A DNA stretch of 63,465 nt, counting the filler, from Sluysia triapertura (taxonomy: Eukaryota), in assembly GCA_046118255.1 (NCBI GenBank). It is 5 parts of 5 records of this genome, joined end to end, with 100 filler letters (N's around TTAATTAATTAA, not from the genome) between each part and the next. Parts side by side here need not be neighbours in the genome. Positions count along the whole stretch, not along the records: positions 1 to 10,787 come from JBJNIA010193471.1; positions 10,888 to 23,541 come from JBJNIA010091788.1; positions 23,642 to 35,181 come from JBJNIA010183513.1; positions 35,282 to 48,663 come from JBJNIA010043351.1; positions 48,764 to 63,465 come from JBJNIA010251530.1. One strand, written 5' to 3'. The notes under the pieces are model-generated. The model saw only the letters and a program-made list of their open reading frames with translations, did no database searches and had not been told where the DNA came from. Both the position numbers and the translations under genes were made by a program. Below are positions 1 through 63,465 of this stretch, in pieces; within the stretch, counting starts at the first letter, position 1; each line of letters begins with the position of its first letter.

Positions 1-73
<73 letters not shown>
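1..73. repeat. (ATA)n microsatellite
   Basis: Perfect ATA trinucleotide run at the window start. Confidence 0.95.
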
Positions 74-74
<1 letters not shown>

Positions 75-129
75 TACTATGGTTTTCTAAAACTTAACCT
101 ACGTTCAGATCAATGCAGCAAAATAAATT

Positions 130-1003
130 ATCAGTATGACTTCTCGTCCATATCTGCATCATGGTATTCGCATAAGAAGTGAGGCGAAGAATCGGTTACT
201 GATCTGGGCGGTGAATGAAGTAGTGGTGATTGGGCAAATAACCATCCTGGATCAAGTGCATTGGGTTTGGTTGTGGAATACTTCGTCGCTTGATTGGACT
301 GGGTTTGATAAAATCATTGGGTTGTGATAATACTGGATCAGGCACTGAATATATATTGATTATATATGTCATACATACGCGCATCATTAAAACTGATTGT
401 AGGCTTATCATTTGCCAGCCACCGTACATATTCGTAAACAGGAGGTGGTGCTAATGGAAATCCGGTAGTGGTTCATACTTAAATATATGATGGATAGTAT
501 ATCGATCGTAGTCATCATGATTAGGACGTAAGCATGGATATCTACATCTATTTGATACGAACATAATAACTGCTAATATAACTATTGCAAAGGCAATAAT
601 AAATAATATTGCCGCTAAAAATAATATTACAAAGTCAGATCGTTTTTAACATTTCTGATAACGATAAATATTTCTTTGTTCCCTACAGTGCAAAGTGTAA
701 ATGGTGATACATATATTCTTGCAATGACAAAAAATCAGAACATATGGCTGTAGGATTTACCATATTTTTGATATAATATTGTTGGACATTCCATGAACTA
801 AAATTGAGTCTTGCAGGTTTTAAGTACATAAATAAAACTTGAATATCATTTTGTAACACCTTAACTCTGACATCTGTACCATAATTACGGAATTCAAGAT
901 ATTCGGCTTTGTAAACGTTTTCATCGTTTATATTACATTGTACTGTAGTAATCATCATTGTTAACATTAAAGGTATTACATTTTTATTACTGTTAACGTG
1001 CAT
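130..1003 (-). pseudogene. Decayed single-pass membrane protein ORF (signal peptide, ectodomain, TM, Pro-rich tail with PPPVY)
   Basis: ORF 683-1003 starts with a hydrophobic signal-like segment. After a stop and frameshift the minus strand reads FVILFLAAILFIIAFAIVILAVIMF (TM), then GFPLAPPPVYEYV and a Pro-rich tail. Confidence 0.45.
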
Positions 1004-4000
1004 AGTTTCATGCTAAAATCAACTATGTGCAAGACAATCCAAATTGAGTATACCAATGTAAGGATTAAGGAAATAACAAATAGCTTATAGATTTAATATT
1101 ATGATATTTTGCAGTGTACTACTAAGCAAAATGTTATTAGTAAAGTTTCATACATTCTGAGTGTTTCTTATAGTGCCTAGTACAAAAGCTATAAGCGTAA
1201 CGTAGATTTTGTCTATATAATGTGGTTCACCAATCAATAATGGGTTCAAATAAATAAAATAAATATCAAGTTTATGACGTAAAACATTTTCTTCGAAATA
1301 AACTTTATTTTCAATAATCATTACAAATGTTTGTAATCAACATTTTCCGTAGTTTGATTGCGGCATACAAATTTCTATATTCTTCATCATTTTCAAGACC
1401 TATAGACTTAACAATACTAATTAAAGATAGAAGTAAAACTGTCAATTGTTTTAATTTTAATTGTTTGCATTAGCTGAAGCAGAACCAATTCTTAATGAAT
1501 CTGAAACCTCATTAGACACGAACGTTGGTGATGAGTCAGTAGATGGTTCTTCCCAATGTATATTAAATAACCAAAAAGAAGGTAATACGTGATCAGTAGA
1601 CTCGAAATTCAATGTTGTTATTGGAGTTTGAATTGGAGTTTCGTATAAAGTAATATCATCGTATTGTGGATGGTGGTATTTAATTTTTAACTATATACAT
1701 TTTATGAAATTCATTATTAAAACTCATATTATCATCCACGCTTAATGTACATAGACGACTTCTTATTATTATCAGTATTAAAATCATAATTACAAATAAT
1801 AAGACTTTTTATTTATCTCAAACACAAAAAAGAAGGCATAAAATAACATTGTTTACCTGCCACTTTTGAAGAAAACAAAATGAAATTTTCAGTTATTAAG
1901 ATAAGTCTACTAACGTTAATATTTGCCACAAAAATGTACGTTTTCTACTGGCAATTTCAAAGGAATGCAAAACGTATACTATGGTCGAACCCATAATATA
2001 TATTAATTTATTGAAAAAGTTGTTTTACATTTATCAGTATATAAAAATAAACTTCTTACAATGTATGAGTCTACCTATCTACACAACAGTAACAGCTCTC
2101 TTAAGAATAAACTATATTTTAAATAGTTTTAATCGTAATGTGTTGAGATCTCCAAAGATTGTGTCTCTCATTTAGTGAAATAAAATGGTTTGAATCATTT
2201 AAAAGAAAGAAGACAAAATGTTTCATTGAATTATGTAAAGCCACATGAGGTATGTTTAAAGCATGGAATTCCTTGGGGATTAATACTTGCTCCATTATTG
2301 TTTTGGCATGATGTCATATTATCAGTCATAATTTATGTTCATGGTCACATTTTGTGTCATAAATATTTTGTGATACTTTAATAAAATTAAAATTAACTGG
2401 CTATTAATCATCAATAATAAATAATATAATAATAATAATAATAATATAATTATAATACTAAGGTTAATAATGACTAATAATAATATTAAGATAATAATAG
2501 TTAATAATAAAACAATAATTTTTCAAGAAATAAAAAGTAATAATAATACTTTAAGTTGTAGTGAATTCCAGAACAACTCATAACAATCACTAACATCAAC
2601 ACAAATCAACACTTCTTACATAAAAAAAGTACTAAACAAACTACTTCATATATATAAAACATAAATATAGTCATAATAATTTCATAATCATTTAAATTTT
2701 GTATATTATCGTTCTTGCAATTCTTTTCATTTGTTGTCCTTTTCTCGTCTTTATGTATATATAATTCCATCTTTATTCTTATTTTATTAATATTATTATT
2801 GTATCCTCGTGCACATGCGTAGAACCTATCATTATTATTGGTATTTCTATCACCATCATTATTCTTATTACTGCTATCGAAATCATTCATATTAATATTA
2901 ATAATTAATATTCATATTCATATTAATATCTCTTTTGAATTCTATTCTTACTTTTATAAGTAATGAATGTAATTCCTAGGATAAAGTGTTACATGACATT
3001 TACTTCTTGTTATTACAATTGATTTTATTTAGTTTATTTTAGAAAACAATTATAATAGAATATTCAAAACAAGCGATATTGTTAAAAATGATTTTGAAAA
3101 AGATAAGTTATTTATTTAAACAAATTTTACGTCATTTATTACTTTCTGCACGCCATCGAATATATTACGATCTACAAGCGATTGAAAATAACAATTGGAT
3201 TTTATTTGAACGTTGTCAGTTAGTCAATATACATTCAAGGGATTTCTTGAAAAGTAAGGTTTTAGGGGATATGTTTCTTGTTTATGATGTGGCTAAGAAA
3301 ATGCTATATTGTATATTTTAATTTTATATATATTTCAATGTTTCGTATACTTATATATTGTAATACATATAAATGTCAGAATTGACTTTAATTAATGTTT
3401 AATAATTAGAATTATCAATCATAACAAAAATTACGAAAAAATAAAAAAATCAATTATAAAATTATTTAAATAATTTACACTATAAAGGAATAAATATGCA
3501 CAAAAAGAATCATTCAATGATAAACCAATTTCAGGAAGAACGAGTGCTAATTAATAACTTAATTACGATCAAATTTACATTAAAAAAATACACTGAAGTT
3601 GTTCGAACATACCTTGTTAAAAATCAAACTGTTAAATTTCGTCCCTAAAGAAGCGTTTCAAATCGCACTAAAAAATATAGATCTAATATATTATCAAAGT
3701 ATATGAATGAAACTAAAGATGCATCTGAGAATAGTTTTAAATCTAACGAATGCGAATAAAAGAAAATTGAAATATATTAAAGAAAAAATTCTGTTAATAA
3801 TTCTTTAATGAGTTCTAGTCATATTGTAGGCTAAAATTTAGTCAACCCATTAACATTAATTCGAAAGTTATAAATGGTTTGTATTATCAAGGTGAAGGTT
3901 TACCAATATTATAAGATAAAGAAGAAAACACAATGTCAGGAATAGTGAAATCGTTCTGTTCCAAAAATGGTTGTATCATAATCGAAAAATCATGTAAAAT

Positions 4001-5388
4001 TTCTAATAAAGCGTGTGTTTCATCAAAACCCAAACAAGAGTTAATAATATTTCTGTTAAACATATTGATAAATACTTTACTAGTTATCTACCCATACGAG
4101 ATTATAATGATGATAAATGTTCTCATGCAATTGAAGATTGGCTAATTCAGGTGTGCCTGTATTTATTTGTTGATTTTCGTTATTTTGTTTAATATAAAAT
4201 TCCTCGTTATTTGTTTAGTTATTTTCGAATTAATTTTGTAATTTTAGTTGAAGGCATGAAGCCTAAACTAAACATTTTTGAAATGATTTCTATGTTTTAT
4301 TACGAGTTAATAAACGTTCTTAAAGTTATTTTTAAGTTAATTCATAAGATAGTTAATCTTTATGTCGTTAAAAATTCGTTGATAAAAATTTTCATATAAT
4401 TAAAGCAATAAATGTTGAAACGCTGTCCACAAATACATAATAAAAAGCTTTTACCATAATAAAACAGATATAATTAATCTTATCAAAGTAGTGAATTTGG
4501 AGTATAAAAGAACAGCGACAAGAACTTTATGAAATTTTTCTTAAACATCTAAATTTGTTTGAAAAAATTTGTAATAACTAAAGTGGTTGCTCAACTACTT
4601 TGTCCCTTGAAGATACATATTCGGAGAAAATTTTTGACTATTGGAGAAAACCTAACCGGAGAAATTGATATTAAATTTGCTTGAGGATAAATCGTTTAGT
4701 TTTTACTAAATATGTTTAACACGTTTTACTCATGTATAAGTCACCACTTAAAATATCACATATATTTATCACTATTTTAAGTTGTCATTTTTTAAATTAG
4801 ATTTATTGAATTAAATACTAATTGTTAGATGGTTATTCAAAGAATTGCTCATATTTACCCTTTTTAAATCGGGTAATTTTCAGAGTTGTAAAGTTTATAA
4901 GTTCAAAAGTTATTCAGTCAATAACCGATTTTATATCGGTAGAAAAATATATTGATTTCATATGATCCATTTTAATAAGAATCAAAGCAAAATTTTAAAA
5001 GATTAATCTGGCTCTTTTGGCGGAATTTTAATAAACATTAATTCTACCCAATAAATTATTAACTTATACAGATATAATCTTTTAAAATTAGTCGTTCTAA
5101 TTCTAAAGCCGATTCTAGAATTCGGTTGTAAATTCACTTATCTTATAGATTCTTTTTAGTTGGAATCTAGTATAAATTTTAAAGCGAAAATTAAACATCT
5201 TCACTAAAGTTAGTAAGTCAACCTCCACGATATTAGAACTACTCACTAATTGAAAATAATTATGTTGTATTCCCTTTATTAGGTTTAATTAATATGTTAC
5301 ATTTTAAAATCTTAAATCCTACAAACTAGTCGTCACTCGTAAGTCTAGGATTGTGGGCGAACTCACGGTAATAAATTCATTTATTGGT

Positions 5389-5995
5389 TGTGGTGGCCAA
5401 CCTTTTCATTTAAAATTTATTACACATACTTAATATCATTTTTTTTAACATTTAACATTTTACTTTTTCAGATTCATCAAAATCCTTTTACATTTTAAAA
5501 CATTTTAAATCCACAATCTCATAACATTAAAATTATACCTACATTCAAAACCATTAAATGTACATTTCAAATTTTATTTAAAACATTTCAAGTTCACAAT
5601 TGTTAAACATTCATTCATTAACATCATTAAAAAACATTAAATTTACATTTCAAAATCATTTTAAACATTATAATCAAAATGTAACTTCTTACATTTCCAA
5701 TTTTATTAATTCATGTCTCCAAATTCTATTTTTTCCATAACATTCTCTACATTTTCACCATTCCATGAAAGAATATTAATTTGAAGAAATAGTTACACAC
5801 AACTTTTAATTTAAGAAAGGAAGTAATAAATATCTTTATTTTTATGAAAGAGAGCTGTTTCTACAAAAGAAATTTATGTTGTATTGTGTGCTTATGTATT
5901 TTATATTTTACAAAATATAAGATACAAAGAAAGAGAATGTTATGTTTGCTTTATGTGTTTTCAATTCAATCATTTTATCATTATTTGTTACATTT
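5389..5995 (+). mobile_element. TGTGGTGGCCAACC-headed dispersed module (solo-LTR-like), copy A
   Basis: Starts TGTGGTGGCCAACC. G-poor body with ACATTTTAAA-like imperfect repeats. The 3' part (CAAAAGAAATTTATGT...TTATGTGT) is shared with copies at 14791 and 58896. 3' end approximate. Confidence 0.55.
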
Positions 5996-6061
5996 TACTA
6001 TAATTATTAAAAGATTTTATGTAAAGAAGTGATTTATAAAGTTTTTAGAGTTTATGCATTT

Positions 6062-6194
6062 NNNNNNNNNNNNNNNNNNNNNNNNNNNNNNNNNNNNNNN
6101 NNNNNNNNNNNNNNNNNNNNNNNNNNNNNNNNNNNNNNNNNNNNNNNNNNNNNNNNNNNNNNNNNNNNNNNNNNNNNNNNNNNNNNNNNNNNNN
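6062..6194. other. Assembly gap
   Basis: N run. Confidence 0.99.
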
Positions 6195-7050
6195 TTATTA
6201 TATAACTTGTTGTTAGCCGACAGTTTTAATTAAAATTAATGCATATTTAGTTGCTTAGTGTACAACTGCTAACACAGATGAAAATTATTGACTATCCAAT
6301 CATAGCTAATTAGATTTAATTAAAATTTACGATACAGAATAAATTGATTTAAAATGTGTTTCAAAGTTTATAACGAATTATTATATACAAACTTGTATTT
6401 CAAAAAGTATTTTAACAGCAGATTAAAAAATTAGCCTACAAAAATACAACGATCATGCATTTTGCTACTTTAAAAAATATTTATGATATATTTCAATTCT
6501 GATGTTGAACGATTATTCGGATAGTGAATTTGATACTAAGTGCCGATTTTACTAACAATGAAAACAATGATGTTAAATCTATGGCTATTAATTCAAGTCG
6601 AGTCTTAGTCGGACCTTTTATTATAAGTAATTTCATATTGCTATTATACTTTTTATTAATTAAAAATTCAATTATTTGTGTTCTTATCTTTATAAATTCA
6701 TAGTTGCTTATTTTAATTCAATGTATTTATTAAATTTGTAATAAAATATAATTTGAATATTTTGGAGTTTAAGTTTATTGTTAATTTTACGTTAAAATTG
6801 TGACATAAGTCAAGCATGTCTCTTTTATAGTGCAGAAAGTTGAAAATTATTATTGGCAGTATTTTGATTACAGTGTAAACTCATCAACTCTTTAGAAAAA
6901 TCGGAAATCTAACGATTATTATAGTAAGACTTCATAAAGAACTAAAGATAACAGAGTAATACGTTTTTATACGAATATTGTTAATCTTATTCTTACATAG
7001 ACTTAAATATTACATGCACCAGCGTTGGTCGTGATTATTTTTAAGCTATT

Positions 7051-7270
7051 TGTGATGGTCAACCTTCACTATTATTAAATTTTATAAAAATATAATCCTT
7101 TAACACTTTAACATTCACCTATTTATTTTCTCTACATTCACGAAAACAGTTCATTTGCCAGAATCAAGTTATATCCACAATCCATAACATGAAAACCACA
7201 CTAACATCCAATACCATCAATTTACATCAACAGATCCATCAAAATATGTTACTCGACATTCATAATAACG
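7051..7270 (+). mobile_element. TGTGG-module, short copy B
   Basis: TGTGATGGTCAACC head followed by the same C/A-rich, G-poor body. Confidence 0.45.
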
Positions 7271-7332
7271 TTATTGCTATTATTATTGATATTAAAATTC
7301 ATTAATTTATTTAATATCGAAATCAGTATCTA

Positions 7333-7490
7333 CCATCACCAGTACTGTTATTGCTGATTATTGTATATAGATTTATGTCAGTACTGATGGTGGCTAATCA
7401 TTCAATTATTCTATTTTAATTTTACTATTAGTTGTCCAATCAGTGTTACACTGATTATCAAATTTTACAATTTCTGATTGGACAACTAAT
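7333..7490. promoter_or_regulatory. Double inverted-repeat cassette with paired ATTGG-N4-CCAAT-type palindromes
   Basis: IR1 7333-7347/7379-7393 (13/15 match). IR2 is a perfect 16-bp TTAGTTGTCCAATCAG/CTGATTGGACAACTAA at 7428-7443/7474-7489. A homologous cassette lies at 59858-60022. Confidence 0.45.
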
Positions 7491-7726
7491 CAGAACTAGC
7501 TTATGTACAAAAATTTTTAAACAAAAACATTTTTATGTGAGTACAGCAATAACGAATAAAAAAGAAAAGTTGTCAAAAATTGAAAAAGAATTAAAATTAA
7601 CGCCAAACTAAATAAATTCTAATCAAATAAATAAACTAATCAAAATTCTAAAATCGAATTAATTGTATAATTTCGTCAATCAGTAAATGAAATTAAAAAG
7701 CTATTTGGAGCACAATATGATTCTAA

Positions 7727-8880
7727 TTGTCAACATCTGATATCCTAATGAAGTTTTCTTTAGTATCGACTGAAAATAGTAGCAATCTATTTAGTTTATT
7801 AATTAATAACTTATATGTAAAATTCGAATGTGTCAATTTTGAGTGTATAGAACGATGTTATTCAATTCGCGTATGCAATTCAGGATACATAGTTCTAGTT
7901 TTAGAATGAATAAAAGAATTGGATTCAATTTATACATATAGTAATCATTTATTATTTTTCAAAGAACAAGTTCAGTTACTAATAGCGAACGTTTTAACGA
8001 GATATATTATATCTCTCAATGCTCATTTACTCTCAGAGAATACGCTTAAAGAAAAAAGTCAAATGAATAATATGGAAAAATCTATGATTCTCTTAATTGA
8101 TTTTGTGAGAGTCTACGGTTGTAATGATGATGACTGTTCATAGTATACAGCGCAAGATAATGTCTTATTACATGTTGCATATTTATTCAGTCATTTTACA
8201 TCTTTTCATAATGAATCACTAATAGTGTTTTGTGATTATTTACTTTATTATGTGTTGAATGAGAAGGAAGTAATAAATGTTCGTAGTAATTCTGTCCATT
8301 ACTTGGCAAGTTATATCATTCATTTTGACAATGAGCATACATCTATTAAGTTTATATTTAAAGTGATTGATCGAATTTTCACAGGTGTTCTAAAGTTATT
8401 TGATTTTTCAATCTTTTTGATTTACAAGACAAACATCGCTTATAAAAAGTCTAAAAAAGTTAAATTGATTAGAATTGATGATCATGGAAAAGTCCTTTAT
8501 AATGGCTTTATGAACGATGTCACGACTGGTGAATCACATGAGATTTGTTTAGAAATAATATAGATATTATCCAGGCCTGATGCAACAGCTGTCTATGTCT
8601 TGCTGGAGATTTGTTCAATCAAGAACGATAATGAAGATGAACTAAGCGAGCTTGATTGTGTGGATTGCCCACTATTTCATAATCAAAAGGTTACCTCATC
8701 GGCTTTATTAATTTTACTGTGCTCTTATGGTGTTGATATCAATGGCAAGGACAATGTAATTATTTTTTTGTTTATTTTATCTATAATTTAAACTTTCATT
8801 TTATTCTAGATTATGAATCTTTGGCTGAACTGAATTACGTACGCGAGGATATAGCAATAAAACTTAAACCTTTTGTTTTA
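7727..8880 (+). pseudogene. RRN3: RRN3/TIF-IA-like (RNA Pol I initiation factor) pseudogene
   Basis: ORFs 7727, 7919, 8225 and 8600 share one frame broken by three stops. Segments YSNHLLFF..IISLNAHL, MEKSMILLIDFV and HVAYLFSHFTSF...VRSNSVHYLASYII match the order and pattern of RRN3 motifs (YVxNLL..LLKLDV, LDxLM, HVQFxxFYxCSF...RxxAxxYxxSFLAR). Putative 54-nt GT-AG intron at 8756-8809. Confidence 0.55.
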
Positions 8881-9271
8881 ATAAAAAATTAAAAAATTAT
8901 TATAGTTATTAATGCCTCTTTGATTAATTTTATTAAATTGTTGATTATAAACCTACATAAAAATTTTAAACTTGATATTCGTAACGAACTTCTATTTAAT
9001 TATACAAATAAGAATTATATTTAGTAACCTTACCAAATTGGTGTCCTAAATCATACTAAACTATTTAGTATCAGTCGACATAACAGACGATTTTGTCTAT
9101 TATTGTTTAAGTTAAGGTGACTAGTATTTTTTTATACAATTAATCTTAATAATTGTTTTCAGGTAATTTTACAGGTACGCCATTAGTAAGTCGTATACTG
9201 TAAACGGATTCGAATAAGAATAATAATTTATTTTGCTGGTAGTTAAGTTCTTTTATTAAGAAACACCCAGA

Positions 9272-9328
<57 letters not shown>
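9272..9328. repeat. (AAT)n microsatellite
   Basis: Perfect trinucleotide run. Confidence 0.95.
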
Positions 9329-9329
<1 letters not shown>

Positions 9330-9429
9330 TAAATATTGTTACTACAAAATTATTGTAAAAATGAGTAATGACTTATAAAATCAATTAGTCAAAACTTTAT
9401 AACTAGTGGTAATAACTAGTTAATAAATA

Positions 9430-10740
9430 GTGGTTACGACAATTTGTTTTCTGTTAAAGTTATTAATGATATAGATGATTATACTAAAGTTGATGATGAT
9501 TTATATAACAACTATATGCAATTATAAAGTTAAGTTTAGCCTGATCGACATTAGTAAAGATGTTAATGTTCTAATTGTCATTGCTCAAGATGATCAGAAT
9601 AAGGATAATGATGATGATGATGATGATAAATATAACAATTAGCAAATATGTAATTATAAAGTTATTAATTCTAAAGACGATAAGAATAAAATTTGTGATG
9701 ATCACGTCTAAAACTTTAGAGCATATAATTTTGAAGATCAGTATAACGCACGATTGGCATTAGTAGAGATAACAATTTAAAAAATAACAATCTTGAAGAC
9801 GACAAGGTCGAAGTTATTAATGTCGAAGTCGAGTATTGTGATTCTAACAGTCACGACGATAAAGATAACAATGCTGGATATGAGGCTACGCAAATTAGGA
9901 GGAAGAAATATATTGATTATCAAATCAACAACGAAGAAGAACATGATGTTTTATTTAGCTGTTATGAAGACAAATTGTATAAACCTAAACATTACAAAGT
10001 CGATTTCTTTAATATTTATATAAATAATGTGTTTTCGAACTTTATTATTATAAATTAAGTGTAATTAATTTTCTTAATGATAAAAATAATATTTATTCTG
10101 TTGATAAAAATAAACCTACAATTTGTCAAAGGTCAAACATTATTAAAACATTATTACGTCAAAGCCAAATATAATAACAATTATTGATTTTAATTACTAT
10201 GAATATAATAACATTTATTGATTTTAATGATGACTGATTTTATTATTATTGGATTTTTATTTAATGACATTGGATTTTTAAATAATTTTTATTACTGTGA
10301 GTTTATTAATCTTATTAAATTTTATTATTAATTTAATAATTTTATTTTCTTATTAATCTTATTTTGTTATTAATTTATTAATTTTATTCTTAAAATGTTA
10401 AATTTTGTTAATTCATTTTGTTTTAAATAATTAATGAAAGGTACAACAATGACAATGAGTATTTTTGTAATGACTCTCGAAGTAGAGATAATGAGCATGA
10501 TTATTGCATGTTAAATAGTATAGCTGCTATGTGTCCAGCTCTTACTGATAATAATGGTATCTGCTTACTGCGTGGGTTGTACTGCAGATACACTCATTCT
10601 GTTCAAGATTTGAAGAGCAGCAAAGAAAATAAAGCAACTTTCCACTTACACTTGCAACGAATTACAGAGTTGCTGAATAATATTGCAGTTGTTTCCAGCA
10701 TTTCAGGTGGCAATAATTTATTAGACGACGTCAAGATAAG
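9430..10740 (+). pseudogene. Asn/Asp-rich protein with C-terminal CCCH zinc finger, copy 1 (decayed)
   Basis: D/N-rich codons with stops at 9430-10080, homologous to 60203-60950. ORF 10508 contains CPALTDNNGICLLRGLYCRYTHSVQDL = C-x9-C-x6-C-x3-H, a TIS11-like CCCH pattern. Confidence 0.6.
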
Positions 10741-10787
10741 TAATGTTTACTTCTATTCATTGTGTGTTAACAATTATTATTACTGTT

Positions 10788-10887
10788 NNNNNNNNNNNNN
10801 NNNNNNNNNNNNNNNNNNNNNNNNNNNNNNNTTAATTAATTAANNNNNNNNNNNNNNNNNNNNNNNNNNNNNNNNNNNNNNNNNNNN
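10788..10887. other. Assembly gap with artificial TTAATTAATTAA linker
   Basis: 100-bp N-linker-N spacer; identical design at 23542, 35182 and 48664. Confidence 0.97.
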
Positions 10888-10934
10888 GGTTTGACCGAGT
10901 TCATGCAAGGAAAGCCTTAATATTGAGCAAAGTC

Positions 10935-12330
10935 AAATTTTAATTAATTTTTAATTATGGAATGGTTAATTTTTTATACTTAGACTAATGCAAATATGAT
11001 GAATGGAATATGAGATGATTGCTATGAAAGAGGAGAATCTATAATTGAGTTCGAAATGTTTTTAAAATGGTTCGTTTGAGAATAAGAGCCTTAAAACATT
11101 TTTCATTAGAAAATTTGGTGTAACAAATAGAAACTTAATTAAATAATATAAAGTGAAATTAAATAGTATTGCTGATTGTTATTTTAATGTGAGAAATAAT
11201 TTAAGTAAAAATAGATTGAGTAGAGTAAAAGGAAATGACGCCTAATAATAAATCAGATTTCTATGTTTTGTACTTAATGTAGTTTGACAGACCGTACCAT
11301 GTAATTTTCAAAGTTGTAGTCGGTCTGATTCTCAAAGAGGTTAGGATGATTTATGTGAGAGAGTGTTTGATTATGAGACTTGGAATTGATTGGATGACGA
11401 AAGAGTATAAAATAAAGATTTCTAAATTTTTAACAGACAATAACAAGATAACAACAATGACAATGATGATGATAGATATGAAAATCCATACATAGAGTAA
11501 AGTGATTAATTTTTATTCATTTATTATTTTTTTAAAATAATATAAATAATTAATCTTATTTTAATTTGAATAATTTTAATATTGTGTCATTTTTAGTTAA
11601 TTTTTAAGCTGTTTTTAAGAAACTCCCTACACAATTTTTGTTAAAATTATATTTGATTTTCAGCCATTGTTAAGATAATTTTGTAAGAGACTCCCCACGC
11701 AATTTTTGTTAAGATTATATTTGATTTTTAGTTATTTAAAGTAATTAATTAAGAACCAGTTTACGTAATTTTTGTTGAGGATTATATTTAAATTGTATTT
11801 GATTTTCAGCTATTTTTAAGGTGAATTGAATAGAAACTCCCTACGCAATTTATTCTATCAAAATATTAAGTATTTTATCTCTAGAAATTACTGTTTAAGC
11901 TATTCTTACCAAATTATTTTATTGTAGTCGTAATAATTCTTTGTTACGTTGACCAAAATATTTAGATAACATAATTACCATTAATTTTCTAGATATTGAT
12001 ATTGTTAGTGTCTGTTGCGTCACTCCTGGTTGTTTCGTCTTAATTAGATTGTAATATCCTTGATTATATTATAAACGCTATTTTTATTTTTGTTGTTCTC
12101 AGTATTTAGTAAAGATTCTTATTGATAATAAATTATATAACGATTTTTTGTTTAATAGTACATAACTGTCTTAGTTTTGATTTAATTTTCAAGAACTCAA
12201 ATTTGGAGTAATCGTTATTAATATTATAAAAGAAGATTACTAAAAATTATACTTGATACATTGACTATTTAAATTATTAAGGTTCATTTAAGCTAATCAA
12301 GTTAATATTGAGTTGTAATAACTAATAATT
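10935..12330 (-). repeat. ~1.3-kb dispersed repeat, inverted copy of 62290-63465
   Basis: e.g. TAATGCAAATATGATGAATGGAATATGA at ~10986 is the reverse complement of sequence at ~63390-63417; similarity is colinear along the block. Confidence 0.85.
11618..11860 (+). repeat. Imperfect ~70-bp tandem repeat, about 4 units
   Basis: Recurrent ACTCCC(T/C)AC(A/G)CAATTTTTGTTAA(A/G)ATTATATTTGATTTT at ~11621, 11690, 11756 and 11836. Confidence 0.7.
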
Positions 12331-14790
12331 TTAATGATAAAACTTATAAAATTTCAGTTTTCCACTCAACACAAGCCTGTTTAAGGTCTTGTATGAAAAA
12401 TTAAATAATTTTATTCTTCTTAAGATGAATAGATAAACCCTATAAAATAAAAATTACTTGAGCATGGAGCACAAAAAGTTCTTCAAAAGTATTTTCGCCA
12501 AAAAATTTTACAACTAAAAACTTCTGTTTGAACTAAAAAAATTGCCTAAATATATACTGAATTTTGCAAAGCCATTTTGAAAATACTTACTAATGGTTAA
12601 ATTAAACAATTTTCTTTCTTCAAATTAATTTCTTAACATAAAAATTTTTTCTTAATAAAAACATTAAATGTATTAAATATTAAAATATTAAAAGTTAACT
12701 TTTAAAAATTTAATAAAGTATTTACATTTAAAATTTATTTAGAATATTAGGATTTATATTTTTTAAATATTAAACTTTATTTTAAATTAAAATTTATTTT
12801 ACTTAAAATTTATTATAATAAAAATAATCATTTATACACAAAAAATATTATACAAATTATACAAGAATATAAATTATTTTATATAAAAATATACATAAAA
12901 ATAAACTCTGACATCTAGAACAGTACCGAATTAATGATTTTTATGTCAGACTGAGTTATATAACGTGCTGCATAAACTGGTTCTGTCCATTTAAACTGTA
13001 TAATGTACGACGTGAAAAGATTCAAGTGGAAAAATTAATAAACTGGCTATGTGGTCAACAAATCTTCGAATAAATATTAAGATTTATAAGTAAAACTCTT
13101 CTTTGTGAGTACTTATGTGAATGAGTCTTCTTTATGTACTTTTCTCTTGGCATCCAGTGTACAGTAAATTTAGTAAACTAAATTTAATAAGTTCAGTTTA
13201 ATGCATTTTCAATTTTTTTTGCAATTAATTTAAGGCACTTCCTGTCTGATTTTAATTTTATTTATTTATTTTATAATTTGTTTAATAGTACTTTCCGTCT
13301 AGGTAAAGTTATTTTAACCATTTGTTTATTTTTAATTAATATTGTTTTTTAATTAATTTTTTAATTGATTATCTTTTTAATTGCAGGAGATTTCAGATAA
13401 TATACTAATTCAATTAATGAATGATAATTTTGATGAAATTTAGCAACCTTACAAAAATATTATTCCTGCGTGTTTATTAACTAGATCCAAATTATGCACA
13501 ATTATGGCAATTAATATTTAATACAAGGTCTTGTTGTATTGAGAATGTATCCGCAAGAAAATGGCCATATATGAGGAAGAACATAGTTTTCTAAACGAAT
13601 TAGAGCAAGTTTAAAATAGGAATTAAGATTGTGTTAAGATGATTAATTAAGATGATTGAGGCATAGTGCTAGATCGCCTCTGAAGATGGTAACATAGACT
13701 ATGTTCTTGTTGAGATTAACTGTTTTCTTTACGATTGCATTTTTCTGAATTAAGATCCAAGATTATTTATATGTAAGTATCGACAAATAACGTATTAAAA
13801 TTGTCTTTAAAACTTATTTGGAACGGGACTTTAAAATTTAATGTTAAGTTAATTTACACAATATTTTATGAAATCCCAATTATGATTGTTAACTTGTTTA
13901 CGTTTAAGTACGACTGTGTAACATTTGAATTTTATTGCAACTCTTATGGTCTTTATCATGCGTATATTTAATTATTTGTGAGATTTTAATTTATTTCTAT
14001 GAATTTTAACAAAGCACTACATTTTATAATTCGAACTAATTAGGGAACAATGTGATCCCTAAACATATATTTACAAGTAATAATAAAAAGACGTACGATT
14101 GTTATTCATAAAGTTATAAAATATGAATAAAGTGGCTTTATAATAATATGCAATCAGAATATGAGACTTACAAAAATGATTTTGTTATTATATAAAAAGG
14201 AATTGAATTATGACAATAAATGTTAGCTAGAAATTCAATTTTTATTGAAACAGTGTTTGCTGAAGCAATTTAGATATTGCTCCTATGTTTTAGAGTAATA
14301 TGATTCAGCCATAACTATCTTATTAAGTTAGATTGAACGGTTTAAGCAATGATTAGGTTTCCAACTATGATCTGATGTATTTGTCCTTTTGTTATTTAAA
14401 TACTGGTTAATTACTAATAATAATTCGAATAAAAATCTAGAATTTCAAAAAGATTTTTCTTCGATTGAATCCACACGTGAGGATATAGATTGATGCATTA
14501 TATAGTTGCTTAAATACCTTGGATTAACAAGTATTTTTTATCTTAGAATTTCTAATAATGTTTTTATGTTGCTCTGTCTAACTGGGTCAAAATCTAGTAG
14601 AAACTTAATCGAGTGTTGGTAGTAACATTTCTGTTTAAGGTGTTTTTTTAGTAATCCCAATTTTACATTCTAGTATCTTTTCAACATTTATATAAAAACT
14701 TTTTTCTTTAAACGTTAACTCGTTAGGTTTTGTCAAGTTGTAAATTTTATGTTTTATTTTTATGTCAATTTAATTGTAAAATTTATTTTA

Positions 14791-15650
14791 TATGGTGGCC
14801 AACCCAATAATTTGAAATTTTACATCAATAAAATTAACAATCACTCTTTAGAATATTTCATAATTGCTATTACCTTCAAACATTTTAAACATAAAATTTC
14901 ATAACATCAAAATCATATTCGACATCGAAAGTCATCAAATATATACTTAAAAATCTATTTAAAACATTTTTAAATTTAATTCAACATAGCGCACATTCCA
15001 TAATATTCTAACTATTTTTCCATGAAAAAACTTTTTCATATTTTATTCCTTTCAGAACCACTAAAACTAAACATTTTAAATTTACAACCCTACTACACCA
15101 AAACCACATCTACATTCAAAACCATTAATGCACATTAAATTTTATTCAAAACATTTTAAATTCACAAGTTTTCAACATCCAAACTTTACCTTCAGTCAAA
15201 ACCATCAATATATATTTAAAAATTCATTTAAAACATTTTATTCATTATTTCATAAAATCAGAATTACAATTTACATCTTAAATCATCAATATATTTAAAA
15301 ATTTATTTAAAACAATTTTATTAGAATCTCAATTTACACCTTAAATTTGAAAACATATATCTTAGAATTGACTCAAAACATTTCCAGTGCTCAATTCATT
15401 CACACTCAATCATTTACACCTTTTAATCGTTTTTAGTATTTTTGAGTCAACAAATTCCACCTTTTCTAAATTCATTTATCTATATGTTAAGGATGAGAAT
15501 CAAATATAATAAAGATCATGTTTATTATATTAAGAAAGATTTATGTGTCTAATTTTTCGTCATTACATCATTATTATTTTATTTATTTATTATTATTATT
15601 TTTCATGCTATTATTATTTTTAATTTCTCATTATTACTAACAACAATTTT
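14791..15650 (+). mobile_element. TGTGG-module, copy C
   Basis: TATGGTGGCCAACC head, ACATTTTAAA-rich body, shared 3' AAAGATTTATGTGT segment. Confidence 0.55.
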
Positions 15651-15767
15651 AATTTATTTTCTGTCAAGTTTTACGTTTCTGAATTATTTGCTGCTAAAAC
15701 TGCATGGTGACAGGCATGCATCTGAAATATAATACACACTAATTTGGATAATTTTACAGAACAATTA

Positions 15768-15832
15768 ATTGGGCGTCCAATCAAAGCTAATTCTCCATAA
15801 TTATTGTGATCTATGAGGATTGGGTGTCCAAT
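15768..15832. promoter_or_regulatory. Paired ATTGG-N4-CCAAT palindromes
   Basis: ATTGGGCGTCCAAT (15768) and ATTGGGTGTCCAAT (15819), 51 bp apart, upstream of a decayed ORF at 16056. Confidence 0.45.
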
Positions 15833-16055
15833 CAAGATAGACAACAGCAAATTAAAAATAGTTGCAATTTTAGTGTTACGAGGCACAAATTAAAAAATTA
15901 AAAATTTAATTAGAAAACAATTTTGATTCTTATATTCACGTCACTATGTAATATCCAGTTATCGTATTATTAGTGAATCCGGTAATGCACACTATTTTTA
16001 TGATCCATGAATTTCAACAATAGGCATACAAAAAACATTTAGTTCTCCATTATAA

Positions 16056-16600
16056 ATGTCGTTCAAATATTTTATTAGAAATATAGTACTCGATTTTCAA
16101 ATAATAAAATTTAGTTATGTTATGTATTCTGTTAACGGCAAGCAAATAAAAGATAGTAGATTCGAAGATGGATGTTATGTAATTCCATATTTTAAAGACC
16201 AGAATTATTCAATAAATAATTTTGCTAACCCTAGGTTACTTATAAATAAAAAATTAGTTCTAGCTAGTATGTCTCATAAATTACACGTTGCATTGTTATA
16301 ACCTTGTATTGTTGAAGGTTATAAACCTTTTGAATAATGAAATTAATTAAATCTATGTTAGATTAGTTCAAGTACAAAATATTAGTACAAAAAGTTTAAC
16401 TGCACCATTATACCCATCTCAATTAAAAGAAGTCACTACGATTAGTAAAAACGATAAAAAAAAGTCATAATTTTAGGTCTAAATCAAGCCTATGTATTTA
16501 ATTACAAAATGCTAAAGCAAGATAAAAGTGCTGATAGATTAATAACAACAATTGATGATCAAATTACAATAATACCTATTAATGTATTTGTGGAAATTTT
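16056..16600 (+). pseudogene. Decayed coding sequence of unknown family
   Basis: 81-aa ORF with codon-like continuation through stops; truncated by the repeat starting at 16639. Confidence 0.25.
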
Positions 16601-16638
16601 AGTTAAATTAAATTAAATTAAAGTACGACTTATTTTAG

Positions 16639-17497
16639 TGAGTCCTCTATGATACTGAGCTTATTCACTTAAGGGCCAGTACATAAATCTTTTGTAGCTT
16701 TGAAGAAAGATAAGGATTTAGGTCTTTGTGTTGTTTTTAATTCTATTAAATTTAAATATTATTGAGATAACTTAATGGACAACTTATTCTAACAGACGTT
16801 GAATGATTGTTCAACTATTGAAATTTTTACTCGATATTAAACTAAATGTACTTCTCGGAATTTATTTACTGACTGAAATAATACAAAAATTTATTAAAGT
16901 AACTTATAACACGTAAATATACAAAATACCAATTCAATAGACACAAAGTATATAATGTTTATAAATACACAAAACTAAAACGAATGATCAACTATACACA
17001 AAAGTTTGTAGACAAAAGAGTATATTATAATTAAGTCCTTAGGGCGTAACTAAGCCAATTAATTTTTGTAATATTATTGTGGTAAATAATATATGTTTTG
17101 TAATATTATTACAATAAATAATATTAATTCAATTTATGAATTTATGTATAAAAATATTTAAATTGTTAAAAATATTAATTTACTAATTAATATTTGACTG
17201 TTGAAGTTTATAAAATATTTTATATAGTACGAAAGTTTACAAAAATATTTAAAATGTTAAGTAAAGTTTATATTGACTTTAAATTTATAACTTAGTAATA
17301 ATAATAACTAACGATTAAGCAGAAACGACTATGAAATCAAATTATTCTTTATAATCTTCTTCTTTAAATAATTTCTTAAAATATTATCTCTTGAATAATT
17401 TTCTTCAATATAAATTTCTTCAAATATTGATTATTAATTCTTCTTTTAATCTCCTCCAAATAAAATTTTAAAACTTTGTTGTGAAGTTATTATTTCA
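16639..17497 (-). mobile_element. LTR-like repeat (TGA...TCA) abutting a minus-strand polypurine tract
   Basis: The left end TGAGTCCTCTATGA..GCTTA..CACTTAAG recurs at 39393. The right end ...TTTCA is followed by AATTCCCCCTTTA (minus strand TAAAGGGGGAATT-TG). Confidence 0.5.
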
Positions 17498-19104
17498 AAT
17501 TCCCCCTTTATATACAATCAACAAGAAATCAATTTAAACAATATTTTTATTTTGTTTTAATAATAATAATTTTTTAAATATTTATTTATATTTTATGTTT
17601 TAATAATAATAGAAAAATTTTTTAAATATTTTTAATAAAATATTTTAATAAAATTTTTTAATAAAATATTTTTAAAATATATATATATATTTTAATATAA
17701 TAATTGTAAAAAATATAAATATATAATAATTTGATATTATTTATTTAAGATAAAAAACTAAAAATACTAATAAACATACTAAAAATTAAAAATTCTAAAA
17801 ATGCCTTTACAAAGCAAAGAGTTTATAAAAGAGATATAAAAGTTTCATTAGAAGATATAAGAATGGCATTATCTATGTACAAATCTAAGAAATATATGTC
17901 GCATATAACAAATAATATGGAACACATGGTCTTACTTCCAGAAACGCGTAAATTTGAAGCTAACAGCTTCAAAATTATTTGACAGGCTTAGCCATAGCAC
18001 TTATAACTAAATAGATCATGCGAAGAAAAATAACTGGAATATTTTTGTTAATTGCTTTAGATGACATAGGAAAATATTCACAAAAAAGGTTAAATGTAAG
18101 AAAACAGAAACCCCAACTGTATACGAATTTTCTTGCGCACTTAAGTGTTTAGTGGCAAGAGCAGAAACTTCTAGAAGAAAGAAAGAAAATAACTTTAAAA
18201 GATAAATTCAAAAGTGGATTACGCCCTGAAATAAGGATTTATGTAAGTTTAATAGATAATTAATCTTTTAAAGAAATAGTTAAAAAATTAAGAAGTATGG
18301 AAAGATCAGGTATTGAAGAAAACGATAATATAAGTTATATAAGTAATAATATTAATATAAATACTAGTAATTTAAAAGAAGAATCATATAAGAATAAAAG
18401 TTTCGAAGAAATTATTAGCCTTCAGGAAATAATTATACAGGTTATAGAAATAACATAAACAATTTCGGCTCAAGAAGTAAATACAACAAGAGGATTTGAA
18501 AGAAATTATCTAAGCAACGAGAGTTCGAACAAAGACCATTGACCAGATGGCCAAAAGCCAAGATAATAATTTTACAAAAAGAAGTAAAAGCCTTGGTAGA
18601 AACAACAATAATGAAGGAACTAGTAAATCTAAGGTTCAGACAAACATAAAGGAAGAAGTAATTTGTCACAATCGAGCAACTAATATCTAATACTTTTACT
18701 TGAGAATTAAATAAGATACAACCACTGAAACACGGCTACGGTAAGAAAAGTAAGATTCGATAAGGGAAATGATAAGGATAGTAATGATTCTTATAATTAT
18801 AATTAAATTATAATTACTACAATATGTAAGACAAAAGAAGACAAGTTTCGATGAAGATTACGAAGAGAGCGAATAAGGAAAGGTTCTAGGTAGTCTAACA
18901 GAAGAAGAAGTAAGAGTATTACAGGAGTTCCAAAGAATGAAGGTAGACAATGATGATTGGGAGGAAAGAAAAGATAAGTCAAAAAGAAAGAACGAAGAAG
19001 AAAATGAAACGTTTATAAATTATCTGTACGATTATTTTCTAAAATTTTTGAAGAGAAGACAGGAAAAGAAAAATACGAGTTTGAGATTAAAAAAAGGGAT
19101 ATAC

Positions 19105-19263
19105 TGTTGGGGTAAAAAAAAGCCTAAGGTGCCATTTGGTAAAATTGACAATAATAAAATAAAACTGTTAGACGGAGCTAATAGCTTAGTGGTAGAGCAT
19201 TCGAACTGCGCAGCGAAGGTCCCGGGTTCGATCCCCGGTCAGTCCATTTTATGAAGTCTAACA
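19105..19263 (+). mobile_element. 159-bp tRNA-containing element (solo-LTR/TRIM-like), copy 1
   Basis: TGTT...AACA termini; ATAC target-site duplication (19101-19104/19264-19267); same length and layout as 25811-25969. Confidence 0.85.
19175..19246 (+). tRNA. tRNA-like Pol III unit (Ala-like consensus, 8-nt anticodon loop), probably element-borne pseudo-tRNA
   Basis: A box TAGCTTAGTGG, B box GGTTCGATCC, D and T stems pair, loop ACTGCGCA, followed by TTTT. Mismatches in the acceptor and anticodon stems. Confidence 0.7.
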
Positions 19264-20142
19264 ATACTTGAAATAGAAAAATATAGAAAAAGAATAGACG
19301 TATGGGATAGATGTGAAAACAAATAAAGATGTAATATTGGAAAATAACCAGGAAAATGATTCAAAAGGGAACGAGGAAGAAATACCTGAAGAAGAAATAT
19401 CTGAGAAAATGTATTTATTTGAAGAATAAACAAGCTTAAGTGAGGATGAAAAAAAGATGACACTAATGAAATAGACTCTGAAATCTTAAGCGAAATCCAA
19501 TAACAATCTTAGTTAATGAAGAAAGAGAACGAAACACTCCAGAATCAAAGGATAAATAAGGAAGTACAAATGTTTCTTACAGACTTACGAAGAGGTATAG
19601 AAGAAGCAAAGAATATAGATAAGAATATAGACGAGTTACTTATTTGAGAGATGACAAAGTAATTTAGTAATTTTATGTCTAGAAGATAGTCCATATAAGA
19701 TAAAAACTCGAAAATTATTAAAGTAAATTTTGCTAAATAGAAAGAATGGAATATCCTAAGGCTTTAATGGGAATTAATGTAACAATCAATGAATCAATAA
19801 ACGTTTTTATGGAGTTTCCGGAGACTACATTGGTAGAAGAAGTTATCGACGTCATTAAGGTGAATGACGCATCAATAATAAATGTGAAATTTATTACCAG
19901 ACGAATACTTAAATTATTATGGTTGTCCTTTAGGAAAGCACAACTATATATTAAAAGTTTTCATTGAATATGCAATCCAAAATAAACCTATATGTGGAGG
20001 GATTTGTCTTTTTTAAGTTTAAAAAATTATTAAAAACATTAAAATTTTCAATTAATGATGAACAATTTAAACAAATCATCGAAACAATTAACAAAATAGG
20101 CTTAAGACCTTTTAAAAACAATTTTGAAAATAAACCAAGATT

Positions 20143-20609
20143 TTAATGCGATATATTAAGAAACAAGAAAAATTTTATAAATACAAATATAACCGCTAAT
20201 ATAATGTTATAGAAGTTTGGTATTGCCTGATTAACTGACAGACTGCCTACTGTTACCATGAGGAAAACCAAGACTATGTTACCTCCAGTGAGTAGATTTA
20301 CTTTGTAAGCTTCTATTAGTTTGTCATTTAAAATCATGAACTATAGTATGAATTGAACTATAGTATGACTAGCACACAACCGATTAAACTACATGTAAAC
20401 AGTTGTCCAATGATGAATATTTCATCACAAAATTCTTTAAACTCATTAATAGTTGAAATATTTGTTTTAATTTTTGAATACTTAAACCAATTATTCGAAT
20501 AAAAATCATACTTATGTAAAGAAAAATCGTAACGTAAGACATTATTTGTTTGTGCATAAATCACTTCATTTCTACAATATGTACTAAACATCATCCAGCC
20601 TAAATCCAT
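20143..20609 (-). pseudogene. Multi-pass membrane protein-like ORF split by one stop
   Basis: ORFs 20358-20609 and 20143-20337 contain three hydrophobic stretches; no family recognised. Confidence 0.3.
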
Positions 20610-21136
20610 GAGAAATTATCAATGTTATTAAATGTTAATACACATAATTAACCACTTAACAGTCGGATTTTTTTGAGAAAATTGGTAAAAAACTGTCACT
20701 CTTTTATTTTTATGTTGTGTCTTTTATACTTTTTATTTCGCAAATTACAAATCAAAACCCAACAATTGAACAACTTCAGAATCTCGATATATTTTTTGAA
20801 TAATCAAAAATTACAATTTAAAAAATAATAATTATTCTTTATGACAACAACAATATAAAATACTCTCTAAAACAAAATACAAACTCTCTTTATATAAAAA
20901 TTTTAAATTACTCTCTATAACCACGTAAATTACTCTTTAAAAACAAATTAAAAAGCCAGGGGTGACACAACTTAAATCCTTGCTCCCGATATTAATGCAA
21001 AATACACTCAATACAAAATAGATAACTAACCCTAATCCACCTCGAGTCATGCACAAGCTAAACTATTACTTAAAATTTTTATATAAGTTTAGGATTTATT
21101 ATATATATTTTTTATTTTTAGTTAAAACAATTAGCA

Positions 21137-21442
21137 ATGTCTTTTTCCACTTGTGCCATTTGTCTCCGTTTTCTTCGCAAATACTTTGCTAAAACTTCCC
21201 CTTGCTTTCACCGCTTTCATTTCTTTTGTCTCTACCATCTCTTCGAATCCTCTCCATTACCTTTACCAAGTTGTCTCTTATGCAGAGCCACTATTAATAA
21301 GTGCGACATTTATTACAAACGCTGCTTCCGACGATCGTACGAATTCGCAGTCAAATATATAACCGACGACTCGGAAGAAACCGGTATTTATGTATATCAA
21401 CCGGCATCGCCTATAAAGGAAAAAAGCCTTAGTAAGAATTGA
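21137..21442 (+). CDS. RING-H2 (C3H2C3) zinc-finger protein, putative E3 ubiquitin ligase
   Basis: CAIC-x13-C-F-H-RF-H-FF-C-x14-CLLCR: all eight ligands present with canonical spacing, directly after an ATG. Confidence 0.8.
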   Translation: MSFSTCAICLRFLRKYFAKTSPCFHRFHFFCLYHLFESSPLPLPSCLLCRATINKCDIYYKRCFRRSYEFAVKYITDDSEETGIYVYQPASPIKEKSLSKN

Positions 21443-21683
21443 TGGATAAGACCTCCCCCTAACTTCTCGTCAGGTTTATCCAAATCACAAAGACACAACA
21501 GACGAAGGCGTCAATTAAAACATTTTATAAAGAAAAAGAAGCAAATATGTCTAAAGCTCCGAAACCTATTAATCCCTTTTTAAAGAGAAAACATTAGCTC
21601 TTCCTAACTTATTTTATTATGTTATATTATTATATGATTTTAAATATTGACAAAAAATAGCCTACTTATTTAAATTATTTTTC

Positions 21684-22463
21684 TTGTATAATTTTTATTT
21701 TTCCTTCCTTTTATCTTCAATCACATCCAAGCAAAACTACTTGACCAACAAAAAATTTTTACGTATATATCGATCGCTATTGCCACGAAAGTATTACCTC
21801 TGCTTTTTTTCTGCGACTCGGTCTCGACACCCATCACCTATATTTTCATTAAAACCAGAATCCCCATTTGTCTCGCTTGATGGTCTTTCGCAAGTTCCCG
21901 AAACTATAACTTCTCTTTACTTAGTTGTTGCCAGGGGCGTTGTAAAAGTTACCTTAATCGAAAACGGCATACCATTTCTGGCTCGAGTTCATGGTTTCAA
22001 TTCGTTACATATTACTAATTTGAACAAAAAGTGTAACGTGATAATTGAAGCAACAGAATATCCCAATTCAATCGCACTGCTTTTCCCTTTGTCTACATCT
22101 ATCTTCCAATCTTTTCTTCCAAATTTATATAAAAACGACACAATAAACTTGGCACGCTGGCAGAACGGAACATCTTTTACTCATGTTCCCCCAATGACTG
22201 CCTACGACGAAGATCGTCTAGTCTTTGTGGCTTATTCCTACGCCCACGATTTTCTTAATTGCCCGCACTTAACTCAATTGTCTTGTATCCCTTATTCGAA
22301 ACAGTTTCATACTGATATTAACATTAAACCTCGTCTCCGAATAAAGAAGTTTTTGAGAGATATCCAGGAGATCAAGGATTCGGACATCTCCGAGGCTAAA
22401 GACATTGATGATGTCCCCCCCTTCTTACTGGGTCATCTGCATGATAAAATCATGGTGTTTTGA
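21684..22463 (+). CDS. Orphan ORF (259 aa) in LTR-element 3' region
   Basis: Longest ORF of the window, locally GC-elevated, globular-looking; true start uncertain. Confidence 0.55.
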   Translation: MYNFYFSFLLSSITSKQNYLTNKKFLRIYRSLLPRKYYLCFFSATRSRHPSPIFSLKPESPFVSLDGLSQVPETITSLYLVVARGVVKVTLIENGIPFLARVHGFNSLHITNLNKKCNVIIEATEYPNSIALLFPLSTSIFQSFLPNLYKNDTINLARWQNGTSFTHVPPMTAYDEDRLVFVAYSYAHDFLNCPHLTQLSCIPYSKQFHTDINIKPRLRIKKFLRDIQEIKDSDISEAKDIDDVPPFLLGHLHDKIMVF

Positions 22464-23077
22464 ACCCATGTTTTGTCATTAAAAGCCTCAATTTGCCTTT
22501 TGGTTGGCTGAAAGGAGTCATCAACTTAACCAATCATAATCTTCTTTCTTATACAACTGACGATGCCATTTTACGTGGACGGCAAACCTTTAGGTTATTA
22601 TATCACGTACCACCCCGCATGACCTGCTCACGGATGGTTTTTGAGTTGGTTTCACTGTTGGATCTGATCCGTGAGAGGGACTTATCCTTTATCCCAAATT
22701 GCTCTCTTCCTCCCCCTTCACTCTTTTCTACTTCTAATACTACTAATAATGCTTTCATGGCACCATCACCATCATCATTATCAGTACCAACAACATCCTT
22801 AGTACCTGCGTCATCATCAACATCTATATTGCCATCATCATTCACACTTATGTCGACAGCACCAACTACTTCATCGTCATCAAACTCCGCCAATCCTTCC
22901 GAGTCTCGACCAACCAAACAACGTACTACTCGTAATACATCGCCGAGCCCTACGCAAATACGTACGGTGAGAACACGTCCTTTAAACCCTGGAAAAAAAG
23001 GACGCTATCAATCTATGACGAGTCCGGCCTATCCGTCGCCTTGGGATGACGACAGAGATGTTGACTTGGACAACTAA
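22460..23077 (+). CDS. Orphan ORF (205 aa) with Ser/Thr/Pro-rich disordered C-terminus; probable -1 continuation of 21684-22463
   Basis: Overlaps the previous ORF by 4 nt in the -1 frame, has the same composition, and ends ~130 bp before the PPT. Confidence 0.55.
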   Translation: MNPCFVIKSLNLPFGWLKGVINLTNHNLLSYTTDDAILRGRQTFRLLYHVPPRMTCSRMVFELVSLLDLIRERDLSFIPNCSLPPPSLFSTSNTTNNAFMAPSPSSLSVPTTSLVPASSSTSILPSSFTLMSTAPTTSSSSNSANPSESRPTKQRTTRNTSPSPTQIRTVRTRPLNPGKKGRYQSMTSPAYPSPWDDDRDVDLDN

Positions 23078-23187
23078 CTCATAATCATGACAACCACATT
23101 GTCTCTTTATCATGATTATTATTATACTCACTTTTTATACTTTATTTTAGTGATATGTATCGTCTATTTTTATTTTTTATGCGTTTC

Positions 23188-23222
23188 GATTCGAGACGAA
23201 TCTTCCCTGACGGGGAAGTAAA
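23188..23222 (+). promoter_or_regulatory. Gypsy-type 3' hairpin and polypurine tract
   Basis: GATTCG-AGA-CGAATC hairpin, then GACGGGGAAGTAAA immediately followed by TGT; typical TCGxGACGA...GGGG..TGT end of Ty3/gypsy internal regions. Confidence 0.7.
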
Positions 23223-23541
23223 TGTAAATATTTAAATATGTAAATTTTATGTAAATTTAATTTTTAATTTTTAATAATTTCTTAGTTTTGTATTAAATTA
23301 TGCAAATATATAAAAAATTATGCAAAATCAAATAAATGTAAATTAATTATTTAATAATTTTAATTCTAAAATTGAATATTTACATTAAATTATCACCGGA
23401 AATCCTTTTTAATTTTATTGAATTTTAGACTATTAAAATAAAATATTTATATAAAATTGACGAGAATCTGGAATATTTATGTAACGGAAATTTAAATATT
23501 TATTTAAAAATAAATGGCATATAAAAGCATATAAATAGAGC
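23223..23541 (+). mobile_element. 3' LTR (truncated by gap)
   Basis: Begins TGTAAA right after the PPT; AT-rich, with TATAAA/TATAAAT boxes near 23520-23537. Confidence 0.6.
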
Positions 23542-23641
23542 NNNNNNNNNNNNNNNNNNNNNNNNNNNNNNNNNNNNNNNNNNNNTTAATTAATTAANNN
23601 NNNNNNNNNNNNNNNNNNNNNNNNNNNNNNNNNNNNNNNNN
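23542..23641. other. Assembly gap with linker
   Basis: N-TTAATTAATTAA-N. Confidence 0.97.
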
Positions 23642-23710
23642 TGGTGTCAAAGTGGCGGCCCGCGGAGGCAAATCATGCGGCCCGTAAAGCAAAAAGGTTT
23701 GACACCACTG
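23642..23710. mobile_element. Miniature hAT (Buster/Charlie-type) MITE
   Basis: TGGTGTCAAA...TTTGACACCACTG terminal inverted repeats with internal GCGGCCCG motifs; left CAG is lost in the gap. Confidence 0.75.
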
Positions 23711-23749
23711 CCTTAAATTATAGCACTATATAAAAGACAATTTTACATG

Positions 23750-24440
23750 GAAAACGCAATGAAGATGTTTTACAATGAAATGATTTTACTACTAAAATGA
23801 AAGAAGAAATAATCTATATAAAAAGTAATTTTATCTAAATGTAACGCCCATTTAAAATTAACCAATCACATTGAAGGGAACAGATCAATGTAGAAATAAG
23901 TGTCACAGTATAGATCTACTTTACAAATTGAAATTTTTATTTGATTTTGAATCTATTATGTCACTTTAAACATCACTTTAATCTCGTGAAAACAATTTGG
24001 ATACAGAAATGTTGGATGATCAATTCAATGTAATGACATGAACGATTCACTATCAAAAGTACAAATGATATAACCAAATCATTCAAAAACTTCCTGTAGA
24101 ATTGACGAAATAATTTGTGATCATAAAGAAACTTGGATATCAACAGTGGTCTTGGAAATGGGATTCGTTTCATAGATTGTGAAGTTGTTAGTGGAAAACT
24201 TGTTTACTATCAAAATTAAGTTAGAACCAACGGATTATTTATTTTCCTTTAAACTTCAGCGAAAGCTATTTCTTATTCGCTTATCTTTTGCTAATAAATC
24301 TAAACTAATAAATCTCAAGGACAAATGTTTAACAAAGTTGGAATTCAACTGAATTCTCTCGTTATGTGTGGCGTTAAAGATTCTTTTGCCTGGAAATTAT
24401 TCACCAACCGCAAATATTGTTTATAAAGAGATATTTGAGT
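23750..24440 (+). mobile_element. Helitron RepHel PIF1-helicase remnant
   Basis: RNLDINSGLGNG (cf. LRNLD..GLCNGTR), FKLQRKLFLIRLSFA and NKSQGQMFNKVGI (cf. RRQFP.RLAFAMTINKSQGQT...VG); frameshifted. Confidence 0.85.
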
Positions 24441-25019
24441 AAAATTTTAGTTTATTTTAAGTGTATGAAATATTCATAGACACTGTAATGAAAAATTTGT
24501 TGAAATCAATATATTTATTGATAATTAACTGTAGCCTCCAATTTTTGTTTTTAGTGAATGATGAGGAAAAAAGTGTGCGTCAATGTGTTAAATAAAGAAT
24601 TCAATAAATTTTAAATAAATTAGGTATTAAATCCATATATTCAAGTATAATAGACTAACTGATTTATTGAACAATCATTTAAGATTATTTGTATTGTTAT
24701 GTACAAAGAAACGGAAAAGAAATTGCGTAAATATTGGACCAATTTTATTCTTAAAATTGAATTTATGATAAATAGCGCACTATTAGTGAAAAGCTAGATG
24801 AAATATTTTATAGAATATACTAAAACTATGGAATACAAGTATAACACAAATATAACACTAATATGAATAAAAAAAGAAAACACAAATAAAAAAGGAAAAT
24901 CGTAATTCAGATTCAGCAGAACTTATACCTAAAATTCATGATTGGCATAAAAGTAGTAAATTAAGAACATTTCTTTAAAAATTAATTAATTAGAGCAAGA
25001 TTGCGAAAAGGCCTAATTC

Positions 25020-25560
25020 AGCTGAGCAAACCATTTCGAACCATATTCGAGATGGATGCGACATGAGATACATGAGAAACAGTTAAATGATCGCGTCATC
25101 ATATGCATATCTCTGCTTGCTCGAACCCTTTTTGGGCTGAGAAAAAAAGCGTATCGTGAACCTGGACTACATGTCCCTCAAACTCTAAACAGAATGAAAA
25201 GCTCAATCCGGGAGGAACTGTCAGCAATTAGATTATTTAACCAAATCATACTACACTATGATAATGCTAGGTGACATAATGCTTTTGAGACAAAAAATCC
25301 AGCGTACTCCACAGATCTAGCAACGTCCCATTATCACTAGTTCTTGCAAAATATTTTGAAGAAAACAAATTGAAAAATAAACCAGAGTTTTTCACCTCTA
25401 AGGTTATGACCTTTTTCAAAGATGGTATTTACCAATTGCCATCACGCTCACAAGAGGTCATAATTAATAATGGAAATTATTTTATACAATAAATATTATT
25501 AAAAATATGAAAATTTATTGTTTTGTTTTATTCTAAAAACGACGAAACGTTGTTTCAGTT
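25020..25560 (+). mobile_element. Mariner transposase remnant with internal deletions
   Basis: WMRHEI (WVPHEL), ILHYDNAR*H (HDNARPH), PAYSTDLATSHYH (YSPDLAPSDYHLF), C-terminal DGIYQLPSR...NNGNYF. Confidence 0.9.
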
Positions 25561-25810
25561 CTAGTTCTACAATGATCACAAACAAAATATGAATAGTAAA
25601 ATAAAAATACGAACTGACTAAGTATTTACTTAGAACAAATAATCAGAAAACAAATTAAGAAAAAGTGACAATATGCAGAGAAATATTGACTGTAATAAAT
25701 CAAAAAATATATGTAAAATCAACAAAGAAATGTTTTTAATGGACAGCATATCAACAAGAATTTCGAGCAACAAATATCTTCCTGAAAATGCAAACTGTAA
25801 CTTAAAATAA

Positions 25811-25968
25811 TGTTGGGGTAAAAGGCCTAAAAAGTGCCAAGTAGTATAATTGAATATATGAAAAATGAAATTGTTAGACGGGGCTGATAGCTCAGTAGTA
25901 GAGCATTCGAACTGCGCATCGAAGGCCCCGGATTCGATCCCCGGTGGGTCCATTTTACGAAGTCGAAC

Positions 25969-25969
<1 letters not shown>
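25811..25969 (+). mobile_element. 159-bp tRNA-containing element, copy 2
   Basis: TGTT...AACA termini; ATAA flanks on both sides (25807-25810/25970-25973). Confidence 0.85.
25881..25952 (+). tRNA. tRNA-like Pol III unit (Ala-like, 8-nt anticodon loop)
   Basis: GGGCTGA-TA-GCTC-AGTAGTA-GAGC-A-TTCGA-ACTGCGCA-TCGAA-GGCC-CCGGA-TTCGATC-CCCGG-TGGGTCC-A followed by TTTT; perfect 5-bp anticodon stem. Confidence 0.7.

Positions 25970-26013
<44 letters not shown>
25970..26013. repeat. (ATA)n microsatellite
   Basis: Trinucleotide run immediately after the 159-bp element. Confidence 0.9.
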
Positions 26014-26014
<1 letters not shown>

Positions 26015-27041
26015 GTGATAATAATATAATTTTATATTAATAAGTTTATAATTTTATTCATTGATTGCTCTTCGGGTCCAAGGTTGTTGTTTTAATACCG
26101 AAAATTTGCTCGATGATTAGATCATTTAAAAATAATCAAATTTATTTTCTTGTGGAATTCATATTTTACTTGACATAGCAAAACGTTATAAATTATTTAA
26201 TTAAACAATAATAGATATAAACAAAAACAAATACTTTAGATGATTTACAAGTGATAAATTACAGATCCAATTCTTGATATCTATTATAATGATTTTCAAA
26301 TCCAGAAAAATATACCCTTAATATCATAACATATAAAAATATAATACTTATTTTGAACTTTATCTTAAGAAAGAATAAATACAGAAATTATTTCGAATTA
26401 TCAAATAGACTCTTATTTGATGACATAAAATAATTAAAATGCACAATAAATCTTTATGATGAATTATTATTATTATTATTATTATTATCATCAAAAAGTT
26501 GTCATAGATTGCCCTACCTAACGCTGAAAAAGTAATTACTAATAAATAAGAAGTGATATCATGTACACAGTATTGCGAATGTATAGGTAAGTTAAACCTT
26601 TTAGTGCTATTTTGTATTCTATAGATTTAATAATTTAATATTTAATTTACTAAAATAATGATTTTAATTTTAATTATATTTAGATTATTTGTTTCTAAAC
26701 TACATTCATTGACCTTAAGAGTGTGAAATATAGGTTGTTATATGGAAGATAATATTGAAGATGTAAATATCAATTACAGAATATATCAAATAATCGAAAA
26801 TTTATTAATAACTAATAACATAGATTTTAACAATGTATTGTACTCAATTTCAGATAGAAAAGGGGAAAAATTACACTTAATAATTAATCAAGCAGCAAGA
26901 CTAAATTTTCAAGATTTCATGTAACACATTACCGTAAAGAATTACAATAAAAGCAAGATTAGAATCCAAAATGATAATAATAAATTACCAATGCTTACAT
27001 TACGGAATATCTCTTAGAAATAATAAAAAAATTTGGAAACC

Positions 27042-27173
27042 ACAGTGATAATAAGCTAGGTGATAGGTAATATACCGTTTATGTCAAATTACTGGAAGAA
27101 TAAGGCAAAGTTCTTTATGTTTCAGAAATATTATTTGATTACTTATTTTGCAGTTGATATGAGCGCAATATAA

Positions 27174-27226
<53 letters not shown>
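27042..27226 (+). mobile_element. Non-LTR retroposon 3' end with (TTA)n tail
   Basis: ...GATATGAGCGCAATATAAATTA-(TTA)n; homologous minus-strand copies at 33620-33809 and 48575-48663. Confidence 0.6.
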
Positions 27227-27227
<1 letters not shown>

Positions 27228-28451
27228 TGTACTTTTGAATATAAATCTTTAGAAATATCTTGTAGATAATTTGAAGATAAGTATTTTTGAAAAGTATTTA
27301 TGTGTACAACGGTGACCTACCAAATGAGTGATAAAAATAACATTTTCGTATTACCTATTTTATTAAGTAGTTTAATTTGGTAATTATTTATATTTAAAAA
27401 AAACGTAAAATTTTTATGAAATTATTTTAAAATTAGTTTAGCATTTTAATTTTTGCTTTTTCTTGATTATTTTTAAACAAACTTAAACAGATTAATAATG
27501 GATTTTTGTTTTAAAACAAAAGTTTTCTTTTATATTGTCAATTCTACATCAAACATAAATTATAAAAGATTAAAACAAACAGATGATTTTTGTAAAATTT
27601 GAGATTTTGTCCTATTTTCTATTTTTCTAATACGAAACAACAAAAAATGTTATTAGATAGAAAATTTAATTAATGTTTTAATTACATAATTTGCACACAA
27701 ATTTCTAAAATCATGCCCCTTAGTAACAACAAGAACAGTAACTACTATTGGTAATAATATGTAACACACCAACAAACGCTATTTTCTTCTCCAATTTTAA
27801 ATTGGCCAATAACAATCTAATAATTCATTCAATTACCAACCAATCATCGTTTGATTTCCTCTATAACATATGCGCCCTTTCTATCAAAAGAAAGATACTT
27901 TTCTCTCATCTTTCAGTCGTCTTTTATCATTCAACTAAATTTCTTTCATCCACTTTGTGCTCCATAGAATCTCAAAGAAATTCTTCCACAAAAATAAAGA
28001 AGCTTCACTCTTTACCGATTTTCAGATCAAAGTTCGTCAGCTATACTTTCTATTTCAACAAAAAGCATCAAAATATTATTTTGTGTTTTGTTTTTTTTGT
28101 TCTTGTGTACTCCTTTTTATTTTTTATTAATTTTATATTGTTATTTTAGATTTTTTTGTGTTTTTTGTTTTTTTTTTCGTGATTTATATTTGTATTTGTT
28201 TTATTCTTTTGTGTCGAAAAATAAAACAAAAAAGCAATTCTCTTTGTCAATCTCTTTTATTTTCTTTTTTGTTTGTTTGTTTGTTTTGAAAACATTTTTG
28301 TCGATTGTCGTCTATTTTTGATCGTCTTATTACGAAAAAAATCGACTTAATTATTGACATTATTTGGTGTGTATTAAAACAAACAATAGCATTATTATCA
28401 TTCACCCAATAATATTTTATAATATAATAAAGAAATCAGCACAATTAAGGC

Positions 28452-28494
28452 ATGAGTGAATACGATCCACAGAATCAATACGCTGAACAAGCAG
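28452..28494 (+). CDS. Host gene exon 1 (MSEYDPQNQYAEQA)
   Basis: ATG, GC-elevated codons, CAG|GT donor, phase 1 matching exon 2. Confidence 0.7.
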
Positions 28495-28682
28495 GTTAAA
28501 TTTTCTTTGTTTATTATGAACATAAATTAAAGGACAAAGTAGAAGATAAAAAAAGAATACAAAAAATTTAAAAATATAAAAATGTTTATTTATAATTTTT
28601 CTTATTGTTGAATTTATTAAAAAAAATAAAACAGAATAAATAATATTGTTTCTTTTTTTTGAAAATTAATTATTTTTTCTAG

Positions 28683-28847
28683 GTAGCTTGTATAGATCAG
28701 CTTCCAATTATTCATTGTCGTGTAATGGCAATCCTGCAGCACAATTTAATCCATTGTATGGTACTCCGGATTTTTCATCTTGGCAATCGGCAGCAGCAGC
28801 TGCAGCTTATGCTACGCCATCTTCGTCAATCAGATCGTATTATCCAA
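28683..28847 (+). CDS. Host gene exon 2 (GSLYRSASNY...DFSSWQSAAAAAAYATPSSSIRSYYP)
   Basis: TTTTTCTAG acceptor, GTATGT donor, 165 nt open, phase 1-1. Confidence 0.8.
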
Positions 28848-31800
28848 GTATGTAAAACAAGTATTTATTATTATTATTATTTTCAATGTGTTTCACTAAT
28901 ATTTATACAATTTCACTTTGAAACATTTTTTATGTTTGTAAAATTAAATTTGAAATCAATAAATTAAATTTTGGATATTGTTAATTTTAATACTCAATCT
29001 TTAAAATTATTCATGTTTTATTTTATTTTTTAAAGTTTAAATTAGATAGTTTAAATTAAATTACTTAAGTTACAATAAGAATATTTTGGAATATTAATAA
29101 ATATGCTCGATAATATTATTTTAATTCAATTAATTTAAATGAATTTTTTATAAATATATTTCACAACATTTTGAAGAACAAAACAGAATAGAAAATGTAA
29201 AAATTAAAACAACAAAACATATTTCGTTATAATACCATTGAAGAGTAATGTTATTTAAGTAGAAATTTAGATTGGCCATAATTCTAAATATTTATTAATG
29301 TATTAAAACTTATTTGTTCATTTTAAAGCATTTTAAATTTTTTAAAAACTATTATTTCACAATTATTTTATTATTACTTGTCTAAGCTTAGCAATTATAA
29401 TATCAATAAAAGAGAATATTAAAAATCAAAATTTAAACCTCAAAATTAATATTTTTACAACTCAACCTATTAGTTAATTTTAATTAATGAATTAAAAAGT
29501 GAAATTGAGCAAAATTGTCTCTCGTTCTAAAACATTGTTATTAATCATAAATTTTCCTTTAATCTTCTAAATTAATATATTTACATTTTCCAAGAAACTT
29601 TAAATCTCATTGTTTTATGATTAATCCGTTATAAAATATAAATTAGTGTATTAAATAAAGATTAATAATTACTAAAATTAAATTTTTTGAGTTTGTTTAA
29701 ATAAACTATGAACACATACTTATTTTTGATTGTTTACTTGAATATTTAATATGGCAAAGGAAAATATTCTGGACAAGACTTCCTGTTAACAGAGCAAGTG
29801 GAATCTTTACAAAAAAATTGATAAAAGTATATCTTTTCGTGATATGAATATATATAGTTTGTAGATATATGCAATGTATTATCTTTATTAGTTCATAAAG
29901 TAAAAACAAGAAAAATTATGATACAGCTATTAGATACTGAATATAACTTCATTATTACAGTGGACAAAACTATGATACCTAGACTTTTCAAGGCTGAGCA
30001 GGGCTGTCTCGATTAAAATGGATATTGATTAAATAGTTAATACGTAGTACAAATATTAGTTCATGATGTAATTAATAATGATTTTTACATTTGAAGTATT
30101 TTATCGGCTACACCAATGATTTTCATTATTTAAACATATTTATTTGTTAATTATTTCAGCATTAGAAATTCGAAATGTCATTTTCTACGTTGCATTTTTA
30201 ATAGTAAGAAATATTCGGCTTCTAATTTTATGCAACTTATATACAAAAATTAAATGTGTAGTTGCACTTATTATAAGAAAATATTAAAGTAAATTTCTGC
30301 TTTATTGAAGTTATTATTGTGATGATTTTTGTCAATTTAAAGCAATTAATTGAAAATAAATAAAATTAAAAATATATATATAGGGAGTGGCTAAATTTAT
30401 ACAATATGAATTGAATATATTAACAACAAAAAAATGAAAAAATACACAAAATATTTATATTTGTAAGGAAATATGTCTACAAATGGAAAAATTCAATTGA
30501 TCAAGACTCATCAAAGAATGAGATAATGTGTTATTTTGTTTCAAAAAAAGAAAAATCAAACATTTAGTAATGAACACAAACAAAAAGCAAAACAAAACAT
30601 AAATGAAATGAAATAAGAATAGTGAACTATAATGTTATACAGTGTTACTAGAAATATAAATTGAAAACGAGTTGTATTTTTTTTATAAAGCACGAATTCT
30701 TTCGAAAATTTGATGTAATGATGTGGTAGTATTCATTTTTAATTGTATTGCTAAAAATTATTATTATCAATAGTATTATAACTATTATTATCATTATTAT
30801 ATTATCACTATTATTAACATTATATTATTATTATTATCATTATTTTTTTATAAGAAATATTTGATCCCTTTAGAGTGTAAATTTCAGAACCATCATTATT
30901 TTGCTTGTACAATAAATTTTCTAAACTTTATTAATTAACTACTTCAAACGTTCAAAAATTGAAACTAATTCTTATTCTAACTAATTAATTCTTATAGTTT
31001 TATGCACATAATGTGTAGAAAATATAAAAGATTATAAATATCAATTTTGTTCGTAATTCCGAATGTTAGGACAGTAATTGGTTTATCGCAATAATTTTAA
31101 TAATCGTCTTCATAAATATTTGAAATTTAAAACCTTCAAGGATATTTTCTGTGAAACTTGGCTTACGTTAGTTGAGACTCTTAAAGCTTTATTATTAATA
31201 TGAGTAAATGAGTTAGTTGTACAAGTTCTACTAAGACTAATACCTAATAATAATAATGATAATTATAATAATAATATTTCTACTACTACTACTACTACTA
31301 CTACTACTGTTTTTAACATACGGAAATGAATGAGAAAGATTAAAAGAGAACATCAATAATAATCTTCTATGTAACACTCTTTGATAGTTGGAATATCAAA
31401 CGATTATGTTAATGTAGACCTGTCTTTCAATAATTAGATTCTCATTTTAATGATTAACTTTATTTGTAGATATAATTTTGCTAAAACATTTATATTTATC
31501 ATTTTTGTTTATGCATGTGTGTTTTGTTTTGTGTATGTTACTATTTTAGTTTTATTTAGTATTCAGTTATTAAATTATTATTAATTAATTTTTATTAATA
31601 CAATCAAGTTTTGTTTCATCGTCTTTTTCAAACTAAAACATTGTAAACATTCTCTTTTTTTGTTGCTTTGTATTAAATTTTTCGTTTTGTAATTTGTATA
31701 AAAGTTGTATTTTACCCTTATTTTTGCACACTTGCAATGGGGAATTTTAATACACACATATATGTCGATTTTATTGAAATGTTAAGCTTTCTTTTTTAAA

Positions 31801-31899
31801 CTATTATGAAAAATTGCAGTTGCCGTGAAATGTTATGACAGATTTCTCTCGGTGGATATAAAAATATAAGAAATGGTGACTTACTTTTTGTTATGCACC

Positions 31900-32409
31900 C
31901 AACGCCGGATAAAAGGGCGAGCAAGCCGGGCAACTGCCTGGGACGCCGATATAAAAATAAAATATTTTTTAACTTTCATTATTTTTTTAGATTTTATAAA
32001 TTAAAATAGATCATTATTTTAATATTGTAAACTGTTTATAAACTGATTTTCAAAATAAATTAATTTAACTATGTAATTGAATTTTTGACAAATAGCATTA
32101 CACCAAAACTTCGTATGTCACACGAATGCAATAAGAATAGCATAACTTACTTTACGAAATTCTCGTTTCTTCGTCGCTCAATCTTCAAATGCGCTCGTTG
32201 TGTTATTCCTTATGTTGTATCGCTTGTAAGTAAATAACTCTTGTATTATTTTTTAAATAAATTTTTTACGCAGTTCTTTATTGTGTAATTTTGATTTTTT
32301 GCCGTTTTTTACTATTTTTTTTAATTCGCAGTACATTTGTATATTCTTATATGAAAGGGCTCAAAATTTTGTTTAGCCCGAGGCGCCCAAAACCCTGGAT
32401 CCGGCCATA
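31900..32409. mobile_element. hAT-like MITE in intron 2
   Basis: Degenerate TIRs ...GCCGGAT / ATCCGGCC..., GC-rich subterminal GCC(T/C)G(G/A)G(A/G)CGCC motifs at both ends, AT-rich core. Confidence 0.6.
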
Positions 32410-32530
32410 TATATACCTTTTCCCCATCACATGGCTTTCATTGTTATTTAGATTATTTTTAAACAAAATATTATATTATGAGAATTTGTTTTAATTTATT
32501 ATTTTACTTATTAATTCTAGGATTACCGGG

Positions 32531-33021
32531 AAAAAATTACGTAGATTACCAAGCATTAACAAAATTGTCCACAATGCAAATTTATTTTTTCAATAAATTG
32601 CATATTTAAACACACTCATTACATATTATTTCCTTCTTTGAATGTAAAATACAAACATAATTTTTGCATTTACCATACAGACACACACACACACACACAC
32701 TAGAAATTATTTTAGCTAATTTGGTTTTCATATAATTGTTATAACAAATAAAGTATGTTTCTCGGAATGTTGTTCTTTATGTTGATATTGATTCCGCTCT
32801 AAATATCAGTGCGCAATCCTACAATATTTCTTGTTTCTACGTCAGGATTGCCTTACGCAAAATTAAAATTGAAAATAATAATCGATAATTCATGTTTTAT
32901 GAAGCGAAAATGACTTTAAATTGTATGGATATTTATAAAATTACAATAAAAAAGTTTCAAACTTCATCTCCACATCTGTGGACAATTTTACCCATGCTTG
33001 GTAATCGCAGGGTGATTTTTT
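32531..33021. mobile_element. Inverted-repeat-bounded MITE in intron 2
   Basis: GATTACCAAGCAT....AAAATTGTCCACA near 32544-32573 is mirrored by TGTGGACAATTTT....ATGCTTGGTAATC near 32977-33006; contains an (AC)n run. Confidence 0.65.
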
Positions 33022-33619
33022 ATTGACTTGTGAAATTAAGAATTCGTTGAATTGAATGAGAAACATTAGTACCACTGTTTTTATTTAGATTTCCAAAAAT
33101 ATCTTCAAAATAAACCAAAGTAATAATTTTATATTAAGATTTTTATTTTAACCTTTAGTGTACGAATGTTAGATATATCTAACATTTAAATTAATGGTCA
33201 AAATAGTCGAATGTTATATATATTTAACACTTATAAAATTTTTTATGAATCACTGTAGCAATATTTTTTATGAATAAACAAATAGTTTAAGTAGGCAGCA
33301 TTGCGTTTAAAAAATCAGTTTCCAGCACACTTTGTAGTTTTTATATATTGTACACTAAATGTTAAATAAAGCATTCATTTGTAGATGTCAGAAAAATTAA
33401 AATTATCTGCATCTTTAGTACTGATTACCGAAAAATGAAAAAATAATAAAAACTTTCAAATCTCTTATTATTGAAGAAATAATATCACTAAATTTAAAAT
33501 GATAAATCTTTGTATAAGGTATAATAAGTTATAATAAAATGGTTCAATATTTTGTCGTAGCTAACAGAAAATCAGATACCATTTTTGAAGATGGTGCAGC
33601 AAAATTATTATTATTATCA

Positions 33620-33809
33620 CTATTATTAACAACAATAATAATAAACATTAATTTATATTGCACCAATACCTACTGTAAAATAAGTACTCAAAAGCGCTGA
33701 AAAATAAATTATTCTAAAGCAGTGAGAAATTTATTTTTGTCTTAAATATTTCATAATCTTTCAGTAATATTTTTGAAACATAACCTATCACCTAGCTTAT
33801 TATCACTGT
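33620..33809 (-). mobile_element. Non-LTR retroposon 3' end (family of 27042)
   Basis: 33783-33809 is a perfect 27-bp reverse complement of 27042-27068, plus the shared ACTTATTTT(A/G)CAGT...GCAATATAAATTA end. Confidence 0.6.
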
Positions 33810-34322
33810 CGATTCCGTTTACATTATTATATATTCAAACAAAATTTTATTCGAAGCTAAATAATTATTGAGACAATTTGAAATATATAAAATGAAATAT
33901 GACATTTCCAAATACGGAAAAATGTCATTTGCACAATTAAAAATACTTTAAAATGTGACAAAATCTGAAAATATAGAAAATAAATTTAAATGTAAATGAT
34001 ATTGCTAAGTACTTTACGGTATTTACTTGTATTTTTGCTTTTGTAAAATTGAATTCATTGTACTCCAATTAAATAACGATAACAATAAACAGATAAACTA
34101 AATTAATAAATTATTTAATTAAAAAATTTCCATTTCAAAGTGCTAACATTAATGATAAACCTACAAATAAAATAGAATATATAGTTATATATTTTTGTTA
34201 ACTTTAAGAAAATAATTAAAATACTTAAATAACAAACTATGAAAATTTATTTTTATTTTATTAATAATATTCATAAATGTGTTACTTACTAACTCTAGTA
34301 GATGATATTATGGATTTTATAG

Positions 34323-34599
34323 GCGCTGCAAATTTTATCAGTCAAACAGCGGCAGCAAGTGGGGGTAGATTTTCACCAAGTTTACTGAATCCTGCTGCAG
34401 CAGCAGCTGCCGCGGTTCAAAATCCAGCTGGCAATGGTGCACCCCATTTTTATTCTTTCCCAGATGTAACTGGTGGAGTTGGAACTGGAAATCCAATGTG
34501 TACTTTACCAAATGGTCAGAATTTTTCATTCAATTCATATTCGGCAGTAGCTGGAGGATCATCATTTAGAAATTCAGGGCTTGTTTCAGATCCAACTAG
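34323..34599 (+). CDS. Host gene exon 3 (AANFISQTAAASGG...GLVSDPT); Ala/Gly/Tyr-rich transcription-factor-like N-terminal region
   Basis: TTTTATAG acceptor in phase 1 continues exon 2; open GC-elevated frame with poly-Ala. The donor AG|GTTCGA is weak, so the end is tentative. Downstream exons not identified. Confidence 0.75.
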
Positions 34600-34994
34600 G
34601 TTCGATTTTGATTATTGTTGTAATCGTATTTCCTACATTATAGTACAGTTCAATATTATCTCTCTTATATCCAACAAATTCAATAAAATAAAATATGTTA
34701 TAAGCATTTTATTAATACGACTATTATCTGCTAAATAAAACAAGAAAATGGTCTAAGGTTTTGAGGTTAACGTTTCAAGAATAATCTCAAGTTCCTTTAA
34801 GAGTCTTTGAACCTTCAAGGTATTGTTCAGTGCCAAAAATGGCCATAGATATTTTCATCTTCAATAATATTATGTCAACTCTTCATGTATTTATCCAATT
34901 CCATGTTTTCTTTACTCACATATCTTAAGCTTTGATAGGCTCATTTGTGCCAATTAAATTAGCTCGATTGTTATTTATAATCAATTGAGTTATA

Positions 34995-35181
34995 CAGTGT
35001 TGGCCATTTTTGTGATAAAATTCAACATTTTTCAAGGATACTATGAAACTATTAATCAAAAGTGCATAAATACATGCCATTCACTGACAGCTGTCACGGA
35101 AAACGTAAAATGTTGGAAAATAACTACTTTCTCCAAAAAAAATTCTGGTGAAAGTAAAATAATAGATAAAAATACTGAGAT
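34995..35181 (+). mobile_element. Tc1-like transposon terminus
   Basis: TA target followed by CAGTGTTGGCCA (Tc1 TIR begins CAGTGCTGGCCA); runs into a gap. Confidence 0.55.
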
Positions 35182-35281
35182 NNNNNNNNNNNNNNNNNNN
35201 NNNNNNNNNNNNNNNNNNNNNNNNNTTAATTAATTAANNNNNNNNNNNNNNNNNNNNNNNNNNNNNNNNNNNNNNNNNNNN
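35182..35281. other. Assembly gap with linker
   Basis: N-TTAATTAATTAA-N. Confidence 0.97.
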
Positions 35282-35355
35282 CAAATTTATATAGAAATTT
35301 AAGTAATTTTTAATCAAACCAGTCAAAATGACTGGTTTGGTAAATCTAGTGTTAA
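35282..35355. mobile_element. piggyBac-type terminus
   Basis: ACCAGTCAAAATGACTGGT subterminal palindrome and terminal ...CTAGTG-TTAA. Confidence 0.6.
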
Positions 35356-36619
35356 TATTTAACAAGCTTTTGTTTAATTAACTTTATTCAGCAAAACAAA
35401 ATACACGGAAGTACAATACTATCAAATTATAATAAATATTATTTAATTGCTACAGAAATATTACAAAAAAACAACACAATTTATAAAACAGTTTTATACA
35501 AAATTGTTAATAACACACGAATATTTACGTTAAAAAAGAAGTACGATAAATAAAACTATACGAATGTTTACGTTATAAGAATTTTTAAATATTATTTTTT
35601 TCAAAACTATAATATATGTGATGAAATTAATCGATTTTTTTATTTTCTTAATAAAATTTACTAAACGTTAAAATATTTTTTGTATTTTGTAACATTCTGT
35701 TAAATTTTCGAACTTAAGAAATTCGGATAATGGATGAAAGAAATAACGGATAAAGTTATTCGTTTCTAGTAAAGTAATGAAATATAAATCGGTAAACTGA
35801 TTTTTTTAAATTAACAATAAGATAAATCAAAAACTGGAACTTGAATTCAAATTAGACTTGACAAAAATTCAAAATTATGTTCTATTTGTCATCATTAATT
35901 AATTTATGATAATATATAGAAGTGAATTTATGATGTTATACAGAATTGCGGTGCTTATTTATGGCAAAATTTGATGATCTGATGATGACTTGGTTTTCAG
36001 AAGTATTTTTAGATTAATGTGATGATTAATAATAATATTTATAATAGTACTTTTGACAATAATAATAATTTTTGATTTAATTATAACAATACAATAATAA
36101 TAACAAAATAATAATATTAATGGTTTTTTAATACAATAATATTTAATAGTAATAATATAATTTATAATGATTCCTTTAACAACTATTTTTTAAAATAAAT
36201 TAGAATTTCAAATATTTTAATTTTCTAAAGCATATTTACATTAATTTAATTTCACGTATTAAAATTTTACTTTAAAACTATATATGTTTTAAAACTATCT
36301 AAATTTATCTAAATTTTAAAATTTACACTGTAGCACATTTACAAATTTATAAAACGACTTCAAATTCAGTGGTAGTCTGCGGTCGTTTTACCGAGTTGTA
36401 AAAAAATCTAGACCTCAAACACACGAGTCTGATTAAACTTTACCGCCATGTGAATTTTGGTTGCTTTTTGCTAGATAAAATTTGATTTTGGCTCCTTTTT
36501 TAATAGTGGTTTGGTTTAGAATTTGGTGGACCTTTTTTTCTTGGGTTTAAGAGGTACATAGTCCAATGGTCCTGCTCATAAGTTAGAAGGATTTAATCAA
36601 TTTCAAAACATATTAAACT

Positions 36620-38880
36620 TACAAGAATTTATAAATTAAATCATTCACAGTTTCATTATCATAAATCCATTCAAAGTCATTACGCGACAAATGTTGGAAT
36701 TGTTCAAAAATGTCTGCTAGCAAATAAATATCTAATTTAAAATATAATACCATGCATCTTTGATATTATTACATTGAAATAAGTCCCAAATCTTGCATGC
36801 TTTGTTATATTCGCCATTCGTTATTTTATTGGTATCCCAATTATCCAGTATTGGTTTAATATTTAATTAATACTTCAACGCATTAATTGAAGTAGCTAAA
36901 TGGTGTAGAAAAGTGCCTTTTAAATTTATTACGTTAAACTTTCATTTATTGGTAGTGAGGACATTATTTCTGTTAAACTGACTAAACCCCTGATAAAAGT
37001 AGATAAGATTCAATAAATTTTACTGTGAAATTTCTGAGTGGTTTATTATATGCAAACGAAAATTGAAATTTTTCTCAACTTCCTGGGATACTACATAAAT
37101 TTTAATTTGAAAACGGGTTAATGCATATTTTAAAACATCATAACTTTTTAAATTATGAAAGATAACTGATACTGATGGTCTAATTTCGCATGATAGATTA
37201 CTTTCATGCATGCTGCTCAAAAATACGTTCTTCTAAAAAGGTTGTGATTCCTAAGTAATTTAGTTTTTCTTTTTTGTGCTTTTTATTATTGGTTTTGTTG
37301 TTGCTTTTGTTGACAATAATGATAAGTATTCTCAATGGATAAAGATTATGCATTTCAAACATACAACATGATTAATATCTTGATGATAAAAGTACTGATA
37401 ATATTATTTGGACCAATAATTAATAAACCATCCAAAAAAGATTCATGCCTTTGAAATTATGTCATTTTGAAGCAAACAAGGCTCAAAATTGCCGTATACG
37501 CGAAAGGTGTCGACACAGTTTTACTAAAACCGATAAATTAGTTATCATTACTAATCATTAATCTAATAATCATAGGCATAAATGTGCTACTTATAGTCAT
37601 CACATCTATAATATCACTTTAATAATATGAAGGAGAATCGGCTTTCACTAATGAATTATTAATTTCACTTTCATCATTTCTTCTTGCATATCATTATAAA
37701 TAAAATAAGTATAATTAATATAATATTAGCAATTATAATTAACTAATAATAATAATATAGTAATAATAATGACAATAGTGATAATACTAGGTGATATAAT
37801 CACTGAATCTTCGCTCCTTTGAGAAAGGAAGTAATAATTTAGTTTACAAGTTTATAAATATTAAATCATCTCGGAGGAAAATCCTTTCATTAATGTTGAG
37901 TAATTGTAATCAACAATAACATATCCTTCAACTGGAAGCATTTTATATTAATATATTAATTTCGTTTATCAATTTTCTCAATCCTTTAACATAAGAATGT
38001 TATTTAATTTTCAGCGACATTAAAATGAAGTTTAATTGTGAATGGTTAAAAATTCACGATTGTATTCTTAGTTATACGATTATTAATTAAACAAAAATAA
38101 GTTCGAAATTTATTCATTCTTTTATTTAAAATATTATTTATTACTTTATTCAATTTGTAAATTATTACAAGGCGCCATGTAAAATTGCCCATTCTTGAAC
38201 GAGTGATATCCAACCGAAAGATAAGGCATTTATCGCAAGTAAAACTAATATTAACATAAGAGAATACGCACTATTTGGAAAGGTTCTAAAATGATCTATA
38301 AATTCGCACTGATTACTAAAAGTGAGAAAAGCTGTTAATACTATCTTTTTTGGAAATACGACATTTTAAATATTTCAGGACAAAAATTAGCTATACAAAT
38401 CGTAACGCACTTCGAGTTTTAGCAAGACATCAGAAACTTCACTTACGTCTTCACTTACATCTTTCTCAATTATGCGCAGGATTTGAAATATAACTAAAAA
38501 TCTTAATGAATGTGTATTTAATTTCTTTTGCATATTTACAAATGATTAGATTTTGCAATTCGCATTATGATCAATTCGCTCTTTTAAAATATCAACATTA
38601 ATATACTGTTAATCAAAGTAATCTTGAAATATTGGAGCTAAACTGTTCAAAAACAATGTCAATATGACTCCAAACAATTATGGCGTGATTATATGCAAAA
38701 TTCTTATGTTTTTAACCTTTTTAAAATTTTCACAATCATTATTTTCAGATTCGAAATCAAAGTCTACCTCAAACTCACTTGTATCATTGTATTCGTCAAT
38801 TTCAGAATCGATTGGACTTTCGTTTCGAACGCGTTTTCGCGAAGTAGATGTCATAATTTTTTTACGAATTATTTTCAAAA
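36620..38880 (-). mobile_element. Polinton/Maverick protein-primed DNA polymerase B remnant
   Basis: Minus strand: NLSCEIRPSVSVIFHNLKSYD (exo motif CNL...IPV.FHNL.GYD), KGTF (KG.YPY), EYNKACKIWDLFQC...LDIYLLADIFEQF (cf. DY.HA..VW..F...DV.LLADVFE.F); many stops and frameshifts. Confidence 0.8.
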
Positions 38881-39392
38881 TTATATTCTAATTATAGCAA
38901 ATTAAAAAAATTCTAAACTCTAACTTACCAATGTAACAACACCAATATTACTATTTTTTACAATATTACACTTGAGCAACTAATCTGCATACTTCGCATA
39001 TAGCCTTCCGAACTTGACGATAATGACGGGTCGGTGCAAATAAAAATACGAAAGTAAACATTTTCTTATCGGACAATCTTCAACATATACAGATTATATT
39101 AAACGTTTCAATGTTTGTTAAATTAGTGGACCGCAAATGTTTAACCTAATTTTCTCTTTTCACATTTACAGTCAATGAATATCAGATTTTCATCATATAA
39201 GATTCTTTTTTATAATCCATCTACCTTTATTCAATATTTCACTGTTTAACCAATTAAATTTCATAATAACTTATATGCAGTTGATCTAATGTTATGGCTA
39301 TGTAACCAATTTCAATCCATATTGTGAGAATTTTAGTTTGGAAAATGAATATAAAGTTTTAATATATTTTTTTATTAATGTATTTATATTCG

Positions 39393-40200
39393 TGAGTCCT
39401 CTATGACACCGGGCTTACACACTTAAGAGCCGATGCATAGATGTCAGCGTTTAAATAAAAATACAAGTACTGGAAGTGACAGATAATTGTTGATTCTCTT
39501 TCCTCTAATTATAGCGAGATTAAAATTTTTTAATTTGAATCTAATCTAAAAGGATCTGTTAATAATAGTTTTGAATTTATTATCAAGAAATTATTATTAG
39601 GTGTGATATAGTTTAAGATTTGTTAAATCTATTTAAATTATCAGCACGAGTCTTAAGATTTATTTGTTTGATTTTCTTGGGTATAACTAGGTAAGAGAGA
39701 AGAGTTCGTTAGGATTTCTTTGTTCAATGTCTCGTTATATAATCTAAGTGTGATACAACATAATTTTTAATAGAAATGTTATTAATAGTCGGGATTTTTT
39801 CAAAATATACAAAATGAAATTGAAAATATATTGAATAGTCAATTAATTATTACAAAATTTTGAGTATAAAATGTTTAACGTAAAAATTACAAAATACAAT
39901 AATGTGGTTATCAAGAAATTACAAAAATTTTAACAATAATGTTACAATATGTATATATCAAAAATTTTTTTGTTTTATAAAAAATATTTTCAATATAAAA
40001 TTCAAATAATATAGTGTTAGTAGTATTAAACTTTTCTTTATAATAATTGATGATAATTAATAATATTAATTCCTTAAAATTAATATTTGCATCGATAAAA
40101 GTTTATTATAAATTTTTGTAGTAATTAAAATTTACAAAATATTTAATAATAAAATTTAGTTAGTTTATACTCTTCAAAAATGAACAACCTTAATGAATTA
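39393..40200. mobile_element. Second copy of the 16639 LTR-like repeat
   Basis: TGAGTCCTCTATGACACCGGGCTTACACACTTAAGAGCC matches the 16639 head; right end approximate. Confidence 0.5.
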
Positions 40201-41349
40201 ACGATTCTTTACAGTTAAAATTTTTATTCTGGTAAATATCCTTTCTCAAAAATGTTGGATCCGAATATAACTTTTTAAATTGTTGAGTAGAATATTAAAT
40301 ATGAACTGAGTAGTTTGTGTAACAAATTATAATATTCAAATAACTTTAAGATAATTGTATCTAATTTATCACCAAAGTAATTCAATTACAATAACTTTAT
40401 TTCAAATATGATAACTTTAAAACTTTATCTAATAAGTATTATTTATGTGAACAATGTTTATGCTATTTATATATTTCAACTGTACGAAGTAGTCTGGTGA
40501 TTATGATGATTTTCTAAATTTTTTTAATACTTTTTCTAAATTTACATAATTTAACATAATTATACTATATTTATACTTTATTTTTTTATAGTTTTACATT
40601 TTTTATACATTAATAATATGCTAGTTCATAATATTGTTTTGGTAATACATTTTCACTATCTATTATTTTTCTTACTATGTATTTTATTTATTTATATCTG
40701 CCTTGCTAGTTGGTATTCATTTTTCGCGGATTTTTCGTGTTTTACTGACTTTCTGGAAGTTAATTAAGTGTGATGGAGTGCTGTCTTCATCCTTCAGATT
40801 TACGTATTGATTGTGGGACCTGCTATGTTATAAAGATTTTTTTCATTGCTTTTTAACATTTATAAAGGTGTTTTTTGATTTTTTAATCGTTTTTAAAGTA
40901 TAAGATGAATACTTTTTGATAATACATACAATATCTTATGAAATCTAAAATGTTTTTTATTAATTTATTTTTTAAAAATTTACAAATATTTTGTAAATTC
41001 TTACAATACTCATAAGAGCTTCACGTGAGATTTTTAACATTTACTTACTTAAAACTTCACAGACATAAGATATTTCCTCTTCAATGATTATGAAATCGTT
41101 TAACGCCTTATATATTCTATTTTGATTATTACGTACTTCATTATTTTAATGATTCTCTTATATCAAACTGTGTTTATTAATAAGATATATTATGTAAGAA
41201 ATATCGACATGCTAAACGAGAATTTTTTGTCACTGCAGGAATATGCTTTGTGTAAAATGAATAATAAAATTTATTCTAATAAAAACATTTATATCCTAGA
41301 ATTAAACTTGTCACTTGTCTTACGAAAAAGTGATACCAAATAAATGTTA

Positions 41350-42150
41350 TCAGTCGAACCTCTTATCACTCAGGAATAATTCCAAATAACATACTTAAAT
41401 ATTTCTTTTCGATTTAAAATGCCTCATTTAAAAATCATGGAGTTTACGTAATTCGATAGCCTTTCTATAATAAAACTGCTCCTAATCTATATCCACTCGT
41501 TTCAATTCTAATTTCAAAGTGGTTCTCGTTTACAATGTAGTGTCAATAATTCATTTTATTTTACTCCAACTTTAATTTCTAAGAGACATTCTCACAGATT
41601 TCTTCCATTTAAATTCATCTACATAAATTTTGGCCAATGTAAGTAGAGAGTCCTTAAAACATGCTAAATGGTCTTAGTTGATTTATAACATGTTAATTTG
41701 CATTGTGTTCCTTGCGAAGCACTAAAATGTCATCCACAAACCATAAATAACATACATTTCTGAAACTCGGACAAAATGAAAGTCTTTTGTATCTGAACCG
41801 TCCAAAAGAGTAACAAAATATTAGGTATTGTCTATTATTTGGGTGCATTAAAATTTGATGTTACTGTTACTTTGTATCTTATAATTTCAAGATAATTTCT
41901 TATGTCTTTTAATTACTGCAGATCATTGCAAAGCCTAATGATTGAAGATGAACACTATTCCACTTCTTCAATCATTTTACTTTTGAATAATTTATTTAAT
42001 TAAAGTTCAAATTTATCCTTATTTACTACAGATGCTATATATCTTAAATAATAGCATTTTGGTCCTGTAAATCATATTTTTGACAGAATTCCTGTTTTTC
42101 AGATCAGTTATATTCAATTTAAATTACTGAATTTAAAAGAATTTATGAAC
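41350..42150 (-). mobile_element. Highly decayed non-LTR reverse transcriptase remnant
   Basis: Minus-strand LWFVDDILVL (Y/FxDD catalytic motif) near 41715-41745; flanking motifs weak. Confidence 0.35.
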
Positions 42151-43026
42151 ATTGATAAGATCTACCAATGAACACGTGTCAGCAGCATTCAATAATATTT
42201 TACGATCTTTACTTTTATATTGCGCTATCTTTTTTAGAAACTAAACATTTCTCAGTATACAAATAAAAATCTTCATGTAATATCAGTTTATTACTTTTTA
42301 CATAAATAGCTAATGGAAGAAATTGAATTTTAAAATGTTTTTATTACTCCGAACGAAATAAAATCGATATAGATACTGCGATATAAAAAATTTATTGCGA
42401 TAATTTAAATATATTAATTTAAACAATTTATAATCTTATAATAACTTAATAATTGAAAATAAAATTAAAACGAAACTTTTATAAAATCAAGATAAAACCT
42501 AAAATTTCTATTTTCGAGAAACAACTTAAGACAGAAATATCCCGAAAATGTATTTTTATTTTAAGACTAAACAAAAAAACAATGTTAAGAAATGGATTGA
42601 ACTCATCATACTTAATTAACAAATATAAATATAAAGAAAAATATTTGCGCTGCGTTCAATAAATACATAACTTAAAATGTGCAAGTAAATAATTTATTTT
42701 ACTTCACATGGTCCTTTTTACACAACAAATTTTCTTTGCCCGATTATTCGTTCTTGTATTGAGGAAATTCATCTTTTTTGTTTTATAAAACTTGAAAATT
42801 AAAGAACTTGATAATACTCTACTCTATTCTATTGAGTAAACATAAATTTTGAAAATTTGTTAGGATCTATGTACAAAAAAATTAGAAAAATAATAGAACG
42901 CATACTTAAATAGTTATAATTAATGAATTACTGTTAGGCCGTTATTTTAAAACTAACCATTCAAAGAAGAAAATATAAAGCAACATTGAAAAATCAAAAT
43001 TACAATTTGTGCTTACCAAAAATATA

Positions 43027-43483
43027 CTTCCTCCGTCCAGAAATAAGTGTCAGATATTTTTAGAAATTAATATTTTTTGAAAAATTATCAAAATAAATCA
43101 AATCCAAAACATAAAATTATATATTTGATTGAAACTTAACTATAAATATCGTTTCAGAGTCATTTGGGTCATTTACGCTGAATTGATGATGTCATTACTG
43201 AGCCTTACTTAATTAGTTGTCATTCAATTCAAGTAATACATGATAAACTTCTTGCCTTTTGTTTGAACATAAATTACGACCGTTTTTTTCCATTATTTTC
43301 TTTGGCTGAAACTTTATATCAGGTCTTGAAAATTGGTTTTTGACCAAAAACTTAGACTTTGATGAAAGCACTTCACCTATAAAAAGTGTTTTCAAAATAG
43401 CGGTCCGATTTTAAAAGTAAAGTCGCCTTTTCTTAATTTTTGAAAAAAACCGAAATCGGACACGTATTCCTAGACGTATGAAG
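43027..43483. mobile_element. Tc1/mariner-derived (Stowaway-like) MITE
   Basis: TA-CTTCCTCCGTCCAGAAATAAGTGTC ... GACACGTATTCCTAGACGTATGAAG-TA imperfect TIRs with TA TSD. Confidence 0.7.
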
Positions 43484-43731
43484 TAATAATGATTTAGTAA
43501 ATGCATTCAATTTATGTAATATTGTTTCATATTTTTAACAGGTTTCATAATATTTAAATTTAATTTCCTGCATTTTTTGAGTATATAGTTGCTTAAAATC
43601 GGTCAGAAAGTGTAGGAAGAAATTATAATTATAAATAATATCACTCCTTGCTGTTTTTAAGTAACACAACATTTTTTTTATATAATTAACAAAATATATT
43701 AATGATTTATTACTTTAAAATTTATGTTTAG

Positions 43732-43819
43732 AGATCAGGTTTATTTTGAAAATGTTAATATACATGATTTCAAAACAGTAGCTATATTAGGAATCGGAGG
43801 ATTTGGAAGAGTAGAATTA
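43732..43819 (+). CDS. Isolated exon of a cGMP-dependent protein kinase (PKG)-type kinase, subdomain I
   Basis: TTTAG acceptor and GTTAGT donor flank DQVYFENVNIHDFKTVAILGIGGFGRVEL; LGxGGFGRVEL is the PKG Gly-rich loop signature. Confidence 0.65.
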
Positions 43820-45139
43820 GTTAGTATTGGAATATTTCTTATATAAATAAATGTTAAGAAAGTTTCCTCATAATATTATTAACAGTAATTATAATCATAA
43901 TCATAATCATAATCATAATCATAATAATAACTAGAATTACAGACATCCGTCAGTACAGTTTATCTTGTGTTGTGCATTTCATGCAGGACTTTAAAAAAGG
44001 GTGAAGTTTAATTTCAAGTCATGCATTTAAATTTATATTATATTATTTTATTTCTTATGAAGTTTTAATTAAAGTATCAAAAAAATAATGCTATTTTTTC
44101 CGTACAAACAGAAAATAAGCTTTAGGAAATGTTTACATTTTCTCTATATGCTAATAATAAAGAATATTTTAAAAACATTTTTCAATCACAATTCAAATCT
44201 AATCCAATTTTTCAGTCAAATTTCCTTAGAAAAAGTCAAACCAACGCCGACAAAAGCAATTAAAAGAATCTGATGATAAATTTTAAAGTTAACATTTAAA
44301 CATTATGTTTAGAAACAATTAACTAAATATATTTAAATATAAATAGAACCTTTTTAGTACTGAACAGATAAAATAAAAAGGTTATTTTAACATAATTTTG
44401 CATTTTGGTCGCAGAAAAATTATAAAGTAGCTGTAAAAAATATAAAAATTGTGCTTATACAGAGCACTAGTTTTAAAATCATAAATCATAAAAAATTAAG
44501 TTTTCTTAAAAGATGAAAAAAGTAAATTAGATTTCGATTACAATAAAAAAATAAAAAAAGTTTGATCGATTGAAAATATCACTTACATCAAGTTCAATAT
44601 CATCAAATCTTAATAAATCAATCTCTCTCAATATCAAATACATAAGATAATTGTAATGCTAAGTTTTATTTTAGAATAAAATTAAGAGGTATCGCGATTT
44701 TAATAAAAATATTGCTTTGGAAAACTATTTCTTTCCTGATTTATTTTGCATGTGCGATTAAAACTAGATTCAATTAAAACTGAATGTTCCAAAATGTTAA
44801 ATTTTGTTTTAACCAATGAAAATTATAAGCAAAGATAAGGACAAATATCGGTATAGATTTCGGATGTTAAAAAGTCAATAATAAAATAAAATAATTTTTA
44901 AAAGAATAATTATATAATGGAAAAAGAAGTTTGATTTATATTTTAATTTAAAGAATTTGTTTACAAAACTATGACAGAAATTTTCATAATTCGTTTTTAG
45001 AATTAATATGTAGCAGACAAGTTGATAGTATACTAATATTGTATGATTTCATTGATACTAATGCTAAATTAAAATTAAATACATTTGAATTACGCATACA
45101 TGAATTGATCAAAAAACTTGAAATTACTAGAACGATTAA

Positions 45140-47187
45140 CACTAAACGTACCAACATTTCATGTATGCCTATATTCATACAATCACCAGTCATTTTGGGT
45201 TAATTCAATATAAATTTACTCTATTAGAGACACATTAAACAAAGTAACTTTATTGTAGTAATTAAACAAAAAGATACAAATATGTAATATATTCAAATAC
45301 GATATTATAGTAATTATTGATTTTGGCATTTTATAGGAAACAATAGGAAATTCAAATGTACATTTTCCACAAACGTATTTTTCACATTTACAACATTTTT
45401 GAAGTTTTACAATATCTTATTTGTAAAGCTTTTCGCGAATTAGAACTTTCCGTTGTTTCTTTTTCGCATTTACTGTTATTAATTCTTTTTCTCTTGTTTT
45501 TCGATAATCAGTACCAAGTTATTGAGCTATCTGAAGTAAAAAATTCTTGACAGGAAATGTTTTCTTTAGTTGTTTCTTTATTACAGCTAAATCAAGAATA
45601 TTGAAAAAAATTTGACTTCGATTTTCTCGACATTTGACTCGTCATATCTATGCCAAACTTAGACCGGTTGTAAAATAAAATTGCTTCTGGTAAACTTTTA
45701 TTGTTCTTTTCGACTTTTACATAATTGTGCTCACTACTACTTTTACTTTTATAAACTGTGAGATTATAGTTTTCTGACTTGAAATTTTAGTTGAAAGTAG
45801 TTTCATGTCATCTTGTTTATTCCTTACAAATCTGAGCAACTCCATTTTATTTGAGCGGATTGTTCCAACAAGTGTAGTTTTTTTCAAGTAGTTAATTAGC
45901 TAATGTTCTTCCATATCCCAAATATGGTTACATGAATTTTAGCACTTTATACTCAGATAATGGCGTTGAAGCAGGTCTGGTTTCATCAATAGCCTAAATA
46001 TGAAAGGGAATTTATAACAAATTTACTCTAATTATCTGATGTCAACCAAAAATTGATTCTAAATTTATCTAGTTTATTTGTCATCTTCCATAATTTTTTT
46101 CACCAGGTTTATAGCAGTTTTGGGTGTTCTCAATGAATTTATTCTACACTTCAGAAATCACTGTAAATTTGTCATTTTACTGTTTTTTATTAAATCTGAC
46201 AATTTGAGTAAAACTCATTGTTTCTCCGAAAAATTTGGGACCCCATGTTGCATTCCATGTTGTTTGCTTCATATGCGCCTCTTGCATATAAAAGTGCAAT
46301 AAATGCATCTCATTTTTATCGAAATAAGCTCCATTCGATAAGCTTCATCAATTATATATTCCTTAATGTGTTCCATTACATGGTTGACAATAATCAACGA
46401 AAATGCCTGCATTTTCTTTGAATATTTGGATAAAAATTTATTCTTCCAGGTTGACCACCTATTTCTATTTCTTTCCATCAGTTCCCAAATTCTGATAATT
46501 TTCTTCAGAACTTGAAAACAATCTCATTCGTTTACGACTTTTTCATGTCTTCAAAACGTTTTCTTTTCCATCATCAGTATCAGTGAACTCATAATTACTG
46601 TCCAATAAGTTGTTACTGCCAGATAATATATTTTCATTTTCAGGGAATTCATCTAATTTTTTTCTAAGTTCTTCAGTTGATCTGATTGTTTGAACAGTTT
46701 GGAAAACAAAACCAATATAATGACAATTTTTTTCTAATGTTTATTTAGTTATTATAAAATTACTTTCTTGCTAAATTGAAAGTGAAAAAATGATATTGAT
46801 ACCTGTATATTGTTTTTGAGATGTTGACACTTTGAACTACTCAGAACACGTAAAATATATTGAATGGTGAAAAAAACGAAACCATCAAAAAATTAAACTA
46901 TATAAACATTTGTAAGGTAAACTATACTCAAATGTTAAACGAAAGAAAACAAAAATTGACATAAACCAAGTTTTTAAATGAGTACTATTGTAAGTTTTGT
47001 GAATGAGTACTACCGATCAAATGACCGGTCATGGCACATAAAGGATAGATTACCTGTATTCATTAGATTTATTGTAATATAATCTTTTAATAATGTAAAT
47101 TTGTTTGTTTATATATAAAATTAAAAGTCATTCTAAAATGTTATCTTTTTAAAGTAAATACTAAAAACGGTCGTGGTACGTTTAGTG
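45140..47187 (-). mobile_element. Complete but decayed piggyBac element
   Basis: TTAA on both sides (45136-45139, 47188-47191); perfect 14-bp TIR CACTAAACGTACCA; minus-strand transposase motifs DKFRINFWL...YLG and TTLVGTIRSNK. Confidence 0.9.
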
Positions 47188-48574
47188 TTAAATGCAAATA
47201 AACCTATCAATGCCAATTACGTAAATCGAATTTGTACAACAACTTATATCATATACAATTAAATTGGCGGATTTCGCGTATAAACCTTGGTATATTTTAA
47301 AAGAATTTAAAAATAGAAATTTTCTCCCAAAAAATAATTGGAGACTTAAAATCAATAAAATTCTTTTAATATAATGGAATTTAATCCGAAATAATCAAAT
47401 GATATTTCATTACGAATGTTATATAAATGTGTAGAAATTTTAAAACTAAACCGCAATTGTTTTTTGGGATTTTAAAAACTTTATATTCAATATTCTGATA
47501 TTCATGTTAAATTAGGGATAAATAATGTCAAGGTAACGTTACCCGTAACAAAGTAAATAGTGTTTATAAATTAAATTGTTTAATTCTAGAGATATAACAA
47601 AGATATTATAAGATGATCTATTGATCTATTTCAACAGACACGGATTATTTTTATTAGTTTATATACGGACAGAGCTGACAGAAATTAAACCAACAAAAAT
47701 ATGATGAAATGTTTTTTATTTTTGACTGAAGAAATAAAAGCATATATACATAATAAAGGAAAATTTTATTATTGTTAATTATGTTATAAAAATGAAAATT
47801 ACTGATAGAAGTAATCATTTTAAAAACCAATAAGCAAAAAATAAAGTTATGAAAGCCTTTTATTTATATGGAAACAGAAAAAATAATGATATTAAAAAGA
47901 TTATGATATATGAAATTTTCAAGGGGTTTCAAATTTATTAAAATAAATTTACGTGATAAAATTACATTTTCACTGATTCTGGTATAAAATTATACCACAG
48001 ACTATATTTCTCATGAATGGTCAAAACCAATAAGTCGTGTTGATGATATAAACATGATATGACCTATAGATATGAAAATATTATATATAAATTAAATTCT
48101 TGATTTGAATACAATGCAAAATCTTAATTGCGGCCAATATAGCCAAGGTTTTGGTTATTTATGTTGTATAATTAAAAAACATTTGATTTATATAGTAATT
48201 TAATATAAATACTAACAGGAAATTTATATTTATAAAATAAAATCACTGAATTTATTTTACAAATTACCAAACTTGATCATCGAAGTTCTTTTTATTTTTA
48301 CACTCGATTAATTTAGATTCTGTGTTACGATTTGGACCTCGGAAATAAAATATCTGTCTTGTTTAAATTTACTCTTTAAATCTGACATTTAAAGCCAATT
48401 GAAATTTAAAGTGATTTAGAAAATCAAAATATACCTTTAGGAGGATCATTAAATTTTTGAATAATTTTATCAGAATTCGTATATTATTCATTCTTCTTAT
48501 AATATAGATTTGTTTTTCAATCAACTTTCTTCAGTTATTACAGTTTCTTTTTGGAATAATTTTTTGATAGTTTT

Positions 48575-48663
48575 TTTAATAATAATATAATAATAATATA
48601 TTAATTTATATGGCGCTCATATCTACCGCGAAAGTACTCAAAAGCGCTTATGGTATATCATTC
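48575..48663 (-). mobile_element. Non-LTR retroposon 3' end (family of 27042)
   Basis: Minus strand AGCGCTTTTGAGTACTT...GATATGAGCGCCATATAAATTA plus a TTA-rich tail. Confidence 0.55.
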
Positions 48664-48763
48664 NNNNNNNNNNNNNNNNNNNNNNNNNNNNNNNNNNNNN
48701 NNNNNNNTTAATTAATTAANNNNNNNNNNNNNNNNNNNNNNNNNNNNNNNNNNNNNNNNNNNN
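48664..48763. other. Assembly gap with linker
   Basis: N-TTAATTAATTAA-N. Confidence 0.97.
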
Positions 48764-49152
48764 TTTCTTTGTCTGAGGTAGTGTTAATATTGTTGTGTGG
48801 TATTGGTGTATTTGTGATTTACATGTTATGTGTTTTGGTTGTGGTTTGTTTGATAAAATAACTTTTGAGTAAGTGTTATACATTATTCTGGATTAATTAT
48901 CAAAGTGTGATATGAAGTGAATGATTGAAGGTGTTAGACGAATTGTTGGTATATACGTATTGTTGAAATATTATAAATGTCGAATGTTGTTTGTGATGAT
49001 TAGTAAATGTAATTCAATAGTCTGAAGTGAGATGGATTTAAATATTATGTTTTTTGTAAGTAAGTTGTTGTGATTTGCTGATGTTGAGCATGATTGTGAT
49101 TTGGGTGTTATTAAGTTTTGAAGAATTTTGATTTATGGGTGTTGGCCATAAA
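48764..49152 (-). mobile_element. TGTGG-module-like copy (diverged)
   Basis: Minus strand TATGGCCAACACC head followed by a G-poor, C/A-rich body. Confidence 0.35.
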
Positions 49153-50978
49153 AACATCATCATATCTGATGATTGCATATATCTGTTCATGACGACAAAG
49201 ATAGTGATATTGATGATGCTAATAATGATTAAAATGTTGTTATCAGCATCATCATCATTATTATTATTGCACATGTATTTCTCTTAATATTAATATTAAT
49301 GTTTCGGGCTACATCTTTTAATCTTTCATTTAAATTAAATAAACCGTAATATTTTTATGCATGGCACAATTTTCCAATAAATAATCCAATTCAAAATGAA
49401 TAAAATAAATGAAATAAACATTAAACATAAAATAAATATTCCAATAATAAATATTGAATTCATTTTCAAATAAACGAAAGAAAATGAATTTATGTTCAAA
49501 TAATTGATTTATTTACCTATTAACTAAAATTAGGAAATTAGATTGAATATTCGATTTCGTGATTTTCAATCATAGCTAGATCACAATGTTACAGATTCAC
49601 ATACAAAACAATGTAATTTAAAAGTTGTAAAAATTATTATTATATTTAAATATTAAATATAATAATTATTATTTTAATATACAGTCATATCTCGATTTAA
49701 TACCAACTTTATATATTGCCACCAATCAATATTTTTATTATTGCCAAAAAATAAAATTAAATAATATTAAAATTAATTATATAATTAATTATATAATAAA
49801 CTGTACTAATACATAAAATAATTCATTTAATTCAAGATTAATGATTATAGTATCTATTTTTGCACCGAATACACATTTGTATTTAGAATGGCTGATTGGT
49901 TTATGTAACTATAAATATGTAAATAAAAATACAAATTAACTATGATAATTGCTATTATTTACAATAAGTTTTTAAATTTAATATAATATTATAATATTAA
50001 TATATTAAATTTTGTTTTTTAGTAATATAATTTAAGTATAGTATGTTGATGTGGATATAATAAAGTGTGTCGAGAAAAGGTTCTTAGATCAAGGAAAATT
50101 TGAGTTATAGGCTAACTGTGGATATTTAGAAAATATATCTGAAATAATGGAATCATATGTAGCAACTGATACTACATTTTTAGATAAATTAAGTGAGATA
50201 ACATCTCATTTATGAAACTTTAAAAGATTGCAAAAATATTTTTACTATTATGAGTTATGTCATAAACTTTATTGAATCATATTCTTAGTGGAAGTCATTT
50301 GAAACTTGTACAAAAATTTAATTTTAGAAATTTCTTTATAATCAATTTTTGACTGAAGTTAAAAATTACGTGCCACCATAGAATCATAATCACATATTTC
50401 ATAGGCCCATTTCTATTATTGTATGTGACAAATTCGTTGAAAAATATTCTAGATTTTAAAGGTTCAGAAGACGGCTAAACGTGCCAGAAATTTCTTTCAA
50501 TTTCCTTAACCTTTTCTACATCACCCATAAATGATTTTAATATTTTAATATTTAAGCTAATTTGAATTTTAATGACGAATAACAAAAAATAACTAATTTT
50601 ATATATTAGTTTCATAAAAATCCAGTAGTATCAGATACTTACTGAAATGTTCTATAAACGGGATTGCGCACTCTATCAAAATTTTAATCGTGCACATAAC
50701 CTATAGCACTTTGCTTAACAGCTACCATAATATTTATGGTATTCGTTTTGGACAAATAGAATAACATTGCACAAAGATTACCTTCATATGAAAGAAGGAA
50801 AATTTGATGCGACTTTAAGAAATGCATATTTTCTGAATTACGAATATCGAAGTCACAGCAAAAACAATTTACATCAGTTATTTGTAAGAGTATTAACAAA
50901 GATTGGAAAAAATGGAAAAAAACTATAACGATTATTGTGATATTGATAATGGTGGTGGTATGATTAATGACAATGATG

Positions 50979-51129
50979 NNNNNNNNNNNNNNNNNNNNNN
51001 NNNNNNNNNNNNNNNNNNNNNNNNNNNNNNNNNNNNNNNNNNNNNNNNNNNNNNNNNNNNNNNNNNNNNNNNNNNNNNNNNNNNNNNNNNNNNNNNNNNN
51101 NNNNNNNNNNNNNNNNNNNNNNNNNNNNN
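50979..51129. other. Assembly gap
   Basis: N run. Confidence 0.99.
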
Positions 51130-51399
51130 CTACATAAAGTAAAATTAATATATCTTAGTAATTTAATTAATATTATTTAATTTAAAGCCAAAGTTCTTTA
51201 TAAATTAGAATATTGTGATAAATGATTTATTATTAACACTGAAATAATTTAGAGTAAATATTAGTATTACCTAAATTAATTATCAAAAAATTTAATTAAT
51301 TATATTAGAACTACATAAACTCATGTTCCTTAATAATTTTATGATAACTTTAAAGAATTATCTTAAAGATTTGGAAACTTATTGATAATAAAATGATTG

Positions 51400-51629
51400 T
51401 AAATAGATTGTAAGAATTATAGTCCAGACTCACCATAAAGTAAATAAGGTTTACATTAGTAGTAATTTTAGATGAATGACGATGAATATAGCATGATATT
51501 GAAATGTGTAGAATGAATAGGTGAAAGAAGTGTTTGTTTAAAATTGTAGATGATTTAAATTGAGTGACTTAAAATATTTTAATTTCGGATTGTATTAATG
51601 AAATTATGAGTTTAGTTTGAGCTACCACA
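51400..51629 (-). mobile_element. TGTGG-module-like copy
   Basis: Minus strand TGTGGTAGCTCAAACTAAACTCATAA; CTCAAACTAAACT is shared with the copy at 56411. Confidence 0.4.
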
Positions 51630-54491
51630 TTACTACTAAACTTTTTGGACATAAGTTAAAGCCAAACTTATATCTGAAAAGAATGCATTTCATTTTACAT
51701 TACATATTCTTTTATTGTTATAAATGTTTAAAAGAGGAACAAAATTTACAAAACAAGGTTTTGTAATTTCTTTATGTAAAGAAATACATATAAGAAAAAA
51801 GATTAATTAAATTATAAAATACAAAATAGATGTTTTTCTTGATACCAGTATAGATAAAATGTCTAAAATCGAATTCTTAAATACAAATATTATTTCTATT
51901 TAATCAAAAACCATCGTTACATTAAATTTTTAGTATTTACTCTTAAATTAGTGTTCTAATAAAATAATGACACACTTTAAATCTAAATTGTTGTATAATT
52001 TTATTTAATTACTTTATTTATTGTCGGTTTACTGACTTTGGTGTATACGTTGCAAATATTTGGCACGCGAAGAGATTTTATTGACATTAAAAATAACAAT
52101 TCACACTTTATTGGAGATTAGTGATAATCCAAAAAATTTATTTCAATAGAATTTTTATGTTTTTCCAATAATTTTCTTATTTTTACATTATGGTTTTTAT
52201 TTCTGTTTGTTTTTTGTAAATAAAGAAGTACGTTCATTTTCTTAATTATTGAAAAGTGTTGTTAATTCAATTTACTTAACATGCGACAGATTTTTATATA
52301 AATTTCTTTTTTTGGTAACGTATCATCAGAAGAAGATCAATTAATAAACAAATGGAAACTTTTCTTAGGATAAATATGATTCCAATTTATAAATGAAAAT
52401 GAACTCTTGATTGTATTTATCATGGATATTGATATGGTTTTCAACGTATTTTCAAGGTATTTTATTCCTCTTAAACATTCTTCGAAAAGTTTGAACAGAA
52501 CTTTAATATATCAAGAAGTTTCGCTTAAATCTTCAAGTACATCATAGGATATAATAAACATTTTTCCTGTGGTTTTAAATTACATTCTTTTAAATATACA
52601 AAAATTATGAGAAAAAATGGAAAAATTTTTCCTATATATATATAATCGACATCTCATCAATGATTTAGCTATTTTAGACACCGAAACATTTTAAAACTCT
52701 TACACGAAACTTTTTCTCTGTTTTTAGATTAACTGCATACCTAATGGAAATACATAATTAATATATTTATCATAAATTTCGCATTTCAGTTATGTCGTCG
52801 CTATTTTACTATTCTTTTTCCGTAATAGTTACGTCTTTCTATTTTGCAATGTATGTAAATAATAAAAATTGAAATGCTACAATTTAATAAAGAAAAATAC
52901 AAACTAATTTTCAACTATACATATCTTGCAAGAAAATCTCAAAAATTTTATTTTTACACTTTACTTCTTACTTCTACATGTGCATTTATTTAATAATTTC
53001 GGATTTTGCATACTTAAATTCATTAATGACATAGCACATCATTGGTTACTTTTATTCTCAATTATTAAAATGAGTCTAGTATATTCCAGACGTGCTCTAC
53101 TATAAGTATATCTTAACAGAATGGGAACAATCTAATAAGTTTATTTAGTTTTCTTTAAAGTATTATTTTACTTCTTATAAATATGCAATCATGTACTATC
53201 TTGTTCATATTATTTGCATTTAGTTGCGCAATTAAAGTATTTTATCATCGTATACCTGTTAAATATCTATTAACTTTTTCGAACAATAAGTTTGCTATTG
53301 TAACTTATCGATCCAAATATTATAATGGTAATTTGTCAAAATCGTGAGAATGATGCTTTCAAGATAAGAAACATTCACTGTGATATATATTAAAATACGT
53401 TTTATCGATTAGCAACCTACTTTAAATTTGTGTGCCAAATTTACTATAGTTTTTCTTTCGAAGAATTGCTTTATTTATGCGAGCTTGATTTTATATATTT
53501 TCCAGAACTTAACTACTAATATAATAACTAAACCTTTCTTAGTTGTAATTGTAAATATTAATAAACCTTAAAATTAAGTCAACTTAAAATTAACTCACAA
53601 GATACAAGATTTTAATCTAAATCTTAAATATTATTTAAAATATTAAATATTATTAAATTATTAAATTATTAAATATTATTATTTAAATAATATTATTATT
53701 ATTTAAATATTATTATATTTAAATATTATTTTAAATATTTTTGAGCTTATCTATATTTAAACTATAATAGAAAAAGATCTTTAAAAACAATGAAAAATTA
53801 CTTTTTAGGCTAGAGTTATCTACTGAATTTTGGAAATTTATAAATGTGTTAGGATTTTTATTAATTATGCATTTCAAGATAAAAGCAATAATATTATAAT
53901 TTATCTGCAAAGTGTGTCATTATAAACTCATAATTGATGATTGAGGTGGAAATTTAAATTTTAATAGTTATACAAAAAAATTATGTATTCAAAAACCGAT
54001 GCAAATAATACATTAATTAATTCGTCACGAACCATCGTTAATAATTAATTAATTAGTTAATACATAAGTGACATTCACAAAATATATACATTATACAATC
54101 TAAAAACTTACAACATAAATCTTGAAAACAAGTCTCACGCTATCGAATAAAAATTTTGTTGAAAATCGTTGTCGAAGAAATATAATTTTCTTGGAAAATT
54201 CACTGTTAACTTTGTTGAAACGATTAACTGGATCTAAATTAAACACTTGGAAAAATTAATCAATTCTCTTTGGAACATCAATTTTTCAAGTTACTAGGAA
54301 TATGTACACGTTCTCTTTCATTTGGAATCATAATGATTAATGTCACATAAATAATATAAACTCATTTATATTAAGATAAAGATTGATAATTTTGTTACAA
54401 AATACAGGTAAAATAATCGTTATTTAAAAAATCAAAGCATTCGCCTGGATCAAAATATTTACTAAAATATAATTTTTGTTCATAACTCAAG

Positions 54492-54493
<2 letters not shown>

Positions 54494-54530
<37 letters not shown>
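54494..54530. repeat. (AT)n microsatellite
   Basis: Dinucleotide run. Confidence 0.95.
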
Positions 54531-54533
<3 letters not shown>

Positions 54534-56148
54534 CATTCGTATTTGGTTTGAAATATCATTTGGTCTTTGTATTTAGTTGATAATTTACTGATTCTATGAA
54601 TTTTTCTACAATTATAATAAAAAATAAAATAATTCATCCTAAATAAAAATTTTGAAAATCAATAAAAAATTTTGTATTTAACCAGAACCTTTTGTTTGAA
54701 GTAATATAACTTTATTTAGAGTTTAATATTACATTTTTAGGAAAGGAATAAACAACTTGGACCATACTATAAACGCGGCATTTCTATCTCTGTCCAACAA
54801 ACTCACGATAACTTAAAATTATAATTATAAAGTTTAATATATCTATTTGGAATACTGTTACAAAGATAATCATACACATACTTCATTAAAACTATAAATA
54901 AAGTTAAGTATAATTTTTCATAGTAGAATAAAAGAGGGTACAAGCATGTTTAAATATTTTTTATAAATTTTTTTGCTTAACTTAGAATGTTTTAATTTTT
55001 ATTTAGTTATTGTATTTACTTTAATTATCGATTTTATCATCTGTTGATGCCAAATAAGAATAATGATAAATCAAGCAAATAATGCAGATAATATTGTCAA
55101 TTAATGTTTAAATTAACCAGAAGCCAATATTATTGTTTGTCAAACAATGTAAATAATATTGTCAGATAATCTTGACTATTGTTAAAGTGTAATTGTTATT
55201 ATTGTGTTCATAAGAAAAATTTCATTTTATCTAATACATTTTACTGGCAAATAAATACCTATGTACCATTCTGTATCAATTTTTCTATAATTAAGTTCTT
55301 CCTATAGTTAATTTCTATTGCACGCCGAGTAGAGATAATTTCAATAAGTGTATTAGAAATTTCTTCTATATATTTAAATTTTTCTTATGACATTCGTTTG
55401 GCCATATTATGTTTTATTTATGTACATACATTCATTTTATGATACAGTACTTGTATTGGTTTGTTTTTAATTTTTATTTCACTAAAATCGTATTTTTTTC
55501 ATTCTTTCGTCACTTCAGTTTAAGCCGCAGTCTTCTGTATTTGCTAATTAAATGCGGTTGGTTCTTTTTTATTTTATTTTCTGTTTTCCTTAATACTTCA
55601 AATTTAATGCACTTTTCGAAAAATCACTTTCTTAATTTCATAGGGTTAATTGATTCTAACTTTGTATTTCTTTCTTTTTATAAAGATATTCTAGTTTGTT
55701 TGCTTTATTTTAAATTGTAAAATTAATATTATACTTATAAATTACACAATTATTATTTTAATTATTCTCACACAATGTAAGGATGTACGCACAATTGTTT
55801 GAAATAACGAGTATTATAATTATACAACGAACATATATTTTGTTTCAAAATTATTCTTTACTATTCAGTAATATCCGTTAATTATTTTAAACAAAAGACT
55901 TAATAAATATGTTTTTCAATAATGTTGCTATTAAAAACTTAATATTTTATTTTATATAAACTCCTATATCAAGTAATAACTTTTCTAATAAAATATGAAA
56001 ATTATGCAAAATATATTAAGTAATTATTATAATATTCTCTTTGTGAATTTTGAAAGAGCATTTTTTATATCTTTAGTATATTCACAATAAATGTCAACAA
56101 GAAGAATTTTCTAACAAATTGGCCACATTTAACCGATACCAGAATTAA

Positions 56149-56357
56149 CCAATTCTTGTTTGTGTACCATGACCGGTCAAATGACCGTTTTTAGTTTTTA
56201 CTCTTACAATAATATGAAATCGTATTGTTTTGAATAATGACTTTTAATTTTATATATAATCAAATAAATTTACATTATTAAAAAAATTATTTTATAATAA
56301 ATCTGATGACCAGTGATGATATGAATAGGTATGCATCAAACCTTGGTACATTCAGTG
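56149..56357 (+). mobile_element. piggyBac-derived MITE (deletion derivative of the 45140-47187 family)
   Basis: Joins sequence homologous to both ends of the full element; ends TGGTACATTCAGTG-TTAA; TTAA at 56145-56148. Confidence 0.75.
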
Positions 56358-56410
56358 TTAATTAGTTGTTTTGCATTTGAGTCGATTAGATTCACTTTGC
56401 ATGTTTACAT

Positions 56411-56580
56411 TGTGGTGGTTCAACCTTTTACTAAAAATTGCATTAGAAATTACAACACCAAAACCTCATAATTTACACTGCACAACTCAAACTAAACTTA
56501 TAAAATTTAAACAGTTTAAGATATAAAATTTATAAATCTTAAAATAATTTTTAAAGACAACAAAAAATTTTATAATGCAA
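56411..56580 (+). mobile_element. TGTGG-module, short copy D
   Basis: TGTGGTGGTTCAACC head with C/A-rich body. Confidence 0.45.
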
Positions 56581-56746
56581 TTTTTGTATAAATACTTTCT
56601 TTCTCCTGTGTCACGCAATTATGCTTTATTAAACTTTTGTATTCTAAAAACGAGCATTCAAAATTTAGTTACCATAGTGGAAATAATAGTTAAGATGAAT
56701 AGCTAATCAATCAACACATATTTATTATCATATTTAAGAAAATGAA

Positions 56747-57037
56747 ATGAAACTGTTGTTAGAAGTGAAGAAAGGTTGGAAAATTGTTAATGAAGCAGAT
56801 GGCGCTTGTATGTTTGGAAAAGAAGACGAGCACAAACTCATTCGAGATCAATTTATAAATTACGTGAAACAAAATAGAGAACAATTTTCACAATTTATAT
56901 CAGAATTATACAACCGTCCGGTAGAAATTTATTACAATTCATTGGATCCTATTAATGTCTTTTATCCCAAGTGCAATTATTTACTTTCAATTCGATTAAG
57001 TTACCTAGGAATACCGAATTATCCGAAATTAAATTAA
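56747..57037 (+). pseudogene. OTUD5: OTUD5/DUBA-like OTU deubiquitinase, internally deleted copy
   Basis: KKGWKI..ADGACMF, EHKLIR....Y...N...FSQFI, SELYNRPVEIYYNSLDPINVF, IRLSY and LGIPNY follow OTUD5 ([39 protein letters not shown]; LGLP) with three segments missing, including the catalytic His motif. Confidence 0.8.
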
Positions 57038-58895
57038 TTGAAAAGAATTAGAAATACATGAAATTGAAAAGAATATATCACAGGATGAGCTGAAATGTAG
57101 TAAATCAATTGATATAGAAGAAATTGCTCTATAATCAACATAATAATAATGACAATAGTAATTACAGTTTTAAGATTATAAATAACTAATTATCAGCATA
57201 TAGTAATAACAAATATTTCAAAAACATATTTAAAAGTTAAATTAAAACTGCATAAAAATAAAAAAATGTTTCCTCCAAGATTTTTTTCAACAAGCAAAAT
57301 CATTTGTTGATTTGATAAATACATTTAATGTTCTTTCGAAGTGAAAATTTATTAAAACAATACACGAAATACTTTTTCATTATGGCAAGAATTTATGCAA
57401 GGTAAAACCGAAGGAAATTTCGTAATGCTGTCTTTCTATTTTTAAAACTAGAATTATAAAGCTTTACTTCATGTTATTTTGAAATGTTTGATTTTAGTAA
57501 AAATCAAAATATTATAATCAATATTAATATAATATATACAAATGTTTAACAAATATGGCTAAAAAACAATAATTTAAAAATTTATCGCAAAACAAAATGA
57601 ATTTAGACCAAACCGATGTTTCTAAAGAGAATGCAGAAGAAACTGTATTAACAGAATTTTATCTTTTTGTTGAAGTAAATAAATTAATTGACTAATTAGA
57701 TAGAGTTGTTGAATATCAAAATACTGATAACAACATCACTCACTAGATTCACATTTAGAGGTTTTACTTAAAAATTATATTTAGCTTGTTGGTAAAACCA
57801 ATAAAATAAATAGAAAGACAGTTTTATTTTTCCGTTTATATCATATATCAAAAAAGATACAAAAATACATAAAGTTAATACTTCACGAAGTTTCCAATTT
57901 AGAGCTAGTACTTAATGTACATAAAGAGAATTGACAAGCTCGATAAGTTTTATTGTGGTTAATAATAGTTTCTTTAATGCTATTTGATATGAAATTATTT
58001 GATACACCAGAAAAAATTCCAAGTTTGTAGAGATTGTTGTCTCAATGATTGCAAAGTTTCATAGTCGACCTGATACAACCGAACAATTTGTTATGAGCAG
58101 CATTACAGTGTATAATTTTATGTGCGATTTGCTTAGTTCAGTTTCTTGTCTCTTTAAAACTAGCAAAAGAGAATATATTTTACCTTACAGTATTCTAGCA
58201 TTTGAAACAGATAAAGAAATTTCATCCTGCCCGTTAAGGATTAACTTGTAAAACGCAAAGACTTTATAATTTTAAAAATGGAGATTAAATCGTGGAAATA
58301 TCAAGGAAAAATTGAAAGAGTTTCGAAGACAATTGTAGGCAATTACATTTGTTCGTTTTTTTAAATTATTTGTTTTATGTATTATGATAAAATTTTTTAA
58401 CTCTTACTTTTATTGGATAATTTGCCAATTAAAATCTTGTATTATTTTCTTTAGACTCAAATCAAAGTTTATTAATAATTAGAGTTTAATTTAAAACTAA
58501 GTAATTGCATGTTGAATAAACGCTACTTAATATACTAAAAATCATATTTCGAAATTCCTGTGAAAGTTACATAATTATGTAAGGTTACACATGATGGAAT
58601 AATAATTAATCAAACATTCGATAAACCAATATGTAATTTTCTTCTATTCAATTAATTTTTATTGAATTTAATTTGATGAATAATACAAACTTTGGATTAA
58701 TAAAATCACAATACAAAAAAACTTATTTTTACCAAGGACAAATCAAGTTTCATTTACTCAGCCTTTTTACATCTACTAGCGACATTAAATCGTTTTTAAC
58801 TTACAACAATACACACTTCACACAAAATACACAAATATTAGGATTACAAAAATTTAAATCATTCTTATAAATTTCATTAAATAGTAATTGGATGG

Positions 58896-59650
58896 TGTGG
58901 TGGCCAACCTATTTCCATAAAAAGTTTTATAAAAAATTACATAAACTTTCGCTAACCTAATAATCATTCTCAAAATCTACAAATTCCACCCAAAATCAAC
59001 ATGAAACAATAATAAATAAAATCAACATATTCTACATAAAACCATACTCTTAAACATTTTAACATTCTCATATTTATCTCTTTTACATCCACTAAAAACA
59101 TCCCTTTTAAATAAATTTTACTCAACACAACGTTTACTTCCAAAATCTACAGCCTTATAACAAATAAACTACGGAGACTTTCAGTACCATCAAATTACAT
59201 TAAAAAGTTCATCTAAAATATTTTATTTTTCATTTCTTACAATTCAAGCACAATCAAATTCGAAATTAATCAACAGACATCTTCAAAACAATCCAAACAT
59301 TCTAAACTCACGATCTTGTACCATTAAATCCTAATATTCAAACATTACCTTCACTCAAAAACATTAATCAGCATCCAAAAGTTATTGTTAACATATACAC
59401 CTTAATACATTATTTCAATTAGAACATTAAGGTGTGTACTAACATCTAAATAACATCTAGTCTTCACAAATCATCAAATACATTAATTTTTTATAGATTT
59501 AAATATGTTGAGAATATTTTTAAGATTACAAAAGAAAGTTTATGTTTAATTCACAAGACAAAGACTTTATGTGTTTTTAGGATAATAATAATAACATTTT
59601 CGTTATTATTATTATCACCATTTTTTTTATCTTCATCTTTATCATTACAT
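58896..59650 (+). mobile_element. TGTGG-module, copy E
   Basis: TGTGGTGGCCAACC head; 3' CAAAAGAAAGTTTATGT...TTATGTGT shared with copies A and C. Confidence 0.55.
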
Positions 59651-59744
59651 TTCTTGTATTCCTAAATTCTAAATATGTCGAGAAAATAAATAAGATAAAA
59701 GAAAGATCGTGTTAATTTTAAAGAAAACGAAAATTATGCGATTT

Positions 59745-59786
<42 letters not shown>

Positions 59787-59857
59787 ATATTGTTATTTTT
59801 ATCATTTTTATTGTTATTAATATTGTCAATCCTTTTTAACCGTTTTATTCAGTAACT

Positions 59858-60022
59858 ACCACTATCAGTGGCGATTTCATTAAAATACATTTCAAATGGC
59901 TGTCACCACTGATAGTGGTTTGTCATCATTTTAATGAATATTGTGTATGTTTCCATTGGCCATCCAACCAGAGCTAACATCACTGTCGTTATCATTTTAA
60001 TGCTTCCGGTTGGATGACCAAA
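59858..60022. promoter_or_regulatory. Double inverted-repeat cassette upstream of the N/D-rich CCCH gene
   Basis: Perfect 14-bp IR ACCACTATCAGTGG (59858-59871/59906-59919); IR2 59956-59971/60006-60021 (14/16) with TTGG-N4-CCAA cores. Confidence 0.45.
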
Positions 60023-60202
60023 CAATGATCACTAGATTTCAAAAATTTTTATTACTACATAATTTTAGAATTTAACAAAAAAGATTTTTCTCATCACAAT
60101 TTTTTTTGATTGCACATTGGTGTTTTAAAAATATTAGACACAATTAAAAATTTGTAACGCAGTTTTAAAAAGGAATTTTATTTAATTAAATAATTAATTA
60201 TC

Positions 60203-61420
60203 ATGGGTAACTCTATGACTTCATTTATTTTTGACTATGATTGTTCTGAAAATGATAAAGATTATGATAACGAACTCAATAATGCTAAAGATGATCAGAA
60301 TAAAGTTAATGCTATTAATTATGAAAACTTTCAAGTTTATAATGATGAAGATAAGTATAACATGACTAACGATAGTAATGATGATAATTTTCAAACTATT
60401 AGTGCTAAAGATGATCAGAATAAAGTTAATTATGAAAACTTCCAAGTATATAATGATGAAAACAAGTATAATGTGATTAACAATAGTAGAGATGATAAAT
60501 TCCAAGTTAATAATGCCAAACACGATTAGAATAAAATTAATGATGTTAATTATGAAAACTTCCAAGCATATGATTATGAAGATCAGCATAAGGCGATTAA
60601 CAATACTAGAGTCGATGATTTCCAAACTAATAATCCCGAAGATGACAGTGACGAATTCAACAATGTTGAAGACGAAAATTATGAAGCTACTAATGACAAA
60701 CCTAATAACGACAAAGATAACAGTGTTGGAGATGATTTTACGCAAGCTAAGAAGAAAAAAGGTGTTGATGTTAACAACAATGAGAACATGCTTATCCATT
60801 TTACTACTACAAAGACAACATCCATAAACTTAAACGGTACAAAGTTGATGTTTTTAATTTTTATAAAAATAATACGTCTTTACGAATTTTATGATTATAA
60901 ATTTAACGTATTCAATTTTATTAATGATAATAATAATAATATTTATAAATGTAATGAAGATAAATCTAAGGTTTATGGAGTGAACAACAATAATAATGAT
61001 AATCTCTATTCACTTAATGATTATAAATGTAATGACTTAATGATAACGAACAAAAATAATATTATACGTTCAATAATCATAAGATTGCTAGTATAACTGC
61101 ACTGTGTCCAGCTTTTACCGACAACAATGGGATTTTGTTAATGCATGGAATACTCTGTCGCTACGCTCATTCTGTTCATGAATTGATGATCAGCAAAGAA
61201 GATGAAGCGGCTTGTGATAGCCATTTACAAATAATTACAGAATTACTAAAGAGTATTGTAGTTATCTCTAATACTTCGTCTGACAATATTCTAATATTCT
61301 AAAAATTAAGGTAAATAATTTTTACTTTTATATCCTTTGTGTTATCAATTATTATTATTATTTTTTATTAGAAGGTGAAACAACAAGAAGAAGAATCATA
61401 CGTAGGAGCGAAGTATCAAA
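60203..61420 (+). pseudogene. Asn/Asp-rich repeat protein with CCCH zinc finger, copy 2
   Basis: Frame 60203-61096 is broken by one TAG (60527, CAG in the sister repeats) and has three ~117-bp internal repeats. After a frameshift it reads ITALCPAFTDNNGILLMHGILCRYAHSVHEL. GT-AG intron at 61311-61371. Confidence 0.65.
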
Positions 61421-62289
61421 AATAAAATTTCTCATAAATAAAATTTCATGTTTTTATTTTCATCTCTTATATAAAGAAAATGTAACAATTGGATTAAGTT
61501 TACAAGTTTTAAATCAAAAAATTTTAAAAAACTAAATAATATAATTTATAAAGGTAAATATAAATTAAAGTTTAATTCCAATTATAACCTCAACTTGAGT
61601 AACATAAAAATTATTAAACATCCACAACAGCTAATTCGAAGCTTATTAAATAAATAAACATGATAATATGATGTAAATTGGTATAAAGGAGATAAGTTAT
61701 TGAACAAAAAGCACTTAAGAGTAAAAAAGAGTAAATAGTTTAGATACATTTTAAAGGGATTTATAATTTTATGAGCTCTTATGGAGAAATTCGTTAACGG
61801 ATTTGATAAGATTTTGAACTGCGATTTTGCATTCTGAGAAGGTTCTATAACATATGATATAATGGAAAAATTTTCATTTATTAGCGTTTGATTATTTTAA
61901 CAATTATTTTATCGATAATCCATGGTACTCAGTAATTTAATTGGTCATAAGTTGCTTTTCTTTTAATTGAAAAATAAATGTTGGACGTAATTATTAAAAC
62001 TTCGTACTATGTGAAACTAGACAAAATAATAATAAGTTAAAGTTTTGTAAAACTATTAAAGGAATTTTACCAATAAAGCTTTATATTTTGAAAAGTATAA
62101 TCGTTGTAAATAATTTAATATCTTTTCTTGCATATGCGTAAAATTTTGCAATCGTTGTTGACACATAATCAATCGTTTAATTTTATTAAATATATTTAGT
62201 GTGCCTTGTATTCGATATATCTTTAGTTTTTATAGGTGTCATTTTAATTTAGGTTTCTATTATATAATAAATCTTCTTTGTCTTAATGT

Positions 62290-63465
62290 TGCGTCTTTAA
62301 AATTTGTTAGTTATTACAACTCAATATTATTATCTTGATTAGGTTAAACCTTAATAATTTCAGTAGTCAGCATATCAAGTATAATTTTGCCGTAATCTTC
62401 TTTTATAATATCAATAACTATAATACCAAATTTAAGTTTCTTGAAAATCAAATCAAAACTAAGACAATAATATACTATTAAATACAAATTCGTAATATAA
62501 TTTATTGTCAATGAAAATCTCTACCAAATGCTAAGAATCACCAAAATTACAAAAATAACAATAATAATTATAATAAAGTCAGAGACACTACAATCTAATT
62601 AAGACAAAACAACCAGGACTGACGCAACAAACACAAAAACATATGAATATCCAGAAAGTTTAAAATAGCAACGATGATTAAATGTATAAAAAAAATTATG
62701 CAGAGTGCCTCCCACTAAAATTATCTTCAATCAAAAATCAAAATATTTTAAAAATAAATTGGACAGAGTGTCTCCTACCAACTTACCTTATAAACAAATT
62801 AAAAATTAACTGAAAATAATATAATATTCAAATTACCCAAGCTAAAATAAAATCATTTATGTTATTTTAATAAAATAAAATAATAAATAAATAAACAAAA
62901 ATTAAATATTTTACCCTATGCATTTATCTTCTATCATCATTATTGACATAATTGTTGTTGTGTTATTGTCTTATTGTATTACAAAAATTTTGAAATCTTT
63001 ATACTTTATCATCATCCAATCAATTCACAATCTCGCAACCAAACACTCTCTCACACAAATCATCTTAACCTCTCTGAGAATGGTCTGGTCTGTCAAACTT
63101 TATTTGGTACAAAACATATAAATCTGATATATTATCAACCATCATTTCCTTTTACTCTACTCCGTCTATTTTTACTTAAATTGCTTCTCACATCAAAATA
63201 ACAATCAGTAATATTGTTAACATACATAAAAATAATGAATTTAATTTCACTTACTGTTATTTAATTAATTTTCCATTTTCACACCCAATTTTCTAATGAA
63301 AAATGTTTTAAGCTTCTTATTCTCAAGCGAACCATTTTACAAACATTTCGAGTTCACTCATAGATTCTCCTTTTTCATAGCAATCATTTCATATTCCATT
63401 CATCATATTTGCATTACTCTAAGTATTAAAAATTTAACATTTCATAATTAAAAATTAATTAAGAT
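62290..63465 (+). repeat. Dispersed repeat, inverted relative to 10935-12330
   Basis: Colinear reverse-complement similarity up to the window end. Confidence 0.85.

Follow-up and report, generated by a model that had tools for sequence, protein, structure and literature searches.

Introduction

Several described systems fuse host genes to repeats. In LTR-mediated retroposition in metazoans (Tan et al. 2016, PMC5131818), partial sense copies of unrelated genes are fused to the repeat, including tandem cargos and multi-gene chimeras, with LTRs on both sides, introns lost and no hallmark poly(A) tail or L1-type target-site duplication (TSD). The terminal repeats (pseudo-LTRs) of Penelope-like elements in Adineta vaga frame intron-containing host genes, which they are reported to move through RNA, and are accompanied by 5' palindromes, partial tandems, microhomology deletions and N-rich coding stretches (PMC3846280); Terminons are a comparable system, with terminal repeats lying beside intron-containing host genes (PMC6431247). 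The HINE and DINE-1 Helentrons combine central tandem repeats, a microsatellite and inverted repeats, lack TSDs and are linked to gene duplicates (PMC4067079, PMC7492417). Gypsy elements abound in planarian genomes, some of them giant with tandem repeats and host-like domains, such as Burro, which by its description carries a gag-env-pol polyprotein between paired LTRs (PMC6431247).

Here we analysed a window of 63,465 nucleotides from Sluysia triapertura, a planarian-type flatworm that resembles dugesiid planarians. The window consists of five pieces joined by N44-TTAATTAATTAA-N44 linkers; because these join separate pieces, adjacency across them is meaningless, and every module-cargo pair named below lies inside one piece. 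It holds a repeat module that precedes relics of different host genes and shares features with each of the systems above: partial sense copies fused to a repeat, as in LTR-mediated retroposition, intron-like segments, partial tandems and N-rich stretches, as with Penelope-like repeats, tandem units with a microsatellite and inverted repeats, as in Helentrons, and the host group, tandem repeats and host-like domains of Burro.

Results

Copies and architecture of the module

The repeat is real and old and, at 0.5-1.2 kb, longer than first reported. Four matches to its head with at most 2 mismatches were found, against 0.02 expected: those at 5389 and 58896 are exact, while 14791 has 1 mismatch and 7051 has 2. 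Homology beyond the head was scored as z against local-composition shuffles, and the bodies of these copies were related in 6/6 pairs (z 3.0-14.5). An earlier sequence-only reading had recognised this shared head and counted about seven copies, which was too many. The heads at 56411 (+), 51629 (-) and 49153 (-) each deviate at 3 of 12 nt, which also happens at a further 19 unrelated sites (26 sites altogether). The body of 51629 (-) scored z 3.7 and 3.2 against two of the four solid copies and that of 49153 (-) z 1.8-2.8, and 56411 (z -1.0 to 1.0) has the head alone in common with them. Overall, four copies are solid, one is probable (51629), one doubtful (49153) and one head-only (56411). Head matches elsewhere (2 viral, 87 metagenome) were set aside as chance, since they come without a G-poor body, unit or hairpin block.

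From the head, the layout runs through G-poor units of ~80 bp, an ATT/AAT-rich stretch and two hairpins to a co-oriented host-gene relic. The first copy (5389..6302, +) has its head at 5389-5402 and 83-bp G-poor units at 5494-5669; an assembly gap (6062-6194) is followed by a decayed hairpin 1 (~6210-6275) and the first arm only of hairpin 2 (~6287-6302), and this hairpin block is only weakly homologous (z 0.8, 2.2 and -0.3). The second, short copy (7051..7535, +) has the head, one G-poor unit, hairpin 1 at ~7333-7394 and hairpin 2 at 7427-7490 with perfect 17-bp arms. In the third (14791..15900, +), the head is followed by ~80-bp units (14875-15320), an ATT-rich tract and hairpin 2 (15769-15835). 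The fourth and most complete (58896..60075, +) carries the head, G-poor units, (AAT)12 at 59746, hairpin 1 (59858-59919) and hairpin 2 (59956-60021). The probable copy (51130..51629, -) is cut by a gap, and the doubtful one (48764..49153, -) has a partial head and a G-poor body, with a linker cutting off any cargo. At 56411..56660 (+), the head precedes a short G-poor body without hairpins. This body is related (z 4.1, 0/100) to a different TG-headed G-poor leader at 20713..21136 (+), which precedes a RING ORF (21137) and two long ORFs and is not related to the four solid copies.

Homology begins at the near-palindromic head, which forms the left boundary (0/21 upstream pairs exceeded z 3.5) and starts with TG in 3/4 solid copies and with TA at 14791. 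The G-poor bias noted earlier was confirmed (4-12 G vs 41-56 C over the initial 250 nt of each solid body), but it is not diagnostic, as the region upstream of an intact TCF gene has 18 G and 58 C without module homology. Hairpin 2 contains CCAAT-like boxes, is paired in 95.6% of cells and has both sides changed at 5/15 pairs, a covariation based on three sequences. The hairpin arms are 33-40 nt apart. In 2/3 copies, CTAG lies 5-10 nt past hairpin 2, and homology runs on for ~45 nt beyond it; homology of the post-hairpin leader up to the start codon was not accepted (best z 2.7 among 21 pairs). The module had no match in Rfam (E<=5), H/ACA RNA included. That the module codes for protein, either through a head read as C-G-G-Q-P or as zinc-finger repeats, was rejected, the units being 80-83 bp long with stops, and so was the head as a tRNA-Ile primer site, with no conserved LTR upstream.

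Gene relics behind the module

Behind the second copy lies a 5'-truncated RRN3 relic (7727..8892, +) that spans 354 codons in a single frame interrupted by 3 stops, followed by a 54-nt GT-AG segment (8756-8809) and a short exon-like piece. Its Pfam match (E 1.4e-4) is under the curated cut-off, and the atlas gave 0.91; no homologue was found by word search and none in PDB, and a search of representatives with a poorly chosen 77-residue query returned an unrelated repeat protein as the sole match. As an alternative, its 3' third also matches ankyrin weakly (E 0.16). In tandem with RRN3 follows the first of two N/D-rich CCCH relics (9455..10787, +), which lies behind an (AAT)19 tract, has no start and is cut by the linker gap. 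The second (60203..61420, +), behind the fourth copy, runs from an ATG and contains 111-120-bp coding repeats and a 61-nt GT-AG segment (61311-61371). Both are UNK-like (E 6e-6 and 0.0025, under cut-off), and the dN/dS between the two CCCH domains is 0.30. Together with the pairing and covariation of hairpin 2, this value indicates that the copies come from lineages formerly under constraint.

The ORF reported as unknown at 16056 exists and can now be named: it is a TRAPPC4 relic (15947..16300, +; E 6e-9), which starts near 15947 and is collinear from its N-terminus (residues 3-120), with 113 codons in one frame and no intron. The OTUD5 relic (56676..57140, +; PDB E 2.5e-9), which like the RRN3 and CCCH relics bears out its earlier identification, starts mid-gene at ~residue 160 of 495 and has three internal in-frame deletions (8, 26 and 20 codons). 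No intron was seen in it, and it is continuous across two exon boundaries, as these are inferred from related gene models. The mid-gene starts of OTUD5 and RRN3 lie ~270 nt from the head and 190 nt from the module end, respectively, distances too short to leave room for the missing ~150-180 codons.

The cargo of the first copy (6303..7021, +) is decayed coding-like DNA that is weakly identified: it is GNAT acetyltransferase-like before a 77-nt GT-AG segment (6627-6703) and cytochrome b5 reductase 4-like after it (PDB E 0.027 each), and Pfam gave no support for either identity. A cytochrome-b5 reading of 6265-6561 was discarded as unsupported when the search returned an acetyltransferase. Downstream of 51629 (-), a two-exon-like relic (50330..50866, -) with an 86-nt GT-AG segment (50642-50557) had no match in PDB, Pfam or NCBIfam. 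Intron-like GT-AG segments were thus found in four cargos, including the two reported before (8756-8809 and 61311-61371). The conclusion drawn from those two, that the relics are DNA-level copies, is not established: OTUD5 has no intron at either of two exon boundaries predicted for it, TRAPPC4 (113 codons) and RRN3 (~340 codons) each keep to one frame, and genes with introns are reported to be moved by Penelope repeats as well.

Association of the module with the relics

The reported placement of the module before co-oriented relics held in this window. All relics with database support behind a head (5/5) are sense to it, and 3/4 solid heads have a supported relic within 1.4 kb (p 0.001 vs random placement in this window); when only blind-found relics were counted, it was 2/4 (p 0.011 in this window). 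An abundant ordinary repeat, a solo LTR or similar, lying by coincidence amid pseudogene-dense DNA would fit how common relics are in the window, together with G-poor stretches behind a TG head (2557, 20713, 62287), as well as the harder search for relics behind modules and the p range of the blind test in this one window (0.011-0.018). We nevertheless regard it as decidedly unlikely, as coding-like DNA in sense orientation begins ~50-200 nt past the module end in 4/4 solid copies, and the four longest low-stop frames lie two behind solid modules and two behind the 20713 leader.

Another explanation is that the module is a repeat-derived promoter shared by real housekeeping genes, the relics being segmental duplicates that took it along. 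It agrees with the CCAAT-like boxes of hairpin 2, with the dN/dS of the CCCH domains and with TRAPPC4 and the second CCCH relic beginning at start codons. It is very improbable, however, given that OTUD5 and RRN3 have neither their N-termini nor room for them and that the intact TCF gene is without the module.

Signals of known element classes

Paired LTRs were not found: tandem neighbours did not resemble each other more than copies lying far apart (5389-7051 z 6.6, 5389-14791 z 14.5, 56411-58896 z -0.3), although gaps may hide some 3' repeats. The longest purine run in the 20 nt before the seven reported heads was 1-6 nt, and no polypurine tract was seen there. The earlier failure to find a TSD was confirmed by a direct-repeat test at the same seven heads (longest repeat 4-8 nt, null fraction 0.16-0.97; the right end is not fixed). 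The companion failure to find a primer site needs one amendment: a CA-then-TGG candidate outside a cargo start or coding sequence was found in 1/5 regions scanned, at 60113 in the 58896 copy; the remaining three solid copies had none. The candidate is tRNA-Val-like. No terminal inverted repeat of Pack-MULE or Ginger type was seen, as no reverse-complement head closes any plus-strand unit within its piece; on the minus strand within units, the head matched only at its own palindrome and at hairpin 2. No reverse transcriptase or GIY-YIG domain was found among 254/366 ORFs scanned, and neither reverse transcriptase nor integrase was detected. A gag-like stretch at 18000-18300 was seen by eye, with no Pfam match.

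A Helitron starts with TC at its 5' end and ends 3' in a hairpin followed by CTRR. Capture at the DNA level by a rolling-circle, Helitron- or Helentron-like element, in which a non-autonomous copy ran past its terminator and took adjoining host DNA along, introns included, would account for the missing TSD, the four intron-like segments and the CTAG after hairpin 2. The central tandem repeats, microsatellite and inverted repeats are also present much as in HINE and DINE-1, and DINE-1 has been linked to gene duplicates (PMC4067079, PMC7492417). A Helitron-helicase-like relic at 24074-24450 was likewise seen by eye, with no Pfam match. We consider this route unlikely, because the module starts with TG rather than TC, homology continues past CTAG, and the inverted-repeat arms are 33-40 nt apart compared to 1-22 nt in HINEs. 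Furthermore, no 11-13-bp subTIR pair of Helentron/HINE type was found (the head and a hairpin-2 arm share part of the motif without covariation), and short stem-loops beside several heads were not clearly beyond background (background fraction 0.04-0.54). Every cargo is fused strictly in sense, and OTUD5 appears processed.

A Penelope-like pseudo-LTR, the terminal repeat of an element that moved intron-containing genes in trans as head-to-tail partial tandems, would explain the module-cargo-module runs, the near-palindromic head, the retained intron-like segments, the N/D-rich ORF, the primer-site candidate confined to one copy and the missing polypurine tract. It seems quite unlikely, as there was no hammerhead match in Rfam (E<=5) and no CTGAnGA core on either strand of the four modules (decay could erase it), the flanking repeats are unmatched, and no Penelope ORF or TSD was detected. 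The module, which has tandem units and reaches 1.2 kb, also differs in this from the repeats of PMC3846280 and PMC6431247. Without paired repeats, polypurine tract, TSD, terminal inverted repeat or hammerhead core, and with a primer-site candidate in one copy, the module was placed under no family.

Discussion

We tentatively favour a reading of the module as the terminal or leader piece of a retroelement that acquired sense RNA of the host and has since decayed, although our confidence in it stops short of even. It would correspond to the 5' terminal repeat, with its leader, of a retroelement-type family that is old and has diversified, with a fixed TG start, tandem ~80-bp units and two hairpins whose CCAAT-like boxes probably served as promoter or packaging signals. 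In a mode akin to LTR-mediated retroposition, RNA driven by the module would have been joined to fully or partly spliced sense host transcripts by read-through or template switching. An autonomous partner would have provided reverse transcription of the chimera before its insertion, with the copies decaying afterwards. The N/D-rich CCCH gene may be a long-term passenger of the family. The sequence itself shows the module's homology, layout and left boundary, the covarying hairpin, and how the cargos are identified, oriented and truncated, while promoter activity, an RNA intermediate, the partner enzyme and mobility as such are inferred.

This RNA capture is favoured by the boundary at the TG head, the all-sense relics and the mid-gene starts of OTUD5 and RRN3. 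The continuity of OTUD5 across places where related gene models break would also speak for an RNA route. The RRN3-then-CCCH tandem, the partial copies and the absent poly(A) and TSD hallmarks match LTR-mediated retrocopies as described in PMC5131818. The 3' repeat is unmatched, however, no polypurine tract, TSD, reverse transcriptase or integrase was detected, and the intron-like segments kept by four cargos are contrary to the prediction of the LTR model. Unlike Burro, compared by its description only, no polyprotein between paired LTRs was found. Among the options raised by the sequence-only reading, a gene-capturing unit is the best one; the alternative, LTRs that insert at promoters of duplicated genes or provide them, lost ground, as the mid-gene starts right after the module fit fusion better than promoter insertion and neither LTR pairing nor a polypurine tract was seen.

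A bolder version, which we hold to be quite doubtful, is a high-copy planarian gene-capturing family that relies on the TG-headed twin-hairpin module as its single cis signal, with neither primer site nor purine tract and neither hammerhead nor terminal inverted repeat. The host-gene fragment would differ from copy to copy in almost all cases, thousands of chimeric gene copies in the genome would have arisen by an undescribed route, and the N/D-rich CCCH gene would be the family's own passenger. Among the papers searched, mostly from outside subscription journals, none dealt with this module or with the capture of retrocopies in planarians, and the module may already be catalogued as a repeat.

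If the window is typical, its four solid copies and five supported cargos within 63 kb point to a single repeat family that has duplicated fragments of host genes en masse in a flatworm. Duplication on such a scale has been described chiefly for Helitrons and Pack-MULEs in plants. If true, gene-family counts in planarian annotation would be inflated, and the fragments would provide raw material for new genes. The family would also be a test case for RNA-based elements that move partly spliced genes; if it is an ordinary LTR-retrocopy system, a known mechanism would be extended to flatworms.

Module copies and left boundary

Body homology with the 14-nt head excluded was significant in all six pairs of the G-poor modules starting at 5389, 7051, 14791 and 58896 on the plus strand (z 3.0-14.5). 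BLAST aligned 5389 with 14791 at 77% identity across 180 nt, and with 7051 at 68% across 187 nt. The head itself was found four times at up to two mismatches compared to 0.02 occurrences expected. The sequence-only reading had counted about seven copies with a common head and body. This holds for these four solid copies, while the body at 51629 (-) is probably a further copy (z 3.7 and 3.2 against two of the four) and that at 49153 (-) a doubtful one (z 1.8-2.8). The body at 56411 (+) had no homology with the four solid copies; its homology is to a separate leader at 20713, also TG-headed and G-poor (z 4.1). Comparison of the 300-nt stretches preceding the seven heads showed nothing in common (best z 2.1, with none of the 21 pairs exceeding 3.5), so that the head is a true left end of the module.

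Module body and hairpins

The module proved real but longer than first described: its G-poor units of 80-83 bp are followed by a tract rich in ATT/AAT and then by a pair of inverted repeats (hairpins 1 and 2). The three complete copies measure about 0.49, 1.11 and 1.18 kb. Of the seven inverted repeats with GC content found across the whole window, three fall in module-cargo spacers. The hairpin block of 58896 was homologous to those of 7051 (z 12.8) and 14791 (z 7.5), with weak homology in the remaining pairs, and all five matches to the hairpin 2 arm motif lay in module-cargo spacers and nowhere else in the search. In the three complete copies of hairpin 2, 95.6% of cells were paired and 5 of 15 pairs had changed on both sides, a covariation, drawn from three sequences only, that 4 of 500 shuffles also reached. 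Folding z-scores of the eight hairpin regions ranged from -6.6 to +0.7, those of the 5389 copy and of hairpin 1 of 14791 not being significant. The symmetry may reflect a role in RNA or paired binding sites in DNA.

Gene relics behind the modules

The decayed gene copies (cargos) behind 7051, 14791, 56411, 58896, 5389 and 51629 (-) all lie sense to the module. Behind 7051 lies an RRN3 relic (Pfam E 1.4e-4; atlas 0.91, 184 shared features), whose first codon corresponds to about position 184 of the 558-position model if collinear, followed by an (AAT)19 tract and the first of two CCCH relics. TRAPPC4 residues 3-120 follow 14791 in a single frame (E 6e-9). The OTUD5 relic behind 56411 starts at about residue 160 of 495 and has lost 8, 26 and 20 codons in three in-frame deletions; in the relative, a repeated tripeptide bounds the second of these. 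CCCH relic 2, behind 58896, begins at ATG. Its CCCH domain and that of relic 1 differ with a dN/dS of 0.30 over 69 codons, so the two descend from lineages under selection rather than from a single freshly dead copy. Two weak, differing PDB matches were obtained behind 5389, either of which may be due to chance (E 0.027 each; ten PDB searches run), and 51629 (-) precedes a two-exon-like stretch that had no hit in PDB, Pfam or NCBIfam.

We confirmed that modules stand co-oriented before gene relics more often than random placement in the window predicts. With six supported relics, two of them found by searching behind heads, three of four heads had a relic within 1.4 kb (p 0.001), and with the four blind relics alone, from a Pfam scan that covered 254 of the 366 ORFs, two of four did (p 0.011). 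Coincidence as the source of this pattern is improbable, and a promoter shared by the parental genes is a highly improbable explanation of the placement.

Host and other features of the window

All statistics on the module and cargos were computed within this one window of five pieces, which has identical linkers at 10788, 23542, 35182 and 48664, two plain gaps besides, and a GC content per kb of 17-41%, for the most part about 24%. Three exons at 28452-34600 matched a dugesiid HMG-box protein (49-80% identity) and a cestode protein was among the best relatives of the OTUD5 relic, which together indicate that the host is a planarian-type flatworm. These exons are N-terminal ones of an HMG-box gene of TCF/LEF type (+) that appears to be intact, its remainder lying past the linker at 35182.

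The leader at 20713 opens a region (20713-23077, +) that holds a RING ORF and, in addition, two long ORFs (270 and 209 codons) that are C-rich and belong to no known family; the atlas gave a weak DEDDh exonuclease lead there (0.75). A third TG-headed G-poor stretch (2557-3318, +) is not homologous to the module, and a galactosyltransferase-like relic (Pfam E 0.078) lies about 490 nt downstream. A further repeat, at least 1.2 kb long, is present in two oppositely oriented copies (10937-12337 and 62294-63465) that share 76-81% identity; it contains tandem units and has a beginning near 62287 that resembles that of an LTR. Two copies of a tRNA-derived SINE-like repeat of about 170 bp (19101-19266 and 25807-25972, +; Rfam tRNA 38 and 37 bits) gave no ARAGORN call, and one terminates in (AAT)n. 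Three copies of a short repeat (27134-27227, 33603-33692, 48577-48648) terminate in (ATT)n and resemble a non-LTR element 3' tail.

By eye and with no Pfam match, we noted decayed gag-like and protease-like frames (17750-19960, +), relics resembling a Helitron helicase end, a B-family polymerase and piggyBac-type transposases (24074-24450, +; 36600-37500; 38400-39100, -; 45200-46600, -), and a lone exon-like piece resembling the glycine loop of cGMP-dependent protein kinase (43738-43822, +). A multi-exon, GC-richer gene or relic (1-1690, -; pieces 199-450, 686-1012 and 1460-1690) also had no Pfam match. Presumably 47015-47172, 45135-45193 and 56160-56362 are shared ends of a piggyBac-like element, one of which stops some 50 nt upstream of the head at 56411.

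Proposed route of capture and class membership

Retained introns had been taken to mean that the cargos are DNA-level copies. Intron-like GT-AG segments (54, 61, 77 and 86 nt) are indeed present in four cargos, the CCCH one being conserved in the two CCCH relics. The DNA-level conclusion is not established, however, because OTUD5 runs without intron across both exon-boundary-like breaks of two related gene models, boundaries taken from gaps in relatives rather than from the parent gene, and because Penelope repeats are reported to move genes that contain introns (PMC3846280), so that kept introns do not exclude an RNA route. The TRAPPC4 relic and most of the RRN3 relic are uninterrupted, which may also speak against a route through DNA alone.

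Gene capture by terminal repeats is already known in LTR, Helentron and Penelope classes. LTR-mediated retroposition is described as yielding a sharp TG start, sense orientation, mid-gene starts and tandem cargos with no poly(A) or TSD (PMC5131818); the module shares the first four of these traits, with sense orientation obligatory, and the sites scanned showed neither a poly(A) run nor a TSD. We therefore tentatively favour, as the most likely explanation, that a retroelement terminal module would capture sense host RNA. Gypsy elements are reported to be abundant in planarian genomes (PMC6431247, PMC11410931, PMC8532177). Matched 3' repeats and a polypurine tract, which mark the LTR class, were not found in the module copies, and a primer-site candidate occurred in one copy only. 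Rolling-circle capture is unlikely, no subTIR pair having been found in the module, unlike in Helentrons as defined in PMC4067079 and PMC7492417. Capture by a Penelope-type element, which the intron precedent would suit, is distinctly unlikely, as no hammerhead was found in the module; nor was an inverted end, unlike in a TIR element. Since the module copies are old, decay may hide such class marks (3' repeats, purine tract, primer site, subTIR, hammerhead, inverted end).

The literature searched, with Repbase, subscription papers and supplements lying outside it, gave no account of the module or of planarian gene capture of this kind, and viral and metagenome contigs gave no relatives of the module. 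The module is a real gene-linked repeat, now better defined, and its interest would be much greater if the same pattern extended across the genome and no known partner accompanied it.

Follow-up and report, generated by a model that had tools for sequence, protein, structure and literature searches.

What kind of element carries a tRNA-like fold well inside its own ends, and is it of a kind already described? The question is raised by a 159-bp sequence that occurs twice in the 63,465 nucleotides of Sluysia triapertura DNA analysed here (the window: five records of assembly GCA_046118255.1 joined with filler). According to a preliminary description, two diverged copies have equal length, TGTT...AACA ends and 4-bp ATAC or ATAA flanks, and each consists of a 70-bp leader, a 72-nt cloverleaf, TTTT and a short tail. 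Coordinates and lengths proved exact, and the layout is present in both copies, with a tail of 13 nt.

Structure of the two copies

The features of the two loci are as follows.

19101..19104, + strand: left TSD of copy 1, ATAC
19105..19263, + strand: copy 1 of the 159-bp element, TGTT...AACA, likely a solo LTR, inside a decayed multi-copy repeat
19105..19174, + strand: AT-rich leader of copy 1, 70 bp, putative U3
19166..19173, + strand: inner TGTTAGAC of copy 1, exact inverse of the terminal 8 bases (19256-19263)
19175..19246, + strand: tRNA-like cloverleaf of copy 1, with A box (19182-19192) and B box (19225-19235)
19206..19213, + strand: self-complementary CTGCGCAG at the anticodon loop of copy 1, candidate kissing loop
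19247..19263, + strand: TTTT (likely Pol III terminator) and 13-nt tail to AACA of copy 1, putative U5
19264..19267, + strand: right TSD of copy 1, ATAC
25807..25810, + strand: left TSD of copy 2, ATAA
25811..25969, + strand: copy 2 of the 159-bp element, TGTT...AACA
25881..25952, + strand: tRNA-like cloverleaf of copy 2, A box and B box each with one substitution
25913-25918, + strand: TGCGCA palindrome at the anticodon loop of copy 2
25970..25973, + strand: right TSD of copy 2, ATAA, doubling as the start of an (ATA)n microsatellite

The copies share 82% identity in a gapped alignment (E 3e-40), and their flanks have no similarity past either end of the element. When TSD lengths of 2-12 were scanned, 4 bp alone matched at each copy; a 4-mer match across 159 bp occurs at 620 of 61,959 window positions (1.0%), and the TSD of copy 2 is weak by itself because its right ATAA belongs equally to the microsatellite. 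The perfect terminal inverted match extends over just 4 bp, i.e., long TIRs are absent. An nhmmer search of the whole window found no third copy. We also considered copies 1 and 2 as the two LTRs of one 6.9-kb element, a reading that was rejected: the two are flanked by separate TSDs, no PBS follows copy 1, copy 2 is not preceded by a clear PPT, their sequences have diverged by 18%, and a gap (23542-23641) separates them.

Between the copies, the first 61 bp of the leader are 72% identical and the last 9 bp are identical. The inverse repeat noted just before the tRNA is indeed perfect in copy 1, but in copy 2, where the inner TGTTAGAC lies at 25872-25879, it has one mismatch to the inverse of the terminal 8 bases of that copy; shuffles give the match a post hoc P of about 0.003.

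The cloverleaf occupies element positions 71-142 in both copies and matches the Rfam tRNA family RF00005 with 38.4 bits (copy 1) and 37.4 bits (copy 2), at a gathering score of 29. In a functional tRNA the anticodon loop has 7 nt, position 33 being U and position 37 a purine. The preliminary description of a complete tRNA-like gene can be kept for the fold and has to be dropped for the gene, given an anticodon loop of 8 nt with no assignable anticodon, zero tRNA genes called by ARAGORN at the copies with default settings ('tRNA-???' at a relaxed threshold) and the damaged boxes of copy 2; the cloverleaf is not a normal tRNA. Copy 1 matches the published motifs for the A box (TRGCY..YGG) and B box (GGTTC) of such elements (Kojima, 2024, PMC10886601). 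Single-strand folds did not outperform shuffles (z 0.45 to -1.06), nor is the cloverleaf the fold of lowest energy, so folding energy lends no support either to the cloverleaf or to a stem between inner repeat and terminus. In a comparison with 17 loci that have the same D-arm, at 16 of which ARAGORN calls a tRNA, Lys and Cys genes scored alike as parents (49-54 of 72 matches). The tRNA-like part is likely to serve as promoter and RNA scaffold rather than as a decoding tRNA.

Further copies in the contigs of a public run

Contigs of the public run X1, of which 11,200 aligned to 18700-19700, may derive from the source sample itself and hence may not be independent. Their summed depth rises from 976 in the bin 19074-19107 to 166,000-2,014,000 within the element and is back down to 20 at 19278, while contigs of the copy 1 locus itself have a depth of 12-17; the resulting ratios of 10^4-10^5 are not to be read as copy number. 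The 159-bp element is a high-copy repeat family. Pattern scans of metagenome contigs, viral contigs and prokaryote genomes gave no more copies.

Among the positions listed, 19263 is where a loose end begins in 392 contigs; the figure is 145 for 19264 and 142 for 19266. Since the 392 contigs diverge exactly at 19263 and their flanks agree past this point only at 0.43, the 3' end is fixed and a tail is not common to the family. The loose ends one base further on fit chance (145 vs. 150 expected), and those at 19266 exceed it about 4.8-fold (30 expected); they belong to flanks starting with ATA in which T is the commonest next base, and this excess therefore points to ATAT-like targets. The same kind of target is given for 17.6, 297, Quasimodo and rover, all of them Gypsy elements (PMC4344482 table). 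One other X1 contig aligns from exactly 19105 and no 5' loose ends occur among the 6 of 301 rows listed; a fixed 5' end is thus indicated by three copies and by the step in depth. Over the leader the depth is 5-12 times below that over the T-arm, which fits divergent subfamilies (476 contigs exit the alignment 5' of 19217) but may equally be due to 5' truncation. Of the fixed ends and 4-bp TSDs anticipated for further copies, the 3' end was thus borne out by X1, and the TSD length is that of both window copies (2 of 2).

A probable solo LTR and alternative origins

We consider it likely that both copies, as members of the high-copy family, are solo LTRs of a Helenus-type TRIM. Such elements are miniature LTR retrotransposons that are non-autonomous and have a tRNA-derived Pol III promoter in the LTR. 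A solo LTR with such a promoter had been proposed from the outset, and it is still the best fit to the fixed 3' end, the lack of a shared tail, TSDs of 4 bp and ends without long TIRs. The full element would have the form LTR-PBS-internal-PPT-LTR. Its transcription by Pol III would begin in the 5' LTR, a short way before the cloverleaf, sometimes pass the leaky TTTT of that LTR and terminate at the TTTT of the 3' LTR; leader, cloverleaf and tail would then correspond to U3, R and U5, respectively. Gag, reverse transcriptase and integrase would come in trans from a Gypsy element, integration would create 4-bp duplications, often ATAT-like, and LTR-LTR recombination would leave one LTR inside one TSD pair, as at copies 1 and 2.

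The paired LTR-PBS-PPT-LTR form was not seen, both window copies being solo; a PBS-like TGG is absent after either copy, and the consensus of the X1 loose ends at 19263 has no PBS signal. One joint from 19263 to 19217 in two X1 contigs indicates two copies in tandem, as judged from alignment ends that do not cover the letters between them. No autonomous Gypsy element with matching termini was found: across 17749-25810, none of 18 read-through frames has a retroelement Pfam family, and the frames over copy 1 are without any Pfam family. A Pfam scan of 144 proteins (143 window ORFs and P0001) gave zinc-finger matches below the cut-off and nothing else. A protein search that started from the antisense reading frame open in both copies yielded four candidates, none of which scored.

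The TG...CA ends and 4-bp TSD had been taken as the integrase signature of Gypsy LTRs, but they are not exclusive to Gypsy, as the DNA transposons Ginger1 and Ginger2 combine TGTNR termini with 4-bp TSDs, Ginger2 favouring AT-rich targets (PMC2836005). The 159-bp unit might accordingly move singly, as a non-autonomous DNA element served by a Gypsy-integrase-like (Ginger2-like) transposase and carrying the tRNA-like part as a passenger, with the inner TGTTAGAC and terminal GTCTAACA as remnants of inverted repeats. Both of its ends fit TGTNR, the TSD has the same length, there is an inner 98-bp unit with an inverted repeat of 8 bp that is perfect, and the paired LTR form was not seen. We nevertheless regard this origin as unlikely, since the true ends match over 4 bp, compared to TIRs of about 40-270 bp in Ginger1 and about 50-180 bp in Ginger2, and ATAC, ATAA and ATAT do not correspond to the targets of Ginger1 (CCGG/CCGT) or Ginger2 (RTATAY) (PMC2836005). 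Moreover, TSDs lie at the outer end and none at the boundary of the inner repeat, and X1 depth has no step up at 19166 (418,000 at 19150, 428,000 at 19187), so that the 98-bp unit does not look separately abundant.

A tRNA-derived SINE of the ordinary type, which a LINE has copied and which has acquired a 5' extension and ends in an (ATA)n tail, would account for the (ATA)n directly after copy 2 and, in X1, for the drop in depth toward the 5' end and a SINE-like copy number. It is rendered very unlikely by a tRNA that begins 70 bp into the element behind a leader common to both copies, by the divergence of 392 contigs into unrelated flanks at the first base past AACA, by T rather than A after ATA, and by TSDs of exactly 4 bp at both copies as against the LINE-type range of 4-19 bp (PMC4344482 table). 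That a functional host tRNA or small-RNA gene was spread via segmental duplication is hardly credible, even though the commoner family letters at 19176, 19180 and 19187 repair mispairs in the acceptor and D-stem of copy 1, and the fold therefore looks conserved across the family. G3-U70 and A73, the identity marks of alanine tRNAs, are kept as well. However, the TSDs and the unrelated flanks past them already contradict such a spread, the loop offers no assignable anticodon, and in four contigs that stem from other copies of the repeat around copy 1 the flanks are joined across the interval with nothing aligned to the element (as judged from the joined flanks).

The palindromic loop and comparison with known systems

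The layout, first thought to be possibly undescribed, is that of Helenus (TRIMp3), which are TRIMs with a tRNA-like Pol III promoter in the LTR and conserved A and B boxes (Kojima, 2024, PMC10886601). Helenus elements are non-coding and trans-mobilised by Gypsy (animals) or Copia (fungi), their TSDs measure 4 bp in animals and 5 bp in fungi and plants, and their Pol III transcription is predicted; in the defining form, a PBS and a PPT lie in a short internal region between two LTRs, although solo LTRs are frequent and some families are known from these alone (PMC10886601). In the accessible parts of this source, LTRs range from 104 to 323 bp (Table S1) and most have the order TGT-leader-tRNA-T run-tail-ACA.

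As far as the accessible data extend, a loop palindrome like those of copies 1 and 2 occurs in 85 of 115 published Helenus LTRs, with about 44 expected (counted by eye, in families that are related), its core being CTAG, CATG, CCGG, GTAC or GATC (PMC10886601). It is tempting to speculate, with considerable doubt, that in the Helenus-type cloverleaf the boxes drive transcription while a self-complementary loop replaces the anticodon and, as a kissing loop, pairs two genomic RNAs, which the Gag of the helper would then package as a dimer. If true, this would explain why nearly all tRNA types falsely predicted in rust fungi derive from CTAG or CATG, and the retained cloverleaf would gain a role beyond that of a promoter. 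How a TRIM stays dependent on its helper without LTR sequence in common is stated to be not known (Kojima, 2024, PMC10886601), and the palindromic loop, if it acts as a dimerisation signal, would be a direct part of the answer. This lead matters more than the record of a family. A very abundant Helenus-like family in an AT-rich eukaryote (about 25% GC) would extend the list of known hosts and would lead to too many predicted tRNA genes in the host genome. The dimerisation site DS/PAL6 of Ty3, which has experimental support, is likewise a GC-rich palindrome (CUGCAG) atop a hairpin (PMC11381356), comparable to CUGCGCAG/UGCGCA atop the anticodon arm of the 159-bp element; it lies in gag, whereas the candidate site described here lies in the tRNA-like part.

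Cassandra and Ajax TRIMs also have a small-RNA Pol III promoter within the LTR, and transcription of Cassandra extends from the 5' LTR to the 3' LTR, but the promoter of both is derived from 5S rRNA and not from a tRNA, and the Ajax TSD is 5 bp. Helenus shares with the 159-bp element a TGT...ACA LTR of similar length, a leader, a tRNA-like part with A and B boxes, a T run and a short tail, as well as the non-functional anticodon, the 4-bp TSD (in animal families) and solo LTRs. Among the families accessible in the source, the animal families Helenus-1_PeMa and Helenus-3_MiYe have LTRs of 159 bp and Helenus-2_TeGr is also close, and a motif search of the accessible part of Data S1 gave no LTR matching the sequence of the element. 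The 159-bp element differs from Helenus in its AT-rich leader, in which the 3' end recurs internally in inverted form, and in being known here as solo copies, and is probably a new family of this known kind.

Two copies of the element in the window

The window consists of eukaryotic scaffold sequence that is rich in AT (A 0.38, T 0.37) and interrupted by assembly gaps. The two copies named in the preliminary description were recovered at their places, each 159 bp long and with a mutual identity of 82%. A profile built from both copies found no third one in the window.

Copies of the element and identity between them, part by part
19105-19263, + strand: copy 1, TGTT...AACA ends, flanked by ATAC
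25811-25969, + strand: copy 2, TGTT...AACA ends, flanked by ATAA
First 61 bp of the element: 72% identity
Next 9 bp: identical
Cloverleaf: 63 of 72 positions alike
Tail: 15 of 17 positions alike

At either copy the flanking duplication comprises 4 bp only (4-bp matches occur at 1.0% of window positions). Since each copy has its own TSD and no PBS follows either of them, they are not the two ends of one element.

Exactly two Rfam matches were obtained in the window, both to tRNA and one per copy. The A and B boxes are intact in copy 1 and carry one substitution each in copy 2, while the acceptor stem pairs at 5/7 (copy 1) and 6/7 (copy 2) positions. At three imperfect positions of copy 1 the commoner letter in aligned contigs, a per-site measure and not one from single molecules, restores a standard pair. 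The anticodon loop has 8 nt and was assigned no anticodon by ARAGORN. Given the intact or near-intact boxes, the pairing stems and this loop, the promoter boxes and three stems have been kept and decoding has been lost. Comparison with tRNA loci gave no single source for the cloverleaf.

Copy 1 is carried by a decayed, formerly coding-looking multi-copy repeat (17750-20150) with paralogous contigs and no Pfam family in its read-through frames. The block at 21122-23541 holds an ORF with a RING finger at 21122-21442 (Pfam E 1e-5, under the cut-off) and two more ORFs of 270 and 209 aa, followed by a purine tract at 23212 and a TGT-starting AT-rich stretch cut by the gap; it resembles the 3' end of an unclassified element of the LTR type. 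For the 270-aa ORF, a search of 1.84 billion proteins gave a single distant relative (P0001; 27%, E 2e-4), and the atlas showed a weak similarity to DEDDh exonucleases (0.79). A short element at 23642-23711, cut by the gap and bearing inverted ends (TGGTGTCAAA...TTTGACACCA), we take to be hAT-MITE-like, and 24900-25500 is presumably a Mariner-like transposase remnant (motifs HYDNAR and PAYSTDLA in read-through frames, no Pfam match). Elsewhere, the ORF at 8144-8563 matches RRN3 weakly (E 1e-4, under the cut-off) and gave no homologue in a search, and a duplicated block (9464-10782 and 60280-61357, 69-72% identity) encodes Asn/Asp-rich repeats and a UNK-like CCCH zinc finger in both copies. The GC-richer, exon-like ORF at 34310-34618 contains a poly-Ala tract; its atlas leads are transcription-factor fragments (0.85) and no homologue was found by sequence.

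The family in contigs of one run

Family data came from one public run, possibly the source sample, with 6,252,256 contigs, 11,200 of which aligned to 18700-19700 at 80% likeness. Summed depth, which is not usable as copy number, was 14-485 in flanking bins and 166,000-2,014,000 within the element, changing sharply at both edges. Within 3 bases of the 3' end, 679 contigs (392 + 145 + 142) exit the element into unrelated flanks. Chance predicts 150 exits at +1 and 30 at +3 (observed 145 and 142); the excess at +3 means that ATA-starting flanks are enriched 4.8-fold, to which aligner end effects could add. T is the commonest letter after ATA. No 5' loose ends were among the 6 of 301 entries listed, so that evidence for the 5' boundary comes from the depth step, both window copies and one more contig starting at 19105.

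A group of 476 contigs matches the 3' half and diverges 5' of 19217, a pattern that indicates subfamilies. Other copies of the surrounding repeat supplied four contigs that bridge the interval with no segment aligned to the element, consistent with its later insertion into this repeat. In two contigs 19263 is joined back to 19217 (two copies in tandem with sequence between them), and this could represent a paired element.

Identity and proposed working

The copies are best explained as solo LTRs of a Helenus TRIM (TRIMp3; Kojima, 2024), to which they likely belong. The mechanism proposed in the preliminary description, a solo LTR using a tRNA Pol III promoter, is probably right and the best fit among the readings, but its suggestion of an undescribed layout was mistaken, Helenus having been described in PMC10886601. 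Our comparison covers the main text and supplement parts 1, 4, 5, 7, 9, 10 and 11 of 11, and a closer family could be in parts 2, 3, 6 and 8; searches for later literature gave, besides that paper, three that mention Helenus, one of them PMC12859917.

A tRNA-derived SINE is unlikely, as the element has its tRNA in the interior, a fixed 3' end and no tail common to its copies. Ginger DNA transposons have TGTNR ends and 4-bp TSDs in common with the element but, according to the sections of PMC2836005 consulted, require long TIRs and targets other than those found here. Several Drosophila Gypsy elements appear in a table of PMC4344482 with ATAT targets and 4-bp TSDs.

For the proposed solo LTR of a Helenus TRIM, the features seen directly are the ends, the TSDs, the boxes, a terminator-like TTTT and a 3' end fixed across the family. 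By analogy with Helenus and Cassandra, transcription by Pol III would begin close to the cloverleaf of the 5' LTR, and a fraction of transcripts would pass TTTT and end within the 3' LTR. Reverse transcription and integration would be carried out by a Gypsy helper, and LTR-LTR recombination would leave solo LTRs. The inner TGTTAGAC may mark where an older 98-bp LTR began before it acquired the leader, or may base-pair with the tail when transcription reads through; in folding, this pairing was no better than in shuffles (z -1.06), and the inner boundary showed neither a TSD nor a depth step.

The anticodon loop and comparison with Helenus

The anticodon loop is palindromic: copy 1 has CTGCGCAG (self-duplex energy -14.5 kcal/mol) and copy 2 has TGCGCA (-9.9 kcal/mol). 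TGCGCA recurs in 6/6 divergent contig snippets spanning the loop. That it serves as a dimerisation signal is an idea beyond the published Helenus account, and one we regard as rather doubtful. Palindromes of at least 6 nt occupy the loop in 2/17 tRNA loci, both Cys, and random 10-mers contain one of at least 4 nt in 38% and of at least 6 nt in 8% of cases. In Helenus LTRs (supplement parts 1, 4, 5 and 7, tallied by eye; the mixed part 9 was left out) the corresponding counts are 85/115 vs 44 expected and 31/115 vs 9 expected, which overstate the evidence because the families are related. The shorter palindrome is found in 50/56 LTRs of parts 1 and 4 (fungi) and 35/59 of parts 5 and 7 (mostly animals), and is absent from ctenophore, sturgeon and brachiopod families. 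Descent from parent tRNA loops could account for much of the excess, since AGN-anticodon loops naturally contain CTAG and tRNA-Cys naturally contains CTGCAG; GC slippage, which preserves a palindrome by itself, and the families that lack one also speak against a dimerisation signal. Related families exchange cores yet stay palindromic (CTAG in Helenus-2C_CGi, CCGG in Helenus-1_SaGl, TCCGGA in Helenus-1_CroRib), and 7/8 inflated anticodon calls in Table 2 of PMC10886601 can be traced to CTAG or CATG. In parts 5 and 7 of Data S1, a CTAG-containing hairpin directly upstream of the tRNA-like part is common to several Helenus LTRs from coelacanth, fish, bivalves and nemerteans; no mention of it was seen in the text of that paper.

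In Ty3, according to an excerpt of PMC11381356, dimerisation takes place at CUGCAG, which lies at the top of a hairpin. The main text of PMC10886601 mentions no palindrome, dimer or kissing, and the titles and abstract openings searched held nothing on palindromic-loop dimerisation of Helenus. Retained promoter boxes and stems with lost decoding are the same pattern that Kojima reported for Helenus (PMC10886601). The kind is already known, and what is probably new is this high-abundance family.

Follow-up and report, generated by a model that had tools for sequence, protein, structure and literature searches.

Additional DEDD-superfamily reading frames and RING cargo have each already been described in LTR elements, in separate lineages. 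In bdelloid rotifers, the LTR retrotransposons Juno and Vesta carry a DEDDy exonuclease as their ORF3 (Rodriguez et al. 2017, PMC5408684, in the excerpts consulted), and the main text of this paper makes no mention of a RING. The giant gypsy-like element Burro (GYPSM1) of planarians carries RING-related (AIR1), BIR, MATH and ubiquitin-like domains, and the excerpts of a review suggest that this cargo interferes with host ubiquitination (PMC6431247); an exonuclease is not mentioned for Burro in these excerpts. In the vertebrate proteins PML-I and Plex9 a RING is combined with a DEDDh fold, of which the catalytic residues have been lost in amniote PML, and which, according to the excerpts of PMC10123124, acts on retroelements by binding nucleic acid without cutting it.

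In the window, by which we mean the whole stretch of 63,465 nucleotides of Sluysia triapertura DNA analysed here, we recognize with moderate confidence a decayed multi-copy repeat, likely of the LTR type, that is predicted to carry a RING-H2 gene and a catalytically dead DEDDh-like gene in the place of env. As in Juno and Vesta, to judge from the excerpts, a DEDD-superfamily domain would here form an extra reading frame in the env place, without membrane segments. The ORF3 of Juno and Vesta is described in these excerpts as an RNase D-like DEDDy protein with intact catalytic residues, whereas the gene in the window is of the DnaQ/PolC (DEDDh) type with its acids seemingly lost; also unlike them, it is a long gene with extra N- and C-terminal regions and has a RING gene in front. 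The preliminary description of this DNA did not count RING cargo among the standard components of gypsy elements; Burro, as excerpted from PMC6431247, is a precedent for it in a gypsy-like element. In Burro, an element of 30 kb, the domains lie within a polyprotein of 4,900 aa, whereas our RING is a small separate ORF near a purine tract. PML, in turn, is a host restriction factor with the TRIM arrangement of RING, B-boxes and coiled coil (RBCC; excerpts of PMC10123124), whereas the genes in the window sit in a mobile element; unlike that of PML, their RING is of the H2 type, and the likeness is one of analogy only. Pfam scans of three frames of 21101-23262 returned no B-box family. A search of the literature found no pair of RING-H2 and inactive DEDDh genes before the purine tract of an LTR element, although catalogues such as Repbase may list the family.

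The RING gene and its immediate surroundings comprise the following features.
21100-21134, + strand: T-rich tract with AG dinucleotides just 5' of the RING ATG (from the sequence).
21137-21442, + strand: RING-H2 gene, 101 codons in the window copy (from its ATG start, C3H2C3 spacing and Pfam and PDB matches).
21443-21583, + strand: RING frame past a stop private to the window copy, 46 codons with an Arg/Lys-rich stretch (from translation).

The zinc ligands C6-C9-C23-H25-H28-C31-C46-C49 (codons 6-49, at 21152-21283) follow the C3H2C3 pattern, which occurs once in the six frames of the window and in none of 20 shuffles of the window or 2000 shuffles of the region. Against Pfam, the frame matched zf-C3HC4 with 24.2 bits (cut-off 21) and zf-RING_2 with E 1e-5 and 26.1 bits, the latter below the cut-off of 27.3. 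Searching PDB with the protein gave 46 matches at E <=1, nearly all of them RING proteins, with BRCA1 as the best (E 0.006); a word-based homologue search found none (1 candidate). Ile8, Leu10 and Arg50 occupy what we take to be the usual places of contact with the E2. From its zinc-ligand spacing and its Pfam and PDB matches, the RING-H2 protein is likely an E3 ubiquitin ligase. The ICP0 protein of herpesviruses is a viral RING E3 ligase, and fingers of the ICP0 type are C3HC4. Like proteins of this type, ours is a RING protein that is small, has a basic tail and belongs to a genetic parasite. The RING domain of EHV-1 (1chc) was among the PDB matches (E 0.09), but the two share no closer relationship than the RING fold itself.

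Evidence on other copies came from one public run, X1, in the form of short contigs; X1 contains 43% of sampled words. At residue 47 the window copy has Leu, versus Pro in BRCA1, and most X1 contigs differ from the window copy there. The stop at 21440 is missing from 1488 of 1506 depth units (9 contigs). It is thus absent from nearly all other copies, and in the window it truncates a frame that is otherwise open to 21583, so that, of the intact RING-H2 ORF previously proposed, the frame at 21137-21442 and a motif beyond chance stand and the intactness does not. The Arg/Lys-rich stretch past this stop is a possible nuclear-localisation signal, and the T-rich tract before the ATG could serve as a splice acceptor for a sub-genomic RNA. 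Over the first 140 bases of the gene (21125-21266) the summed depth of X1, which is no copy number, was 7,385-8,639 versus 324-3,676 over the rest of the RING-to-ORF2 region, an excess of 2 to 25 times; sibling families may share the start of the RING.

Downstream of the RING two long frames are open, one of 270 codons (21651-22463) and one of 209 codons (22448-23077), and in them we place two features.
21721-22463, + strand: ORF2, a beta-rich N-terminal part and then the onset of a putative DEDDh exonuclease-like domain (from alignment to the protein P0004 and from profiles).
22463-23077, + strand: ORF3, the remainder of the putative exonuclease-like domain in another frame, and then a Ser/Thr/Pro-rich tail (from alignment to P0004).

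None of 2000 dinucleotide shuffles reached the length of the 270-codon frame (shuffle mean 103). ORF2 has no in-frame ATG before 22194 and ORF3 none before 22619; the exonuclease-like domain would run from about 22200 in ORF2, with its best match at 22314-22457, and the tail of ORF3 spans about 22739-22972 (59% S/T/P). With ORF2 as the query, HMMER found a single match in the 1.84 billion representatives scanned, the singleton P0004 (365 aa, E 1.6e-4). Residues 106-269 of ORF2 are 26% identical to it over 164 columns (pairwise E 4e-12) and residues 6-37 of ORF3 are 44% identical to its residues 276-307 (pairwise E 2e-8), the ORF3-matching part starting two residues after the ORF2-matching part; in a multiple alignment the similarity reaches back, in the frame of ORF2, to about 21750. 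Since the continuous P0004 matches both in order, ORF2 and ORF3 are pieces of one gene. What had been taken for two overlapping orphan ORFs is therefore a single gene, spanned without a break by a 365-aa relative, and the 259-aa ORF and 4-nt overlap reported for them need, by arithmetic from the stated lengths, TTG starts at 21684 and 22460. Coupling of two ORFs through a TTG/TGA overlap was rejected, because the relative is continuous and TTG starts are unexpected in a eukaryote. With P0004 as a relative, and with a signal of the DEDDh fold that is weak but consistent, the long gene is no longer a pure orphan, and conservation of P0004 at about 25% identity implies that the protein of the family has long been under selection. 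Further relatives were sought by a word-based homologue search with ORF2, which was blank (462 candidates), by a homologue search with a three-row profile (P0004, the ORF2 piece and the ORF3 piece), which returned P0004 only (4450 candidates), by scans of metagenome and viral contigs, which revealed no relative, and by phage tblastn with P0004, which gave one chance match.

The frame break between ORF2 and ORF3 lies near 22458-22462. A difference in length is seen there in just 63 of 727 depth units (a single contig of X1), so that the split may be common to many copies and not private to that of the window, although coverage at the break is well under that of the bins next to it and three of the joints listed break off at 22456-22458. 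No canonical -1 slippery heptamer was seen there by eye. Regarding env, the best 19-residue hydropathy window was <=1.6 in all four proteins and Pfam returned no env match. Without a membrane segment the long gene is not an env gene, and we rejected an env function for it.

Two Atlas searches placed RNase_T/DEDDh clusters among the top named matches (0.75-0.85), which we treated as leads only. Against 177,635 PDB sequences, the only match of the three-row profile was the PolC exonuclease 2p1j (E 0.0057 for the whole, 0.0022 for the domain). We then compared the profile by hhalign with 11 DEDDh proteins, namely 10 of 30 listed phage exonucleases plus E. coli DnaQ (80 enterobacterial dnaQ loci were left out as too alike), and obtained a probability of 80.5% and E 1.3e-5 over 59 columns, values that apply to a match of about 60 columns only and to a family picked after the first leads. 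None of 200 column shuffles reached the score of 38.7 (the highest had 24.7), and the reversed control scored 18.1; four other template masters gave probabilities of 70, 80, 76 and 38%. When a DEDDh HMM was run over 751 targets, ORF2 came first and P0004 third, with one shuffle between them (a shuffled P0004 at 12.1 bits versus 12.0 for the real one). Pfam, NCBIfam and PHROGs gave no exonuclease match for the long gene, and a single-sequence PDB search with ORF2 one chance match. AlphaFold yielded models of poor quality (pLDDT averaging 40.4 and 37.2), and with them Foldseek against PDB found nothing at E 0.001, a BFVD fold search nothing, and the VIA wide fold search a best Z of 4.4, to helical structures only. 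Taken together, the long protein probably has a DEDDh-like fold. The matched stretch lies between ExoI and ExoII of DEDDh; the Asp of ExoII aligns to Ile, ExoIII has no confident alignment, and the strand aligned to ExoI holds no acids common to both proteins. If the fold is of this kind, catalytic activity has very probably been lost.

On 21125-23250 we found 991 X1 contigs, of which 51, 137, 333 and 470 had identities of 99% or more, 95-99%, 90-95% and under 90%, respectively (803 of the 991 under 95%), and 30 of 30 bins were covered. Such a number of diverged contigs indicates a diverged multi-copy repeat family and not a single-copy gene. Overlapping contigs join the 3' end of the RING to the spacer that follows it (21419-21672, with 40 other letters) and this spacer to ORF2 (21543-21760), and they also run from ORF3 into the purine tract (22969-23213); no single X1 contig spans the whole of 21125-23250. 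The RING is therefore not a single-copy host gene, the case that would have spoken against the preliminary description, but belongs to a diverged multi-copy family, and other copies likewise link it to the purine-tract block. Of 446 differences between the window and X1 we examined the 40 best supported, 39 of which are in coding frames; by codon position they number 5/5/5 in the RING and its extension, 6/5/9 in ORF2 and 0/3/1 in ORF3, which are small counts. From its premature RING stop, frame break and broken acceptor, the window copy is dead, and with no strong codon-position bias in these small counts preservation of this copy by selection is not supported.

The genes also differ in composition from an A-rich stretch upstream of them.
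17800-18330, + strand: heavily decayed gag-like remnant (from capsid-type motifs).

The label gag-like is our assumption from these motifs; Pfam returned no gag family for the stretch and PDB nothing significant. The window has a GC content of 0.244 and consists of AT-rich sequence, tRNA-derived repeats and host exons (RRN3-like). The gag-like stretch has a GC of 0.28 and an A content of 0.455, versus a GC of 0.39-0.45 and a C+T of 0.54-0.60 in the RING and the two long frames, which bears out the claim that the latter are compositionally distinct, richer in GC and pyrimidines. Each frame of 17800-18700 has 21-30 stops per 300 codons, with a longest open piece of 64; being far more decayed, the gag-like stretch would either stem from a separate, earlier insertion or have died before the master copy spread.

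A composition so sharply unlike that of the gag-like part, the decay of the window copy without strong codon bias, and the many deletion joints by which other copies drop the genes and retain only the purine-tract block would all suit a passenger, that is, a captured fragment of host-gene or DNA-virus origin that came to lie before a purine tract and was copied by a non-autonomous LTR derivative without any benefit; the ORF3s of rotifers, too, show no departure from neutrality in the excerpts of PMC5408684. We consider such an origin unlikely, since P0004 retains a continuous 365-aa frame at about 25% identity, copies under 90% identity retain the arrangement of RING and long gene, and homologue, metagenome, viral and fold searches found no close host or viral donor.

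From the end of the RING gene to the long gene there are two features that bear on how these genes might be expressed.
21432-21437, + strand: GTAAGA donor-like site in phase 1 to the RING frame (the sole GT[AG]AG in 21137-21720).
21584-21720, + strand: AT-rich non-coding spacer with a GC of 0.18, ending in a polypyrimidine tract (from composition and from indels in other copies).

Indels at 21617, 21652 and 21684 in other copies mark the spacer as non-coding, and a coding status of 21651-21720 was ruled out on the same ground. The GTAAGA donor noted earlier at 21432 is present, and its phase 1 fits the ORF2 frame at 21721 with an intron of 289 nt; donor 5-mers occur about 0.9 times per kb in the window, and the match alone is weak. 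At position 21720, all of 175 depth units (7 contigs of X1) differ from the window, and the acceptor there looks broken in the window copy and intact in other copies. Since donor and acceptor agree in phase and the acceptor looks intact elsewhere, a RING-pseudonuclease fusion made by splicing is possible in working copies. One could go further and regard the RING and the long gene as one spliced gene (donor 21432, acceptor 21720, intron of 289 nt) with a PML-like architecture, for which the shared phase and the acceptor of the 7 contigs would speak, as would the lack of an ATG in ORF2 before 22194, given that homology to P0004 begins near 21750. However, phases agree by chance in one case out of three, the donor 5-mer recurs as stated, the RING frame of other copies passes the donor and ends at a stop of its own, a RING is missing from P0004 as called, and an upstream donor in the LTR or gag could provide the start, so that we hold a single fused gene to be distinctly unlikely. 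Little credence, likewise, is due to the bolder proposal that an LTR family makes a spliced fusion of RING E3 and dead DEDDh domain that binds its own RNA or cDNA and ubiquitinates attacking host nucleases or piRNA factors, as a mirror image of PML on the side of the parasite, and that it is kept even in copies in which gag and pol have decayed.

The 3' end of the repeat, on which its assignment to the LTR elements depends, has these features.
23182-23198 and 23202-23218, + strand: two short hairpins overlapping the polypurine tract (from folding energy).
23223-23541, + strand: putative start of the 3' LTR (TGT...), 319 bases with 14% GC (from a depth jump and variant continuations).

Of the 14 bases at 23209-23222, 12 are purines, and TGT follows at 23223. 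The hairpins (23182-23222) fold with -16.1 kcal/mol (z -2.5; matched by 5 of 200 shuffles), and the putative LTR is cut by the gap at 23542-23641. Summed depth in X1, again no copy number, was 54,969 in the bin 23184-23250 versus 60-8,639 in the other 29 bins. Eighteen contigs have loose ends before 23188 and come to that point from a different sequence upstream, 23185-23197 is where several deletion joints of other copies end, and past 23221 a variant that likewise begins with TGT is found in 10 contigs. The depth jump, the joints and the TGT variants fit an LTR terminus common to many derivatives. On the other hand, no 5' LTR partner in 12000-21100 scored above shuffled controls (best 41 bits; shuffles 31-62), there was thus no 5' LTR end on which to anchor a primer-binding site, no target-site duplication was found, and in 17701-21200, translated in the three + frames with stops as X, Pfam found no pol domain. 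Since pol was not found, we file the window copy as LTR-like, non-autonomous or truncated, and not as gypsy; of the gypsy-type PPT/LTR previously placed after the ORFs, the purine tract and the TG start remain. The repeat could instead be no LTR element at all (a DNA transposon, a Helitron or a viral remnant), with the purine tract and TGT due to chance or to a neighbouring insertion, as the missing 5' LTR and pol and the unconfirmed gag would allow, and as might be read from the high-depth terminal block, which begins at 23188, upstream of the TG, with varied upstream neighbours. This we judge very unlikely given the purine tract with its TG start, variant continuations that start with TGT exactly at 23222/23223, and contigs that bridge ORF3 to the tract.

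If, then, the repeat is an LTR element with two genes in the env place, working copies would express both from spliced sub-genomic RNAs, a pyrimidine tract lying before each gene. The pseudo-nuclease would bind RNA or cDNA without cutting, as other inactive DEDD domains do, and the RING would recruit an E2 and ubiquitinate host proteins near the RNA or particle of the element; the most plausible benefit would be a blunted host restriction. The window copy itself is incapable of the functions proposed for the RING and the pseudo-nuclease. To our knowledge, retroelement-encoded counter-defence proteins are rare in animals and mostly uncharacterised, and if working copies use this pair against host silencing, they would offer a testable animal example of a ubiquitin-ligase effector in a transposon.

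Several other elements were observed around the repeat. Two tRNA-derived short repeat copies, 19156-19296 and 25862-26002, are 82% identical and probably represent a SINE; Rfam tRNA matches fall at 19175-19246 and 25881-25952, with no ARAGORN gene, and one of the two has inserted into the decayed gag-like region. Two protein-like open pieces, 19737-19964 and 19973-20140 (76 and 56 codons), lie between the gag-like remnant and the RING and gave no pol domain and no significant match in Pfam or PDB; a ubiquitin-like reading of the first, suggested by a likeness, was dropped as neither database supports it. Gaps of about 100 N at 10788, 23542, 35182 and 48663 share one 12-base palindromic linker, an assembly artefact and not biology, and directly after the second lies a short element with inverted ends (23643-23712) that, in our estimation, resembles a miniature DNA transposon. 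As to host sequence, pieces of an RRN3-like gene occupy 7910-8791 (Pfam E 1.4e-4; one frame with stops) and are exons or a pseudogene, and an exon-like frame at 34277-34738, with a poly-Ala run and no Pfam match, is probably part of a host regulatory gene. A piece of a UNK-like CCCH zinc finger lies at 10427-10789 (Pfam E 1.5e-5, below the cut-off) and a second copy, 71% identical, at 61089-61296, 50 kb off in window coordinates. These copies are followed by an inverted pair of repeats of more than 1 kb (10937-12195 and 62438-63465), 74-90% alike in pieces, which is probably a transposon or an old duplication.
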